Notes: generated by a model not told the origin, from the letters alone. A DNA stretch of 64,000 nucleotides from Candidatus Bathyarchaeota archaeon (GCA_963807605.1 CAWECG010000003.1:576001-640000); one strand, 5' to 3'. Positions 1 through 64,000 are shown, counted from the first letter of the stretch. Made by a program: numbers and translations.

Positions 1-1185
1 TATGTCTGTGACTGATGGTTGGCCTTTTGTCAGAGTTCCAGTCTTGTCGAAGACAAGCGTTTTCACGCGGTGTGCCATCTCAAGGTTCTCTCCTCCTTTG
101 AAGAGTACTCCGCTTTCGGCTGCTTTCCCTGTTCCAACCATAAGTGCCGCGGGAGTGGCTATTCCCAATGCGCAGGGACATGCGATGACAATGACTGAGA
201 CAAAGGATAGAAGCGCAAAGTTCAGTCCTATTCTTCCAACGAAATACCAACCTAGGGCAGACGTTGTAGCGATGATGATTACTGCGGGAACAAAATATGC
301 CGCTATCTGATCTGCTATTCGTTGAATTGGAGCTCTTCCCGCCTGAGCCTCTTCGACCATTTTCACTATATGGGCTAGGACTGTATCCTGACCTATCTTT
401 TCGGCCCTGATCTTAACCATTCCTGCTTTGTTTGTTGTTGCACCTATGACTTCATCGCCTGTTTTTCTTTCAACTGGCATGCTTTCTCCGGTGATCATTG
501 ACTCGTCCACCGATGTGTGCCCAGTTACGACTACTGCGTCTACTGGAATCCTCTCTCCGGGTCTTACTGCCAGTTCATCTCCGACAGAGACTTGCTCAAC
601 CGGAATCTCCGTCTCTTGCCCATTCTTGACCAAGCGGGCCATGGTTGGTTGAAGATCCATAAGACGTCTGACCGCTTCTGACGCCCTGCTCTTGGTGAGG
701 TGCTCAAGATATCGGCCCATCAGGATGAGAGTTATGATTGCAGCTGACGTGTCGAAATAAGGCATTACCTCCTGTATTGGCAGTATTCTCGGAAAGAAGA
801 CGACTACAGTGCTGTAGGCCCATGCAGCCGTAGTTCCCAGAGCGATCAGCGTATCCATGTTGCCCATACGTGCCTTGATCGAGTGGTACAAGCCACGGTA
901 GAACCTGAAACCTATGATGAACTGTATTGGCGTAGTGAGGACGAAAAGAACCAAGAGTCGGACTTGCATAGGCAAAATCTGAAGGTATGTTAGAGCGATC
1001 ACAGGCACTGTGAGGACTACCGAAATGGCCAGAGATATCTTCAGCCGTTTAATCTCACGTTCCGGAGCAATAAACTCGTCAAGACATGATTTGCTGCAGA
1101 AATAGTAGGTTGTTCCACGAACCACTGCCTTAAGTTCCGCAGTTTTTTCATCCACATACATTCCACAGATTGGATCTTTGGCCAT
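1..1185 (-). CDS. copA: Cu(I)-translocating P1B-type ATPase with N-terminal YHS domain (runs off window start)
   Basis: Manual translation from ATG 1185: MAKDPICGMYVDE...YYFCSKSC (YHS), MDTLIALG, TGES, ACPCALG, DKTGTLT. Confidence 0.93.
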   Translation of the reverse strand, partial: MAKDPICGMYVDEKTAELKAVVRGTTYYFCSKSCLDEFIAPEREIKRLKISLAISVVLTVPVIALTYLQILPMQVRLLVLFVLTTPIQFIIGFRFYRGLYHSIKARMGNMDTLIALGTTAAWAYSTVVVFFPRILPIQEVMPYFDTSAAIITLILMGRYLEHLTKSRASEAVRRLMDLQPTMARLVKNGQETEIPVEQVSVGDELAVRPGERIPVDAVVVTGHTSVDESMITGESMPVERKTGDEVIGATTNKAGMVKIRAEKIGQDTVLAHIVKMVEEAQAGRAPIQRIADQIAAYFVPAVIIIATTSALGWYFVGRIGLNFALLSFVSVIVIACPCALGIATPAALMVGTGKAAESGVLFKGGENLEMAHRVKTLVFDKTGTLTKGQPSVTDI

Positions 1186-1273
1186 TATCGATCCCTTAAA
1201 TCATCGAAGGCAAGAAAAGATCAGCTATATAAAAAGCAAATCTTCTGCGCACTCGATATTCACATCAATAAGG

Positions 1274-1458
1274 ATCGAGCTCCCGCGGGCCCGCCATCAA
1301 GTGTAGAACAGCCTAATTTCCCGAACCTGCAGGTTTCGCCGCTAGTGATGGGAATCCCGCCCGGTTCACTACTCAAACAGTCGCTAACATAGATCAAGGC
1401 AGAATTTCCCGAAACTGGAAGATTCACCCCTAGCGGTGTGAGTCCCGGCGGCCGCACT
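1274..1458 (+). repeat. Three tandem degenerate tRNA 3'-end fragments; two lie in ~56-bp repeats with 88-bp period
   Basis: CCCGCGGGCCCGCCA ending 1296, GAATCCCGCCCGGTTCACTA ending 1371, GAGTCCCGGCGGCCGCACT ending 1458; 1315 AATTTCCCGAACCTGCAGGTTTCGCCGCTAG vs 1403 AATTTCCCGAAACTGGAAGATTCACCCCTAG. Confidence 0.65.
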
Positions 1459-1670
1459 TCTTGATGGAATTCAGCGCGCGCACTTTCGTTTCTCTATCCT
1501 CTGACTGATTACCCATATAAATGACCTGCGCGTCGGGCGCCCAAGAGTCAAATCCTTGACGTTCACATTCCGCAGGTATCTACGCGTACACACTACCCAA
1601 AATGTTTTTAGAGATTGCTAATGCTACCCTTGGCCAAACAATGCGAATCCGAAAGGGTCTGGTGACATAT

Positions 1671-2165
1671 TTGGTGAAATCAAGCAAAGAAGACTTGATG
1701 AAACGTGCTTATGATTTGGGTTTCAACTATACCAAGGATTATGGAAGTTGCTCACAATGTGCCTTTGCAGCTGTGAGCGAAGTCTTGGGAGGTCGAAGCC
1801 GTGAGATCTTTAAGACGATGGACGGTCTAGCTGGAGGATTGGTCCGTGCAGGAGATGGCACATGTGGCGCCTTGTCAGGCGGAGTGGCAGCGATAAGCCA
1901 AAGGTATGGCAGGGCAGATTTCTCGAATCTTGGAGAAAGAGAGAAGGGCATGGTACTGGGCAAGAAGCTCCATGACCGGTTCATAGAAGAGTTTGGAAGC
2001 GCCATCTGCAAAGATGTCCAGACGAAAATTATTGGAAGGTCTTTCAACCTCTGGGACCCCAAGGAACATGAAGAATTCAACAAGGCAAAGGGAGACAAGT
2101 GCCAAAATGTTGTGGGGAAAACTGCAAAGTGGACTGTCGAAATCCTATTGAATGAAAAAAAATAG
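1671..2165 (+). CDS. C_GCAxxG_C_C family putative redox protein
   Basis: YGSCSQC, GLAGG, TCGALSGG, ICKDVQ, KCQNVV; start placed at TTG 1671 rather than 1602. Confidence 0.85.
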   Translation: MVKSSKEDLMKRAYDLGFNYTKDYGSCSQCAFAAVSEVLGGRSREIFKTMDGLAGGLVRAGDGTCGALSGGVAAISQRYGRADFSNLGEREKGMVLGKKLHDRFIEEFGSAICKDVQTKIIGRSFNLWDPKEHEEFNKAKGDKCQNVVGKTAKWTVEILLNEKK

Positions 2166-2339
2166 TATAGAGGTTTGGTTGTTTAACTCAGCAAGCGCAA
2201 GTAGCACGGCTGAGGGCGCACAACTCGAAAGGGCTTAAGCAATTAGCGCCTAAACACCTAAGCCAATAGCACCGACAGGAAAACGTACCCAATCGAAAAC
2301 TACACAGGAAACTAATTTTCGACACCCTAAGAGTTATTT

Positions 2340-2430
2340 TGGTGGACCGGGCGGGATCCGCAACTTTTTCGGTGCTAGAATTGGTTTCAAAATTCGCGCG
2401 GGTTCAGGCCTCGCAGGGTTCGGACACGTC
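2340..2430 (-). mobile_element. att-like end of an integrated element, terminating in a tRNA 3' fragment
   Basis: Minus strand ATCCCGCCCGGTCCACCA matches 16/18 to the tRNA-Val 3' end in the same orientation; upstream sequence is homologous to 37571-37625 and 37879-37963. Confidence 0.65.
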
Positions 2431-2533
2431 GACCTTTGGGATCCGGAAATCTTCTCTATGAAACGGTTCTTGATTGGGTCGTTAAGTGAACGCGCGCGTA
2501 TACTTTTTCATCCTGAGTTCATTCTAAATCCGA

Positions 2534-2692
2534 TTAATGAAGTTGGGAAAGTGCTCCTTTCATCCACAATTTGTAGCGGTCAACACAGTCCTTATCATGA
2601 AAAGCATATTCTTCTCCGTTAATGGTCTCAAAGTAAGGCTCACCGATAATGATATCATCACAAAGGGCACATATCTTTTCCTTCACCATCAT
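2534..2692 (-). CDS. Small TRASH/YHS-type metal-binding protein
   Basis: CALCDD...INGEEYAFHDKDC; GAGGTG upstream of ATG 2692. Confidence 0.7.
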   Translation of the reverse strand: MMVKEKICALCDDIIIGEPYFETINGEEYAFHDKDCVDRYKLWMKGALSQLH

Positions 2693-3048
2693 CTCACCTC
2701 CTATCAATTGTTCCATCATCACATACGCCATGATAGAGTAATATACTTAACGTTTGTTTGTAATACCTTATTCTAAGCATAATGGCGAACAACATAACTT
2801 TGTCCTACAGTTTGTGCTTTGAACAATTAGAATTTTCCTCACTTCAGTGAAAGTCGATGCGGCACAAGCGTATATGAACTTCAATCGTCCTATGCTCATC
2901 CAAGGAAATATATTACGTCCGGATCGTATCTTGCGCCTGAAGTGGACCTCTCTTCGATGAAGCGCGCGCCGGTGTAGGCCTATTGAATTCATATTCAAAT
3001 AGGCAAAACTTTTAACCTCAAAATTGTAGAGATTGTTTCGGTGAGGAC

Positions 3049-3465
3049 ATGCCCAAGTTTAAGGCTACAGCCAAATGGGTCGGAAATGTTCGTTCAATAG
3101 TGGACAATTCCAGAACACACAGTGTGGTTTGTGATCTAACAACCCCTCAGGGTGGAGACGATACGGGGCCAACAGCCAACGAATTGGCTATAATGGCTTT
3201 AGCAGATTGCGCCGTGACAATATTCGCCGATGTCTGTAAACAGAGCAAAATTGAACTCGTTAAAGTGGAGGCTGTCGCGGAGGCTGAAAAACCTCCTGAC
3301 TCGCCCAAGCTGAGTGGGGTAACCATTAAGACTACAGTTACCGCAAAGGCAAGAAAGGAACTATTAGAAGCTTCTTGGAGGAGAACCGAAGCAAACTGCC
3401 CAGTACTATCCATATTCAGGGAGCCAATACCACTAAAGGTCGAATTCGAAGTCATTCCTGAATAA
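3049..3465 (+). CDS. OsmC/YhfA-like protein
   Basis: GGDDTGPTANEL..ALADC and NCPV cysteine pair. Confidence 0.88.
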   Translation: MPKFKATAKWVGNVRSIVDNSRTHSVVCDLTTPQGGDDTGPTANELAIMALADCAVTIFADVCKQSKIELVKVEAVAEAEKPPDSPKLSGVTIKTTVTAKARKELLEASWRRTEANCPVLSIFREPIPLKVEFEVIPE

Positions 3466-3711
3466 TTCTACGAGACGACACGTACCTAGGACTCAACCCT
3501 AGAACAACATCTGAATCATTTATGAAAAATGGTGTTGACAACAAAAGGTGAAACACAAGGGCGTCATACCTTTGACGCCATATCTCCGTAACATTTGCGC
3601 CCGCGTATGATGTGCTTTCCTTCCTTGCTGCAGGTACTATGACCTTCAGTTCGGTTGCTGCGATAAGTAATTCGCTCTTACTTGATTCAAACGAAGCCTT
3701 GAATTAGAAGT

Positions 3712-4017
3712 TTGCAGGCGAGATTTGTGAGCGAGAATAACAAAGAGAATAAGGATACTTTTGAGAAGATTGCAAGAGAGTCGAAAAAAGCTAAAGAGTC
3801 TCGCCTCATCGTCTCTGTGACTGGAATTAGCTGCGCCACCTGCACTGTCGCTATAGAGAAACAGGTGAAAAAGATCGAGGGCGTTGGCGCTGTTAAGACG
3901 GCGATAATGCTGAACAAGGTTTTCATAGATTATGACCCGACTCTCATCGACTCAGCTACAATCAGAAAAGCAATAGACAAGACTGGTTACAAAAGCTACA
4001 TGAGCGTGGAGGAATAA
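3712..4017 (+). CDS. Heavy-metal-associated (HMA/CopZ-like) metal chaperone
   Basis: GISCATC motif, IDYDP...IRKAIDKTGY; start uncertain. Confidence 0.88.
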   Translation: MQARFVSENNKENKDTFEKIARESKKAKESRLIVSVTGISCATCTVAIEKQVKKIEGVGAVKTAIMLNKVFIDYDPTLIDSATIRKAIDKTGYKSYMSVEE

Positions 4018-4033
4018 TGAGCGCCCGTAACGC

Positions 4034-4615
4034 GTGCGCATGCGAGACATTGAAAAATTGACCGCCTCGAAATACCCTTATAATGAAAAGGAGAGGAGGA
4101 GATGGCAGAATCCTGAAGCCATACTAGGAGAAATAGGCTTACGATCCGGTCTAACATTCATTGACATAGGTTGCGGCGATGGCTTTTTCACCATCCCAGC
4201 CGCTAAGATCGTGGGCGAAACAGGGAGAGTCTATGGGTTAGACTCGGATGATGAAGCAATAGATCTTTTGAAGAAAAAGGCCACTGGAGAACGCCTGACA
4301 AATCTAGATTTGAAACTGGGAAAAGCTGAAGAGACAGTCCTATGTGAGGCATGCGCGGACGTGGTCTTCTTCGGTACAGTTCTTCACGACTTTAGAGATC
4401 CAGCCAAGGTATTAATGAATGCGAAGAAAATGGTCAAATCTGACGGACGGCTGATAGACTTAGACTGGAAAAAGGAGTCGATGAAGTTGGGACCTCCACT
4501 TCGAATAAGGTTCAGCCAAGAAGAAGCAATACGACTTATTGAATCGACAGGCCTAAAGATAGAGGAAGTGAAGGAAAACGGCCCCTACCACTACTTGATT
4601 GTGGCCAAATCATAA
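4034..4615 (+). CDS. Class I SAM-dependent methyltransferase
   Basis: DIGCGDG, VLHD, IDLDWKK..GPP. Confidence 0.88.
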   Translation: MRMRDIEKLTASKYPYNEKERRRWQNPEAILGEIGLRSGLTFIDIGCGDGFFTIPAAKIVGETGRVYGLDSDDEAIDLLKKKATGERLTNLDLKLGKAEETVLCEACADVVFFGTVLHDFRDPAKVLMNAKKMVKSDGRLIDLDWKKESMKLGPPLRIRFSQEEAIRLIESTGLKIEEVKENGPYHYLIVAKS

Positions 4616-4765
4616 CTTGTGCTGGGAGGACTCATGGTCTCCAATCAAATTGGATTCGTTTACGTGCGCTTCGGCGTAGTTGGTTAGTCATTTCATATGG
4701 TTAATCAACTGGGGATAGAGTCGAGGAAGGATGCGCGCCACAGCCCTGAGATGTAGTGAAACAGA

Positions 4766-5317
4766 ATGCTACCCAATTTTTTTACGAGTGGAAAGGTTGG
4801 CATTCTAAAAAGCCGACCACGTATCCTCGGACTTGTTATGGTAATCCTGGTTCTTGCTGGTGGAGTGTTTTATTTCTTTTCGATTCAAGAGCGCCCGCGG
4901 GTTAGTCCACCCAAGTCTGTTTCTCTGACAAAAGAGCAGAAAGAGATTGATGATTTTCTGAAGGAGTATTATCTTGCCTATGGTAATGCATCTCTTACCA
5001 GGCTCATTGTGCTCTTTGACAATGATGCTATCTTGTCTGCTCCTAACGGTGTAGTATACAAAGGATTCTACACTATAAGATCCTATTATGTAGAGGATAT
5101 TGATAGTTTCTGGAACTTTACGATCGATAAGACGGCTTCGACAGTTGAGGTTCGAGGGAACGAAGCGTATGCAACATATAATATTAGAGTTGGGCCTTGG
5201 TACATGGGTGTGACTGAGAGTGTAAAATTCTTCTACAAAGATACTTTTGAATTGAAGAGAGAAGGGGATACTTGGAAGATCACCGCATTGACGATAGAAC
5301 AAACCTCAGCCAGATAA
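4766..5317 (+). CDS. Membrane-anchored SnoaL/NTF2-like (DUF4440-type) protein
   Basis: N-terminal hydrophobic helix; LFDNDAILSAPNG...LKREGDTWKI pattern. Confidence 0.6.
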   Translation: MLPNFFTSGKVGILKSRPRILGLVMVILVLAGGVFYFFSIQERPRVSPPKSVSLTKEQKEIDDFLKEYYLAYGNASLTRLIVLFDNDAILSAPNGVVYKGFYTIRSYYVEDIDSFWNFTIDKTASTVEVRGNEAYATYNIRVGPWYMGVTESVKFFYKDTFELKREGDTWKITALTIEQTSAR

Positions 5318-5458
5318 TCGAGTTTCGTTGTCGCCTCACGAATAGAATCACACATACAAATTCGTCACATTAGGAAAAGAGATCTCAGGTCTGAGATAAG
5401 GTCCAGATATACGTGCACGAAACGTTAAGTAAGCATCTGGAGTACGTTGCTAGAGGTG

Positions 5459-5641
5459 ATGAGCTCAGTGATTACTTTGAAATGTCCTATTGGCGGGTGT
5501 GTCTTTGAGATAGATGCTCACACCTTTGAGGAAGCAATTAAGAAGGCTAGAGATCATGCGAAGGCACAGCACAACATGACTGATCTCCCTGCCCACATTA
5601 TAGAGAAAATTGCACAAGCGTTTAAGCCAACAATATGGTGA
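5459..5641 (+). CDS. DUF1059-like small metal-binding protein
   Basis: CPIGGCVFEI...ARDHAKAQH. Confidence 0.75.
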   Translation: MSSVITLKCPIGGCVFEIDAHTFEEAIKKARDHAKAQHNMTDLPAHIIEKIAQAFKPTIW

Positions 5642-5718
5642 AGTTGTAGCGACCGCCAGTCTTTTCTTGGCCGACTTGTCCATCATATTGTCAGCCCGGT
5701 TCCATCAAGCTTTTCATT

Positions 5719-8157
5719 TTACAATCCAAATTTCCTGAATGCATAGTACTTGGGGAAATCTACACCTAGTGTGAACAGTGCAGAGAATCCTAGGATGAAG
5801 AGAACTTCATATGATTTGAGTGGTGGAATGATGAGGCCGTAGATGCCCAGTAATGCAAATCCGCCTATGGCAAGTATGCTTGAGATAAGCAGTTCCCTTC
5901 CAGGGCGCGAGTTCCAGAAGTGTCTTCTCTCCCTTACCACGAGCACTCTAAACTGACTTGTGAATATGAGCATTAACATTACGAAGGTCTGGAGTGCCTC
6001 CCAGCCTAGGTGGAAGTAGTTTAAAGCGATGAACACTCCAATCGCACCCTCCACAATTAGCAGCGCGCCAATTACGAGCGACGCCAAAGTGATGTTACGT
6101 ACATTCCACAGATTTGGGCTACTTGTATGCTTTGCATTGTCGGTCGCCAGTGACATTGTCACAAAATCATTTGCGAATAGTAGGAGAACCATCCCCAGAA
6201 GCGAAAGCAAAACCTCATGCAACCAGAAAAATCCCAAGGCAAGTAACCCAACGAACTGTATCACCTTCGCGACCTTGTTTATGACCCACGTCAGCATTCG
6301 TTGATAGATCTGCCTGCTCGTCTTTATCGCATCCAGTATTTCCCTTGTACCCGGTTCGGTTAAGACTATACTCGAAGAAGCCTTTGCGACATCGGTGGAA
6401 TCGCTTACCGCTATCCCGACTTCTGCTTGCTTGAGTGCTGGCGAATCATTGACTCCATCACCCGTCATTCCTACTATGTATCCTCTGGATTGTAGAAGTT
6501 TCACAATCCTGTACTTGTCTTCGGGGTATATCTCAGCCAGACCATCGTTCTCCTCAAGAATTCTTGCCTGCTCGCTTTCGGTTAGGTCTTTAAGATCCGA
6601 AATCTTGTAGATCTTGTCCCCAATGGACACCTGACGGGCTATCTCCTTGGCTATGGCGATATTGTCACCTGTAAGCATCCTCGGTCTTACTCCGGCCGCT
6701 TTCAGTTCTTCAATCATGACTTTTGAGTCTGGTCTGGGTGGATCAGCGAGTGGTAGTAACCCTACAAGCCTAAGATTATTCATGTCGTTAAGTTCTGATC
6801 TGGCAATTGCGAGGGTCCTATACCCTTTCTGAGATAGCTCTTCCACTGTTCTTTTCGCTTTTTCCCGAGTTTCTTCGTCGATCCCCTTGCACAGAGACAT
6901 TATTACTTGTGGTGCACCCTTTACGGCTCGGAACCGTTCCTTCTTGGCTTCGATGATTGCTTCCGATCGCTTGGTGGATGGGTCGAAAGGCGTAAACGAA
7001 ATCTGTCTGTATGCGCTGGAGTCTATGCCCAATGCTCGGGCATATTCAATTACCGTTAGGTCGATCACATCTTTGCTTTCTTCTTTGGACGCTAAACTCG
7101 CTATGGCAGCAACGTCCTCTTTCTTATATCCAGCAAAGGGTATGGGATCGGTAACTGACAATTTGTTCTGCGTTATTGTACCCGTCTTATCGAGACAAAG
7201 TATCTCCATCGAAGCCGCATCCTCGATTGAATCAAGTCGTGTGACGAGAACCCCCTTCTTAGCAAGCTCTGTTGCACCGACGGCTAACACCACAGCGAAA
7301 ACTGCGGGTAAGGCAACAGGAACAGCTCCCATGAGGAAAATTAAGGCAAGAGTTAGTATGATTAGAATGTCTGAGTGTGCCAGTATAGCATCTACCGCCA
7401 CAAAGACCAGTGCTGCGATGCTCACATACATCATGTATTTGACGACGGCCATCATTATTTGCTCTTGATGCGAGCTCGGTTTGGCTATCTTGACTAGTTC
7501 GGCAGTCTTTCCAAAGTATGTATTGATGCCCGTGTTGAGCACAAGACACCTCGCTTCTCCTCGTTTCACTATGGAACTTGAGTAAACGATTCCTGAGTCA
7601 TGCACACTTACTGGAAGAGATTCGCCTGTCAGGGCTGACTGATCAACGGAAACTTGACCATTGACTATCTTGGCATCAGCTGGAACCAGATCTCCGGATC
7701 CAACTCCGATAATGTCTCCGGGGGCGATCTCTCTTGCGTCTTTTGTCACCCATTCTCCATTCCGCAAGACTCTGGCTTTAATGGCGAGTCTTTTCTTTAG
7801 GAGGTCTAACGTTCTCCGCGCATTACGTGTATGTACAAAGCCTATCGAAACGTTAGTCGTAAGCAGGCCAAAAATTATCGCAGCCTCAAGATAGTGATGC
7901 AAGGCGTATGAAAGTGCGAAAGTCAATTCTAATAGCCAAGGCAAAGGGCCCCAGTAGCGCGACAAAAAGTCAAGAAAGGGATTTCGCTGCTGCTCGATTA
8001 CTTCATTATACCCGAACTTTTCAAGCCTATTCCTGGCTTCAGATTCGGTAAGACCATTCACCGACGTTTCAAGCAGCTTGATTGTGTCTTCGATCGTGAG
8101 CTGCTTATATTCCGATGTCTTTTTGACTTCTTTCATAGCTGACATGTCTGTCCTCAA
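5719..8157 (-). CDS. P3A-type proton-efflux P-type ATPase
   Basis: DQSALTGES, VPVALP, DKTGT, KGAPQ, DPPR, TGDGVND, NDFVTM; 812 aa. Confidence 0.92.
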   Translation of the reverse strand: MRTDMSAMKEVKKTSEYKQLTIEDTIKLLETSVNGLTESEARNRLEKFGYNEVIEQQRNPFLDFLSRYWGPLPWLLELTFALSYALHHYLEAAIIFGLLTTNVSIGFVHTRNARRTLDLLKKRLAIKARVLRNGEWVTKDAREIAPGDIIGVGSGDLVPADAKIVNGQVSVDQSALTGESLPVSVHDSGIVYSSSIVKRGEARCLVLNTGINTYFGKTAELVKIAKPSSHQEQIMMAVVKYMMYVSIAALVFVAVDAILAHSDILIILTLALIFLMGAVPVALPAVFAVVLAVGATELAKKGVLVTRLDSIEDAASMEILCLDKTGTITQNKLSVTDPIPFAGYKKEDVAAIASLASKEESKDVIDLTVIEYARALGIDSSAYRQISFTPFDPSTKRSEAIIEAKKERFRAVKGAPQVIMSLCKGIDEETREKAKRTVEELSQKGYRTLAIARSELNDMNNLRLVGLLPLADPPRPDSKVMIEELKAAGVRPRMLTGDNIAIAKEIARQVSIGDKIYKISDLKDLTESEQARILEENDGLAEIYPEDKYRIVKLLQSRGYIVGMTGDGVNDSPALKQAEVGIAVSDSTDVAKASSSIVLTEPGTREILDAIKTSRQIYQRMLTWVINKVAKVIQFVGLLALGFFWLHEVLLSLLGMVLLLFANDFVTMSLATDNAKHTSSPNLWNVRNITLASLVIGALLIVEGAIGVFIALNYFHLGWEALQTFVMLMLIFTSQFRVLVVRERRHFWNSRPGRELLISSILAIGGFALLGIYGLIIPPLKSYEVLFILGFSALFTLGVDFPKYYAFRKFGL

Positions 8158-8315
8158 GCATTCTATGGTAGCACGCGCTAGAAGATAGGATACACAGAAG
8201 AAGAACTCAAGTTCCTGAAGGAGCGAATCTAGGTTTCGGTTGTGGTAATCCCGTCGATCTCGCTTTTCTAAGAGAGGGTCAGACTGTTAGCGCGCGCTGC
8301 GCGTATCCTCTGAAA

Positions 8316-8675
8316 TCAGTGTGATACGCCTACGTGTGTTACCTGTATTGACTGAAGAGGTGTCTTCCCACGGATCCATCTAGCTTTGAAGATTGAGACT
8401 TCAGGTAACTGATCTGATATAACCGTCGCATTCGCTTCTCCATTAATCAGTTTGAGTTGCACATTTTTTGATGAGCCCTTGAAGCGCATGCGTCATTCAT
8501 TGTTTATTGAGAGTTCCACGGTGTCATCTCTGGTCGTATCGATCTTTCCGTCGTCGGTCACAGCGGCGACTCGAAGTGTCTTCTCAGTCGACTTCTCTAT
8601 TCCTGGCAAAAATATTACCAAGCGCGTAGCTTCGGGTTGCTTTTTCTCTGTGGGTTCGTGCTTCGCTTTATCCAT
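8316..8675 (-). pseudogene. Hypothetical beta-rich protein interrupted by an in-frame TGA at 8493-8495
   Basis: Frame stays open for 58 codons past the TGA (RMRFKGSSKNVQLKLINGEANATV...) to TGA 8316. Confidence 0.55.
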
Positions 8676-8966
8676 TTTGTGGATCCCCTTAAGATGACTT
8701 ACAGTTGCATGTAGTTACAATACAACTATTCTGCATTTGAATTTAGTGAGCGCTGGAACCTCAGCCGCTTTCTCAGGTCTATCCTATCACCCGCGTGCTA
8801 GTCAAAAATTAGCGTAATCTAGAATATAACTATGAGCGTGCGTTATATGGCATCATTGTCCCACCACTTACATCGTATCAGGCCCTCTTCGTATTAGGGT
8901 TCTTAGCATTATCCACTTTGGTTCTAATTCTTTTCCAGGTTTCACGTCTATAGAAGATTCGGATGT

Positions 8967-9086
8967 GTGTGTGCCTTAGCTGGTGAGCACACACACTAAC
9001 ATAATCTAACGGTTCAAATCTGGAGGCTCTCCAGCTATGGCGACGACGACGAACGGTTCACTACGCTCACCAAGGGACAGGACACG
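8967..9086. repeat. Cluster of three 28-bp 11-6-11 sites
   Basis: 8967+ GTGTGTGCCTT-AGCTGG-TGAGCACACAC; 9047- GTCGTCGCCAT-AGCTGG-AGAGCCTCCAG; 9086- CGTGTCCTGTC-CCTTGG-TGAGCGTAGTG. Confidence 0.6.
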
Positions 9087-9094
9087 GGATTTTG

Positions 9095-9400
9095 CTATTG
9101 AGAGTTGTTGCCTTCCCGGTCTTCATCTTCCAGAACTTCTATAACCTTTTCGACAATCTTCGGTCTTGCGTGTATTCTGAATTCGAAGTGGGCTGGCGGA
9201 AAATTATGTTGAGTGATGGTTCCATTCACCGAATAGTCTTGCTCTTTCTCTGGAAATCTTACGTAGACAGGTGAGAATTTCCGTAATACAAGATCGTTTC
9301 CCAATATATCTGCCCAAGCTAACCGACACAGTCTCCTCCCCCCCAACAGAGGCAGATGCCGTGAAAACTCAATAAGCTTTTGCTCAGTCGTGCAGAGCAA
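9095..9400 (-). CDS. Hypothetical protein (start uncertain)
   Basis: Open frame co-oriented with the MFS gene; no recognised motif. Confidence 0.3.
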   Translation of the reverse strand: MLCTTEQKLIEFSRHLPLLGGRRLCRLAWADILGNDLVLRKFSPVYVRFPEKEQDYSVNGTITQHNFPPAHFEFRIHARPKIVEKVIEVLEDEDREGNNSQ

Positions 9401-10580
9401 GAGTAACAGGTAATAATAGGATGAATGCTCCTCCGGCCAGAAGAAAGGTATTCTTGATGTTGATCAGCTCTATCAATCTGCCAGCCAACAGGGGTCCGAT
9501 GGTATAGCCTAGGTCTTTGAAGGTAGCTATGGCTCCTGTCATAACGACTTTGTCCTTACGCATGATATCAGACATTCTTGAATACAATGCGATGAAAATC
9601 ATCGTGTAACTTATCGTGAAAGCCGTCACGACTGCTATTATGTAGTAGAAGTTGCTTGACAATGGAATCAAGATCCCTGTCAGTGTAGTCAACGCGATCG
9701 CTGACGTCAGCGTCTTGCGGATTCCGTGACGATCTATTAGGTTCCCCATTGGCAATTCAAGGCCGACGGCAGGTAACAAGGCGATTGTGAGTATAACGCC
9801 AATCAGAGGAATAGAGATTCCTTCATGGTTAAGAAAAATCGAAAGGAAAGAATAGTAAACGTTGATCAGGGCATAGAACACAATTATTAGGAATGTGGTC
9901 TTTATGAATCGGTTATTGCGCATGTAGCCTGACAGTTTAACCATTTGAACTTTCAACGGTGCTCTCTCAGGTTTAGGCGTCTCCTTTAGGTAGAGTGAAA
10001 CTACGACAAATGCGGTCAAGCTTGTCAAGCTGAGCACATAGAATGGCAGGAAGAAAGAAAGAATGGAGATAAAGCCTCCTACAAAGGGTGATAATGCTGA
10101 AGCGAGATCATTCATGCTGGAGAAGAATCCGACCTCCTTTCCTTTGGCACGTTTGTCAGTGTACCCGAGAATATAGGCCCATGAAGTCAGCCAGAGGAAA
10201 GAAGATGCAATTCCCCTAGCGATGCTCACCAACAGTAGCAGGGGAAAGCTGTTAGCCATGGGATAGAACAGTGCGAGGCCAGAGTAGACAAGCAACACAA
10301 TCTGCAGAACCCGTTTGATATTCATCCTAACTTCTATAATGCCGAAGGGAATATTGAGAAAGATCCCTGCCATAGTTGTAAGTGAAAGGACAAGGCCGGT
10401 CAAGAACGAGTTTCCAGTCACATTGTTTACGTATATCGAGAATACTGGAGATGTCACGCCCCAACCGAAAGTGTAAATGAAGAACGCAACTGAGATGGGG
10501 AGGAATACTCTCCGGAAACTCCTGATGTGACGTAGGTCGCTGAACTCTTTGAACATGTCGACTACATTCAGCGCGAGCAT
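9384..10580 (-). CDS. MFS transporter
   Basis: About 12 hydrophobic helices; GNLIDRHGIRK motif A. Confidence 0.9.
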   Translation of the reverse strand: MLALNVVDMFKEFSDLRHIRSFRRVFLPISVAFFIYTFGWGVTSPVFSIYVNNVTGNSFLTGLVLSLTTMAGIFLNIPFGIIEVRMNIKRVLQIVLLVYSGLALFYPMANSFPLLLLVSIARGIASSFLWLTSWAYILGYTDKRAKGKEVGFFSSMNDLASALSPFVGGFISILSFFLPFYVLSLTSLTAFVVVSLYLKETPKPERAPLKVQMVKLSGYMRNNRFIKTTFLIIVFYALINVYYSFLSIFLNHEGISIPLIGVILTIALLPAVGLELPMGNLIDRHGIRKTLTSAIALTTLTGILIPLSSNFYYIIAVVTAFTISYTMIFIALYSRMSDIMRKDKVVMTGAIATFKDLGYTIGPLLAGRLIELINIKNTFLLAGGAFILLLPVTLALHD

Positions 10581-10601
10581 TAAAGAATTGCTTGGTTACG
10601 T

Positions 10602-10629
10602 GTGTGTGGCCTAGCTGGTGAGGGGGATA
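10602..10629 (+). repeat. 28-bp site, direct repeat of the 8967 site
   Basis: GTGTGTGGCCT-AGCTGG-TGAG; same 6-bp core as 8967. Confidence 0.6.
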
Positions 10630-10785
10630 TAGATAACTGGCTGTTTGGTGTGGTCATGTGGATACGAGTTTTTGACGTGGATATCCACGCGGACATTTCT
10701 GGGATGAAGTGGGTATATTAGCGTGCACCTAACTGTTATTTATTCCACTTCGTACAAATCAATACTAGAAGATTAAGGCATTACT

Positions 10786-11075
10786 ATGAAGGCACTTCTC
10801 GACACAAACATTGTAATACATCGTGAAACAAGTATTCCTTTACATAAAGGCATTGGACATCTCTTTCGTTGGATTGACAATCTAAACTATATGAAATGTA
10901 TCCATCAAGTAACTGTTGATGAAATAAACAAACTGAAGAATGAAGAAAAACTAAGGATTTTCTATTAAATTACAGAGCTACAACATTCTCCCTACAACAG
11001 CGCCTCTAAATCCTTCAGTACATTCGATCTCCAAGAAACACGATTTCAACGAGAAAGATGTCAATGACACCAAGC
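10786..11075 (+). pseudogene. Frameshifted and truncated PIN-domain protein
   Basis: MKALLDTNIVI PIN start; continues in another frame (IKLQSYNILPT...DVND); AT-rich. Confidence 0.7.
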
Positions 11076-11098
11076 CTCGTGTATACTATGGTTTTGCT

Positions 11099-11932
11099 TT
11101 GTCTTCTGGACGACTGGCAACTGGAGTCTTCGACATTTTTGCCCGACAGATCTTGGAAGAATTGAAAGCAAATAATCGTGCAAAAGAAAATTTCGCTCTA
11201 GAGGTTCTTGGAAGGATCGATGGAAATATTGCGAGGACTAATTTGGCTGAAGCGCTGCTTAGTTCTGTTATCACGATGATACCTAAAATAGGGCTATCTT
11301 CGGAACCTATTGTTTTTGAAACTCTTAGGGAATGTGGGAACAGCCTCTCAGAAGCACAAAAGGAGACTGTCATGTCACACCTCAAGAAGTTTATTGATGG
11401 GGGAGTCCAAGAAATAGTCTTCCTCATTGGGCACCTAGGTGCCTACCTTAGGATGACTCCGCCTGCATCACTACGACATCTGATCGAAAGCTACAGGCGC
11501 AGGAACCTGCAGGAAAAGCAGCAGATCCTCTCAGCGGCTCAACCCCAAGTTAGTGCCATAGATGAAACAAGTCGATTGCAGATTCTGGAAGGTCTAGCCG
11601 ATCATATTAAAGGTGCTAATCTTAATGACGCACGGTTCGCCTTGAAGGTCATTAAGGAAAATGCTTCGGTGTTCCCCACCGAAGAGGAGAAGAAAAGAAG
11701 CTTCTTCAAGATTCTCCTCGAGCGTGTTGGGGATGACCAATGCCAAGTGCGAAAGGAGACCTTGATTCTGATAGGAGAGATGATGGACTTCTGGAAGGAA
11801 GACAAAAAATTCGTTCGAGAGATAAATGAGAAGCTTCGAGTTTGGGTTGAGAATCCTTTGCTGTCAGAGACCGCCAAAGGAGTATCTGTTAGCCTAAATG
11901 AAGGAGATTTACCTAAAGGCGTTGCTCAATAG
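11099..11932 (+). CDS. HEAT/ARM-like helical repeat protein, probably a C-terminal fragment
   Basis: All-helical amphipathic pattern, DDQCQVRKETL; begins abruptly after the PIN relic. Confidence 0.45.
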   Translation: MSSGRLATGVFDIFARQILEELKANNRAKENFALEVLGRIDGNIARTNLAEALLSSVITMIPKIGLSSEPIVFETLRECGNSLSEAQKETVMSHLKKFIDGGVQEIVFLIGHLGAYLRMTPPASLRHLIESYRRRNLQEKQQILSAAQPQVSAIDETSRLQILEGLADHIKGANLNDARFALKVIKENASVFPTEEEKKRSFFKILLERVGDDQCQVRKETLILIGEMMDFWKEDKKFVREINEKLRVWVENPLLSETAKGVSVSLNEGDLPKGVAQ

Positions 11933-12108
11933 ATATGTGAAACATAACAAAGGATTCCCGTAGTTGTGTAAGGCGTGACAAAGGAATTATTTGTTTTCAG
12001 TCAAGCAAAATCCCAGGCTATCCTGGAATTGCGAAATTAGATACGGATTCTTTGTTACTGGCACGTCGTGGTGGGTTCTGGTTCTGTTATAGTTGTACCG
12101 AATTCTGA

Positions 12109-12192
12109 CCCTACATGTGTAGGGATGGTTTAAGTATAGAGTAAGTTACCTACATGTAGGCAGTGCTTATAAATAAATTGAATTGCCTACAT
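12109..12192. promoter_or_regulatory. Palindromic operator-like repeats upstream of the AbiEi-like gene
   Basis: CCCTACA-TG-TGTAGGG 12109-12124, CCTACATGTAGG 12149-12160, half-site CCTACAT 12186, bracketing TATA-like TTTAAGTA and TTATAAAT. Confidence 0.65.
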
Positions 12193-12214
12193 ATCTGTCG
12201 AGGTTCGGTCAGCC

Positions 12215-12817
12215 ATGTTAATGAGGGGTAGAAAACGGGAACGTGTTCTGAGAGTGCTGCTCAATGAGCCTGACGGCATCCTCACTAAGTATAAGATAGC
12301 AAAGCTTTCGGAATGCTCGCGTGAGTGGGTCATAGAATTTCTCAGGAAACTCGAAGAACAAAGCCTCGTCGAGGAAACCAAGATTCACGACTATAACAAG
12401 CTCATAGAATACTGGAGCCGGGTTCGATTGAAGCCTGAGCATAGAGACTATATGCTCAGAGAACCTCTTGAACTTCTCCGGAAGACAGAGCTCAAATATG
12501 CATTGACCAGCTATCAGGCGGAGAATCTAGTCCAACACTACCTCTTCCCATCACGTACCGACCTCTATATTCTACAAGAGGAACTGACGAAATGGCACAA
12601 AGCGATAGTCGCTGGAGGTGGCCTGGTGGGCAAAGGTAACCTCCGTCTACTCATCGCAGACAGACACGTATTCTATAAGGTCTCTAGGATTCAAGAGTTG
12701 ACAGTAGTCTCCTTGCCGCAACTTATTGTTGACCTTCTTGCGGAAGGCGGTCCCTGTGTAGACGCTGCACAACTTCTACTGGAAAAGGTGAGCAGGCAAA
12801 CTGTACCAACCTTATGA
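12215..12817 (+). CDS. wHTH plus AbiEi-like (type IV TA) antitoxin/regulator
   Basis: N-terminal HTH (TKYKIAKLSECSREWV), YALTSY, VVSLPQLIVDLL..GG. Confidence 0.7.
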   Translation: MLMRGRKRERVLRVLLNEPDGILTKYKIAKLSECSREWVIEFLRKLEEQSLVEETKIHDYNKLIEYWSRVRLKPEHRDYMLREPLELLRKTELKYALTSYQAENLVQHYLFPSRTDLYILQEELTKWHKAIVAGGGLVGKGNLRLLIADRHVFYKVSRIQELTVVSLPQLIVDLLAEGGPCVDAAQLLLEKVSRQTVPTL

Positions 12818-12839
12818 AGTTGAGATCTCACAGAATTAC

Positions 12840-13592
12840 ATGCAGACCGTCATCTCCAAGCTCAGAGAGCCGGTATGCGTACTTGGAGGCTGGGCCGTAT
12901 ATCTAACGGTAGGAGAGAATTTCAAGCGAGAGCATGGAAGAGACTACCTAGGTTCAAGAGACATAGATATTGGCTTTCATATTGAGAGGGACTGGAGAAG
13001 GACTGAGATGGAGAACTCCAATTTGGCCCTCGCCATCATAACGCTGAAAGAGATGGGTTTCGAGCCTCTCAGTTTCAGATTCGTCAAACACTTCCATGCA
13101 GACACCAAGTAAGAACTGAAAGGAGAAAACGCAAGAAAGACACCTTCATATGAGATGTTCGATCTGTTCGTGGATCCTGTGGTTGACTATATTCATCCAG
13201 AGACCCGTGAAATCTTCGGCTTTGTTCCTATAGATGAGCCTTTACTCAAACATGCATTAGTCGGACAAGAGTTCCGGATCATAGAGCTTTTTAGCAGGAA
13301 GGTTCTCCTTCCTCTTGCACACGTCCTGTTGGCAACCAAAATCAAAAGTGTAGGTCAACGGGACAAGGAGCATAAACGAGTCAAGGATATAGCTGATATC
13401 TATGCACTGTCATGGTATTCCGATAAATCACTAGCATCATTGAGAACATCTGTTGCATCGATGATCCCTTCTCAAGAGACTAAGGTAGTAGTCGCAAGTT
13501 TTACAAAAGATGACCTGAACGCTGTGTCTAACAGTCTGGGCATAGAATCTCATCAAATTCAACGAGTCCTAAACGAGCTTAAGTCTGTATGA
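12840..13592 (+). pseudogene. AbiEii-like nucleotidyltransferase with in-frame TAA at 13110-13112
   Basis: LGGWAV, SRDIDI, K...R..KDIADI; ORFs 12840 and 13155 share one frame with a single stop between them. Confidence 0.78.
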
Positions 13593-13607
13593 TGAGCCTA
13601 TACTACT

Positions 13608-14309
13608 TCATGGTTGAGAATAAGTCGGCCACAATGCTACGATGAATGGTTCGCCTACATCTGCCAAATGAAATATTGAGTAACCTACTGGAAGAGCCGG
13701 AGCGATCTTCGAGAATTCGCTTCCAAGAACCCTACCTATCGTGTCAAGGTCTCCTCCATACTTGGTTCTGAAATGAATGCTGACGTTCATTGACGATCTC
13801 ATGACTGGGTCAAAGTCACTGATCTTCAGACCATTATCTCCCTTATAGTGTCCAATCGCTTGTGGTCGCACACCAGAAAACGCCATGAGCGAAGCCGCCA
13901 CCCTAGCATCCAGACTACAAGCCCTGAAAAACTTTGACAGCTGCTCAGCAACCGGCACCTGCTCATCTATCAGAGTGGGGAAATCACCAAGACTAGTGAT
14001 CTTGATATACGCTCGCACATCAACACGGTTATGAAGTAACCATGACTTGAGAGCCTTAACGACACTCTCAATGTAGCTACCCGCATGCCCCCTCCCCTCC
14101 ATCTCCGTCACAACATCCATCAAAAGATTGGTAGCATCCTGCTCACTCATCCTTGCAAGCTCACAAAAAGACGTCCCCCGAGCGGCACATAAAGAACCCA
14201 CACGCCTCAAGTAGACATCCGCGGTAATCCTGCTACCACGCGCCAAATTATCGTACCATCTGCGAATCACTGGATCATCCAACAAATGGCGATACTTCGA
14301 TTTCAACAT
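13608..14309 (-). pseudogene. Truncated archaeal tyrosine integrase fused in frame to a HerA/ATPase-like tail
   Basis: RRWYDNLARGSRITADVYLRR and catalytic-Arg region AFSGVRP present; HxxR and Tyr region absent after GLKISDF (13812); adjacent to tRNA 3' end. Confidence 0.8.
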
Positions 14310-14397
14310 GACACATTTATCATATCGCCTTTTAAACGACCCAGCCTCCAAATTCGGCTGCGACCCAAAATCGAGAGAGGGCCCTGAACCCAGATCG

Positions 14398-14495
14398 TGG
14401 TGGGCCGGGAGGGATTTGAACCCTCGACCACCTGCGTGTCAGGCAGGTATCCTAAGTATCCTGCATCTAATACATCCAGACTAGACGACCGGCCC
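14398..14495 (-). tRNA. tRNA-Val(GAC) with 20-nt D-loop intron (14456-14475, position 19/20), CCA encoded
   Basis: Cloverleaf GGGCCGG/CCGGCCC, CCTGC-CT-GAC-AC-GCAGG, TTCAAAT; BHB with helix GTCT/GGAT and bulges GG|A, AC|T. Confidence 0.92.
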
Positions 14496-14650
14496 ACAAT
14501 TTGCGGGTAAAAGATGCTTCCTTGGCATATTTAACATTCGCATCGCCAAGCTCTCTGGATTCCTTATCCGACGCAAGAGCTCAGGCTGGGAGAATTACTA
14601 TGCCACGAGGCGCATCCAGATGTCTCGTGTCTTTAACAGAAAACGATTCT

Positions 14651-14839
14651 TCAGACGATTCTGACACGGTTAATTTTCTTGTTCTGCCAAGAGTAGCTTC
14701 TCATCTGGCTTGTTAGACCGTAACCGCACGCCGCACATCTTCTCTTGCTCAGGCTGTATGAATGCCTTCCACACCTTCGGCAAGTTATGTGCGACTTGCC
14801 TTTGCTTCTCTTGCCCATTGAAGGTGTGCCTTTGGTCAT
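14651..14839 (-). CDS. rpl37e: 50S ribosomal protein L37e
   Basis: [26 protein letters not shown]. Confidence 0.97.
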
Positions 14840-14920
14840 GATTCTATCTCCTATTCAATCACTGACGGAGGTGCTATGGTACTGATGGATATGTGGTCGA
14901 TTCTCTCTTGGTTCTATTCT

Positions 14921-15160
14921 TCATCGATTTGGTGGGGGACTGATCAGCACGACGTTATCCCCTCTGATGATCAGGGTCCCAAGCTTCTTTGCCTTGTCAA
15001 CCTCTGTAATGTCCTCAGCGTCCTCCATTACGAGATTCATGTGCTGATCGAAACTGTACAGCTTGCCTCTGACGGTCTTTCCCCCTTTCAATTGAACGAG
15101 AACGACCTTGTTGAGGCTCTCTTCAAAGATCTTGGTAGCCATCTCAGACATGGCGTTCAC
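14921..15160 (-). CDS. Sm-like archaeal protein (LSm)
   Basis: [20 protein letters not shown]; upstream of rpl37e as is typical. Confidence 0.95.
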
Positions 15161-15230
15161 ACTTTCCAGAGTCTACCTTTAAGGGTTTGAGTGCGTCATT
15201 TAAGGATTATCTTCAGGTCTTGGTGGAAAC

Positions 15231-15716
15231 TTGTCAAGTCGAAGACGTATGCTGAGAAAAAGCGAAATCAAGTCCCTGCTCGCAGAACTTTCACAATTTA
15301 AGGATGTTCTGAGCTTCGACGAACGAAATACCAAACTTGAAGTTGTAGAAGTTGGTGACCAAAGGATCTTTCTTTTCGACGGTAAGCCATTCCTCTTTGG
15401 GGCTGAAGGAAAACTCTTCCCAACGTTGTTCTTTGAACCTTACATCTTTTCGGCGCCAAAGATCGTCGTGGATATGGGTGCGGTCCCGCACGTCTGTAAT
15501 GGTGCGGATGTGATGGCTCCGGGCGTCCGGAACGTATCAGGTATTTTTTCTGAGGGAGCTTTCGTCGTTGTCACGGATGAGTTACATAGGAAGTCCATTG
15601 CGCTTGGAAGAGCCCTGTTCAACTCTGAACTTCTAGCCAAAACTAGTCGCGGGGCAGTCGTTGAGATACTTCACTATGTTGGTGATGAGATCTATAATAT
15701 TTCGAAGACTATTTAG
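15231..15716 (+). CDS. DUF1947/PUA-domain RNA-binding protein
   Basis: VDMGAVPHVCNGADVMAPG, HYVGD. Confidence 0.9.
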   Translation: MSSRRRMLRKSEIKSLLAELSQFKDVLSFDERNTKLEVVEVGDQRIFLFDGKPFLFGAEGKLFPTLFFEPYIFSAPKIVVDMGAVPHVCNGADVMAPGVRNVSGIFSEGAFVVVTDELHRKSIALGRALFNSELLAKTSRGAVVEILHYVGDEIYNISKTI

Positions 15717-15778
15717 CCAGAGTTTTCTGTACTGAGCATAACTTCGTGAGAAAGAAGGAATGGCCTGTTAGTCTATAT

Positions 15779-17698
15779 CTATCTGAGTCTTATTGTCTCC
15801 AAGTTTTCTGGCGCCGTAGTCCTAATCTTGAAAAGTGCTGAGAGCACTCCCGCGATTTGGTCGCATTTTCTATATTCGCCGTGATTAATTATGACTCTGG
15901 AGGGTTTGGAGGATATTCTCCTTACAAACTCGATTATCTGATTTCTATCTGAATGTCCAGAGAATCCTTCAAGGGATTCTACAGTCAGGTTTAGTTTGAC
16001 TGCTTCAAACTTGCCTTTGGGACCGATGAGGTTTATGTCTCTGACACCGTTCCTTACTCTACTGCCGAGTGTTCCCTCAATCTGGTAGCTGACAAAGATC
16101 AGTGTGTTCTTCTCATCTGATCCCATGAGTCTGAGATAATCTATAGCAGGGCCGCCCTCGAGCATCCCTGATGTGGCAAGTATGACTGAAGGGCCTCCGC
16201 CGACAATTCCCTCGCGCTCACTTGGATGATTGACATTAACAAAGAAGTCTGACTGGAATGGGTTTACGTCTTGGTGAAGTATCTTGTCCCTTATCTCTCT
16301 TGAGAGATATTCTGGATAAGCGGTGTGGATTGCTGTTGCCTCAGAGATCATGCCTTCGATGTAGATCGGCGCTTCCATCAGAGCGCCGCTCTTCATATGG
16401 CTGTCCAAGACCATCATTATCTCTTGGGCTCTTCCCACCGCCGGCATCGGGATGAGTACCTTTCCGCCACGTTTGAAAGTCTCATTTACCGTTGATACAA
16501 GTCTAGCCTCAACAGTAGCCCTGCTCGGCATAATGTCTCCTTGGCCGCCGTAAGTGCACTCCGTGATCAGGGTCTCTACTCGCGGGAAGACTGTGGTTGC
16601 GGGCTCCAAGAGCGCAGTCTTTCCAAATTTGAAGTCACTAGTGTAGACTATGTTGTGGAGGCCTTCGCCTATGTGGAGATGTATTATCGACGAGCCTAGA
16701 ATGTGGCCTGAATTGTGGAGAGTCAGTTTCATGTCTGGTGCGACGTCAGTCACGACTCCGTACTTTAGCGGTATCGTGTGCATGACGACTTCGCGGACAT
16801 TCTTCTGGTCGAAGGCAGTGTAGCCTCCCTCCCTGTTGGCTACGTCCAAGGAATCTAGCTGAAGGAGTGTCATCAGCACGGATGTCGGCTCTGAGCAATA
16901 GACGGGTCCATCATAGCCATACTTGTAAAGGAAGGGCACAAGACCGCAATGGTCAAGATGTGCGTGAGAGATTATTACAGCGTCCAGTTTGTCTATACCA
17001 AATTCGTCCAGATCGAGTCTCGGATACGCTCTGGTCGAATCCCCTGAACCAGGGTTGATTCCACAGTCGAGGAGGACTGTGCTTTCGTTCGCTTCGACCA
17101 TTATGCATGAACGACCGACCTCGCGTGAGCCCCCTAAAGGTGTAATCCTGACACTGCTTGCTTTGCTTATTGTTGGCCTGAATATTCGCTCGCCAACATC
17201 TCTTAGGATTCGGCTCCTCTCCTCGCTCTCGGTGTATGTCATATGTCTCATTGTAGCGATGATCTTTGAGGGGAGGGGTGGAGCCCGTAAGACTCGGGGT
17301 CGCCATCCCGTAGCCTTGATGACTTCTTGGAGTATGACCCCATCCTTCCCGATGGCTAGGCCTGGTTTTTTGGCTTCGATTATGACTTCTCCTAGGCTGG
17401 GGTCGAAATTTGCCGATGTGATCGCGGCCTCGGCAGGGATGAGTTTCTTGATTGTATCTTCAGCCTCTTTCTCAGGCATCCTAATGGACGAGTCGGAACG
17501 GATGACAATGCGCTTGTGGAGAAGATTAACAATGTCTGTTACAACATGGCTCTGTTCAACGAGGAGGTTCACGTTCTTGACGTATATCGCGAGCCGAGGG
17601 CCCTCAAACTCGATCCTGGTAACCTCTGCTTCCTTGGGCATATTCTCCAATATCGCAGTCATTATTTTCGAATGTGTACTATTGAGGCTCTTGGGCAC
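15779..17698 (-). CDS. fttA: aCPSF1/FttA beta-CASP ribonuclease with KH domains
   Basis: EFEGP, GLAIGKDG, HAHLDH, FSGHSD. Confidence 0.95.
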   Translation of the reverse strand: MPKSLNSTHSKIMTAILENMPKEAEVTRIEFEGPRLAIYVKNVNLLVEQSHVVTDIVNLLHKRIVIRSDSSIRMPEKEAEDTIKKLIPAEAAITSANFDPSLGEVIIEAKKPGLAIGKDGVILQEVIKATGWRPRVLRAPPLPSKIIATMRHMTYTESEERSRILRDVGERIFRPTISKASSVRITPLGGSREVGRSCIMVEANESTVLLDCGINPGSGDSTRAYPRLDLDEFGIDKLDAVIISHAHLDHCGLVPFLYKYGYDGPVYCSEPTSVLMTLLQLDSLDVANREGGYTAFDQKNVREVVMHTIPLKYGVVTDVAPDMKLTLHNSGHILGSSIIHLHIGEGLHNIVYTSDFKFGKTALLEPATTVFPRVETLITECTYGGQGDIMPSRATVEARLVSTVNETFKRGGKVLIPMPAVGRAQEIMMVLDSHMKSGALMEAPIYIEGMISEATAIHTAYPEYLSREIRDKILHQDVNPFQSDFFVNVNHPSEREGIVGGGPSVILATSGMLEGGPAIDYLRLMGSDEKNTLIFVSYQIEGTLGSRVRNGVRDINLIGPKGKFEAVKLNLTVESLEGFSGHSDRNQIIEFVRRISSKPSRVIINHGEYRKCDQIAGVLSALFKIRTTAPENLETIRLR

Positions 17699-17732
17699 GT
17701 ATTCTCACTTGAGCGAAACAGAATAGAATGGG

Positions 17733-18428
17733 TTAGGCCTTGGGTGCGAGTATCTTCTTTTCTTCCTCGCTAAGCTCTTTGTAGCCTTCTTTGGTGACTA
17801 CTGAGATGTCAAAGCTGTCACCGCTGGCCGCATCCCTCTTCATAGCTGCGCCTACGGCCTTCAAGATAATGGGAATAGCCTCCTTGATCAACAGGCCCTG
17901 TTTGAATTGGGATTCAAGGACGCCATAAGCTATCGGTGAGCCGGATCCTGTGGATACGCAAGTCTCCTCGGTCACGCTCCCCAGCGGATCTAGAGCAAAG
18001 ATCCTTGGGCCAGTAGCGTCTACTCCTCCTATGAGGGCTTGGAGTATAAACGGCGCAAGCCGGGCCGAGAAGAGTATGTTGGCAACCAACCGCGCAGCGG
18101 CACTGACAGGCATAACGGCTTCATTCTGCAAGTGGTAGAGTTCAGCGTTCGCCTTTAGGATATCAACCATCGCCTGAGCGTCTCCGACGGCACCAGCAAT
18201 CGTCATTGCAAGATGCTCGGCAACTGGGTAAACCTTCTTGGCATGCTTATGAGCTATGAAGAAACCCATAGTCGCTCGAGTATCGGTCGCGAGAATGACT
18301 CCGTCTTTGCAGACAACACCTATTGTCGTCGTACCTTTAGCAATCTGTTTCTCAAAGTCCACTGGTCCGGGATACATATATGGATGGCCTCGATAAGTTT
18401 CCAAGCAGGTTGTAGCAGAATCGCGCAA
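17733..18428 (-). CDS. psmB: Proteasome beta subunit (catalytic type); true start probably downstream
   Basis: KG|TTTIG, TGSGS, RDAASG. Confidence 0.93.
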   Translation of the reverse strand: MRDSATTCLETYRGHPYMYPGPVDFEKQIAKGTTTIGVVCKDGVILATDTRATMGFFIAHKHAKKVYPVAEHLAMTIAGAVGDAQAMVDILKANAELYHLQNEAVMPVSAAARLVANILFSARLAPFILQALIGGVDATGPRIFALDPLGSVTEETCVSTGSGSPIAYGVLESQFKQGLLIKEAIPIILKAVGAAMKRDAASGDSFDISVVTKEGYKELSEEEKKILAPKA

Positions 18429-18495
18429 GAAGTCTTGGCGATTGCTATCTCACAACCTCAACGACCTAAAAAAAGCTTTCGTGAGAGATAAGTCG

Positions 18496-18945
18496 ATGGT
18501 GCAGAAAGTCACGCTCATAGGCGAAAGACAAGCTCGCATAGGATTCAGATTTTTGTTCGAAGGCGTCGCTGATATTTGTTCAAGATGTGAGGTCAAGAAA
18601 GTATGTCTAGGAAATCTTGAACCAGGAAGGCTCTACGAGGTCAACAAGGTCTTGAGAAGGAGATTCCCCTGCCTCTTGCATTCTGAAGATGCAGTTGTGG
18701 TTCAGGTCGAAGAGCCGCCTTTGGAGACAGCTGTTCAGGCTCGAATCGCAGTCAATGAGGCGTTGGTAACATACTCCAAGGATAATTGCAGAAACATCTC
18801 CTGCGAATACAGAAGAAAATGCTTTCCGCTGGGCCTAGCTGAAGGCGACAGATGCAAGGTGGTCAAGGTTGAGGGGCTGCTGCCGTGTCCACTGAGGGAG
18901 CAGCTTCTTTTGGTTTTGCTTCAGCGACAGTCGAAGGCTTCTTGA
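18496..18945 (+). CDS. UPF0179 family protein
   Basis: VTLIG..A..G..F, CxxC..CxxNLEPGR.Y. Confidence 0.85.
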   Translation: MVQKVTLIGERQARIGFRFLFEGVADICSRCEVKKVCLGNLEPGRLYEVNKVLRRRFPCLLHSEDAVVVQVEEPPLETAVQARIAVNEALVTYSKDNCRNISCEYRRKCFPLGLAEGDRCKVVKVEGLLPCPLREQLLLVLLQRQSKAS

Positions 18946-19618
18946 AGACCTCGACAAATACCACTCTAGCTATCTCAGGCATAAGCTTCTGTATGTCATT
19001 TGAGATCACTCTCTTTGCTACCTGTAAACCTTCGATAAGGAAAGCCTCGTCAGGGATCTCAACCTTACACTCATTCTCAGATAGGGTTAGGTTGAATTTC
19101 TCAGGAACAGGGGTTGGCATCCGTCGATGGATAAGCGCCCTAATCTTCTCCTCAGTCGATTCCAGTGTCTTCTCCAACTTGAGATTGTAGACTAGTGTCT
19201 TGCCCGCGAGAGGATGGTTGAAGTCTACTTGAACTCTTCCGGCTCCGACGGACCTGACAAGAGCTGATCTACCGTCTATCTCTATCCGAGAACCTGGAAC
19301 GGGCGTCATCTTTTCCTTGTTGAATCGTCTAATTGGTACGAGCTTCATCTTTGAGGGGTCTCGTAGGCCATAGCCCTTCTCAGGAGGAACTTCGACAGTA
19401 AGATCTTTGCCGACCTCAAGGTTGGTCAGGGCCTCATCGAGTCCTTTCGGTACCCACCCTTCACCAACGACAATAAACTGAGGTTCGTAGATATTTTCAC
19501 TGCGATAAATATTCGCCTCCTTCGCGACGGTCTCCAGAGTTGTGTCAATTGTCTCGTTACTCTCCTTTATCTTGGAGGTGTAGTTGATCAGTGCAAAGTC
19601 CCCTTTTTTCAGCGACAT
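18863..19618 (-). CDS. slyD: FKBP/SlyD-type peptidyl-prolyl isomerase (long archaeal form)
   Basis: VPPEKGYGLRD, DFNHPLAGK. Confidence 0.93.
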   Translation of the reverse strand: MSLKKGDFALINYTSKIKESNETIDTTLETVAKEANIYRSENIYEPQFIVVGEGWVPKGLDEALTNLEVGKDLTVEVPPEKGYGLRDPSKMKLVPIRRFNKEKMTPVPGSRIEIDGRSALVRSVGAGRVQVDFNHPLAGKTLVYNLKLEKTLESTEEKIRALIHRRMPTPVPEKFNLTLSENECKVEIPDEAFLIEGLQVAKRVISNDIQKLMPEIARVVFVEVFKKPSTVAEAKPKEAAPSVDTAAAPQP

Positions 19619-20025
19619 CTAGTACACCTGAAAGTTATCATAAAGGCAAACTCGCCACTTATTAATGCTACTTGTGATATTCACGTGCATGCGCACAGCC
19701 GGGTTAACAAAATAAGGCTCCACTCTCTATGGTCGAAGATAATGTCCGGAGAAGATTCAACAAGTTGACGGTAACGTTCCTCGATCTCTCTTAATGCTCT
19801 AGTTCTCTCCTCAACTAGCTCCTCTAAACTCTCGGCCTTTGACACTCAATGGTCCCTCGTGTCATCCTATCTTCCGTCTCAATTAATATGGTTAAGGATG
19901 ATGGGTGACAAGAAGTTGTTTCATCAAGGATTTCTGTTTTCGTTACGCACATGCACTTTGATTCTCGAGGTTTGGACCTTGTTAATTTCACTAGGGTCTC
20001 TCTTATGCGCGTGCAGCCTCTGTCC

Positions 20026-20620
20026 TCAACTGGCTAACTCTACGATCTCGCTGACTCTGAAGCAGAGGACGCCGTCCTCCCGGTAGAGGGAGCCGCGGGC
20101 GGTGAATCTTGCATCCTTCTTGAGCAGGTTTGACGGCCCTTCGAAGTCCGAAGGCAGCATTCTGGCTCTCCATTTATCGTTTATCCATGCAACGACTTTC
20201 CCAGGGTAGACCTTCTCAATGACCACCTTGAATAGATCTTTCGGGCCGCTATCGCCTCTGGATTCCTTCATTGCCGAGGTCGCGGTGACCGACGCTATGC
20301 GTTCCCATCCAAGCCTGATAGCGTGCCCTGAATCTTCAAGCCTGTTTACAGCGGCCGTCACGACATTTGGAGATATCCCTTCTTGGGTCAACTTGCTCAT
20401 CAAGTCCTCTATCATGATGCCCCTCCCTCCAGCTTTCATTAATTCAGTCAGAAGCTTTCTCGATACCCGCTCGACTTCTGCAAGAAACTTCTTTCCCTCA
20501 TCCTCGACAGCGATCTTGAATTGGACTCCAACATATGACCCCGCTTTTCTCTCCAGATCTTGGAGTTCCTCAACTGTCAAGGGCGAAGGATCAGGCTTCG
20601 ACCCGAGACGAATTAGCGGT
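20026..20620 (-). CDS. wHTH plus OB-like domain; probable frameshifted C-terminus of the upstream helicase
   Basis: Frame is open from about 20620 (PLIRLGSKPDPSPLTVEEL), overlapping the helicase end in the +1 frame. Confidence 0.6.
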
Positions 20621-22174
20621 TCTTAGGTTTTGATTGAGTGACCTTGTGACCTTTCGCATCTTCTCAACCCTTCTCTTGCTGGCGTACAAGTAGGCGATGT
20701 CGAAAGTGTCCTTTGCAGCCAAGATAACGGCCCTTCCCGCTGCCTTCCGCCCTGTTCTTCCACGCCTCTGTATGTGTCGTATCTCGCTTGGAACAGGTTC
20801 GTAAAATATCACGAGGTCAACGCTGGGTATGTCCAGCCCCTCTTCGGCGACACAGGTCGCAACTAGGATCTTGGTCCCTCCGGATTCGAAGTCTCTGAGC
20901 ATGTTCGATTGTTCATCTTGGGTGAGACCGACATCCTCGTATTTCGTGGCCTGGCCGACAAACCTCTCGACCCCTACGACCAGATCATTCCTCAATCGCC
21001 TAACCAAGTTTGTGGCTGTGTCTCTGTATTGTGTAAAAACAATTACTCTTGAACTAGGGTTTCTGCGCAGCTGGTCTTGGATCTCGTCAACCAGTAACTT
21101 GACTTTGGGATGGGGAATTTTTCTAAATCGTTTAAGATTGCTCTTGAAGTCTATGTACTGCGGGTTGTTGATTATGGTCCTGTAGCTTCTCTTGGAATGG
21201 TCAGCAGATTCGATCTTCTCCAGAAAGGTTGCCAGTGTATCGATTCCCTGAGTTTCCAATAGCTCCAGCGCATGAAATAGGGTAAGTGCAGATGATTGAG
21301 CCACAATGGCACTGTAGATGGGGCCTTTTTCAGAAGGGGTACCCCGCTCAATCTTGTCCCTTAAGGAATGACCAATCTCCAAGAGGTCTCTTCGTGTTGC
21401 GCGGTCTATGCTCTTCTGCAGATGGCCCATCCTTCTAAGCCAACTCAACCTCTCATCGAGGAGTTGCCTGATGTTCTGTCTTAGTATCCGGTATTCCTGA
21501 GGTAGGTCGACGTATCTCCATTCAACCTGGACCGGCTTGATGTAGGGTATGACGTCAATGTCCTCTTCGGATCTATACTCGATCTGTTCAACGAATAGGG
21601 CTCTGCAGACCTCTTCGACGCGTTCTTTGTCCGCGCCTGGGCTGGCGGTCGTTCCGAGGATTATCGGCCAGGGCGATCGTTCCAGGTACTTCTTCGCAAC
21701 GTAAGTGTATGCGTAATCCTTTGTGGCCCGATGGCATTCGTCAAAAACCATCAAGCTGAACTCTTTCACATCAATATAGTTCCGCATGAGGTCGTTTCTT
21801 ACAACTTGGGGCGTTGCAAATATGATTCGGGACTTGCCTTTCCAGATGACCTCTCTTTCCATGTTGCTGGTTTTACCTGTCAGGGCAACAGCTTCGTCTT
21901 CTGGTATCTTAAGAATCTCTAGGAAGGATTCTCGGTGTTGCAGGACCAAAGGTCTCGTAGGCGCCATCAGGAGGATGCGTGTCTGTTTGTAGTTATAGAG
22001 GAAATGAGCAGCCACAAGAGCTGTTATGACAGTCTTCCCGAGGGCTGTTGGCAGAACTACGAGGGTATTCCTCAGAGATGCCCTGGCAGCGATGTTTTCT
22101 TGGTAGAGCCTGCGCTCTGTATGTTCCAATCTTACAAGTAGTCTTCCGTCATCTCCATCAGTTTTTGAATCCAA
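20591..22174 (-). CDS. Hef/FANCM-like SF2 helicase lacking an ERCC4 domain
   Basis: PTALGKT, DECH, TAS, EEGLDI, QRRGRTGR. Confidence 0.92.
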   Translation of the reverse strand: MDSKTDGDDGRLLVRLEHTERRLYQENIAARASLRNTLVVLPTALGKTVITALVAAHFLYNYKQTRILLMAPTRPLVLQHRESFLEILKIPEDEAVALTGKTSNMEREVIWKGKSRIIFATPQVVRNDLMRNYIDVKEFSLMVFDECHRATKDYAYTYVAKKYLERSPWPIILGTTASPGADKERVEEVCRALFVEQIEYRSEEDIDVIPYIKPVQVEWRYVDLPQEYRILRQNIRQLLDERLSWLRRMGHLQKSIDRATRRDLLEIGHSLRDKIERGTPSEKGPIYSAIVAQSSALTLFHALELLETQGIDTLATFLEKIESADHSKRSYRTIINNPQYIDFKSNLKRFRKIPHPKVKLLVDEIQDQLRRNPSSRVIVFTQYRDTATNLVRRLRNDLVVGVERFVGQATKYEDVGLTQDEQSNMLRDFESGGTKILVATCVAEEGLDIPSVDLVIFYEPVPSEIRHIQRRGRTGRKAAGRAVILAAKDTFDIAYLYASKRRVEKMRKVTRSLNQNLRTANSSRVEA

Positions 22175-22428
22175 ATTCAGATCAGCATAACAGAAACTCG
22201 TTAAAGTGCTGCAAACGCAATGTTGAGATGGGATTCATCCCATTCGTTTTTACTAAGCCAATCCGCAACCAGGGTCTCTTGCGTGAAAGAGTTCTAGAGT
22301 AGATGACTGTTTATCTCTCGATCAAATCCTCTTGACTGATTCCCATTGACGCTCTTCCTCTCGACTCTGCAAGTGAGATTCGTCAACTACACCACGAGTC
22401 TAACAGATAGGGGTCTGTGAGGTGACTA

Positions 22429-23613
22429 CTAATAGGGCAGTAATTTTTGTATGTAGTCCGCATACTCTTTGAATTTCTCTAGGGAGAATTCGACGTGAAT
22501 CAGGTGATCTGCACCTGGAATGTAACCTCCCATCTCTTTCAGTATCGGAAGTTTGGAATCCACTTCCTTCCTCATGGCTTCACCTCCCTTGGCGAGTTCC
22601 CTCTTGTCCAAGTTGCCGATGAGGAAGAGCTTGTTACCATACTTCTTTTTGATCTCAATGGCATTCATATTGCAGTTAACTTCTAATGGCCATAATCCTG
22701 TTATTCCTGATTCAATCAGCAAGTCCAGCATAGGATTGATGTTACCGTCGCTGTCCACCATTATCCTGTCGATCTTATTCTTCTTCAGAAAGCCGGTTAG
22801 ATTCTTGTAGTGTGGAAGGCAGTATTGTCTGAAGAGTTTCGGGGACATGTTTGGGCCGTGTTTCTCAGCCATGTCCTCCCACCAAAATACCATGTCGATA
22901 CGATCCTTGAGTGTCTCCACGGCTTCCCGTACAGTCTCCCTTATGTAATATTCCCAGTGTTCTGCCATGTCATTTATCAATTCTGGATCTTTGTATAGCG
23001 CGATGTTGAAAGGAGCTATTCCCATCAGTTCTGCTCCAAAACCGTAGAAGCCGTTGAACCGCATCATGGTTATTCCTTGTTGGTAGTTTTCAAATTGAGA
23101 GAGGTAATCGTCTTTGTGCCAGTCCTTGGGGTATCTCCTTGGATCTTTAGGATTCAGCAGTTTCTTGTACTCTCCCCAAGTCTCTTGATCCTTGACGGGA
23201 AACTCTGTGAACATAGGCATGCTGTACCATGTTCGTCCTTCACTCTTGATACGCTTCGCGATTGCGCCGGTTTCTGTCCGCATCGTGACGTATCGATCGT
23301 CTTCTCCTATGATCTTCTGTTTGAATCGAGGTAACGGTCCTACATCAAGCGGGACCACGCACCCGTAGTAGCTCTGACAACCAAAGTATGAATAGGCATC
23401 GAATCCTTTGACGGCTGGCCAATTGTATAGGTTTGTACCGCCTCTTCCCATTTCCCACTCTATTGCGATGACCTTGTCCGTTGGAAGCCCTTGTCTGAAC
23501 CAAGCCATGATTGTCTCATCGAACATGCTCTCAAGCCATGGGAGAACGTCGGGCTTGCGGTGGTTTAGTACCGCGTTGATTCTTCCTCGAGGCGTCATTA
23601 GCCAGTCACCCAC
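22429..23613 (-). CDS. Uroporphyrinogen decarboxylase/MtaA-like methyltransferase family protein
   Basis: WEDMA, MSPKLFR, DSDGN, GNLDK, GGYIPGADH; downstream of a corrinoid protein. Confidence 0.85.
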   Translation of the reverse strand: MGDWLMTPRGRINAVLNHRKPDVLPWLESMFDETIMAWFRQGLPTDKVIAIEWEMGRGGTNLYNWPAVKGFDAYSYFGCQSYYGCVVPLDVGPLPRFKQKIIGEDDRYVTMRTETGAIAKRIKSEGRTWYSMPMFTEFPVKDQETWGEYKKLLNPKDPRRYPKDWHKDDYLSQFENYQQGITMMRFNGFYGFGAELMGIAPFNIALYKDPELINDMAEHWEYYIRETVREAVETLKDRIDMVFWWEDMAEKHGPNMSPKLFRQYCLPHYKNLTGFLKKNKIDRIMVDSDGNINPMLDLLIESGITGLWPLEVNCNMNAIEIKKKYGNKLFLIGNLDKRELAKGGEAMRKEVDSKLPILKEMGGYIPGADHLIHVEFSLEKFKEYADYIQKLLPY

Positions 23614-24242
23614 TTCTTGCAGATCTCTAAACCCTCGATAGCATCTAGAGCGGCGGCGTCCACGCCGACTTCTTGTGCAAACTGCTTGGTGACAGCATTG
23701 CCTCCTATGATGACCTTCACCTTGTCTCTTATACCAGTCTCCTTCAATCCATCAAGCACAATCTGGACCTCTGGCAGGGTTGAGGTCAGGAGTGTGGACA
23801 TGCCCACTATGTCAGCACTGATCTTCTTTGTCTCTTCGACGAATGTCTTCGGGTCTACATCGACGCCGAGATCATGAACCTTGAATCCTGAGAACTGGGC
23901 CATCATGCCAAAAATATTCTTTCCAATATCATGCATATCGCCTCTTACAGTGCCCAGCAAGATAGTCCCTTTCTGCACGAGTTCATTGCTCTTCATATGT
24001 GGTCCTAGTACGCCGAATAGGTTGGTCATGATCTCTCCAGCGTAGAGAAGTTCAGATAGGAAATATTCTCCCTTCTCATATCTGGCCCCTACTTCATCCA
24101 ATCCCTTTTTGAGGCCTTTCTCAATGATTTCTGCAGCAGGGCATCCTTGCTTGAGCGCTTTTTCAACTTGTTTTCTGATCTCGTTTATTCCTTCGAGATC
24201 CGAGATAGATTTTGAGATTTCTTCGAGAGTAGAGTTAGTCAT
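23598..24242 (-). CDS. Corrinoid (B12-binding) methyltransferase protein
   Basis: GDMHDIGKN, DLGVDV, STLL. Confidence 0.92.
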   Translation of the reverse strand: MTNSTLEEISKSISDLEGINEIRKQVEKALKQGCPAAEIIEKGLKKGLDEVGARYEKGEYFLSELLYAGEIMTNLFGVLGPHMKSNELVQKGTILLGTVRGDMHDIGKNIFGMMAQFSGFKVHDLGVDVDPKTFVEETKKISADIVGMSTLLTSTLPEVQIVLDGLKETGIRDKVKVIIGGNAVTKQFAQEVGVDAAALDAIEGLEICKKWVTG

Positions 24243-24385
24243 TTGCTTGTCCCAACCGTTGGTTTCAAATTGACTTTGATAAGCCTTTCTCGCATGTGCC
24301 TTCATTCAGCTTCGAAGTCCGATTATCTGATCAGCAACATCGGATTGACTTGTCTGAATTTCTCTCTCGATTCTTTATAGTTGGA

Positions 24386-25048
24386 TTATGTTATGCGAAA
24401 TCTGGCTAAGCTCACCTGTACCTTATCATTTAGCTCGATCCTCGCGTATCCCCCATTGTAGGCTGGGCCTGGGTTGACTAAGATAGTGTCTGCAATTCTA
24501 TCGATTCCCTGTGCCTCGTGGATGTGCCCGCAAACGACCAGTATGGGTTCTTTAGTTTCGATGAATCTTCTTACAGAGTAACTTCCTGCGTGAATTCCTG
24601 ATCTTGTCAGGTCAAGCTTGGTATTTTTCGGCGGAGAATGTGTCAGCAGTATGAGCCCTCCTTCTCGACATGTTCGAATGGCTTGGTTCAAGAGATGTTC
24701 CGCCTCTTCTTCCGTAAACTCGAATGGAGTATTGAAGGGGGTGTTTATGGAGCCACCCAGGCCGACTAGGGCGTATTCGCCGCAGCCTATGCAACGGCCG
24801 TGAAGGTTCTTGAGACCGTTTCCAGTCCAGCTGGAGAGTCGGGGCGAATCCATATTTCCGGGCACGAAGTAGACAGGCGCCTTTGATTTGCCTAGGATCT
24901 CTAGAAGCCTCAGCGCCTCGCGGAGATCACCATGCGAAATGTCGCCTACCACAAATACTGCATCGGTAGATTCAGCTGCTATTGTCTCGGCGGCGGCTAA
25001 AGCTGCACTTTCACTTCTATGGAGATCTGTTAGAGCGACTATCCTCAA
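24386..25048 (-). CDS. Calcineurin-like metallophosphoesterase
   Basis: DLH, GD, GNMD, HSPP, GHIHE, NPG. Confidence 0.9.
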   Translation of the reverse strand: MRIVALTDLHRSESAALAAAETIAAESTDAVFVVGDISHGDLREALRLLEILGKSKAPVYFVPGNMDSPRLSSWTGNGLKNLHGRCIGCGEYALVGLGGSINTPFNTPFEFTEEEAEHLLNQAIRTCREGGLILLTHSPPKNTKLDLTRSGIHAGSYSVRRFIETKEPILVVCGHIHEAQGIDRIADTILVNPGPAYNGGYARIELNDKVQVSLARFRIT

Positions 25049-25145
25049 AGTTCTCTCCCGGGTGTCTTCGTCTTAAGCTGTAAATTCTCACCTACGGGTT
25101 CTTCATAAATCCGTTCAGCCATAGAATGTTGAAGGCAATGGAAGT

Positions 25146-25964
25146 ATGACATTGATTGGTATCTTATCCGACTTTGGATTAAGAGATTCTTATGTGGCGC
25201 AGATGAAAGCTGCGATCCTTACCATCTGCCCATCGGCGACAATCGTCGACATAAGTCATGAGGTTGAGAAATACAATATTCAACAAGGTATGTTTGTGTT
25301 GGCCTCCGCGGTTCCTTGCTTTCCAGCGGGGGCCATTTTCCTCGCAATAGTAGACCCCGGGGTAGGCGGGGCAAGAAGACCTCTGCTTTTCGAGACTCAA
25401 AAGAGCGAGCTAGTTGGCCCAGACAACGGTTTGCTTGCTCTTGCAGCGGAGAAGGAAGGGATCGTCAATGTCTACCATCTCACTAAATCTCAGTATTTTG
25501 CGGATAATATCTCATCGACCTTTCAAGGCAGAGATATCTTTGCGCATGTGGCAGGTCATCTTGCTAACGGTGTTTCACCATCCATGATGGGCCCCCAAAT
25601 TCATGACTATGTTCGATCTGGCTTCTCTTCACCGAAAATTAGAAAAAGTGAAATCCAAGGTGTGGTCGTTCACGTAGACAGTTTTGGAAATATTGTGACC
25701 AACATAGATGCCCGGCTTATGGAGCGTCAAAAAATGGCGTTCGGAAGCAGAATCAGACTAAGAATTGGAATTGGTGCAAGAGAGATCACTTACTGCAAGA
25801 CATACTCTGATGCTGGTCTAGGCGAGTTGTTGGCAACGATCGGTGGCCATGGTTTTCTTGAGTTAGCTGTGAATAAGGGTAGTGCCGCGCGACTGATTGC
25901 ATTGGATGTTGGAGATGCGATAATCATTCAGAGTGGGGGTTGTCAGTCCGCGAGAGCATCCTGA
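25146..25964 (+). CDS. SAM hydrolase (DUF62, chlorinase/fluorinase family)
   Basis: SDFG, VDPGVG, GPDNG, TFQGRDIF, DSFGN. Confidence 0.93.
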   Translation: MTLIGILSDFGLRDSYVAQMKAAILTICPSATIVDISHEVEKYNIQQGMFVLASAVPCFPAGAIFLAIVDPGVGGARRPLLFETQKSELVGPDNGLLALAAEKEGIVNVYHLTKSQYFADNISSTFQGRDIFAHVAGHLANGVSPSMMGPQIHDYVRSGFSSPKIRKSEIQGVVVHVDSFGNIVTNIDARLMERQKMAFGSRIRLRIGIGAREITYCKTYSDAGLGELLATIGGHGFLELAVNKGSAARLIALDVGDAIIIQSGGCQSARAS

Positions 25965-26457
25965 TCCTCTCTACACCATCTATAGAGTCTATGATCTTGC
26001 TTACGCTATCGGGAACTAATTCTTTCCAATTCTGGTTCATCAGGACTCTCCTTCTTATCTCCGTGGCTGAGTAGACTTCACGATCGAAGAATGGTATTTT
26101 CTCAACTCTGACCCCTGCTTCTTTGAAGAGTTGAGAGGTCAAAGGATCGTTGGAGAACACTAAGTCATATTTGTCGACGTATAACGAGACGTGAGCCACC
26201 CAGATCTTATGTACATTGACATCAGGCACGGCTGTAATCTGCACTCGATCGAGGCTGATCTTGGCTTCCTTCAACGCTTCTCGGATCATCAGGACGCGTT
26301 CCCCAGCTGTAAAGGGATTATTCTGAGTGTGACTGTACTGAGCGCTGCCGATAATTATAACAAGTTGATCTGTTCTCTGCAGGACCATCTCGACGACTTT
26401 AAGATGGCCAAGATGAAACGGCTGGAAACGTCCGACGTAGAGTCCCACGATGCCCAA
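25924..26457 (-). CDS. nadM: Nicotinamide-nucleotide adenylyltransferase
   Basis: GRFQPFHLGH, NPFTAGER, SATEIR. Confidence 0.95.
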   Translation of the reverse strand: MGIVGLYVGRFQPFHLGHLKVVEMVLQRTDQLVIIIGSAQYSHTQNNPFTAGERVLMIREALKEAKISLDRVQITAVPDVNVHKIWVAHVSLYVDKYDLVFSNDPLTSQLFKEAGVRVEKIPFFDREVYSATEIRRRVLMNQNWKELVPDSVSKIIDSIDGVERIRMLSRTDNPHSE

Positions 26458-26487
26458 GCTAAGACCTGCCGAAATGGTTGCTGCGCA

Positions 26488-27117
26488 TCAGAAGTATATA
26501 TTCCCTACCGCACCACTTATCGCTTTCCCCTTTGTATGACTGTGCCTAAAGTCGAACAGATAGTTCGATAACACCTTCTCGTCTTCAAATCTAACGCCTT
26601 CACTTTTCAGAATTCCGCGTTTGAGTTGACGCGCCCCCCTGTCTCCCAAACCTGGTATAGAGTAACCTCCGATCTCAAGGCTTGAGTAGACAATTCTGTG
26701 GCATGGAATCAAGAGAGGGTGCCTGTTCGAAGCTAACACTCTTCCGATGGCGCGATATCCCCTCTCGCATCCCAGAGCATGAGCAAGCCTTGAGTAGGTT
26801 GAGACTGTACCCCTAGGAATTCTAAGAAGCATCTTGTAGACGACCCGTTGGAAATCTGTAGCATAGGTCAGGTTGATCTTCGGAATCCGTTCAACATCTT
26901 CTCCACGGAAGAGCTTCCCAACAACCTCCAGTGCAGGATATCCCATTGAATCGTCGCGCTTAGCTTCAAAAGTCCGAGGGATATATCTGGCGATTTGTCT
27001 TAGAACAGTTTTCCTACTCGGTGAGAAGGTTACGGCAAATATCTCGCCGCCACGATTCAATACTACAGCAAGCCAGACACTACCGATTTCGCGCATTGAG
27101 AAGGTAATCAAATTCAT
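26488..27117 (-). CDS. ogt: Methylated-DNA-protein-cysteine methyltransferase
   Basis: IPRG..STY, PCHR active site. Confidence 0.9.
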   Translation of the reverse strand: MNLITFSMREIGSVWLAVVLNRGGEIFAVTFSPSRKTVLRQIARYIPRTFEAKRDDSMGYPALEVVGKLFRGEDVERIPKINLTYATDFQRVVYKMLLRIPRGTVSTYSRLAHALGCERGYRAIGRVLASNRHPLLIPCHRIVYSSLEIGGYSIPGLGDRGARQLKRGILKSEGVRFEDEKVLSNYLFDFRHSHTKGKAISGAVGNIYF

Positions 27118-27246
27118 GTACTTTGATACCTCTTGTCATCGAATTTTTCTTTTCTTCCTTTGTCTCAAAAGGTCATCAATATGTTACTCGAATGGCCTTC
27201 ACCCTAATGCTTAGTCTTTTCTATCTGTTATGTAATAGTCTCTATC

Positions 27247-27600
27247 ATGTTTTTTGACGTTACCATCTTCAAGCCAGATGCACGAAAGATATTTGATGCT
27301 GTTGTTCAAGGTTCCTTTGACGAGGCCCGTCATGCCCTAGGAGAATTATTTCCGAAGTATAGTGAGGTTGGAGGTGTTGCGTTTCTCGGGTATACGGAGA
27401 TAGTGAAGGCGTGGATTCATTGTTGTGAAAGAAACGCTGTTCCTCTGAAAGAACTTGATCAACTGAAGCTTATCAAACAATGCTTTGCTCTACCGGAGAA
27501 GACGCTTGAAAAAGAGATCAACGATTTTACCATTAGTGAAGATATAGCGATTCAACATCTACGTGAATTCATCTCTGATTATGAATCTACGAGGGCGTAA
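27247..27600 (+). CDS. Hypothetical protein
   Basis: 117-aa ORF filling the gap; no motif. Confidence 0.5.
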   Translation: MFFDVTIFKPDARKIFDAVVQGSFDEARHALGELFPKYSEVGGVAFLGYTEIVKAWIHCCERNAVPLKELDQLKLIKQCFALPEKTLEKEINDFTISEDIAIQHLREFISDYESTRA

Positions 27601-27691
27601 TGGTTTCAAAGACAACATATTGGCATCACATATTCTAGAAAGCCTTGTCGGACCTGTTGGGACAGTCAAAAATCTCGGAGGAAGAATACTC

Positions 27692-28825
27692 TTGATCGAG
27701 ATTCAAGGCGACATGCTTGAGGGCGGCGGCCAAATCCTCAGACTCTCCACAGCCATCTCAGCCGTAGCGAAGAAGCCGATAAGAATCGTCAACGTCAGGG
27801 CCAAGCGATCTCCTTCGGGATTAAGGGCACAACATCTGAACGCGGTGAAAGCGATAGGCCTCCTGACTGCAGCCAAGATTGAAGGCTTGAATATAGGATC
27901 ACACCAAATTACTTTTGAACCGGGCCCTACTCTGGGTGGAAGATTTGGGGTGGATGTTGGAACAGCAGGCTCAACAAGTCTTGTACTCCAAGCTCTGATG
28001 CCTGTAATGGCCTTTTCTCCAGAAAAGGTCTCCATGGAGATAACGGGTGGAACAAACAACCCGAAGGCTCCAGCCATAGAGTATCTCCAGAACATCCTTC
28101 TGCCGACTATAGGCAGGATGGGGTATCATGGTTCTATTGAGCTTGTGAGGCGGGGATTCTATCCGCGGGGGCAAGGGCTGGTGAGAGCCCACTCCGATTC
28201 GATAGAAGGCTTGCACCCAATCACGCTCACGGAATTCGGAAGTGTAACCAGGATATGGGGGGTCTCCTACAGTTGCAGACTCCCTAAACATATCGTCGAG
28301 AGGATGGCCAGGTCCGCACAAAAACGCTTGGCCCAAGAAGGATACGATGCAGCCGTAGAGTTTGATAGCTTGAAGGAGAACGATTCCAGATGCTCAGTCG
28401 ACCCGGGCTGCGGACTCATTCTCTTCGCCTCACTCTCTTCTGGGGGTCGACTCGGCGGTGATGCTTTGGGGCGACTAGGCAAACCCGCAGAGAAAGTGGG
28501 CGAAGAAGCTGCCTCAAGTCTCCTAGATAGTATTAGGAGGCTGGCACCTGTTGACAAGCATCTTGGCGATCAGTTAATCATCTACGCAAGCTTGGCAGAC
28601 GGGAAATCCAGGATCAGAATCTCTGAACTTACACTCCACACTCTTACCTGCATAGAGGTCTGCAAAATCCTTCTTGGCATAGGTTTTGATGTTGAAGGTA
28701 AACTCGGAGAAACAGCCGAGATATCATGCAACGGCTCCGGTCCAGCTGGCAATTCATGTGTCAACTATCGCGCTTCTGGTACATCCGCTTCCTCCATAGC
28801 ACCTCGCCGGTCTTCATATTCATGA
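27692..28825 (+). CDS. rtcA: RNA 3'-terminal phosphate cyclase
   Basis: EGGGQILR, GLRAQH, RGFYPRG, DKHLGDQL, TLH. Confidence 0.95.
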   Translation: MIEIQGDMLEGGGQILRLSTAISAVAKKPIRIVNVRAKRSPSGLRAQHLNAVKAIGLLTAAKIEGLNIGSHQITFEPGPTLGGRFGVDVGTAGSTSLVLQALMPVMAFSPEKVSMEITGGTNNPKAPAIEYLQNILLPTIGRMGYHGSIELVRRGFYPRGQGLVRAHSDSIEGLHPITLTEFGSVTRIWGVSYSCRLPKHIVERMARSAQKRLAQEGYDAAVEFDSLKENDSRCSVDPGCGLILFASLSSGGRLGGDALGRLGKPAEKVGEEAASSLLDSIRRLAPVDKHLGDQLIIYASLADGKSRIRISELTLHTLTCIEVCKILLGIGFDVEGKLGETAEISCNGSGPAGNSCVNYRASGTSASSIAPRRSSYS

Positions 28826-29024
28826 GCATGGTTACTCTGTGCATTGGAATTATGATGTCCTGACCCTGTTCCTCATAGGTGAACCACGACTTGCCAACCT
28901 GCTTGACCATTGCAGCAGGTATAGTCTTCTCATCGGACGGTGCTCCTCGGTGGATGTAGGTTATCACATAGTCCATCTTGGACACACGAGAGTCCCAGAG
29001 AATCCTGTTGAAGATGTTCTTCAG
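28761..29024 (-). CDS. DUF504/MJ1316-like RNA repair-associated protein (start uncertain)
   Basis: LKNIFNRILWD, YIHRG, IPMHRV, WRK. Confidence 0.8.
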   Translation of the reverse strand: MKNIFNRILWDSRVSKMDYVITYIHRGAPSDEKTIPAAMVKQVGKSWFTYEEQGQDIIIPMHRVTMLMNMKTGEVLWRKRMYQKRDS

Positions 29025-29121
29025 AGGTAGGACGGGTTGAACCTCCTTTTTTCACGCCACATCATCAAACTTAAATGGTCGACCTAATAAGATGAATCGC
29101 ACTCTTCGCTGGTGCCAATCT

Positions 29122-29730
29122 ATGTCACAGACTATTCCTTACATCCCGGGGGCTACAACCATAGGGGTTGTCTATCGAGATGGCGTTATCCTCGCTTCTG
29201 AGAGAAGGGTCTCCTACGGATACTTTGTAATGAGCAAGACCGCCAAGAAGGTCTTCAAGATAACTGATACCATTGGTGCAGCCTTCGCTGGACTCGTTTC
29301 GGATATGCAAGTCCTGTCCAAAGAGACAGCAGCATACGCGAATATCTACACCTACGAGAAAGACCGACCGATCTCTGTGAGAGCTACTGCGAAATTGATG
29401 GGGAACTTGCTCTTCCAAAGGAGGATGCTGCCCTACATTACACAGACGATTGTCGCAGGGATCGATGAGGATGGCCCCACGCTCTATGTTCTCGACTTGC
29501 TTGGCTCAGTCATGCAGGACAAGTACGCTGTCGTTGGAAGCGGAACCGAGATCGCCATCGGTGTCATAGAGGAAGAGTACAAAGATAACATGAGCCTGGA
29601 CGAAGCGAGGGAACTCGTCGCAAGAGCTGTAAGAGCCGCGCTTGCAAGAGACTCCGGAAGCGGAGACGGCGTAGACCTTCTCATAATCACGAAGGCAGGA
29701 ACCAAAGAAGACACACTGAAGCTGACATAA
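29122..29730 (+). CDS. psmB: Second proteasome beta subunit (Ala at the Thr1 position)
   Basis: PGATTIG, VGSG, RDSGSG. Confidence 0.92.
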   Translation: MSQTIPYIPGATTIGVVYRDGVILASERRVSYGYFVMSKTAKKVFKITDTIGAAFAGLVSDMQVLSKETAAYANIYTYEKDRPISVRATAKLMGNLLFQRRMLPYITQTIVAGIDEDGPTLYVLDLLGSVMQDKYAVVGSGTEIAIGVIEEEYKDNMSLDEARELVARAVRAALARDSGSGDGVDLLIITKAGTKEDTLKLT

Positions 29731-29777
29731 GGCTGCGGTAATTCCTGTATTGAAGACTGTCGAGAACAGAGACTTTA

Positions 29778-30794
29778 ATGCTCCCAGAGATCACTCGCGA
29801 GATGATCGCCCAGTTTCACGCACATCACGACAGTATTGATCCCCGTTTAGTCAACCTTCTAAGAAGGCAAAAGTATCAGCTCGTAGGCAACCACTCAGCC
29901 GTCAAGAAGTGTCGATGGCTACACAAAAGCCTCGTAGAAGGCAAGGCGTGCTATAAGGCGAAGTTTTACGGGATCAAGTCTCATAGATGCCTTCAAATGA
30001 CCCCTTCAGCAGTCTGGTGCACGCAAAGATGCCTCTTCTGTTGGCGCCTACAGAATGGCGAGGCACATCTCTCCTGGAATAAATCTGCCACTCCAGTCTG
30101 GGATTCCCCAGACAAAATAGTGAATCTATCGATAAGCGCACAGAAGACTATCTTGAGCGGCTATAAGGGACAGATCTCATCTGGTAAGGTCAGGTCAGAG
30201 GTCTACGCAGAGGCGCTGCATCCCCGACATGCCGCGATAAGTCTGACTGGAGAGCCTACGATATACCCACATATCGATGGGCTTCTATCTGAGTATCACC
30301 ATGCAGGGCTCACCACCTTCCTGGTAACCAACGGAACAAGGCCCGAGATTCTGAGCAGTCTAGCCGAAGAGCCTACGCAACTCTACGTCTCACTGTCCGC
30401 ACCGAATCCTGAGAAGTATCAGGCAATATGCAGACCTGCCACAAAGAAATCTTGGTCGAAACTCTTGGAGAGTCTGGAGCTTATCAAGAGTTTCAGCTGC
30501 CCCACAGCTGTAAGAATTACTCTCGTTAAAAGCCTCAACCTCGAAGATTACGATGGCTACGCCAGACTGATCTCAAAGGCTGAACCTACATACATCGAAC
30601 CTAAGTCATACATGTACGTGGGCTATTCAAGGCAACGATTAGGGTTTCTGAATATGCCTACGCATCGTGAGATCTACGAATTCTCCTCAAGATTAGCCGA
30701 ATCGACTGGTTACAGCATCATTGACGAATCCGCTGAAAGCAGAGTCGTTTTGTTGAGCCGGCTGCAAAAACCGATAAAGGTATCATCGGACTGA
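29778..30794 (+). CDS. taw1: 4-demethylwyosine synthase Tyw1/Taw1 (radical SAM)
   Basis: HSAVKKC, CYK..FYGI.SHRC, CTQRCLFC, SLTGEP. Confidence 0.95.
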   Translation: MLPEITREMIAQFHAHHDSIDPRLVNLLRRQKYQLVGNHSAVKKCRWLHKSLVEGKACYKAKFYGIKSHRCLQMTPSAVWCTQRCLFCWRLQNGEAHLSWNKSATPVWDSPDKIVNLSISAQKTILSGYKGQISSGKVRSEVYAEALHPRHAAISLTGEPTIYPHIDGLLSEYHHAGLTTFLVTNGTRPEILSSLAEEPTQLYVSLSAPNPEKYQAICRPATKKSWSKLLESLELIKSFSCPTAVRITLVKSLNLEDYDGYARLISKAEPTYIEPKSYMYVGYSRQRLGFLNMPTHREIYEFSSRLAESTGYSIIDESAESRVVLLSRLQKPIKVSSD

Positions 30795-30815
30795 ATATTT
30801 GACAAAGGTGATCTG

Positions 30816-31454
30816 TTGCTGCAGAAGTCGGATATCAATATCATCCAGAAGGATCTGGCGATTTTGGATGTAGCAAGAGATGGTGTTTTTGACGTCTCAA
30901 GAATCGCAGTCAGGTTCTCAGGACGAGCTATAGTCGAATTGCACAGAGGTGATCTGAAGAAAGCCCATGAGTATCTTGGGAACGCCGCGTCAGCTCTCAA
31001 AGATCTCGAGAAGATGACAAGAAAAAAGGGAGGGCTCAGGCATTTGGCTAATGTGACTGTGGCCTACCAAGAATATGCTGAGGCCAAACTGCTCTACCAC
31101 ATGATGATCGACGAGAGGATTCTCTCACTAGACGAGGTGGGTGTTGAGATAGAAGCATATTTGCTAGGACTGCTGGATTTTATTGGGGAGCTGCGAAGAA
31201 TGTGCCTTAACTACCTGAGAGCCGGCCAAGTCTCCAAAGCTGAGTATTCACTAAAGGTGATGGAGGAGATATACGAGGACCTCTACTCAATAGACCATAC
31301 CGCCATAATACCTAACTTCAGACATAAGATGGATGGGGCCAGAAGAATCATAGAGACGACAAGAGGTGATGTTGTTACGGAAGTTCGAAGATTATCATTG
31401 GAGACCGCGCTGAAAAATTTCGAAGAGAAACTCTTGAAACGGATAAGGCCCTAA
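30816..31454 (+). CDS. Translin family protein
   Basis: QEYAEA, YLLGLLDFIGELRR, RHKMD. Confidence 0.88.
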   Translation: MLQKSDINIIQKDLAILDVARDGVFDVSRIAVRFSGRAIVELHRGDLKKAHEYLGNAASALKDLEKMTRKKGGLRHLANVTVAYQEYAEAKLLYHMMIDERILSLDEVGVEIEAYLLGLLDFIGELRRMCLNYLRAGQVSKAEYSLKVMEEIYEDLYSIDHTAIIPNFRHKMDGARRIIETTRGDVVTEVRRLSLETALKNFEEKLLKRIRP

Positions 31455-31470
31455 AGTGGATGTTCAGGGA

Positions 31471-32115
31471 CTAATCAAGCTCCTTCTTTCTGTAATTGGC
31501 AAGCTTGTCCGCGAGGTGAAGCGGTTCAGGGAACCGGTGTCCGCGAAGGCAATCAATTGTGATTTTCGCAGTTGACTTTAAGCTAACCATGTGTCCGGGC
31601 GAGGCGTATATCGGTTTACCTATCGCTGGCTTAATCGCCCAGCCTAGTACATCACCGTCAGCAAAGAGTGGCTCGGCCGCCCCAACCTCTGTTGGTAGAC
31701 GTTCGTAATGGCCATAGAGTCTAGATCCTGCGACTCCGATTGTCGGCTTTCCCAGCTGAACGCCCACGTGCGACGCGGATCCAAATCTCCTCGGATGAGC
31801 TGTCCCATGAGCATTGATCATGAAGATTTCAGGCTCGATGTCTAGACTATTGATCACCTTTGACATCGGCGGGCCTTCTCTGAACCAAAGGAAGCCAGGT
31901 CGATATGAAAAATCCAATTCGACTATGGTGGACTTCTGTTCAATGACCTCCATGTTCACATAGTTCAAGATGACGCATGCTGCTACCGCTCTGTCATCTG
32001 TGAACGCTAGATCCACGCCCCCGATGCTCTTGATCGGTGTCTTGAACCGATCTTTTAGTATCAGACGCCTCGAGAGTGTCGTCTGGATCATGATTAACTC
32101 GTCAATACTCTTCAA
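31471..32115 (-). CDS. nfi: Endonuclease V
   Basis: GGVD, YRPGFL.FRE, HPRRFG.ASH, SPGH, PEP. Confidence 0.9.
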   Translation of the reverse strand: MKSIDELIMIQTTLSRRLILKDRFKTPIKSIGGVDLAFTDDRAVAACVILNYVNMEVIEQKSTIVELDFSYRPGFLWFREGPPMSKVINSLDIEPEIFMINAHGTAHPRRFGSASHVGVQLGKPTIGVAGSRLYGHYERLPTEVGAAEPLFADGDVLGWAIKPAIGKPIYASPGHMVSLKSTAKITIDCLRGHRFPEPLHLADKLANYRKKELD

Positions 32116-32232
32116 TGGCGATACTTTCTTGCGGGCTAGGTTCGATTCCTTCTAGAATGAGCGTCTGACCAGAAAGAGATAATTGTTTTGCAGTCTAACT
32201 TAAGTTGGACGGATTTTGTCGCTGATCGGAAC

Positions 32233-32922
32233 ATGGACGAATCAGAAGCGAGCTCGCTGAGTGGAAGTCTTCTTCTTACTCTGTGTAGGCTTGCTGAGCT
32301 TGCGATTCCTGGCGGGGAGGTCTCATGCACCACAAGCGAGCTTGCAGTCAGACTAAGTCGTTCGCAGCAGACGGCGTCAAGGCACCTCATCGAGCTTGAA
32401 CGCATGGGACTCATCAAACGTGTTAGAGTCGCAGAGCATCAGTCAATACGGCTTACCTCTCAAGGGCTGGATCTTCTCAAAGAAATGTATTTTGTGTTGA
32501 AGAGGACATTTGAGAGACCTCAAAACGAGATCTATCTTGAGGGTGAGCTCTTCTCCGGTTTAGGCGAGGGGTCGTACTACATAGGCCAAGAAGGTTATCG
32601 CAAGCAAGTGAAAGAGAAACTCGGCTTCGACCCTTACCCTGGAACCTTAAACATCAGACTGAAACCAAGTTACGAGGGTGCGACAGGTGTCTTAGAGGGC
32701 CTCTCTCTCGTGCCAATCATGGGATTTAGAGCTGAAGGTAGGAGTTTCGGCCCTGCAAAATGCGCCAAAGCAGTAATCAACGATAGTGTCGAGGCCGCAA
32801 TAGTCCTTGCTTTGAGGAGCCACTACGGCACAGACGTTGTTGAGATAATAGCTGGAGAAAACCTGAGAAAGAGGCTCAGACTTCGCGAGGGAGACACAGT
32901 CAGAGTCAGAGTTCTCACCTAA
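32233..32922 (+). CDS. ribK: CTP-dependent riboflavin kinase with N-terminal HTH
   Basis: SQQTASR, SGLGEG, PYPGTLN. Confidence 0.93.
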   Translation: MDESEASSLSGSLLLTLCRLAELAIPGGEVSCTTSELAVRLSRSQQTASRHLIELERMGLIKRVRVAEHQSIRLTSQGLDLLKEMYFVLKRTFERPQNEIYLEGELFSGLGEGSYYIGQEGYRKQVKEKLGFDPYPGTLNIRLKPSYEGATGVLEGLSLVPIMGFRAEGRSFGPAKCAKAVINDSVEAAIVLALRSHYGTDVVEIIAGENLRKRLRLREGDTVRVRVLT

Positions 32923-33361
32923 ACTCCTCCACTATCTTCCTCTTGATCTTGGAAGAACTATTGAAATCCTCAGGGCCGTATCGTCTAGTCCTGACGATCT
33001 TGACCTTTTTCGGATAGCCCCTCAAGGCAACTTGAACAGCTTCCAGTATATCGTTCTGATCGTAGCCGATAGCTATGACATCGGGTCTGAGTCTGTGTAT
33101 TACAGCGTCTATATTCAGCTCTTCAAAGCCAAGTATCGCCCTATCGACGGGCTTAAGAGCCTGAACCAAAGCCCTCCTCTGATCCTCAGGAACAATAGGC
33201 GTTTTCCCCTTGCGCCTCTCTACCGTCTTGTCTCTGGCAACGATGACGATGAGCCTCGAGTCACTGCCTCCAGCCTTCTTTGCGTCCTCAAGGGCCTTCA
33301 GATGGCCAAAATGTAATAGGTCGAAAGCTCCGGTGGCAAGAACGAGTTTACGCCTCCTCAC
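32915..33361 (-). CDS. ribL: FAD synthase
   Basis: GAFDLLHFGH, VARD, GYDQ, SSSKI. Confidence 0.9.
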   Translation of the reverse strand: MRRRKLVLATGAFDLLHFGHLKALEDAKKAGGSDSRLIVIVARDKTVERRKGKTPIVPEDQRRALVQALKPVDRAILGFEELNIDAVIHRLRPDVIAIGYDQNDILEAVQVALRGYPKKVKIVRTRRYGPEDFNSSSKIKRKIVEEFR

Positions 33362-33636
33362 AATCCGACACTCCTCCAGCTAAAGTCGACAAACTCCATC
33401 ATTCTCAATGAGTCTAATAGGCCCTCAGCGTACGATACCGAAGCCAATGCAGTTGCTTCTCTTCCAGCATTCAAGTAGAATTTGGAATCGGTCAAGTAAT
33501 TCTTGACCGAGTCTATGATTTGTCTAACTTTGTCGCCCAGAGCTTCTGACGGGAAGTTTCTTAGAGTCAACTCTTGCAGGGCCAACTCTACAGCCAAAAT
33601 GTATTTCTTTGCCAGTGATTGCGTCTCATCACTCAT
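33358..33636 (-). CDS. DUF357 family protein
   Basis: YLTDSKFYL..G....ALASVSYAEGLLD. Confidence 0.88.
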   Translation of the reverse strand: MSDETQSLAKKYILAVELALQELTLRNFPSEALGDKVRQIIDSVKNYLTDSKFYLNAGREATALASVSYAEGLLDSLRMMEFVDFSWRSVGL

Positions 33637-34433
33637 ATTAGACCCTCAAGTATCTCTCTTTTTGCTCCGCAGAGAGTCTCCAAAGCCTCGACCTCCATGA
33701 AGTGCAGCCTTCCTGGAAAGACTATACAATGTGGGGGGCCGCCCCAATCAAATCTCAGTAGGTCCTCAACAGAATCGGCTCTTGTTATTCCTTGGCGGGA
33801 TCCCAATCTCGCTAAGCCAATGGCCACTGTACTCAATGCTACACAGTCGTTTGATTTCCGCTCTTCCATTTCAAGTAGCAGCCTGAGCCCCTCTGGAATT
33901 GTCATGTACTTCTCGTTTTCGGAGTCGATGTCCAAGAGGGTCAACGTGTGGAGGCCCCTCTGCTTGTTCTCGCAGATATTCTCGTAGGGGGTCTCCGATG
34001 TTGACACTGATTTGAAAGGCACGGTGACGGTTCTTCCGAATTTGTAGTTCTGAAGACCCGTAGCGCCTGATATCGCTGAGGAGATGGATGCAGCGTGCAC
34101 GACTGCTGTCTTTATTCCCGACTTTTCAGCTCTTAACCGAAGAGCGACATGCGTGGTCGCAACATTCGGATCGCCGGGTGCTAGGAATACACACGGGCTT
34201 CTCTTGGCGCAAGAAATGATACTCGTTTCAGCCTCTTCCTCGACAGCCTCTCTTGAAAGGATCTCTACCTTCTTGCCGATTAGGTTCTGTAGGTTCACAA
34301 TGTTCAATCCGGGCATGTAGCTGGTGTAGAACTCTGCAAAGACGTGATCGGCTTTCTTTGCCTCCTCTAGACCTTCAAGGCTCATTCCTAACTCGCTGTG
34401 CAGTCCCAGTCCTACGAAGGTCAATCGTGACAA
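33633..34433 (-). CDS. dph5: Diphthine synthase
   Basis: VGLGL, EFYTS, GDP.VATTH, GLQNYKFG, HTL.LLD, LHFME. Confidence 0.95.
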   Translation of the reverse strand: MSRLTFVGLGLHSELGMSLEGLEEAKKADHVFAEFYTSYMPGLNIVNLQNLIGKKVEILSREAVEEEAETSIISCAKRSPCVFLAPGDPNVATTHVALRLRAEKSGIKTAVVHAASISSAISGATGLQNYKFGRTVTVPFKSVSTSETPYENICENKQRGLHTLTLLDIDSENEKYMTIPEGLRLLLEMEERKSNDCVALSTVAIGLARLGSRQGITRADSVEDLLRFDWGGPPHCIVFPGRLHFMEVEALETLCGAKREILEGLI

Positions 34434-34579
34434 GAGATCGCCCCTTAGCAAGACGCGTAAGCGAAAGAAAGGGTTTTGCGATCGCACTTAGTTAGATGTT
34501 CGGCAGTTGTCTCCCCCAAGATGGAAGACTAGAAAAGATTATTAGAAGTTCATGTAGGTACCCATGGGATGGCGGGCTT

Positions 34580-34697
34580 GGGCCCGTAAACCAAGATGTA
34601 GGTTGGTCGGGACGCTCAGTCAGGTAGAGCGGTGGTCCAGACTTGGCCGAAGCTCTTAACCCAAAGGTCGCGGGTTCAAATCCCGTCGGGCCCGCCA
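34580..34697 (+). tRNA. tRNA-Lys(CTT) with two introns: 34589-34613 (position 9/10) and 34636-34651 (position 30/31)
   Basis: Spliced: GGGCCCG TA GCTC AGTCAGGTA GAGC G GTGGG CT CTT AA CCCAA AGGTC GCGGG TTCAAAT CCCGT CGGGCCC G CCA; both introns have BHB/BHL junctions. Confidence 0.9.
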
Positions 34698-34936
34698 AAT
34701 TTCTTCATATTCGAATGTATTATTGGCTTAATTTTTCCAATTTTTCATTTTGACTCCAAAGAACTCATAATGTCAGTATTCAACCTGCGACAAAGGTCAA
34801 GTGCACGCGTACGTAATATCAATGGCAGAAATCGACTGATCATAAGCGCGCGAATGAGCGTCTTCTCCGTTTCTTCCCTCAAAGATGTTAAGATGGCTAC
34901 TGCATATAGCAACTTACGAAGACTATCGATGCAGTT

Positions 34937-35372
34937 ATGAAATCTCGGCAAAGGAGAAGGCAGTTGTAACTATACAGAATGTCGTCGCTACGGCAAATTT
35001 AAAGCAACACTTAGACCTCGACACTATTATAGGATTATTTCCAGGAGTTCAGTATCGGCCACGAGAGTTTGCAGGACTCATTTTCCGGTTGAAGAACTCT
35101 AAGACTTCGACTCTCATCTTCAGTTCTGGGAAGATGGTTTGCACTGGCTCCATCGACTTGGATAAGACTACGTATTCACTGAAGAAGACGATGTATGACC
35201 TGAGCAATTTTCAGGCTTGATTTACCGGATGGATGAACCGAAAGTGGTTATGCTCCTCTTCGCAAGCGGAAACTTCGTCTGCACCGGGGCGAAGAAGGAA
35301 GAAGAAGTTCACTATGCCGTAATTAAACTCCCAGTGACACTTGAGAAGAAAGAACTTATTGAATACAAGTAG
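34937..35372 (+). pseudogene. tbp: TATA-binding protein relic (internal deletion and frameshifts)
   Basis: IQNVVATA...LIFSSGKMVCTGS joined to IDL..., then shifted frame [26 protein letters not shown]. Confidence 0.88.
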
Positions 35373-35422
35373 GCAGACGATATAGCCTACTCAAACACCA
35401 CATCACTTCTCTAGCGTGCCCG

Positions 35423-35707
35423 TCAAAGGGATTTTGAGAGGGTTATCTCGATTGTCGAGACTGACCTCGTACCGCCTTCTTGCATTGGTAAGTCTTCTGT
35501 TCCGAGGCTTACCTTTTCGATTCTTAGGTTCTCCATGAATCTCCGCCTAGTTATCTCCGCAGTATCTACAGCGGTTGTTATAGCTTGCCCTCTAGCCTTA
35601 AGGGTGACTTCTTTTGTTTCTCCCCTACCGAAGAGGGTTATCACAGCCAAAACATAGTTCATGGTCGGCTTTCGCCCTATGAACACTGTATTCGGTTCCT
35701 TTGACAT
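35423..35707 (-). CDS. albA: DNA/RNA-binding protein Alba
   Basis: IGRKPTMNYV, KARGQAI..AVD, VSTIEI. Confidence 0.95.
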   Translation of the reverse strand: MSKEPNTVFIGRKPTMNYVLAVITLFGRGETKEVTLKARGQAITTAVDTAEITRRRFMENLRIEKVSLGTEDLPMQEGGTRSVSTIEITLSKSL

Positions 35708-36082
35708 TGCATCCTCCACCAATGAAGCTTTAGTGGAAGGTGTATGTAGTCTATATTTAAACGCTTCAGAATTTTACTACGTGCGCGGTTAGCCGATCAA
35801 TCTTTCAATTTCAGATGTAAGTTCCTCGCATCGCATTGGATTCAACACCTCATTTGCTCAACGAAGGGGAGCAGAATGACAGACCATCTTATACAGAGCT
35901 ATCTGTGCGCAGTTCCAAGCATGGCAATAGTATTCGATTGTGCATCCAAATTCGGCCTTTGTGGCTTTCGTATTGCCCTTATTCAGATTTTCATTGGCTT
36001 GATTGATGTACTTTGAATCTCCACCTGCGCGCTAGTAATATGTTAATGAGTCAGAATGTGCCTCATTGGTTTATGTGATCGC

Positions 36083-36403
36083 ATGAGTGACGACTGGTCT
36101 AAGGCTAAAGAGAGGCAGATAGAGAGGATAAAGAGCTTACAGCCTCATGATCGGTTAAGTTTAGTTGAGGCAATAACCGAAATAAACTGGTATATTACCA
36201 GCAGTTGCCTTGGCTGGGCGGAGTGGATTCATGACCCGATTATTGCCGGCCATTTTAGCCAAGAGAAACTGGAAGAATTATTCAAGAGGTTTACCAAGTT
36301 TGGGCTTGAGTTTCTGGAATTTGACATTTCTGCAACTAAAGAGTTTGGGGAGATTCTGAAGAAGTCTGAGAAAGCTAGACGGAAAACCCCAATCTATGCT
36401 TGA
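36083..36403 (+). CDS. DUF2153-like protein
   Basis: DRL.L....SCLGW..W...P...LEFDI..T. Confidence 0.7.
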   Translation: MSDDWSKAKERQIERIKSLQPHDRLSLVEAITEINWYITSSCLGWAEWIHDPIIAGHFSQEKLEELFKRFTKFGLEFLEFDISATKEFGEILKKSEKARRKTPIYA

Positions 36404-36605
36404 CAGAATCGAATTCAGGTGTATTGTTTGTCTGTTGAAGGATACCGTCGATTCTGCCTATTACATTCGATCTGATTGTGGTAAAGCAGCTGAGGTTCCA
36501 TTTGAACCCTCTGGAGATAGACCAGTCTACTGTAGAGAATGCTGCCAAAAACGCGGAAGATAATAGAGCGGGCGCTTAGAACATCCGAATTTGAACCGTT
36601 AGGTT

Positions 36606-36855
36606 GTGTGCGTATCCCTTGGTTAGTACACACGGCGACGACGCTAACCAGATATGGCACACACAGCCGTTCCTGCCAATGGCGCTGAGCGCGCGCCTAT
36701 TATTATGCACCCTTCTCATTTCAGAAATTCTTGACTACGTACTCTGATGCGCGATATTCCTCTGTAAACTACGTCGGATGTATTCCTGCCAACATAACAC
36801 CGGTGAACGAAGCGAGCCGCCCCTTCTGTGTGTGCCATGACTGGTAAGCACCACC
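36606..36855. repeat. Three 28-bp 11-6-11 sites; two form 24-bp inverted repeats around 36643-36849
   Basis: 36606+ GTGTGCGTATC-CCTTGG-TTAGTACACAC; 36664- GTGTGTGCCAT-ATCTGG-TTAGCGTCGTC; 36828+ GTGTGTGCCAT-GACTGG-TAAGCACCACC. Confidence 0.65.
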
Positions 36856-36868
36856 TAGCCCGGAAATT

Positions 36869-37123
36869 CTAACGCCAAGGCGGCTTCGGTTTCGTTGAAC
36901 TTGATATTAGTACTTCGCCGCGCGACGATACAGTTGCCGTGAATTCTTCTCTTACGCCTGCTTCGGTAAGGTAAGTTCCTTTGACCTTCCAGGCGCCCTT
37001 TTCATCGGGGCCCTTGGTCTCCTGCTCCGTAGACAAAGAAGCGATCTTCCCGTGGCGGGTCCTTGTGCCGAGGAAGTACTTCCTCACGACACTTTCTGCA
37101 TCCTCCGCTTTCTCTATTCGCAT
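36869..37123 (-). CDS. Small hypothetical protein (PepSY-like pattern)
   Basis: AEDA...W.V.G...F.A.V...GEV. Confidence 0.55.
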   Translation of the reverse strand: MRIEKAEDAESVVRKYFLGTRTRHGKIASLSTEQETKGPDEKGAWKVKGTYLTEAGVREEFTATVSSRGEVLISSSTKPKPPWR

Positions 37124-37564
37124 CTTTGTCCAAGCTTCCAGCTCAGTTGAGGAAGAAAGAAATATTAGAACCCTTTGGTTGAACCTTCCAACTGCTCCTT
37201 AGGTAAAAACGATTCTGCAATCGAAAACATTCCTCAAGAAAGTCTCCTTGGAACGCACTTGACTATTGTGTTACATCGATCTTCGATGTACCCCTTCGCC
37301 ATCGATCTGTTCCTTGATTCTAAAGAATGCTCGACATAATAGAACGAACGATTGCATTCAAGCTTCCCAAGGTCGCGCGCGCTAACAGGAAAAGTTCTTT
37401 TCCTCTGAACTAGATTCATTACGTGGTGTATGGATTTGACCAGACCTGAATGGCAGAAGAAACGGAAAAGAATGGCAAACAGGATGGGCCAAAAGAAGGG
37501 CAGAACGAGATAAATTTCTCCAGACTCAACGTCACACCCACTAGAAACTCTCGCTAGATATGAG

Positions 37565-37625
37565 CCTGCCCGATTTTTGAGCCCAATTCCAGCACCAAGA
37601 ACGCTCCGAACCCGTCGGCCCGCCA
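37565..37625 (+). mobile_element. attR-like end: degenerate direct repeat of the tRNA-Lys 3' end
   Basis: CCCGTCGG-CCCGCCA vs tRNA CCCGTCGGGCCCGCCA; preceded by TTTTGAGCCCAATTCCAGCACC, homologous to the 2340-2430 end. Confidence 0.7.
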
Positions 37626-37795
37626 GAATTTTTCTCTGGGTCTTTTTCCCTGCTGCGTGTTAGTACGCGATAGACTAACCTACTGGCGTGGGCTTTGCTT
37701 TTCCCCTCACTTGTTTATGACTAAGGTCATGCGAATATAGACCAACGCGCATAACGTTAAGCAGCAAGAATACCTTTCTAGAGGTGATAAGCTTA

Positions 37796-37867
37796 GTGAT
37801 TACCTTGAGATGTTCTATTGGCGAATGTGTCTTTGAGATAGATGCTCACGCCTTTGAAGAATCAATT
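37796..37867 (+). pseudogene. 5' fragment paralog of the DUF1059-like gene at 5459
   Basis: VITLRCSIGECVFEIDAHAFEESI vs VITLKCPIGGCVFEIDAHTFEEAI, upstream DNA also shared; homology ends at TGCGCGC. Confidence 0.85.
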
Positions 37868-37878
37868 GCGCGCTATAC

Positions 37879-37963
37879 GTTCGGACCTTCCGAGGCCCAA
37901 ACCACCAACAATTTTGAGTCCAAAACTAACGGGAAAAATGGCCGGTTCTAGGCGGATCCACCA
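37879..37963 (+). mobile_element. Third, more degenerate att-like end
   Basis: TCGGACCTTCCGAGGCCCAAACC..AATTTTGAGTCCAA..GGCGGATCCACCA aligns with the 2340-2430 minus strand. Confidence 0.55.
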
Positions 37964-38065
37964 AATCTATTATGTGAGTTCTGCACTAGCTTAATTCTTG
38001 GTTCAAGGAAACTGGAGAAACTGTCGATTTATCAGTATCTCTCTTCAGCAAGGAAGTTCGCTTTT

Positions 38066-38449
38066 TTGACAGATATATTGACTGGCCGTGAACTCGTGGG
38101 CAAAGCGTTCGTTTACCTGACTACGTTAACCAAGGAATGTCGAAAAGCTCTGACTGTGAAGTTTGAGATCGAACATAAAGGGATACCTTTCGATTCGATT
38201 GAGACAGCCATGAGGCAGGATATTGAGTCTTGGTTTTCCAGGAGAGACAAGAACATTGCGATAAGTCATGACAAAAGCCTGAAGGGAAGACCAGGGGAGA
38301 TACTCATGACTTATTCAGGAGTGACTAAGGGGGCCCACTTCAATATCCATGTTGAAAGTCTTTTTACATTGTCCGGCTCTTCAACCAACTCTCCTGCTTA
38401 TCTGAAAAACCTGAATATCTACATTGACAAAAGAGAGGTTATGAAATAG
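38066..38449 (+). CDS. Hypothetical protein
   Basis: 127-aa ORF, globular-looking composition. Confidence 0.6.
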   Translation: MTDILTGRELVGKAFVYLTTLTKECRKALTVKFEIEHKGIPFDSIETAMRQDIESWFSRRDKNIAISHDKSLKGRPGEILMTYSGVTKGAHFNIHVESLFTLSGSSTNSPAYLKNLNIYIDKREVMK

Positions 38450-38499
38450 TAAAACTCAGTACTAGCACTCAATAAAGCGTTGAGATTAAGCTACACTGC

Positions 38500-39243
38500 T
38501 CAGATTGATGGGTTCTCGATGACCGTGAGTTTGCCCGTTTTGCCAACACTCACCTGCAGTTCTCCTCTGAACGCTTTTACTCTTCCGTTCTCAATGTGAA
38601 CAGTGTCACCGATAGACACCATATCTATTTGGGCGTTCCAAAGTGGAAACTTGATAGACCCAGTGCCATCAGAAATTGTTGAGTTCGATAAACCGAGAGG
38701 ATTACCCCCGTACCTCGAGAAGACCGTCTTCGCGATTGACTTCTCAATAACCTTTGCCTTAAGATTGACCCATTTGACTCCCAAAGCCACGTCTTTGATC
38801 TGCATGTCAAGAGGTGTCAACCCTTCGATTTTCCTGAGTGGAATGGATTCGTTCCATGGAAGGCTTTCAAAGTCCACTTCCGGCAGATGCTTCAATGTTG
38901 CCGCGGTAAGACGTAGTTGCGTAATCACCTTCTGATCTTGGGTTACGAGAAAGACACCATCATTCTCAGTCTTTTGTCGGCACTGGATCGATATCCCTCG
39001 GTAGGACGATTTCGTATGCTTCCAGGCATCTAGAAAACATTCAAGAAATTTTTGTGTCTCAAGTCCATATTTCTTGGAAACCCAGACTAAATACCAAAGA
39101 CGCGCCATTTCGGGCATGGATTGCCGCTGGCCGCGAGGTCTACCCCGCTCACAGTGCAAGAACTCTCTTCGTAGAACTCGTAAACCTATCAACAAAATCA
39201 CCGTATACAGTGGTGCCTTGCTCTTTAACCTTTGATCATTCAA
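38500..39243 (-). CDS. RPA/SSB-like OB-fold protein with an uncharacterised N-terminal domain (start uncertain)
   Basis: VNLKAKVIEK..ISDGTGSIKFPLWN..GDTVHIENG..FRGELQVSVG. Confidence 0.85.
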   Translation of the reverse strand: MNDQRLKSKAPLYTVILLIGLRVLRREFLHCERGRPRGQRQSMPEMARLWYLVWVSKKYGLETQKFLECFLDAWKHTKSSYRGISIQCRQKTENDGVFLVTQDQKVITQLRLTAATLKHLPEVDFESLPWNESIPLRKIEGLTPLDMQIKDVALGVKWVNLKAKVIEKSIAKTVFSRYGGNPLGLSNSTISDGTGSIKFPLWNAQIDMVSIGDTVHIENGRVKAFRGELQVSVGKTGKLTVIENPSI

Positions 39244-39437
39244 CTTTGGGGTCTCTTAGAACGACTTCACAAGGGAAAATCTGGCATTCTTGGTGTCGCC
39301 CCTCTTAATGATACTATTTGCGATGCAAGAATCTAGAGATACCAAATATGAGAGAGGCGCAATATGCGTGCGTATAATTGGTGAGCGCACACTCGCCAGT
39401 ATTTTCCCTTCAGTGGTGAGTCATTGGTACTCTGGTT

Positions 39438-40178
39438 TTATTGTTCGAGTTCGGTGAAACATACTAGGCCTCCAAGTTGACTAAGACGAACACCCGCCTT
39501 CGTTTCTACGTTAACTATCCTAGTCTTGATATGCTTGTTCTTTGAAATCTGTAGAAGTCGGTGAACTCTGTTTTTCTCTCGAGTATTAGCCAGGTATCTG
39601 TCCGTAAGCACAATATATTCGGGCTTCAGGTTGCCGTGCCCCAATTGGCTGTTCACAAGTTCCTCCATTTCTTCGAGTGAGTATAGGACTGTACTGCTAT
39701 CAAGTTCATTAAGACGCTTTTCTAAAGCATCCACGATATGGTCGGCATCTTCCGACGTGATCTTGTTCAATACCCTTCGGAACTCCTCGGTTTTCACCAA
39801 ATCAGACACTTCGTGGAGTTGACCTGCAGAGCCGACCAGTTCACCAAAGACAGCAGTGTTGGCGCCGTATTCTCGGACAAGCCACGGGTGACGTTTTCGG
39901 ACGTGATCGAGAAAGTCTCGACCATAATTCTTCTTCATAGGCGCCGTAACTACTATGCTCCTTATCCCCTCCTTTAGCAGGGGTCTCAAGGCATCCACGG
40001 CGGATTCGTGAAAATTATACAGATCCTTTTTGTCTTTGCCGCCGAGTTCCACCGTGACATGATATTTTACTACTCTGCTGAATATCTGCCACAGAACTGC
40101 TCGTTTCTCTTCGAAACCTATCAGAACCGCTGCGGGGTATCCGCGTTTGTAGTGACGGTTTCTCTTCCTATCTGCCAC
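39438..40178 (-). CDS. Pelota/aeRF1 domain 2+3-like protein lacking the N-terminal domain
   Basis: AVLIGFEEKRAVL, IVVTAP, VLYSLEE, IVLTD, ETKAGVRLSQLGGL resemble eRF1_2/eRF1_3; no GGQ or NIKS. Confidence 0.65.
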   Translation of the reverse strand: MADRKRNRHYKRGYPAAVLIGFEEKRAVLWQIFSRVVKYHVTVELGGKDKKDLYNFHESAVDALRPLLKEGIRSIVVTAPMKKNYGRDFLDHVRKRHPWLVREYGANTAVFGELVGSAGQLHEVSDLVKTEEFRRVLNKITSEDADHIVDALEKRLNELDSSTVLYSLEEMEELVNSQLGHGNLKPEYIVLTDRYLANTREKNRVHRLLQISKNKHIKTRIVNVETKAGVRLSQLGGLVCFTELEQ

Positions 40179-40390
40179 TGTATTTCACTCTTTGTCATGT
40201 TTCAATGGCAAAGCCGCCATTTTAGTATGACAGGTCATCATCGAAGAAGGGCGCGCGGGAGTCTTCTTCATGTTTATACTCAAAAAGACGGCTCTGGGAA
40301 TTCAGTTGCCTCTGTCTGACAAGACAGCGGATCTTTCGCGTACGCACATGAAATCGTTGACTAGACCTGCTTGCATCAAGCGGTTCCAGA

Positions 40391-40516
40391 GTGTTGAAAG
40401 TGATTGCTGAATATGAGAAAAATCCAATCATCACTCCGAGGGAGGGGCGAGAATGGGAAGCCGGAGGAATGTTTAATCCTAGCGCGGCGGTTCACGGAGG
40501 AGGAGCGCGCACGTAA
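40391..40516 (+). pseudogene. N-terminal fragment of a GH130-like glycosidase
   Basis: YEKNPIITPREGREWEAGGMFNPSAA, then GCGCGCACG and TAA. Confidence 0.6.
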
Positions 40517-40672
40517 TCAATGATTCCAACTTCTGCTGTTTGCTGCTCTCAAATTTCAAAACGAGAAGAAGAGAGGTAAAGAACACATCTGCAGCTTTGG
40601 AGGAAGCAACTTGTATCATCGAAGTGCGCGCTGTTAGGTTCTCTTCTTCTATTACCCTCAGACATACATTAG

Positions 40673-41059
40673 TTGCGTCAGGATGACATAAATAAGACGA
40701 TGGCATATAAAAAGACACAAAAGAGTCTAACACATATGGCGGAAAATAGTTCAGAGAACAAGACTCCATCCAAACTTGATGTCGACAGACCGCAGGATTT
40801 CAAGTTCCATGTCGCGTACGATGTCTATTCTCGAGCTTGGGAGGAAAACACCTCCGAATTCGTTAGGGTCAAGTTGAACGAACTAATATCCGCTCTCGCG
40901 AAAGATGAGAATGGTTATTCAGGCTTCTACGCTCAGATAAAGGAATTCCGAAGGGATCTGAACCCCTTCAGGTCTGGGAACACAAGGATAGAGACCCAGA
41001 GAAAAAGATCCTGGCAAAAGAACGATACTAAGGATAGAAGAAATCGTCGTTATCGATAA
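40673..41059 (+). CDS. Hypothetical protein with highly basic C-terminus
   Basis: Ends ...QRKRSWQKNDTKDRRNRRYR; immediately upstream of hflX. Confidence 0.6.
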   Translation: MRQDDINKTMAYKKTQKSLTHMAENSSENKTPSKLDVDRPQDFKFHVAYDVYSRAWEENTSEFVRVKLNELISALAKDENGYSGFYAQIKEFRRDLNPFRSGNTRIETQRKRSWQKNDTKDRRNRRYR

Positions 41060-41081
41060 AGAACTAGCAAGCAAAAGGCAT

Positions 41082-42215
41082 TTGAAAACTGTGCAGGGTC
41101 TGAAAGCGCTTCTCGTAGAATGCATTACTTCCGGAAATGCATCTCGAATAGATGAAGTGAATGATATCGCCAAGAATGCAGGTTACGATGTGATAGGACA
41201 AGTTACACAACATCGTAACTCAATCGATCCAAGCTACTACATAGGCGAAGGGAAACTCGACGAGATCAGAAAGACGGTTGAAAGAGATTCGATTAACGTC
41301 GTTATTTTTGCTCGACAGCTTTCCGCTGGCCAGATATTTCGAATAAAGAAGAAGCTCGGGGGTGGAATTGAGGTTCTTGACAGAAACCTACTCATATTGG
41401 AGATCTTCGAAAAACGCAGCGCTACAAAGGAGGCTATGCTCCAAGTAACCTTAGCGAGATTGCGCTACACATTTTCTTGGGCTAGAGAATCAGTTCGAAT
41501 GCGAGGTATCGCTAGCGAACAGATGGGACGAGGCGGCCCTGGCCAATACCCCTACGAAGCCTATGAATCAATGTCGCGCAAACGAATTAGCAAAATTGAA
41601 AACCAACTCCGCGACATAAGACTGAAGAAAGCTCATCTTCGCGAACACCGAGGAAAAGCGGGCTTCCGAATCGTAGCCTTGACGGGCTACACGCAAAGTG
41701 GAAAGACCACCCTGTTTAACAGGATCACCTCCGAATCAAAGGAAATAGGGATGGGCCCGTTTACTACGCTATCCACATTTGCCCGAAAAGTCTCAACATC
41801 TTCGAAAAGAGAATCTGCCGCTTCATTCATCATTATTGACTCTATCGGATTTATCGAAGACCTCAACCCTCTGCTTCTAAATGCTTTCCACACTACACTA
41901 AGTGAACTCGCAAATTCGGATCTAATCCTCCTGTTCGTAGACGGTAGCGATGAAATTGAAACGGTAAAGAGAAAGATTCTTTCCTCACGTAAAATTATGG
42001 ATAAGGAAATCAGTGGAGTCCCCGTTCTGATATGCATAAATAAGGTAGACATTGCGACGCGTGAACATCTGGACAAGGTGCTCGAGGAAACCCGCAAGAT
42101 ATTCAGTACAGAAGAGATAGTGGAGATAAGTTCGAAGACAGGAGTCAACGTGCCAGATCTTCTATGCAAGATTGCAGAGAGGCTCGCCTTGACGACTCCG
42201 CCTACACTTGCTTGA
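41082..42215 (+). CDS. hflX: HflX-family GTPase (divergent)
   Basis: IGEGKL, DR..LILEIF, LARLRY; G1 GYTQSGKTT, G3 DSIG, G4 NKVD. Confidence 0.9.
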   Translation: MKTVQGLKALLVECITSGNASRIDEVNDIAKNAGYDVIGQVTQHRNSIDPSYYIGEGKLDEIRKTVERDSINVVIFARQLSAGQIFRIKKKLGGGIEVLDRNLLILEIFEKRSATKEAMLQVTLARLRYTFSWARESVRMRGIASEQMGRGGPGQYPYEAYESMSRKRISKIENQLRDIRLKKAHLREHRGKAGFRIVALTGYTQSGKTTLFNRITSESKEIGMGPFTTLSTFARKVSTSSKRESAASFIIIDSIGFIEDLNPLLLNAFHTTLSELANSDLILLFVDGSDEIETVKRKILSSRKIMDKEISGVPVLICINKVDIATREHLDKVLEETRKIFSTEEIVEISSKTGVNVPDLLCKIAERLALTTPPTLA

Positions 42216-42472
42216 GATCTTGCCCGTCTTGATAAGAATTAATAAGATTGGCTGGGAACTCATCTACTTGTCTCATCATAAGGATGAGACTTGGCCTATC
42301 CAAAGTACGCATAACGGGTCGAACCTTCTGAGGCTCGAACTCACACAAATTTTTAGCCCTTTTTCAATGCCAAAAATGCTGCCAGAACGCGTAAGGTGAA
42401 GCGTGCGCGTGTTAGTTGAGCGCCTGTAAGGAAGGCGGTCCAAGATTGTCGTGATGGGTATGCTAAAAAGCC

Positions 42473-43162
42473 TCAAGTTAAGAGATATCGAAGGCGGGGA
42501 ATTCTTCGCAGCGTAAGGAGAATTGGAACACCCACCAAAAAAGAGACCACAACCACCAAGACATCTTCAACGTATGAGTCGATCGCCCCCAATACAAAAG
42601 TGGAATACACTGCCTCTGGAGTAAGTCCGAATAGCAGGTATAGTCCGACTGGGATGAACAAGAACACTCGCGTCAAAGCGTCGGTCGCAGTACCCACAAA
42701 GGAAAGGAGAACCACAGACACAGACAGATGCCTAAGATTCTGCTCAAGCAGGTTTCCAGCCATCTTTGCAACAGGGTAAACGAGTACAAAAGCAAGTAGG
42801 ATATCGAGGATCGTCCAAAAGGGAAGCCACCTTCCAAACGGATGGACAAAATAAGCACCCAACATAACTGCGTAAATCACGAAAACCGGCTTCCATCTTC
42901 CCCTGGCTAGAAAGCCGCAAGCCAAAACTCCTAAAGGCTCAGCAATAATTCCAAACATCCAAAAGTCAATGGGCTTAATCATTCTAGCGATGACGCTGCC
43001 CAAGAAGGCGGCGAGAAAACCCGCCCACGGACCGAGTATAATGCCCTCAATAGGTTCCAAGTATATGGCCCAGTTGCGCCACAAACCAAAGGATAGAAAA
43101 TATAGGGTTACGTGGAACGCCGCAAATGTTGAGATCAACCCGATCTTCAAAGATCTTTGCAT
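42473..43162 (-). CDS. ECF S-component-like membrane protein
   Basis: Multiple TM helices, GIILGPWAG. Confidence 0.55.
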   Translation of the reverse strand: MQRSLKIGLISTFAAFHVTLYFLSFGLWRNWAIYLEPIEGIILGPWAGFLAAFLGSVIARMIKPIDFWMFGIIAEPLGVLACGFLARGRWKPVFVIYAVMLGAYFVHPFGRWLPFWTILDILLAFVLVYPVAKMAGNLLEQNLRHLSVSVVLLSFVGTATDALTRVFLFIPVGLYLLFGLTPEAVYSTFVLGAIDSYVEDVLVVVVSFLVGVPILLTLRRIPRLRYLLT

Positions 43163-43199
43163 AAACACGTCACGAGAGTCTAATGATGGTTGCTCCGCT

Positions 43200-45290
43200 T
43201 TAATTCCTGATTCTGATCCTTGCGTCTGCAACAGCGCATTCATTAGCAGACACGATTACGGGGTTCAGGTCCATTTCGGCAATCGGTTGTTCGAAGGCAA
43301 GGAAGGAAGCCCTCATTATCAGATTAGCTAGGCTTTTCAAATCAGCAGGGGGTTGCCCCCTTATTCCTGCGAGCAACTTTGCGGCCTTGGTATTAGATAT
43401 CATACTTAATGCTTCCTCTTCTGAGAGAGGCGCCAAGCCGTAGGTAAGATCTTGAAAAGCCTCGACAAATAACCCGCCTAGACCGAAGGCTACCACAGTA
43501 CCGAAGTCTCTGTCCACAGTTGAGCCTACAATGACCTCCACACCTGCCTCTAACTGATTTTCGATGAGAACTCCGTCGATTGTAGCCTCGGGCTTCTTGC
43601 CTTTGACGTTCTGGATGATCTGGTTGAATGTCTCAGAAGCTTCTTCGGAGTTCCTTACATTAGTCATCACGCCGCCAACGTCCGACTTGTGCGTTATATC
43701 AGGAGAGAGTACTTTCATGACGACGGGGAATCCTAGTTTGGACGCGCATGAACTTGCTTCCGGTGCCGTCTTAGCGATGTACTCGATTGTTGTCTTTATG
43801 CCGTAGTCTCTCAAGACATCTTTGCTTTCAACTTCGGTAAGCATATCGTGACCGTCGAATAGCGCATTCTTGAATATCTGATTTACCAGATCTCTTCTTG
43901 CAGGCAACTTATCTGGTGCGTGCCATTTCCTGGTTTTGCCTGCTTCTATCAATCCTTGGATGGCCCTAATGGCGCGCTCAGTAGTAGGGTAAGTTGGTAC
44001 GCCCGCCTCCTCCAACTTCTTTATCAGTTGCTGCGAAAAGTCGCCCCCCGTCGCCCAACAGACAATAGGTTTAGCCTGCCTCTGGACTTCAGCAATTACA
44101 TTGACGACATCAGAAGATAATGGGGGATTCAGAAAAACAACAAAATTTAGTATCGCGTCTATCTGGGGTTCTTCCAACACTATCTGGAAAGTCTTTTGAT
44201 AATCCTCAGTTGTCGCGCTCCCAGTTAGGTCTACGTATTCTCCGATTACCGCGTATGAAGGTAATGAAGAAACCAATTTGGTCAAAATTCCTTTTGAAAA
44301 GTCAACGATCTTTAGGCCTAATTCGTGGCAGAGATCGGCTGCAGCCACAGATGGCCCTGCAGCATTTGTGACTATTGTGAGATTTCTTCCTCTTGCGACC
44401 GGTTGCTTTTCAATTGCTTTCGATAGATCGAAGAGTTCCTCGAATGATTCTGCAAGAATCATACCTGAACTTTTGAAGAGTGACTTGCATACTTGATATG
44501 AGCCGGTTATTGCTCCAGTGTGGCTCTTTGCCGCTTTTGATCCTTCGACTCTGCCCGTTTTCAGAGCTACTATAGGCTTTCTTGCCGTGACCTCTCTTGC
44601 TTCTTTGAATAGCTGCCTTCCATCGCTTATGCTCTCCAAATGCAACGCGATTACTTTGGTAAACGGATCCCGACCGAGGTATCGCACCATATCTATCTCA
44701 TTCACGTCACATCGATTTCCGAGGCTGACAAGCCTTCTCATTCCGAGTCTTGAGTTCGTAGCCCATTCAAGAAACGTAAGGCCGAATGTTCCACTTTGCG
44801 TGACAAATGAGACTCCTCCAGGAGTGGGTCTTATCATCCGGTCATGTGGGTAGAAGAATGTGTCAAGTCGTGATGTACTATCAAATACCCCAATACAGTT
44901 GGGGCCAATTATCCTCATTCCATATTCATGCGCAGTCGCTACGAGTTGATCTTCGTATAGGGCTTTATCTTCCCCCATCTCTTTGAAGCCGCCAGATACG
45001 ATTATCGCGTTCTTGACGCCTTTTCGTCCCGCTTCCTCGACCAGTTCTGGAAGTATGTTAGAGCCTGCAACGTATACTGCAAGGTCGATTTTCTCTTGAA
45101 CGGCATTTATCGACGGATAGCATTTCAAGCCGAGTATGGCTTCTGCATTCGGATTGATGGGATAGACCTTGCCCTTGAATTGGTATTGTGATATGTTTCT
45201 AACAAGTTCGTGCCCAATTTTTCCTGGTTTTGAAGATGCGCCTACGACGGCAACACTCTGGGGAGAGAAGAAATTGTCTAAAGGATCCAT
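43200..45290 (-). CDS. ADP-forming acyl-CoA synthetase, fused alpha-beta
   Basis: GPNCIG, QSG, KSHTG phospho-His, HKSDVGGV, DLNP. Confidence 0.93.
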   Translation of the reverse strand: MDPLDNFFSPQSVAVVGASSKPGKIGHELVRNISQYQFKGKVYPINPNAEAILGLKCYPSINAVQEKIDLAVYVAGSNILPELVEEAGRKGVKNAIIVSGGFKEMGEDKALYEDQLVATAHEYGMRIIGPNCIGVFDSTSRLDTFFYPHDRMIRPTPGGVSFVTQSGTFGLTFLEWATNSRLGMRRLVSLGNRCDVNEIDMVRYLGRDPFTKVIALHLESISDGRQLFKEAREVTARKPIVALKTGRVEGSKAAKSHTGAITGSYQVCKSLFKSSGMILAESFEELFDLSKAIEKQPVARGRNLTIVTNAAGPSVAAADLCHELGLKIVDFSKGILTKLVSSLPSYAVIGEYVDLTGSATTEDYQKTFQIVLEEPQIDAILNFVVFLNPPLSSDVVNVIAEVQRQAKPIVCWATGGDFSQQLIKKLEEAGVPTYPTTERAIRAIQGLIEAGKTRKWHAPDKLPARRDLVNQIFKNALFDGHDMLTEVESKDVLRDYGIKTTIEYIAKTAPEASSCASKLGFPVVMKVLSPDITHKSDVGGVMTNVRNSEEASETFNQIIQNVKGKKPEATIDGVLIENQLEAGVEVIVGSTVDRDFGTVVAFGLGGLFVEAFQDLTYGLAPLSEEEALSMISNTKAAKLLAGIRGQPPADLKSLANLIMRASFLAFEQPIAEMDLNPVIVSANECAVADARIRIRN

Positions 45291-45329
45291 CTGCTTATGT
45301 CCTCACCATATCGTTACGCCAGCATTTCG

Positions 45330-46541
45330 CTAGCTTCCCCTGTATTCCGAGAGTGGCAGTGCTTCTCCTTCGTACATTCTTCGCATTAGTTGCTCAGCGT
45401 CCTTGTCTGTCAAGGTCCGAGGATTATGCGCTAGCAGTCTTTTGACCGTGAGCATGTTCTTAGCCATCGATTGCAATTCCGCCTCCTTGATTTCTATTTG
45501 CTTCAAGGAGATCGGGTTGTTGACCTCTTCCATAAGTTTCCTAACAGCCCTTACAGCATTGAATGCGTTCTTTTCGGGGCCAACTCCATCTTCCTTGGCA
45601 CCCGCCGCCTCAGCTATCGCCACCAGTTGAGGTAGACAGGCTGAAGAGTTGAACTCCATCACATACGGTAGGGCAAGAGCACATCCTACTCCGTGGGGGA
45701 CCGTTACTGTGAAAGAATAGGCGGCTGCATGCCCGGCGCACACACCAGATATGGCCAGAGAGATTCCAGCAAGCATGGAAGCTAGTGACATATCACGTCG
45801 GGCCACTATATCATCGCCTTCACGGTAAGCCTTCGGCAGACTCTGGAAGATGAGTTTGACAGCTTTTACTGCCAAGGGCTCGCAGAATAGATTCAGATCA
45901 ATCGACATGAGTGATTCAACAGCGTGGGTTAATGCATCTAATCCTGTGGCGGCAGTAACGTTGGGCGGCATGGTTAGGCTTAGTAAGGGATCGATGACGG
46001 CTACATCTGCTATGTTATAAGGGGTAACTATTCCCAGTTTCAAATGCTCTTCTTTGTTGGAAATGATCGCGTTCATGGTGATCTCGGCTCCTGTGCCTGC
46101 AGTTGTTGGGATGAGAATTTTCGGTAGGCCGGGCTTGGGTACCTTGTCTACTCCAATGAAATCTGTTAGGGGGTTTGGGTTAGTAGCACTTATCGAAGCC
46201 AGCTTAGCCATGTCGAGAGAGCTGCCTCCACCCAATCCTATAACCAAGTCATAGGAAGACTTCCTAGCGACCCTCACTACCTGATCGGCCGCAGGCATAC
46301 TTGGTTCGGGCTCTACTCTGTCAAATACTTCTGTTTTAAGGCCTACTTCTCGAAGAGGCTCTAATATCTTGGTGCTTACTCCGATCTTGCTGATTATTGG
46401 ATCGGTGATGAGCAGTACAGATTTGGGTCTGAATTCTTGAGCCACTCTTGGTATCTCTTTGACGACACCTTCACCGAACATGATCTTTTTCGGAAGTTGA
46501 ACCGTAAAGTCCATTCTAACTGACATGTGAAGCAGCCTCAA
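45330..46541 (-). CDS. Iron-containing alcohol dehydrogenase
   Basis: GGGSSLD, PTTAGTG, DALTHAVE, PHG. Confidence 0.93.
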   Translation of the reverse strand: MRLLHMSVRMDFTVQLPKKIMFGEGVVKEIPRVAQEFRPKSVLLITDPIISKIGVSTKILEPLREVGLKTEVFDRVEPEPSMPAADQVVRVARKSSYDLVIGLGGGSSLDMAKLASISATNPNPLTDFIGVDKVPKPGLPKILIPTTAGTGAEITMNAIISNKEEHLKLGIVTPYNIADVAVIDPLLSLTMPPNVTAATGLDALTHAVESLMSIDLNLFCEPLAVKAVKLIFQSLPKAYREGDDIVARRDMSLASMLAGISLAISGVCAGHAAAYSFTVTVPHGVGCALALPYVMEFNSSACLPQLVAIAEAAGAKEDGVGPEKNAFNAVRAVRKLMEEVNNPISLKQIEIKEAELQSMAKNMLTVKRLLAHNPRTLTDKDAEQLMRRMYEGEALPLSEYRGS

Positions 46542-46922
46542 CGAAGATAGTCATAGGCTTGTCTAAATAAAATTATGATGGAGCTGCCAGTATGAACCCT
46601 ATGGTATGAGTCCAAGGGGGTGTCGAACGGATCCGTGTGGAATCCGTCCGCGTGCGTGTGTTTTGTACTGACATTAGGTGTGTTGTCTTACTGGTTTGTC
46701 GCAGATTTCCAGAGAGACGATGCCCTTTAGTCGTTTCCTGGGCCTCAGGACATGGAGAATCCTAGTAGGAAGATTCAGTGTCTTTCGCGTTTATCCTAGT
46801 GCAATCAAAGCAATAACCTCGGACTTTTCAGGAATCCTTAATGTCTCATAGATATCTTCTTCATTGAGGTTTCCTGCCCAACATGGTGTCCAAAACGTGC
46901 CATTTTACGCACGCGTAATTGG

Positions 46923-47543
46923 CTACTGTTTAACTGCGACTATGGCCTTCGCAATGTCGTAGACCAAGTCTTTCTCCTTTCTGACGACAAAACCTGCCTT
47001 TCGAAGGTTCTCAAGTGTATCCCTGTTTATATTGTCTGTAATCCTGAGGGCCAAGGGGTTGAGACTGTCCATCAGTCTGCCAAGTTCCTTATTCTTGCTC
47101 TTGATGTGTTCGAGCATAAGTAATGCGCCACCTCTTTTGAGCACCCTGCGTACTTCCTTCAACCCTTTGATAGGGTCGGTAACGGCGCAGAAAACCCAAG
47201 AAGTGAATACTGAGTCGAAGGTTTCATCTTTGAAAGAGAGTTTCTGAACGTCCTGATGCAGCAATTCAACCTCGACATTAAGGTCCTTCAATTTCTTCTT
47301 GGCTCGCCACAACATCTCTTGACTTATGTCTATGGCAATGATCTTTTTACTCGGCGGATAGTCTCTGAGACTGCTTCCAGTTCCAACGCCCACTTCCAGG
47401 ATTTTGCCTTTGGCTTGGCGAAGAAGATCTTTGCGGTGCTTTGAGGATAATCTGTCCACGCCGAGCGTGAAGCTATCATAAAAACGTGCCACGCGATCGA
47501 ATTGAAATGCAGCGTGGTCTTCGACAGATTTGACGTTCTTCAC
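46923..47543 (-). CDS. Class I SAM-dependent methyltransferase
   Basis: LEVGVGTG, VFCAV.DP, RRVLK.GG, LEH; start placed at GTG 47543. Confidence 0.88.
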   Translation of the reverse strand: MKNVKSVEDHAAFQFDRVARFYDSFTLGVDRLSSKHRKDLLRQAKGKILEVGVGTGSSLRDYPPSKKIIAIDISQEMLWRAKKKLKDLNVEVELLHQDVQKLSFKDETFDSVFTSWVFCAVTDPIKGLKEVRRVLKRGGALLMLEHIKSKNKELGRLMDSLNPLALRITDNINRDTLENLRKAGFVVRKEKDLVYDIAKAIVAVKQ

Positions 47544-47702
47544 ATGATCCGCCTCACAAATCGATGTACCTTGCATCGAGCCGTGTAGATGCATGATCGA
47601 TCTATTGAGTTGCGACTCGACGATCGATATTCTTGACGTTTTTGGAGCAATAACAGTTACTAAAGAGCGACTGCCAGCACCGGAGAGGCGGATCGGAAAA
47701 GA

Positions 47703-48131
47703 ATGAGGCTCAAGAATACAAGCAGGTATCCTACGGTCGAGGTTCAAAGACTGGTGAGACTTGCGGCGAAGGGAGTCGACTCTTCAAGAGTTGAAGTCCA
47801 TGTTAAGAATTCGAAATGGATTTTCGCTGGAAGGGCTTGGCATAATATTGGGCACAACAGTATTGTGAGTGTTGCAGATGATGTTGATGATCTTGTGGTC
47901 ATACGGGTGGGTTCCCCAGATCGGTTCCCAATAGAGTTTCAATATCCAAAGCTCAAGACGGCGCCAATGTACTTGATAAGCAATTGGAAGGAGGCAATTA
48001 TCACACTGACGGCTCATGAACTCTACCATATAAAACAGAAAAGGACTGGAAAGAGAGCCAGTGAGGTCAGGGCTGAAAGATGGGCTTTCAAGAGGCTACA
48101 GGAATGCCGAAAGTTGAATATCACATATTAG
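47703..48131 (+). CDS. Small basic zincin-like protein (HExxH)
   Basis: AHELYH followed by E..A (SEVRAE). Confidence 0.6.
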   Translation: MRLKNTSRYPTVEVQRLVRLAAKGVDSSRVEVHVKNSKWIFAGRAWHNIGHNSIVSVADDVDDLVVIRVGSPDRFPIEFQYPKLKTAPMYLISNWKEAIITLTAHELYHIKQKRTGKRASEVRAERWAFKRLQECRKLNITY

Positions 48132-48136
48132 TCGGT

Positions 48137-49084
48137 CTAGGACGTGCTCTTGACTGAAGCTTTGTATGCACGTTCAAAATCCCTTATCATCTCTTCCATG
48201 TCGTATCTCATATTCCATCCCCACTCCTTCTTGGCAGGGCTCTCATCTATGATCCCAAATCCTTTCCCAAGCATCTTCACAACTTCGGGATCGGGCTTGA
48301 ATGTGATTCGGGATGAAGGGACATGCTCCCTCACTATATCGGCGAATTCTCTAGCAGTAAGTGAAATGCCCGCGAGATTGTATATGCGTGTCTTGATCTT
48401 CTCCCGTGGAGCGTCGTGAAGCATGAGGAGGGCGTTGGCCGCGTCCTTGTAGTAGATACATGGATTTCGACAGTCCTCTTCGACCCAGACCTCGAAAGGC
48501 TTGTCCGCCAGAGAATACTCGATCATCCAAGGCATGTACTGTGACATATGTCTAGTCTTCGCCCCTGGCCCGACCACGGTTGGATACCTCACTGCCCTGA
48601 AATCGAGACCAAACTTTTTCGCATAGAATCTCCCAAGATGTTCACCGAAGAGCTTAGTCAACCCGTACATTGTCTCCGGCTTCTGAACAGTAGAATCGTC
48701 GATAGGCAGGGTATGTCCCGCATAGACCGCCGCGGTGCTTGTGAAGATCACCTTCTCCACGTCAAATAGTCTCGCGGCCTCGAGAACGTGCATCATTCCA
48801 TTCGAATTGACCCTATATGCTGCCCACGGGTTAGCATCCGACGGTATGCTTAACATTGCTCCGAGATGGAATATGCTTCTGACCTTATGGTCTTTAACCG
48901 CGTTGAAGACCTCAGACCAGTTCGACAGGTCACCACGAACTACGCTTACCTTGTCTTCAATTGGCTTCACAGCCTCATAATTAGGTAATACGTCAAAGAG
49001 TACGACTTTCTCTCCTCTGTCAATAAGCATCTTAGCCAGTTCAGACCCGACGAAGCCTGTTCCGCCTGTGATTAGATTCGTCAT
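48137..49084 (-). CDS. Extended SDR, L-threonine 3-dehydrogenase-like epimerase/dehydratase family
   Basis: TGGTGFVG, YGLTK, GLDFRAVRYP. Confidence 0.88.
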   Translation of the reverse strand: MTNLITGGTGFVGSELAKMLIDRGEKVVLFDVLPNYEAVKPIEDKVSVVRGDLSNWSEVFNAVKDHKVRSIFHLGAMLSIPSDANPWAAYRVNSNGMMHVLEAARLFDVEKVIFTSTAAVYAGHTLPIDDSTVQKPETMYGLTKLFGEHLGRFYAKKFGLDFRAVRYPTVVGPGAKTRHMSQYMPWMIEYSLADKPFEVWVEEDCRNPCIYYKDAANALLMLHDAPREKIKTRIYNLAGISLTAREFADIVREHVPSSRITFKPDPEVVKMLGKGFGIIDESPAKKEWGWNMRYDMEEMIRDFERAYKASVKSTS

Positions 49085-49324
49085 TTCGGATACCATCCTA
49101 TGTCGTAGCCGACATGTTCGCACTTAAATGATTGTCCAATTCCTAATTAATCCTTGGAAAGACGCGCGAGCCCCATGTGAAGACTGCCGTGCCTTAACAC
49201 GATAGACGAAAAACCTGTTTTCTTGTATCCTGATGACCTGAAAGAGAAAACAGTCTCGAACGACAGCAAACCCGGGTTTGTCTTGATCGTTCACAAGACC
49301 GAAACATTACTTGGCTTACACGTG

Positions 49325-50281
49325 TCAAATGTAGAGCTCAGCATTCGTTTTGACTTCTTTTATGAAGTCGCTGATCGTCTCATTGAGGGTGTATCTTCTT
49401 CTCCAACCCCATTCATTAGCAGCATCTGACTCATCGATCTTCTGAGCCCAGCTCTTTACTATTCGCGTCTTCTCTGGATCCGGCTTGAAGAAGACCTTCG
49501 CGTCTGGAATACTCTTCTTGACCAGATTTGTGATTTCTCCAGCCGTAGGCAGGTCTCCCGCAATGCAGTAGACTCTGGACTTCATCTTGTCAGTTGGAGC
49601 CTCATGAAGCTGTGTTAGGCACCGAAGTGCGTCTTTGTAGTACAGGATTGAGCAGACCGTATCCTCTGAGACGAAGACTTCATAGGGTCTGCCAAGCGCC
49701 GGTTCTTGGATCATCAATGATGTGTATGCGGACAGACCGCCTAAGCCTCGTCCAGGCCCTATGATGGAGGGAAACCTTACAGCTCTGAAGTCAAGTCCAA
49801 ATTTCTTGTTGAAATATTCACCTAGGCGTTCGCCACAGACTTTGGTGACGCCATACATCGAGTGTGGTCGCTGAGGGGAGTTGTTGGTGATTGTTTCTGT
49901 TTGACCGAGACTGTAAGTGGCAACCGAACTGATGAAGCTCACTTTCCTGACGTTAAACAGGATCGCCGCCTCAAGCACATTGAAGGTTCCGTTTATGTTA
50001 ACCATATAGGCTCCCAGTGGATTTGCCTCACAAGTCTCAGAGGTCAACGCGCCAGTGTGGAAGATCTCATCCACATCATTGCGTTTTACTGCATCCAATA
50101 CTTCGGGCCAAGAGGAGATGTCCCCTCTCGCAAACCTGACTTTCGAACCTAGTTTGGCTAAGTCTTGATACTTCCTCGGTGGGGCGACATCAAATAGTAC
50201 AACATCTCTGCCTTTCTCAACGAGTCCCTTGGCAATATTCCATCCTATGAAGCCGGTCCCACCGGTAATCATTGTAGTCAA
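49325..50281 (-). CDS. Extended SDR paralog
   Basis: TGGTGFIG, YGVTK, GLDFRAVRFP. Confidence 0.88.
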   Translation of the reverse strand: MTTMITGGTGFIGWNIAKGLVEKGRDVVLFDVAPPRKYQDLAKLGSKVRFARGDISSWPEVLDAVKRNDVDEIFHTGALTSETCEANPLGAYMVNINGTFNVLEAAILFNVRKVSFISSVATYSLGQTETITNNSPQRPHSMYGVTKVCGERLGEYFNKKFGLDFRAVRFPSIIGPGRGLGGLSAYTSLMIQEPALGRPYEVFVSEDTVCSILYYKDALRCLTQLHEAPTDKMKSRVYCIAGDLPTAGEITNLVKKSIPDAKVFFKPDPEKTRIVKSWAQKIDESDAANEWGWRRRYTLNETISDFIKEVKTNAELYI

Positions 50282-50519
50282 GTGTATGCGCCTCTAGTAC
50301 ACTGTGTAGGATGGTTTTTCGCATTAATTATGCTTATGTAACTATGTGGCGCACCTGAAAGAAGAACGTCTCCAGCCCACTGAAACCATCATAGCGTCAG
50401 TTAGCGTGTAACAGCCACAAGGTCCCACAATCCGAACCCTTGAAAGCTAACTTTTTCGGTAACAGTCCGAAGCGGGAATGCAGAATCAACTATTGGTGCG
50501 TCATTGAGCTTTCAAAAGC

Positions 50520-51473
50520 CTAATTTGTCAATTCACGTTGCTCTCTTGCTCTAGCCAATCCTGTTGTCAGTTCCTTTATGGTCTGGGCTGAATGGCTTTG
50601 GGGATAAGAAAAAACCATATACCGAACGCCGAGCCTCTCAAGTTCATCGACGTATTTGGGTAGCTCATTTTGCCTCTTGAGTATGGAGAATCTATCGGTA
50701 ATTCCTGAGGGAATCGACTTTAGAACAGATCCGTCGATAGGTCTTGTATTGAGCTCTCTTCTTAAAGGCTCAAGGGTTTCCAACAATGAGAATTCTCTCA
50801 GGACCTCGTTTGACGCTCCCAGAGCTACCGCGGCTGAAGCAAATTGGAGTATCCGGTAGATCTCTGGCTTGTACCTTTCATACACGTATGATGGCGCATA
50901 AACACCAAGTGAGCCAAGCCTCTCACCGCCAACCTCTCTGATTACATTCAGAGCCCATTCGACCATTTCAGGAGATGAGTAATTTAGGAGAACTCCATCA
51001 AAAGAGGACGCGATCCTGAGGAGTCTCGGACCTTGAGCTCCAAGCCATATCTTGCATTGAATATCACGGCTCGCGAGGATGTCGGAGATCTCTCGTCTTG
51101 AATTAACTAGGTATTGGGGTATGTCCTTGTAAGTGTCAAGATCGATGCCGACTCGCCTAAGTTCGTCTCTGTCTCCAGGACCTATGCAGAGGTCAAAACG
51201 TCCACCGTAAGATTCTATCAATGTGATCAGGGAGCTTGCGATTTGTTGTGGCTTATGTAGGAAAGGGCTGATCAGGCCTAAGCCTATTCTGATCCTGGAG
51301 GTTGTTGACGCAATAGCGGAAGCGATGACTGGCGCGTATCTCTGACTGGGAAGATCCGACACCCAAATATAATCGAGTCCGAGGCGTTCGGCCTCAAGAC
51401 TCTTCGTTATGGAATTGGGTGCAGGGTCATTCACATTCAGGCTTAGGCCAAAATTCATGCTCTCTTTTTCCAA
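50520..51473 (-). CDS. LLM-class (Mer-like, probably F420) oxidoreductase
   Basis: AE.LG.D.IW, T.RI.IG, GGRF, GAQGPRLL..A..FDG. Confidence 0.82.
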   Translation of the reverse strand: MEKESMNFGLSLNVNDPAPNSITKSLEAERLGLDYIWVSDLPSQRYAPVIASAIASTTSRIRIGLGLISPFLHKPQQIASSLITLIESYGGRFDLCIGPGDRDELRRVGIDLDTYKDIPQYLVNSRREISDILASRDIQCKIWLGAQGPRLLRIASSFDGVLLNYSSPEMVEWALNVIREVGGERLGSLGVYAPSYVYERYKPEIYRILQFASAAVALGASNEVLREFSLLETLEPLRRELNTRPIDGSVLKSIPSGITDRFSILKRQNELPKYVDELERLGVRYMVFSYPQSHSAQTIKELTTGLARAREQRELTN

Positions 51474-52438
51474 ACCTTCGCGACCTCCTCTATAGCATCC
51501 CGTTGGTCCCTTCCGTACGGAGGGCCGAAAACTACCTCGTCAACCCCAAGCTTGGAATAGTCGAGGAAGCTATCACAGATGCTTTCAGCATCCCCGCTTA
51601 TGCAGAACTGGTCGACCAACCGATCACTAACATTCTTTGCCGCGCCTTCGATTCCAGACCTTTTCATCTCAGCTCGGATTGTGTTAACCTCATTCTCAGC
51701 AATTCCACCCATTTCAAGAACTGAGTCAGGTGTGTCAGCCGCAACAATTGCTACGGTCTTCTTGACTATCTCTAAGTTGCTTCTGTCGTGTAGAAGGATC
51801 GTCGGATTCCAAAGGCAGAAACAGAATCTGGAGCGGTTGAGTCCTAAAGCTTCGCGTCTGGCCAAGACTAGCTTGATTGATTCTTCGATGTATCTCTTCG
51901 GACCGCTAAGAATAAGGCCGTCTGAGATGTCGGCTGCCAAGGCTAAGAGCTTCGGGCCTCTGACCCCCATGAAGATTGGGATCTCTTCTGCATTGGCGAA
52001 TTTCGGCTTATAGTCCCTCAGACCGTATTCCCCATTGCTTAAAGGTACGTCCTGACCCCGCCATACTGACCTTAAGAGCTCAACCGTTCTCCTCATCAAC
52101 TCTACAGGTTTCTCTATTCGAATTCCCATTCTGGCAAGATCCTGGATGCCGCCCACCCCTAAGCCGAGCCTGAACCTACTTGGTGATATCTCATTAAGCG
52201 TCACTGCAGCTCTTGCTACTGTTGTTATGTTTCGGATGAGCGGGCTGGTCACACCAATTCCCACTTTCAATCTTTTAGTCTTTAGCAGTAGTAGGCTGAC
52301 TGCGGTGAAGATCTCCTGAGGCCGACCTATGTCTTCTCCTACCCAGCTCCCGTAGAAGCCTAGGTTGTCGGCTCTTTCAGCAACCCACCTTATCTTATTG
52401 ACAGAGGCGCTAGTGGTCAGACCTACACTCAAGTTCAT
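51455..52438 (-). CDS. LLM-class (Mer-like, probably F420) oxidoreductase
   Basis: GVTSP..R, RFRLGLG.G, IPIFMG..GPK.L, GPPYG. Confidence 0.88.
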   Translation of the reverse strand: MNLSVGLTTSASVNKIRWVAERADNLGFYGSWVGEDIGRPQEIFTAVSLLLLKTKRLKVGIGVTSPLIRNITTVARAAVTLNEISPSRFRLGLGVGGIQDLARMGIRIEKPVELMRRTVELLRSVWRGQDVPLSNGEYGLRDYKPKFANAEEIPIFMGVRGPKLLALAADISDGLILSGPKRYIEESIKLVLARREALGLNRSRFCFCLWNPTILLHDRSNLEIVKKTVAIVAADTPDSVLEMGGIAENEVNTIRAEMKRSGIEGAAKNVSDRLVDQFCISGDAESICDSFLDYSKLGVDEVVFGPPYGRDQRDAIEEVAKVWKKRA

Positions 52439-52455
52439 TGCTGCCAGATGCCTAT

Positions 52456-52812
52456 TCAGTATGAGTAAGCTTCTATGGGGTTGCTCAGAAGTGGCTTCAG
52501 TTTCTCCCAAGCTTTCTCGAAGGTGTCAAAGTACCACCATTCATCATTTCCGCCCACAAAGTAGGTCTTTTTGGTTGGGTCGAGAATTCTATCGCATATG
52601 TTGATGCAATACCTGCTTCCTGACTTCGCTACGAAGATGAAGCCGCCATTTTTGAATCCCTTAACATCTCCAACTATTCTTATTCCCTCGTCCAGATCCA
52701 TCCCCTGCATTAGGGAGGTTAGGGCTTCAAGACTCTCTATCCTGCGCTCAGAATATGGTAAGAGCCTCTTTCCGTGAATATGAGTCGTATGCTTGTCGTC
52801 TGACAATTCCAT
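52456..52812 (-). CDS. Hypothetical protein
   Basis: ORF co-oriented upstream of the LLM pair. Confidence 0.55.
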   Translation of the reverse strand: MELSDDKHTTHIHGKRLLPYSERRIESLEALTSLMQGMDLDEGIRIVGDVKGFKNGGFIFVAKSGSRYCINICDRILDPTKKTYFVGGNDEWWYFDTFEKAWEKLKPLLSNPIEAYSY

Positions 52813-52868
52813 GCAACTTGTATTTTTTGTACAGACCATACTCATAAACTATGATCGAAACAAGAAAT

Positions 52869-53102
52869 GCGCGCGTGGTGTTGTAAATATCGGCATGGAC
52901 GCGAGCATCATAGATTGCGGAAATACCGCCTCGAAGTTCTTTTCCACACGAGGTTTGCGCTGACTATGGAATTATGAATACTGAGAACTTGTGCAACCTA
53001 AACAAGGTAGCGGGAAAACGGTTCACCTACGTTGGTTTACCTCTAAAGATCCGCGGAGGGACCGGCTCACCCATACGCGCCGTAGCACTCCTAGAAACAT
53101 AA
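52869..53102 (+). pseudogene. C-terminal fragment of a cyclase/kynurenine formamidase family gene
   Basis: GVVNIGMD...HEVC..YGIMNTENLCNL...GLPLKIRGGTGSPIRAVA*; frameshifted; begins at GCGCGCG. Confidence 0.85.
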
Positions 53103-53774
53103 TTGTTTAGAGCAAAGCTAATGCGAAATGGAAGACCACGTATTAGTGACCTTCCAAACTTCTTTTTCCAGAAGTCTCTGACTCACGATAGCAGGGTCAT
53201 TCCTATTGGTGGCAACAACTGAGGAAACCAAAGCTTCATGTACCAAATGAGTAGGCATAGTAGCATTTCAGATAAAGGAAATCCCTTGCTTCATGTCCAA
53301 GGATGGATGAATGAGCGATGCTATGTGACAACTGCGTACACACTAGGGCTTACTGCCCGAGAGGGATAACAGCACCTAAAGAAGTCGACCAATGCCATTA
53401 CTACATAGCACAAATCATTGAGGTCAATGAATCACTAGAATCGTCACAACAATACTCTGCGCCACAAACAGATGACCCACTCACCCGCTAACGTCGCAGG
53501 GGCCGGTAACGGATTTAGTAACAGTCTGAAGCGTGACTTAACATGAAAGACTGCGACGCGCGCGCAAAGACACTGACAGAAATCAGAAGAATGACCTACA
53601 CTTTCATTCTGTGAAGGTTTGAGTACATCATTCTAGCCGCTGAGCCAACTGATGACGAGATTATTTTAGAGGCAACTCGCTGCTAATCGATGAGTTCATC
53701 AGCTAGGTGTGAAGGGCCTGATAGCGGGAAGACTTTAAAATACCACCAGCGAACGGAACTTTGCCTGCGACGAG

Positions 53775-54653
53775 TTGACTGGTATGAGAAACAAATTGGT
53801 AAGCCTGAGGGAAGCAGCCAACAACATCAAGGACAAGGATAGAGTCGTAATTGGCGGATTGACTATTCACAGAAAACCGATGAGTCTAATTCATGAACTT
53901 GTTAGACTGAAAAAGAAAGGGCTGAAGCTTCTGACTCTCGGCGGTGGCCCCGACATAGACTTGCTGATTGCTTCAGGAGCAGTTGACACTGTCGAGGCTG
54001 CCTATGTGGGCTTCGAGATCCTTGGTTTCGCGCCCAACTTCAGAAAGGCTGTAGAGTCTAGAGAGGTCAGGTTCACTGAACATACAGAGTATTCCATTAT
54101 GGCGGGCCTGCAAGCCAGCGTATTTGAGGCGGAGTTCATACCGAGCAAGATCCTGATTGGAACCGATCTTCTGAAGGGACTAGGCTACACGACCTTCAAG
54201 AGCCCCCTCTCAGGAGAATTACTCGTCGCCTATCCCAGAATAACACCTGACGTAGCGATCATCCACGTCCAGAGGTGCGATAAGTACGGCAACGCGGAGC
54301 TTGAAGGGATAACCGCCATCGATTTTCAATTGGCCAAGGCAGCGAAAGAGGTCATAGTCACAGCCGAAGAGATTGTTCCTGTCAAAGAACTTATGAAAGT
54401 CCCTGCGAGAACAAGTCTCGCCTCCACCTTTGTCGATTTCGTAGTTCATTCCCCTTACGGGGCTCATCCGACGAGCTGCTATCCTTACTATACCTACGAT
54501 CTCTGGCACTTGATCTCTTACATTGACTCCTCACGAAGCGGGAAGGTGGAAGATTACCTACAAAGATACATAAGAGGTGTGGAGTCCTTCGAGTCCTACC
54601 TTTCTGCGGTCGGAGAAAAGTCCATGAAAAGGTTGAGAATAAGGGTCGGGTGA
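53775..54653 (+). CDS. Family I CoA-transferase alpha subunit (GctA/IpdA-like)
   Basis: GG..HRKPM, PDVAIIHVQRCDKYGN, PYGAHPTSC..YY.YD. Confidence 0.88.
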   Translation: MTGMRNKLVSLREAANNIKDKDRVVIGGLTIHRKPMSLIHELVRLKKKGLKLLTLGGGPDIDLLIASGAVDTVEAAYVGFEILGFAPNFRKAVESREVRFTEHTEYSIMAGLQASVFEAEFIPSKILIGTDLLKGLGYTTFKSPLSGELLVAYPRITPDVAIIHVQRCDKYGNAELEGITAIDFQLAKAAKEVIVTAEEIVPVKELMKVPARTSLASTFVDFVVHSPYGAHPTSCYPYYTYDLWHLISYIDSSRSGKVEDYLQRYIRGVESFESYLSAVGEKSMKRLRIRVG

Positions 54654-55492
54654 TGGGATTGAGCGACTTTACGTATGATGAGTTGATGATCGTCTGCATG
54701 GCTCGGGAGGTTCGAAACGGGGACTTGGCAATTCAGGGACTGACAACGCCCATGGCCATTATCGCGTACTACCTAGCCAGAGCGACACACGCACCGGATG
54801 CCTCGATTATGCAACTGGCAGGAAATATTCTGATTCATTCTGATGAGCCTCTTATAGTCTCGATACTTTACAACGAGCTCAGAGCGATGAGAACTGCCGT
54901 GCACTTCGGACCGCAAACAGAGGTCTACGAGGCGATATTCAAGAAGGCGAAATCCATTGTAGAATTCTTCAGGCCTGCCCAGATCGACATGCATGGAAAT
55001 ACAAACAACTCATTCATCGGGAGAGAGAAATCCAGACTTAGACTCCCAGGAGGATTCGGGATTCCAGATGTATCTGCAATCTACCCAAGAACCCTATATT
55101 ACTGCCCCCGACACGAGAAGAGAGTCTTTGTTGAACACGTCGACTATGTAGGCGGCTTAGGATTGAACAAGGGTGAAGTTCCAGAGAGCCATAGGGAGAT
55201 CCATGTCGTATCCGAACTTGGAGTCTTCAAAGTCGAGCCTGAGATGACAGGAATGATGGTATCAAGCATTCATCCCGGAGTCGACCTTGAACAGATAAAG
55301 GAGAATACGGGATTTGAAATGCTACTTCCAAGCGTGGTTCCCCAGACAGTTCCTCCAACTGACTTGGAACTGAAGCTCATTCGAGAGAAGATAGATCCGT
55401 TGAATGTCAGACGACTTGAACTACTCGCTGGCGGTGAGCGAACGAAAGCCTTACTGGAGTTGTTAGAGAAGGAGCTGGCTTCGCCCAGATAG
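54650..55492 (+). CDS. Family I CoA-transferase beta subunit (GctB/IpdB-like)
   Basis: AQIDMHGN.N, RLPG..G, HPGV....ENTGF, IDP. Confidence 0.88.
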   Translation: MMGLSDFTYDELMIVCMAREVRNGDLAIQGLTTPMAIIAYYLARATHAPDASIMQLAGNILIHSDEPLIVSILYNELRAMRTAVHFGPQTEVYEAIFKKAKSIVEFFRPAQIDMHGNTNNSFIGREKSRLRLPGGFGIPDVSAIYPRTLYYCPRHEKRVFVEHVDYVGGLGLNKGEVPESHREIHVVSELGVFKVEPEMTGMMVSSIHPGVDLEQIKENTGFEMLLPSVVPQTVPPTDLELKLIREKIDPLNVRRLELLAGGERTKALLELLEKELASPR

Positions 55493-55557
55493 TTCCTGAC
55501 GAGTAACATGCTTTGCAGAGGCGTTCACACTTTGGAAACAGTGAGGCGAGGAGAATA

Positions 55558-56379
55558 ATGGTGCAGGTTGCAGTTGTTAAGGGTGAAAGGTCTTTAGAGA
55601 CCGTTAGGAAGGCACTCAGCGCTTTCGATATCCAAAGCAGGTTAGCTGGCAAACCTGTACTAATAAAGGTAAATTTCATAACGACCAAGACATGGGAGAC
55701 AGGAGCAACAACCGACCCGATTATTGTAGAAGCATTGATCCAAGAAATCGGAAAGTTCAACGATAGGATATACGTTGTGGAGTCTGATGCGACCGTTACA
55801 AGGGTCGACCGGGCCGCCGAAGTCACTGGAATGTTGGAATTATGTCAGAGATATGGTATTTCATTCATAAACTTGAGCAAACTAAAGGAGAAGGTGACCG
55901 TCAAGATTCCCGATCACGAAACCTTGGACAAGATTACTGTTCCAAAACTCGTCTTGGAGAGCCACATTGTGAATGCTGCGAAGATGAAGACTCACGGGGA
56001 CACAACCGTCACCTTGGGCCTTAAGAATATGTTTGGATTGTTACCGGATAGATTCAAGGGCAAATACCACATCAAGGGTATCGGGAAGGTAATAGTAGAC
56101 ATAAACACTGTAATCAAACCCTCATTCGTGATCATCGACGGATTTGTGGCGATGGAAGGGAGTGGACCGGTCAGCGGGGATCCTGTAAAGATGGATCTGG
56201 TGCTGGCGGGTGAAGATGTTGTTGCAACAGATGCGACAGCAGCCAGAGTGATGGGGTTTGATCCGAAAAGGATCTTCCACATAAGGCGTTCTTACGAGAA
56301 GGGACTTGGAGAGATTGATCAGATTCAAGTTGTTGGAGAAAGATTGGAAGACGTAAAGAGAATCTTCAAACCACCATGA
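55558..56379 (+). CDS. DUF362 family protein
   Basis: VLIK.N, TTDP, KMKTH, LGLKNMFG, MEGSGP, D.VATD. Confidence 0.88.
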   Translation: MVQVAVVKGERSLETVRKALSAFDIQSRLAGKPVLIKVNFITTKTWETGATTDPIIVEALIQEIGKFNDRIYVVESDATVTRVDRAAEVTGMLELCQRYGISFINLSKLKEKVTVKIPDHETLDKITVPKLVLESHIVNAAKMKTHGDTTVTLGLKNMFGLLPDRFKGKYHIKGIGKVIVDINTVIKPSFVIIDGFVAMEGSGPVSGDPVKMDLVLAGEDVVATDATAARVMGFDPKRIFHIRRSYEKGLGEIDQIQVVGERLEDVKRIFKPP

Positions 56380-56427
56380 TCGGTGAATGGCGGTCTACCG
56401 AAAGCTTCTGGAAGAGAATTTGTGCAT

Positions 56428-57804
56428 CTAGTGATGGGTTTCAGTTAAGAGTTCGTGATGTTTAACTAATGCGTAAAGTGCTGCTACAGCTCTTTCCGGA
56501 GATGAGAAAACGGGGATCCCCATTGAGTGCATCCTTGCTTTCTCGGAATCTTCAACTTCAGCGCCACCAACGTAGCAGACGACCACTGGTTTATCGGTCT
56601 TTCCCACGACGTTTTTCACTGCATCCGCGGCACGAGGAAGGGGATCTGCAAAGATCGGGATGAATGCGTTGATATTATTATCACCAAGATTCTCTTGCAT
56701 CACCAACTGGAACATCTCGGACGTAGTAGTGGTCAAATCGAGCGGGTTACCAATAATACAGCGACTTGGAAGGAGTCTGTGCAATCGTTCCTCTGTACTT
56801 TTGGATATCCGCGGAAGCTCTAGTCTCAGCTTGTCAAGCAGATCTGCGGCGAGAATACCGGCGCCGCCTGAGGATGTTATAACGAGTACTCCTCGACCTT
56901 TGGGCGTCGGCAAGAATGAAAGGGCTTTCGTGAAGTCGTAGAGCTCTTCGAGGCTGCTCGCACTCATGATGCCCGACTGCTTCAATGCCGCTTCGAAGAT
57001 TTCACTGCTCCCCGACAACGATTTTGTATGCGAAGCCGCCGCCCTGATACCTAATTCAGTCCTGCCCCCCTTCAGAATCACAATAGGCTTCTTCTCGGCG
57101 ACTTTTGATGCGACTTCAATGAATTTTCTTCCATCTTCTATGCCTTCAACATACATTGCTATTGCTTTGGTGTGAGGGTCGTCTGCCAGATATGGAAGCA
57201 GATCTATCTCGTTCACATCAATTCGGTTTCCAAGAGAGATGCACTTGCTTACACCGATATCTTCTTTCTCGGCCCAACACTCAAGGGCTGTGCCAACCAG
57301 ACCGCTCTGAGTTATTATTCCAATGGGCCCCCTCTTCCTAACCCGAACCCACATGGACATTCCAGCATAGGGATTGTCTACACCAATGCAGTTCGGGCCT
57401 ACCACACGGATTCCTGTCTCGCGAATAATATTGATTAGAGCCTTCTCCAGTTCTTCACCCTCTTTTCCTATTTCGCGAAAACCGCCAGAAATGATAACTG
57501 CAGACTTTACCCTCTTCCGACCGCATTGTCTCAATATTTCTGGGACGAAGGTCGATGGCACAACGACCACTGTCAGATCCACAGCGTCGGAAATGTGCTC
57601 AAGAGAGGCGTATGTCTGAAGGGAGAGAATCTCTTCTACATTAGGATTAACTGGAAATATCTTGCCTCTGAATCCTGATTCAATAATATTTTTGAGAATT
57701 AGGTACCCTGTTTTTTCCGGATCTCTAGATGCACCAACGATGGCAATAGATTTCGGTTCAAAAATGGCTCTTATCGCTTCGTCATTCATGCGACTGCTCT
57801 CCAT
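56428..57804 (-). CDS. ADP-forming acyl-CoA synthetase alpha subunit
   Basis: GPNCIG, QSG, ASHT, SGGAG, NPLD. Confidence 0.9.
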   Translation of the reverse strand: MESSRMNDEAIRAIFEPKSIAIVGASRDPEKTGYLILKNIIESGFRGKIFPVNPNVEEILSLQTYASLEHISDAVDLTVVVVPSTFVPEILRQCGRKRVKSAVIISGGFREIGKEGEELEKALINIIRETGIRVVGPNCIGVDNPYAGMSMWVRVRKRGPIGIITQSGLVGTALECWAEKEDIGVSKCISLGNRIDVNEIDLLPYLADDPHTKAIAMYVEGIEDGRKFIEVASKVAEKKPIVILKGGRTELGIRAAASHTKSLSGSSEIFEAALKQSGIMSASSLEELYDFTKALSFLPTPKGRGVLVITSSGGAGILAADLLDKLRLELPRISKSTEERLHRLLPSRCIIGNPLDLTTTTSEMFQLVMQENLGDNNINAFIPIFADPLPRAADAVKNVVGKTDKPVVVCYVGGAEVEDSEKARMHSMGIPVFSSPERAVAALYALVKHHELLTETHH

Positions 57805-57813
57805 CGATTGAGT

Positions 57814-58815
57814 CTACATACTTCTAGCTCGAGCAACCAAGTATTGGGCAAATTCTCTTACTCCCTTTCCTACGGAGTATTGAGGTCCGTATCCAAGTTC
57901 TTGCTGAGCCTTTGTCAAATTGCCCGGTCCTCTGATTGGCGTCTGCTTGGAGATCATGGGCCAGTAACCGGGTCCGACGTGAATCTGGGCATCTGGAATG
58001 GCCTCTTTCGCTGCCGCGGCAACCTCCCTGACAGTGACTAATCGTCCACCGTCAATGTTGAATACATCGTGTTTGGAGTTCCTAGTCTTGATTGACAGAA
58101 ATACGGCTTGAGAAAGATCCTTGACATAGGTGTAATTGATTGGATGGTCTCCACCCTGCTCCAAGATGAACGGTTGCTTCTTGACCACCCTATCGAGGAT
58201 GATGGAGACGGGGTTTTGAACAGTTATCTGTCCTGGCCCGTACACCCATGACGGCCTGAGAATTAAAGTGGACAAGCCGTAGAGTTGATTGAAGGACTTA
58301 ACGATTGTTTCCGCCATCATCTTGTGGGAAGCGTATATTCCACAGATCGATTGTGGGACTTCTTCCTCCTTTATCGGTGAAAGATCTTCGCAGTGGAGAT
58401 TGCCGTATACACTCTGTGAACTAACATAGATCAGACGTAAATCTCTCAGCCTTGAAGCTTCAGCTACATTCAAGGTTCCCTTGACATTGACCTCAAATGA
58501 ACCGGCTGGATCATTTCTACATGCGACCTCTGAGGGAATGGCGGCGGTATGAACTATCTCCGTAATGGAGTATTGATCGATTGTCCTTAGCAGATCGTCA
58601 AGTTTCCTTACATCGCCCTTTACAACAGGTGTTTGCCAGCCCTCGATGAAGTCTATTGGACGAGGACTAAGATCGGAACAGACAACATTAGCACCCTCAT
58701 CGGAAAGCTTCTTGGCGGTGTATGCTCCAACAAGACCTGTTCCTCCTGTTATCAGAATAGAAGATTTGGGTTCTGCAGCAATAGATCTTACCCGTTGGCT
58801 TGATTTTATCGACAA
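57814..58815 (-). CDS. NAD-dependent epimerase/dehydratase (extended SDR)
   Basis: TGGTGLVG, YASHK, VYGPG. Confidence 0.88.
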   Translation of the reverse strand: MSIKSSQRVRSIAAEPKSSILITGGTGLVGAYTAKKLSDEGANVVCSDLSPRPIDFIEGWQTPVVKGDVRKLDDLLRTIDQYSITEIVHTAAIPSEVACRNDPAGSFEVNVKGTLNVAEASRLRDLRLIYVSSQSVYGNLHCEDLSPIKEEEVPQSICGIYASHKMMAETIVKSFNQLYGLSTLILRPSWVYGPGQITVQNPVSIILDRVVKKQPFILEQGGDHPINYTYVKDLSQAVFLSIKTRNSKHDVFNIDGGRLVTVREVAAAAKEAIPDAQIHVGPGYWPMISKQTPIRGPGNLTKAQQELGYGPQYSVGKGVREFAQYLVARARSM

Positions 58816-58982
58816 TCTCCTCTATGTTCACATAATAGGTTAGCGCTCCAACGCAAACTGGGCCTTCTAGGTTTATGGCCCGACATGGTGGGCAGTTGCT
58901 ACAACCAGTCCCGACTGTCAGCCCGAATCTTCTTTTCCGTCCTGCTAATTCGAACGAGTTAAATAACAATGATTAGGGTTTA

Positions 58983-60176
58983 TTGCCCGGGAGTCAGGGA
59001 CGCGGTTTGGTTTCGAAAGTCTATTTCACTGATATGAGATCGAAGAAAGCTGACCAGGCGGTTACTAAGAAGATAAAGAACCTCTTTGATGCGTCTGCAA
59101 TCAAGGATGTCATATCGCAAGGCGACTTGGTCGCATTGAAGGTTCATTTCGGCACGGGTGAAAACCAAAGACATCTGAGGCCTGAGCACATTAGAGCCGT
59201 AGTCGAGAAGGTTCAGGAAGCCGGTGGTAAGCCCTTCGTTACAGAGACTACTGGGATGGGGTTAGCGGCAATCAGGGGAACGGCTTTAGGATGTATTAGG
59301 ACGGCTACTATGCACGGCTTCACCCAAGAAACCTTGGGCGCTCCGATAATCGTAGCAGACGGTCTGAAGGGGCTTTCAGGCGTCAAGGTAAAGATTAATG
59401 GAGTCAAGATGAAGCAGTTTGAGATAGCCCAGGCGATAGCCGAATCGGACGCGATGATATCGATCGCTCATGTGAAAGGCCATCCAAGAACAGGGCTTGG
59501 AGCAACCCTCAAGAACATTGGGATTGGATGCCTCACAAAAGTCGGTAAAGCGCCTCTGCACTTGGCAAAGAAACCATCGATAGACCAGAAAAAGTGCAAC
59601 AACTGTGGTTTGTGTCTTTCATTCTGTCCGAGTGGAGCCATTCGACGAACAAAGGGGAAACTGCAGATCATACAAGAGAAGTGCATTTTGGGATGCGGGT
59701 GTTGGGATATCTGTCCTGAGAAAGCAATCATGAGATGGAGTCAACTGCATCACCCGAGGAACAGGGAACTTGTTATCCGTAACGTCGATGCGGCTGCTGC
59801 CGTGATCAGACTTCTCGGGAGAGATAAGCTGGCATATTTCAACTTGGCATATGATATAACTCCACACTGCGACTGTGCTGACTACGGTGACGTCCCGATG
59901 GTACCTGATATAGGCGTGTTCGCATCGAAGGATCCTGTTGCTATTGACAGAGCGAGCTCTGACGCTATCATCAATGCTCCAGGGATCAAAGGATCCGCTG
60001 CAGAGGAGATAGGTGCTATGAACCCCGGAGAAGATAAGTTCGCTAAACTATCTGACTGGCAACCCTTTGAAATCTTCAAGAATACCGATCAAACAAGAGA
60101 GTGGAGAACTCAGCTAGAGATCGGGGAAAGGCTAGGTCTCGGAACGCAAAAATACAAACTGATACCAATAGAGTAA
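58983..60176 (+). CDS. DUF362 protein with inserted 2[4Fe-4S] ferredoxin domain
   Basis: KVHFG, HVKGH, CNNCGLCLSFCP, C..CGC..ICP, CDC, DPVAID. Confidence 0.9.
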   Translation: MPGSQGRGLVSKVYFTDMRSKKADQAVTKKIKNLFDASAIKDVISQGDLVALKVHFGTGENQRHLRPEHIRAVVEKVQEAGGKPFVTETTGMGLAAIRGTALGCIRTATMHGFTQETLGAPIIVADGLKGLSGVKVKINGVKMKQFEIAQAIAESDAMISIAHVKGHPRTGLGATLKNIGIGCLTKVGKAPLHLAKKPSIDQKKCNNCGLCLSFCPSGAIRRTKGKLQIIQEKCILGCGCWDICPEKAIMRWSQLHHPRNRELVIRNVDAAAAVIRLLGRDKLAYFNLAYDITPHCDCADYGDVPMVPDIGVFASKDPVAIDRASSDAIINAPGIKGSAAEEIGAMNPGEDKFAKLSDWQPFEIFKNTDQTREWRTQLEIGERLGLGTQKYKLIPIE

Positions 60177-60278
60177 GAGATTGCACACAAGTTCCATTGA
60201 TCCCTTCTCTCTCGCGTGCGCGTACTGTTTTCTCTCAAAAAATCTAAACATGCGTTAGAATCGGGATTGTCGGTTCAC

Positions 60279-60926
60279 ATGTCCAAGATTAGTGAGACGA
60301 TAAAGGAAGCTTTGTTATCTTTTGATCAAGATAGACTGGTTGAAGTGACAAGGAAAGGTCTGGATGAAGGTCATAGCCCGCAGGAAATCATCAACGCACT
60401 CACAACTGCCCTGAAAGAGGTTGGTGAGAAATTCGAAAAAGGCGAATTTTTCCTTGCGGAATTGGTTACTGCTGGTGAAGCTGCCAGAACGGTCATTTCG
60501 GAATACTTGAAACCTCTTCTTAAGAAATCAGGGATGACCGGTGAGGCTATTGGAAAGATCGCTATAGGAACCGTCGCCGGAGACATACACGATATAGGCA
60601 AGGGCATAGTTGCTTCGATGCTTTTCATAGCCGGGTTTGAAGTGATAGATCTGGGGGTTGATGTACCCATCGAGAAGTTTCTCCAGGTTGTAAGGGAGAA
60701 CACGCCAGACATCTTAGCTATGTCTGCTCTGCTGAGCACCACTATTCCAGTACAGAGAGAAGTGATTGAAGCTCTCGAACAGAACAAGTTGCGGGAGAAA
60801 CTGAAGGTGATAGTCGGTGGTTCCGCTGTAACAAAGGAGTGGGCTGAAGAGATAAATTCAGATGGTTATGCTGAAGATGCAAGCGGAGCGGTGAAGCTCG
60901 TCAAGAGGTTACTTAGAGATCAGTGA
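60279..60926 (+). CDS. Corrinoid protein (MttC/MtgC-like)
   Basis: GDIHDIGKG, DLGVDV, SALL, YAEDA. Confidence 0.93.
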   Translation: MSKISETIKEALLSFDQDRLVEVTRKGLDEGHSPQEIINALTTALKEVGEKFEKGEFFLAELVTAGEAARTVISEYLKPLLKKSGMTGEAIGKIAIGTVAGDIHDIGKGIVASMLFIAGFEVIDLGVDVPIEKFLQVVRENTPDILAMSALLSTTIPVQREVIEALEQNKLREKLKVIVGGSAVTKEWAEEINSDGYAEDASGAVKLVKRLLRDQ

Positions 60927-60935
60927 GGGGAGCTT

Positions 60936-62390
60936 ATGATCGACCATCCAAAGATAGGAATCTTCGAAGTATTCTCAAAAGAGGATGTTTACAGGATTCA
61001 CACCGCTACCTTGGAAGTCTTAGAGAGGGTCGGCGTCAGGGTCGAAGAAGAAAATGCTTTGAAACTATTGGAGGAAATAGGATCGGATGTTGACTTTGCG
61101 AAGCAGATTGTGAAGATACCTCAACACATTGTAGAAGAAGCAATCAGACTCTCGTCGAGAACCATATTGTTTGCAGGTAGAGACAAGAAGAAGGACATAA
61201 GATTAGAGGGAAGGAGAGTCAATTTTGGTCTGGGAGAGGGAGCTACTAACTTCCTCGACTCTGAGACTGGTTCGATCAGACCTGCTACAAAGATGGATGC
61301 GGCGAACGCATCAAAACTTGCGGATGCTCTGCCCAACATAGATTTTGTGATGTCACTTTTCACAGCTCAAGATGTTCCCAAATCAGTCTTACCATTGCAT
61401 GATCTTGATGCGGCGTTAAGGAACACAGAGAAGCCGGTGATGGTTGTGGACTTCGGTCTAGATGCCACCTATCTGATACAGATGGCGGCGGCAGTCGTTG
61501 GGGGGGAGGAAAGACTCAAGGAAAGGCCAATACTGGGCATGTATAGTGAGCCTGTCTCGCCCTTAACACACGGAAAGGACCATGTGAGAAACCTCATGAC
61601 TTTTGCAAAGGCCGAGCTGCCCATCGTGTATATTCCATCGCCTGCGTGTTGCTCGACAGCACCCGCAACTGTTGCGGGATCAGTAGTTCAAGCCAATGCT
61701 GAGACTCTGAGCGGAAACGTCATTGCACAGTTCACGAAGAAGGGTGCCAAGTTCGTGTATGGATCGGACACGTCAGTCATGGATCAGAGAACTGGCGTCT
61801 GGTCCTACGGATCACCAGAATGGATGATCACTAACCTTGCTATGGCTCAGCTTGGACGTTATTACAGGCTCCCGATCTGGAGCTCAGGAGGTTGTTCAGA
61901 TTCTAAGATCTTGGATGGGCAAGCCACTTTAGAAGCAGGCTTCAGCCTCTTCTTCGCAGCTGCAAGTGGGGCAAACATGGTACATGACGTTGGGTCCTAT
62001 TTGAACTTCGGTCTTACCGGAAGTCTGGATCTTGTCACAATTTGCGATGAGATCATCTCTATGATCACTTACCTCCTCAGAGGAATTGAGGTTAACGAGG
62101 AGACTCTTGCTGTCGACATCATTAGCAAGGTGGGACCAGGCGGCCATTTTATCACGCAAAAGCACACGTTAGATTTCTTCAAGAAAGAGCATTGGATGCC
62201 TAATCTCTTGGACAGACAGATGAGAAACAATTGGGTTAAGAGCGGTTCAAAAGACCTGGTGCAAAGGGCAAGGGAGAAAACCAGAGATATTCTGTCCAAA
62301 CATCAACCTACTCCCCTTTCAACTGATGTCGAAAGGAATCTTGACGCCGCACTAAAAAAGGCGGAAAAGGAGATCCTAGCACACGGCTGA
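60936..62390 (+). CDS. MttB-superfamily methyltransferase without pyrrolysine
   Basis: PVSPL, APATVAG, DQRTG...GSPE, SDSK..DGQ, VGPGGHF; no in-frame TAG. Confidence 0.92.
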   Translation: MIDHPKIGIFEVFSKEDVYRIHTATLEVLERVGVRVEEENALKLLEEIGSDVDFAKQIVKIPQHIVEEAIRLSSRTILFAGRDKKKDIRLEGRRVNFGLGEGATNFLDSETGSIRPATKMDAANASKLADALPNIDFVMSLFTAQDVPKSVLPLHDLDAALRNTEKPVMVVDFGLDATYLIQMAAAVVGGEERLKERPILGMYSEPVSPLTHGKDHVRNLMTFAKAELPIVYIPSPACCSTAPATVAGSVVQANAETLSGNVIAQFTKKGAKFVYGSDTSVMDQRTGVWSYGSPEWMITNLAMAQLGRYYRLPIWSSGGCSDSKILDGQATLEAGFSLFFAAASGANMVHDVGSYLNFGLTGSLDLVTICDEIISMITYLLRGIEVNEETLAVDIISKVGPGGHFITQKHTLDFFKKEHWMPNLLDRQMRNNWVKSGSKDLVQRAREKTRDILSKHQPTPLSTDVERNLDAALKKAEKEILAHG

Positions 62391-62658
62391 TCAAACCATT
62401 CTGACTCTAGCGCGCGCTCTTGACTATGCCTCCGGAGGACTAGGCCTCGAGGCAGCTAGCAAAAGAGTCACATTTTTTGACACGGATATTCTTCAGAAGA
62501 GTCTACCTAGCTGAACGTCTGCGCCTTTTCATTCTACGGATCGATCTACCCGCGATCCAAGAATCTTTCGATTTTCCGACCCAAGTACTCATTACAGGGA
62601 ACCGCCTTGTTATCGGTCTAAGGTTACAGAAGCTTTTCTCAGCCAGTATCCTTATCCT

Positions 62659-63420
62659 CTAGTGTCTCGCGACAAAAGCAATTGCCCTTACGGGTGAACC
62701 TGAGCCGTGCTTTATGTTCAGGGGGAATGCGAAAAGGTAAGCGCCGTTGGGGGGCAACTGCCTGAGATTCTTCAAACCTTCCAAAATGGGGATTCCATGA
62801 TCACGGAGAAGCACGACGTGGGCGGGTTCAACCTTTCCAAGATTATGTGCATCTAGAAAAGCCGAGATAGAATCCACTGTCGGCGTATCAGTTCCGACCA
62901 TCCTAACCTTTCTCTTTCCTAGATACGCCGCCGCTTCAACGGAGAGACCTGGAAAATCCCTTAGGTATTTGCCTACACTAAACCGATTCTGCCGTTGGCT
63001 TTTGATGGCCCAGTGCTTGTCCCAGCCGTACCTGAGAAGAATAATTTCATCGCGAGAGATGTCACCGTGAGTCTTTTCCCACTTTTTGATCTCTGCGGCT
63101 GAGACTTGTTCGCCCATTTTTTTGGATTCAAGATTAATGACTCGGCAAGGACCATGCCATCTGTCTGGTTCTACGTCATCAAGCCACTTGGCGCCGCCAA
63201 CATGTGAAGGAGCATCTACGTGTGTTGCGTGATGCTCCGGTATCTGCAGGACGTAGGCGTTGTAGCCGTCTCCCATTTTTCTTGACATCCAGACCATATG
63301 GTAGTATGGAAGATAGCATGGGGTTCCCTCCTCAAGGACAAGGGTCAAATCGATTGCCCTGTAATGAGTGAAAATTTCATCAAGCTGCAATATTCGACAT
63401 CTCCAGGGGATTCTTCTCAT
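62659..63420 (-). CDS. Cyclase/kynurenine formamidase family metal hydrolase
   Basis: EHHATHVDAPSH, FPGL, GTD..VD, E.L.NL, GSPVRA. Confidence 0.92.
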   Translation of the reverse strand: MRRIPWRCRILQLDEIFTHYRAIDLTLVLEEGTPCYLPYYHMVWMSRKMGDGYNAYVLQIPEHHATHVDAPSHVGGAKWLDDVEPDRWHGPCRVINLESKKMGEQVSAAEIKKWEKTHGDISRDEIILLRYGWDKHWAIKSQRQNRFSVGKYLRDFPGLSVEAAAYLGKRKVRMVGTDTPTVDSISAFLDAHNLGKVEPAHVVLLRDHGIPILEGLKNLRQLPPNGAYLFAFPLNIKHGSGSPVRAIAFVARH

Positions 63421-63634
63421 TGTTTCGTCTTAAATTGTTGCGGATCTTAGTTACTCGGATAGGAAGCGTAGTACTTTACGGTGATCCCCGTAATGGCGTT
63501 GGCGATATCCTCTCTGGATCATCCAAATCCCTGCCAGAAAGAGATTTTCCACAGAATGCACAGTCCCACACGAATTAGTTGACAGTTGGCTGACTCAGCC
63601 AAGGATTATATTATTTCACATGGATTGATCCATT

Positions 63635-64000
63635 ATGCTTCCGAAGCTTGACGAGATAGAGAAGCGACGCAAACGTCTTAGTTTGAGCCAGAAGGAGTTG
63701 GCCCGAACGGTTGGGGTCAGCCAATCGATGATCGCAAAGATAGAAACTGGTAGAATAAACCCATCATACATAAAGACGAAGGCCATATTCGATTTACTTG
63801 AGAGTCTTGAGAAGAAGAGAGAGACCAAGGTCGGGGAGATCGTTCAGGGAAAGGTTGTGGGTGTCCAGAAGGATGATCCCGTATCGAAGGCTACAAGAGC
63901 GATGAATGAGACGGGTTACTCTCAGCTTCCAGTCTTCGAGGCCGGCAAGGTTGTAGGGAGCATTACTGAGAAGACAGTTCTTAATCAGATACTTGCAGGA
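63635..64000 (+). CDS. XRE-HTH plus CBS domain regulator (runs off window end)
   Basis: Manual translation MLPKLDEIEKRRKRLSLSQKELARTVGVSQSMIAKIETGRINPSY...YSQLPV. Confidence 0.9.
   Translation, partial: MLPKLDEIEKRRKRLSLSQKELARTVGVSQSMIAKIETGRINPSYIKTKAIFDLLESLEKKRETKVGEIVQGKVVGVQKDDPVSKATRAMNETGYSQLPVFEAGKVVGSITEKTVLNQILAG

Follow-up and report, generated by a model that had tools for sequence, protein, structure and literature searches.

Telomerase consists of TERT and the telomerase RNA, and de novo repeat addition at internal breaks also occurs. Short iterated palindromes present in hundreds of copies per genome are likewise known, as is the case of HIP1 in cyanobacteria. In bacteria, DRT10, a three-gene defence system with a protein-primed reverse transcriptase, produces tandem-repeat DNA from a ncRNA (bioRxiv 10.1101/2025.10.16.682844). 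Regarding primase-type enzymes, PriSL from Saccharolobus islandicus carries out microhomology end joining, promoting strand annealing, displaying terminal-transfer and primer-extension activity and contributing to double-strand break repair (PMC12019639), while PolpTN2, encoded by the Thermococcus plasmid pTN2, contains an isolated PriS-like domain with terminal-transferase and reverse-transcriptase activity, the latter only after truncation (PMC3973330). REPs are longer, imperfect palindromes that possess their own transposase (REP/RAYT, PMC2817692).

The 64-kb stretch of archaeal DNA here analysed (hereafter, the window) relates to all these systems without coinciding with any of them. According to the reading that we favour, to which a probability of about 0.55 is assigned from sequence comparisons, RNA-templated self-complementary tails are added to DNA ends, and these ends are then joined. 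As in telomerase, a polymerase would act together with a dedicated structured RNA, a short segment of which specifies a simple DNA repeat, both changing together. The likeness is functional only, the protein here being an archaeo-eukaryotic primase (PriS-like) and not a TERT-type reverse transcriptase; in addition, the repeats are self-complementary, interstitial, 6-12 nt long and situated at joints of unrelated DNA instead of at chromosome ends, and what is seen of the putative end-addition activity is its footprint in DNA. DRT10 is similarly a prokaryotic enzyme-ncRNA pair whose RNA dictates tandem-repeat DNA, but here a primase-family gene stands alone, lacks conserved neighbours, and the product appears in the chromosome. 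PriSL is also an archaeal PriS-type enzyme acting in microhomology-based break joining, although it is a replicative primase that uses no RNA template and leaves small insertions or deletions, whereas in the present case the microhomology would be made by an accessory paralog that has an RNA of its own. PolpTN2 offers a biochemical precedent as a stand-alone PriS-like catalytic domain, despite being a plasmid replication protein without a dedicated RNA. Regarding HIP1 and REPs, they share with the motif here described the condition of short palindromes in hundreds of copies per genome, while this motif is 22 times denser between genes, conserved over 10-12 bp only, and its copies mark rearrangement joints. 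Literature searches on a primase-RNA system or on an archaeal GC-palindrome signature returned nothing relevant.

A sequence-only reading of the window had described alternating purine-pyrimidine (RY) tracts recurring in intergenic spacers, a description that is borne out, since the 17 coordinates it listed all carry the tract indicated (17/17) and all lie outside ORF-based gene calls. Relative to a dinucleotide-preserving shuffle of the window, intergenic DNA contains 60 RY tracts of at least 8 nt versus 32.7 expected (z 4.9), 26 of at least 10 nt versus 6.9 (z 8.8) and 14 of at least 12 nt versus 1.4 (z 11.3), counts that none of 100 shuffles reached, while coding DNA remains at expectation under the same shuffle (z -0.7 to -0.1). 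This comparison of intergenic with coding DNA, which the same reading had suggested, places the excess of tracts of at least 10 nt in intergenic DNA only (z ~9-11). No known RNAs or tRNAs were found at the tracts in the window. The RY tracts are nonetheless a mixed class, comprising scars of (GC)n type together with copies since altered by mutation, (CA)n stretches from an unrelated repeat, and occurrences by chance; mixed tracts are mutated (GC)n, and the purine-pyrimidine alternation is incidental. The (CA)n runs were rejected as part of the phenomenon, being portions of a longer repeat that exists in multiple copies and has fixed flanks.

Genome-wide, the core signal is a discrete palindrome of 10-12 bp, (T)A(GC)4T(A). 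The genome contains 298 copies of (GC)4, versus ~14 expected from dinucleotide frequencies, with densities of 0.49 per kb in intergenic DNA and 0.022 per kb in genes, and conservation across the 298 copies stops at W-A-(GC)4-T-W, none being observed past position 2 on either side. Lengths of GC runs are non-geometric: G-started runs of 8 nt number 135, compared with 52 and 43 runs of 7 nt and 31 and 31 runs of 9 nt. Between genes the lengths show a maximum at 8 nt in one phase, while in coding DNA they fall off steadily. Transversion variants of the motif are also above background. A slippage microsatellite is rejected on this run-length distribution, which peaks at 8 nt in one phase and lacks a monotonic decay, and so are REP/RAYT or MITE repeats, conservation of at least 20 nt around the palindrome not being found in the 298 copies. 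The motif shows no preferred distance from starts or stops, with convergent, tandem and divergent spacers behaving alike, and this absence of positional preference relative to genes discards a promoter or terminator element. An explanation by haloarchaeal origin with RY boxes was also rejected, the proteome not being acidic.

Several tracts of the window, to none of which a strand is assigned, coincide with discontinuities in homology or in genes. An 820-bp segment (1492-2311), of which C1:572036-572855 is a second copy, is preceded at a distance of 9 nt from its left end by a (GC)4-type tract (1474..1483); in the C1 copy the same end is joined via a degenerate tract to another partner, a DUF1059 module. 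A (GC)4 with an adjoining tract (8290..8306) sits at the left end of the homology block 8299-8686, and a short GC tract (36026..36032) at that of block 36038-36363, which holds a DUF2153 gene. GC tracts also occupy the 5' truncation points of two relic genes, a TBP-like one at 34885-35220 (tract 34846..34852) and a frameshifted cyclase at ~52870-53102 (tract 52867..52877), and a third relic, of DUF1059 (37745..37873, strand +), is bracketed by a mutated tract at 37745-37753 and a GC tract at 37867-37873. Upstream of the intact DUF1059 gene, the mixed tract 5407..5419 is a transition-mutated (CG)4: at the aligned position the paralogs C3:844158 and C1:572998 have a perfect (CG)4, from which the window copy departs by C-to-T and G-to-A changes.

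The remaining tracts are distributed among spacers of diverse kinds. Perfect (GC)4 copies are found at 2962..2969, 87 nt upstream of an OsmC-like gene, at 62410..62417, 20 nt past a stop codon, and at 36689..36696, the latter in a gene-poor patchwork (36404-38065) that also contains a 9-nt CG tract (37374..37382). A long spacer harbours a tract with a (CG)4 core (2490..2503), and the 930-nt spacer following the cyclase relic an 11-nt CG tract (53556..53566). Mixed tracts comprise one of 15 nt between two genes (4030..4044), probably a mutated GC tract, a GC-rich one in a convergent spacer (42401..42412), a palindromic one of 12 nt (46906..46917) placed 17 nt from the called start (46923) of a minus-strand methyltransferase ORF, and a mixed GC tract (60213..60225) in a 39-nt spacer inside an MttB-like operon. 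The 16-nt mixed tract at 19682..19697, with a short GC core only, is of uncertain origin and has no homology-block end beside it.

Comparison with intact paralogs indicates whether the tracts were present before the breaks, a check that the sequence-only reading had also put forward. The DUF1059 relic spans 110 bp (37758-37867), and its homology to 5430-5539 stops exactly at the 37867 tract, as that reading had noted, with the intact copy showing no GC tract at the right-hand break. For the TBP-like relic, three paralogs (C1:136665, C1:423045 and C2:46805) run on upstream with shared sequence and no GC tract. The start of the cyclase fragment at the 52867 tract is confirmed as well, since its paralog C3:93239-94237, 75% identical over the C-terminal 49 residues, has ordinary coding sequence at the break; the fragment, being too short, gave no Pfam match, and of the cyclase and GH130-like fragments it is the only one for which a paralog was identified. 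As for the proposed GH130-like fragment ending at 40505, an open frame (40361-40516) does end at the GC-core tract 40505..40515, but the likeness to GH130 was judged by eye, with the frame too short for a Pfam match and having no paralog in the genome; the tract is a plausible junction. Thus, the tract-free intact paralogs of DUF1059, TBP and cyclase point to added scars and not to pre-existing targets.

At the scale of the genome, tracts are densest at up to 8 nt from where intragenomic homology blocks end, and they are present at 12.3% of intergenic block ends versus a background of 2.6%. In 180 of the 273 tract-bearing block ends the tract is found in one copy only, and in the other 93 it is found in both; tracts may also be re-used. 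Collinear paralogs exist in which a tract replaces a few bases, and tracts are inherited and mutated between paralogs. On these sequence comparisons the tracts are best taken to mark rearrangement joints, mostly as added scars, so that the central proposal of the earlier reading, scars or targets of a rearrangement process, holds in its former version. The three agents it had considered fared differently. A classical recombinase site is unlikely, since conservation ends at 10-12 bp. Z-DNA-prone hot spots fail as a general principle, because strict purine-pyrimidine alternation, kept by the GC and TGCA types, is absent from the (AGCT)n of relatives that have a different RNA segment. The idea of a palindrome-writing end-joining process came closest, the evidence favouring copying of an RNA template by a primase-family enzyme over the snap-back synthesis envisaged.

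The candidate writer is a patchily distributed PriS-like primase gene of 260-300 aa, in this genome placed outside the window (C3:72237-73127), which ends in a conserved structured RNA; here the protein has 297 aa and the RNA lies at C3:72272-72356, a second copy of the RNA being located at C1:380244-380330. Of 80 metagenome loci, 66 have the RNA at the gene end, with both on one strand. Its helix cells pair in 95% of cases, versus 33-59% when partners are slid, and compensatory changes are found in 11 of its 14 pairs. Of the C box (RUGAUGA) and D box (CUGA) that a box C/D or K-turn sRNA would have, the RNA conserves two boxes of GAUGA type, a CUGA D box was not observed, and no Rfam match was obtained at E up to 1. 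Regarding the protein, the catalytic DxD, GxH and Asp are invariant (D96, D98, H154 and D205) in 20 diverse family members, thereby displaying the DxD, (S)GxH and third acidic residue that define the PriS type of the archaeo-eukaryotic primase superfamily. Pfam DNA_primase_S scores 24.2 bits on it, just below the 26.8-bit cut-off, the family profile matches archaeal PriS structures (E 2e-11), and the predicted model (pLDDT 73.6) matches Pyrococcus and Saccharolobus PriS with a Foldseek probability of 1.00 and TM ~0.5, so by profile and predicted fold the candidate is PriS-like. Neither conserved partner genes nor defence-type neighbours were found beside the primase-RNA unit. Other writers were discarded: another small PriS-like gene of this genome (C3:316908-317681) belongs to the conserved core and is carried also by genomes having 0-1 (GC)4, and Prim-Pol family PF09250 has no match in the genome.

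Linkage between this unit and the tracts comes from co-variation, as a single-stranded variable segment of the RNA changes across organisms together with the dispersed DNA motif, which may be A- or T-flanked (GC)n, (AGCT)n or (TGCA)n. An RNA segment ending in GCGC-UAA accompanies A-flanked runs (59-65%, G102 and G000), and one ending in CGC-AUAAA accompanies T-flanked runs (66%, G101), the A-flanked to T-flanked counts being 17:2 versus 0:6 on contigs with the RNA masked (Fisher p 1.6e-4, with related genomes not being independent samples). Variant segments include AGCU, UGCA, GGCC and doubled GCGCU types. Contigs with an AGCU-repeat RNA hold nine (AGCT)2-3 tracts in 19 kb versus three in 273 kb elsewhere, and the single locus with a UGCA-repeat RNA is bracketed by (TGCA)3. 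A dedicated structured RNA that matches and co-varies with a DNA repeat, as in telomerase, is therefore present, with exceptions. Genome G104 has gene and RNA yet just 23 (GC)4; G018, also with both, shows no enriched word in 400 kb, its only cognate tract being beside the gene; and the commonest extended flank in the genome studied here fits a G033-type template better than either of its own RNAs. Moreover, DNA tracts often exceed the RNA core in length, so reiterated copying or two-ended overlap must be assumed. Since the motifs are palindromes, template and guide roles of the RNA are inseparable by sequence alone.

A guide role would fit a different scenario, in which the primase-RNA unit is a small selfish mobile cassette, its RNA segment recognises a target in the manner of bridge or guide RNAs, and the tracts are insertion sites, ends or excision footprints. 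Cognate motifs do bracket the unit in some loci (at 206 and 1519 in L220, and at 863 and 4330 in L202) or lie beside the gene (G018), the very short contigs carrying most of the family are those expected of mobile DNA with multiple contexts, no conserved partner gene was found, and the 93 block ends with a tract in both copies agree with this scenario. We consider it unlikely, as intact paralogs without a tract at the break speak against a target that was there beforehand, the majority of tracts stand alone and connect host fragments unrelated to one another, without a cassette in the vicinity, and tracts exceed the RNA core and have quantised lengths. Co-variation of segment and motif applies equally if enzyme and RNA make repeat DNA for some other purpose, such as antiviral defence, with tracts being incidental captures at breaks; DRT10 would be the bacterial precedent (bioRxiv 10.1101/2025.10.16.682844), and the patchy phyletic distribution resembles that of defence genes. 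Nevertheless, the scars number in the hundreds per genome, are quantised in length and have symmetric flanks, which suggests regular tailing of ends and not rare capture, and the lack of defence-type neighbours also contributes to making this option improbable. Flank symmetry itself does not discriminate between models, the two sides of tracts being independent (odds ratio 1.35, p 0.41).

It appears equally improbable that the tracts have nothing to do with the primase-RNA unit. In that case they would be palindromes (hairpin, cruciform or Z-DNA) whose fragility or tendency to slip causes breaks, or else additions, whether snap-back or untemplated, made by a general polymerase or during Ku-LigD end joining. 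Five (GC)4-rich bins (G044, G059, G041, G053 and G011) in fact show no intact family gene and no such RNA; both may have been lost from them, because the family resides mostly on 1-5 kb contigs, an explanation offered as an excuse and not as evidence. Identical palindromes can moreover recombine with each other, and this genome encodes Ku and a LigD-type polymerase. Ku-LigD is nonetheless rejected as the writer for being anti-correlated with the motif: no Ku turned up in any of the 15 other genomes sampled in the family to which this genome belongs, and six of these have 75-325 (GC)4; G044 and G041, from other families, likewise gave none, and the genomes of genus g9, where Ku is common, have 4-18. 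Non-geometric run lengths, the shift of the motif to (AGCT)n or (TGCA)n with the RNA segment, and intact sequences being tract-free at the break further oppose independence. Being strongly over-represented and limited to intergenic DNA, the 8-10 bp palindrome might also be a selected protein-binding, regulatory or restriction-modification-related word, like HIP1 in cyanobacteria or the RY box of haloarchaeal promoters, but its indifference to gene starts, stops and spacer orientation, its concentration at homology-block ends and its co-variation with an RNA make this very improbable. Finally, self-complementary GC tracts can cause template switching in vitro, but that the junctions are assembly or amplification chimeras is hardly credible when the same signature appears in many independent assemblies, including a single-contig chromosome of 2.17 Mb, when tracts are inherited and mutated between paralogs, and when they co-vary with a genomic RNA gene.

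Under the favoured reading of RNA-templated tailing, the PriS-like enzyme would copy the variable segment of the RNA onto free DNA 3' ends. The tails being self-complementary, two tailed ends would anneal and be sealed whatever the neighbouring sequence, thus pasting unrelated DNA pieces together and leaving the palindrome A(GC)3-4T at the joint, and later point mutations would turn (GC)n into mixed RY tracts. The beneficiary of the process may be the host, through repair of breaks, or the primase-RNA cassette, as a mobile unit in its own right. In its broadest form, judged from sequence to have even odds, the proposal is that some archaea carry a primase-built telomerase analogue, in which a PriS-like enzyme of ~265 aa with its own K-turn-like RNA template would tail any free end, so that arbitrary ends are glued, producing truncation, patching and module shuffling and marking each joint with a palindrome specific to the lineage.

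Even without the enzyme link, the palindrome specific to junctions stands as a robust signature in the genome, and no paper describing it was found; nor was one found for the arrangement that most likely wrote the tracts, in which a small primase-like enzyme copies its own RNA. If the mechanism holds, RNA-templated addition of repeats to DNA ends would have been invented twice independently, the second time with a primase fold replacing the reverse transcriptase, and the mechanism would also be an end-joining route that produces its own microhomology. A small enzyme-RNA pair writing a programmable DNA-end tail could also be a useful tool. For the organisms themselves, it would explain the gene-fragment mosaics in accessory regions of these abundant sediment archaea and the poor assembly of such regions, and every joint would carry a readable mark, datable because tracts mutate with time.

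All 17 alternating purine-pyrimidine (RY) tracts quoted in the sequence-only reading, which had regarded them as rearrangement scars or targets or as Z-DNA-prone break spots, were found as written, each of them outside ORF-based gene calls. Their enrichment over a dinucleotide-preserving shuffle was likewise present in the intergenic part of the window (12.6 kb), with 26 tracts of at least 10 nt versus 6.9 expected (z 8.8) and 14 of at least 12 nt versus 1.4 expected (z 11.3); RY tracts in the coding DNA of the window matched the shuffle expectation. The window spans C3:576001-640000 of a five-contig genome (2.65 Mb, 47% G+C). When all intergenic DNA of this genome was scanned without bias, (GC)4 appeared as the most enriched 8-mer, followed by (CA)4. 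Overall, (GC)4 occurs 298 times versus ~14 expected from dinucleotide frequencies, 250 copies being intergenic (0.49 per kb versus 0.022 per kb in genic DNA).

The logo over all (GC)4 copies shows W-A-(GC)4-T-W and no conservation further out, and therefore neither a MITE nor a REP element is represented. Convergent, tandem and divergent spacers all hold (GC)4 at no fixed distance to starts or stops, a distribution that speaks against a role as promoter, terminator or operator. Intergenic run lengths are quantised (135 G-started runs of 8 nt, 52 + 43 of 7 nt and 31 + 31 of 9 nt), thus differing from a slippage product, while those in coding DNA decay smoothly. The (CA)n runs are a separate matter, since their flanks are fixed and they form part of a longer repeat present in many copies; this repeat, of at least 20 nt, is seen as (CA)n/(TG)n runs at 8963-8996, 10597-10608 and 36605-36665 and genome-wide, and is the source of the second most enriched intergenic word. 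Another G+C-rich palindromic 8-mer, CGGGCCCG, is 14-fold over-represented in intergenic DNA genome-wide (42 versus 3 expected), an excess that may derive from tRNA acceptor-stem remnants. At 14398-14429 and 34666-34697, an 84% inverted match pairs two sequences resembling the 3' half of a tRNA (T-arm, acceptor strand and CCA); they are probably intron-bearing tRNA genes missed by ARAGORN, which reported no tRNA for the window.

A self-comparison of the genome (2,559 matches) was used to define homology blocks, and GC-tract density climbs steeply within ~8 nt of their ends. A tract adjoins 12.3% of intergenic block ends versus 2.6% of random intergenic positions, the corresponding values for coding block ends being 2.1% versus 0.26%. 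Of the three gene relics named in the sequence-only reading, the 110-bp DUF1059 relic (37758-37867) has tracts on both sides, its intact copy at 5430-5539 having none at the right-hand break, and the cyclase relic begins at 52867, where its intact paralog is ordinary coding sequence. The third junction, where the GH130-like fragment ends at 40505, is plausible; no Pfam family matched this fragment and no paralog of it was found in the genome. A TBP-like relic is truncated at 34846-34852, and three paralogs run on there with shared, tract-free sequence. The 820-bp segment 1492-2311 is duplicated on contig C1, with both ends joined via tracts to different partners and one of the C1 joint tracts missing from the window copy. 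Over the whole genome, 273 block ends bear a tract, which is confined to one of the two copies at 180 of them and shared by both at 93, and in collinear paralogs a tract at times stands in place of a few bases, as at C3:74808 and C1:353532. The tracts are therefore mostly added sequence; the scar side of the earlier proposal is largely upheld over that of pre-existing targets, although re-use of existing tracts besides fresh addition is likely. The DUF1059 relic is also the sole piece with a source elsewhere in the genome within 36404-38065, a 1.7-kb patchwork without confident genes in which GC tracts and (CA)n-type runs lie between short unique pieces. A direct repeat (88-nt period, 73% identical) formed by 1315-1373 and 1403-1461 shortly precedes the 1474 tract and has the look of stacked remnants of tRNA ends or attachment sites.

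The 13-nt mixed tract 5407-5419 aligns with a perfect (CG)4 in two paralogs, from which it departs by C-to-T and G-to-A differences, and a second paralog pair shows the like at C3:834804. When the 10-mer carries a single substitution, a transition word is found on average 2.4 times as often as a transversion word, both classes being far above chance. Therefore, the wider RY class of the sequence-only reading consists largely of mutated (GC)n scars: transitions leave the alternation visible and transversions mask it.

The genome, searched for a writer of the tracts, has four PriS-like matches: the replicative PriS, a LigD-type polymerase adjoining Ku, and genes of 258 and 297 aa. In a set of 101 genomes from the order, (GC)4 numbers vary patchily; most genomes have 0-30, and eight besides the studied one have 120-346. 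Ku was not detected in any of the 15 other sampled genomes of the taxonomic family, six of which hold 75-325 (GC)4, and it occurs commonly in genus g9, whose genomes have few (GC)4, so that Ku/LigD is excluded as writer; the cluster of Ku, LigD-type polymerase and ligase at C1:590162-593347 was accordingly probably acquired horizontally. The 258-aa gene, a core gene, is excluded by its presence in genomes without the motif. The 297-aa gene is patchily distributed and belongs to a family of ~265-aa proteins, found mainly on 1-5 kb contigs, with a PriS-like fold and invariant DxD, GxH and Asp.

Alignment of the 3' ends of these primase-family genes revealed a conserved RNA element. Its parts are a GAUGAAA box, a variable segment that is single-stranded and has UAA(A/G)A as its last letters, and a stem of 9 bp that encloses a small hairpin together with another GAUGA box. 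Compensatory changes affect 11 of 14 base pairs. Of 80 metagenome loci, 66 have a covariance-model hit at the end of the gene and in its orientation; in these, helix cells are paired in 95% versus 33-59% with partners slid. The model also detects two copies in the genome, one at the end of the primase gene and the other on C1 after a degraded gene copy. No Rfam family matched the RNA at E up to 1. At C3:72237-73127 the primase frame continues through the element and reaches 297 aa, relatives having ~265 aa; what looks like a conserved C-terminal 'AMK' is thus really the GAUGAAA box.

Four of five further genomes with gene and RNA hold 251-453 (GC)4. In ~400 kb sampled from each of two genomes, that with segment GCGC-UAAG (G102) has 59% of runs A-flanked and is enriched in the extended words predicted from the segment, and that with CGC-AUAAA (G101) has 66% T-flanked, A preceding T, and broader run lengths; the studied genome resembles G102 (A flank in 65%). 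When the RNA was masked on the metagenome contigs, 17 A-flanked versus 2 T-flanked runs were counted at GCGC-UAA loci and 0 versus 6 at CGC-AUAAA loci (p 1.6e-4). Three loci with an AGCU-repeat segment contain 9 dispersed (AGCT)2-3 in 19 kb, whereas the remaining 273 kb have 3 (Poisson p about 2e-12), and the single UGCA-repeat locus has (TGCA)3 on both sides. Across at least three switches of the RNA segment, the dispersed motif tracks it. Since (AGCT)n does not alternate purines and pyrimidines, Z-DNA potential fails as a general principle and self-complementarity is the common property. Segments in four loci (L163, L159, L182 and L183) comprise a 5-nt unit repeated one and a half times (doubled GCGCU type), recalling telomerase templates; no clear cognate motif was found in their 19 kb of contigs.

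At a probability of about 0.55, we infer that the primase-family enzyme would copy the RNA segment onto free 3' ends of DNA, and that pairs of tailed ends would then anneal via the self-complementary core and be sealed. If each end bore an A and four or five G/C letters and the overlap were 0-4 nt, the observed peaks at (GC)3 and (GC)4 and the sharp drop beyond would result. These steps are plausible given that an isolated PriS-like domain has reverse-transcriptase and terminal-transferase activity (PMC3973330) and PriSL mediates microhomology joining (PMC12019639). Set against them, five motif-rich bins hold no intact primase gene and no RNA (G011 having gene fragments only), G104 has gene and RNA with few tracts, and G018, also with both, shows no enriched word in 400 kb. 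Furthermore, the commonest extended flank of the studied genome agrees less well with either of the two RNAs found there than with a segment of the G033 type, and tracts frequently exceed the RNA core in length.

Neither the pairing of this primase gene with its RNA nor the palindrome at the junctions was found described in our literature search. In its proposed function the pair resembles telomerase and bacterial DRT10 and is a member of neither, because its protein is a primase-family enzyme. The sole cognate tract of G018 adjoins its primase gene, and the cassette of gene and RNA is itself frequently bracketed by cognate tracts, so that it may perhaps be a selfish mobile unit.
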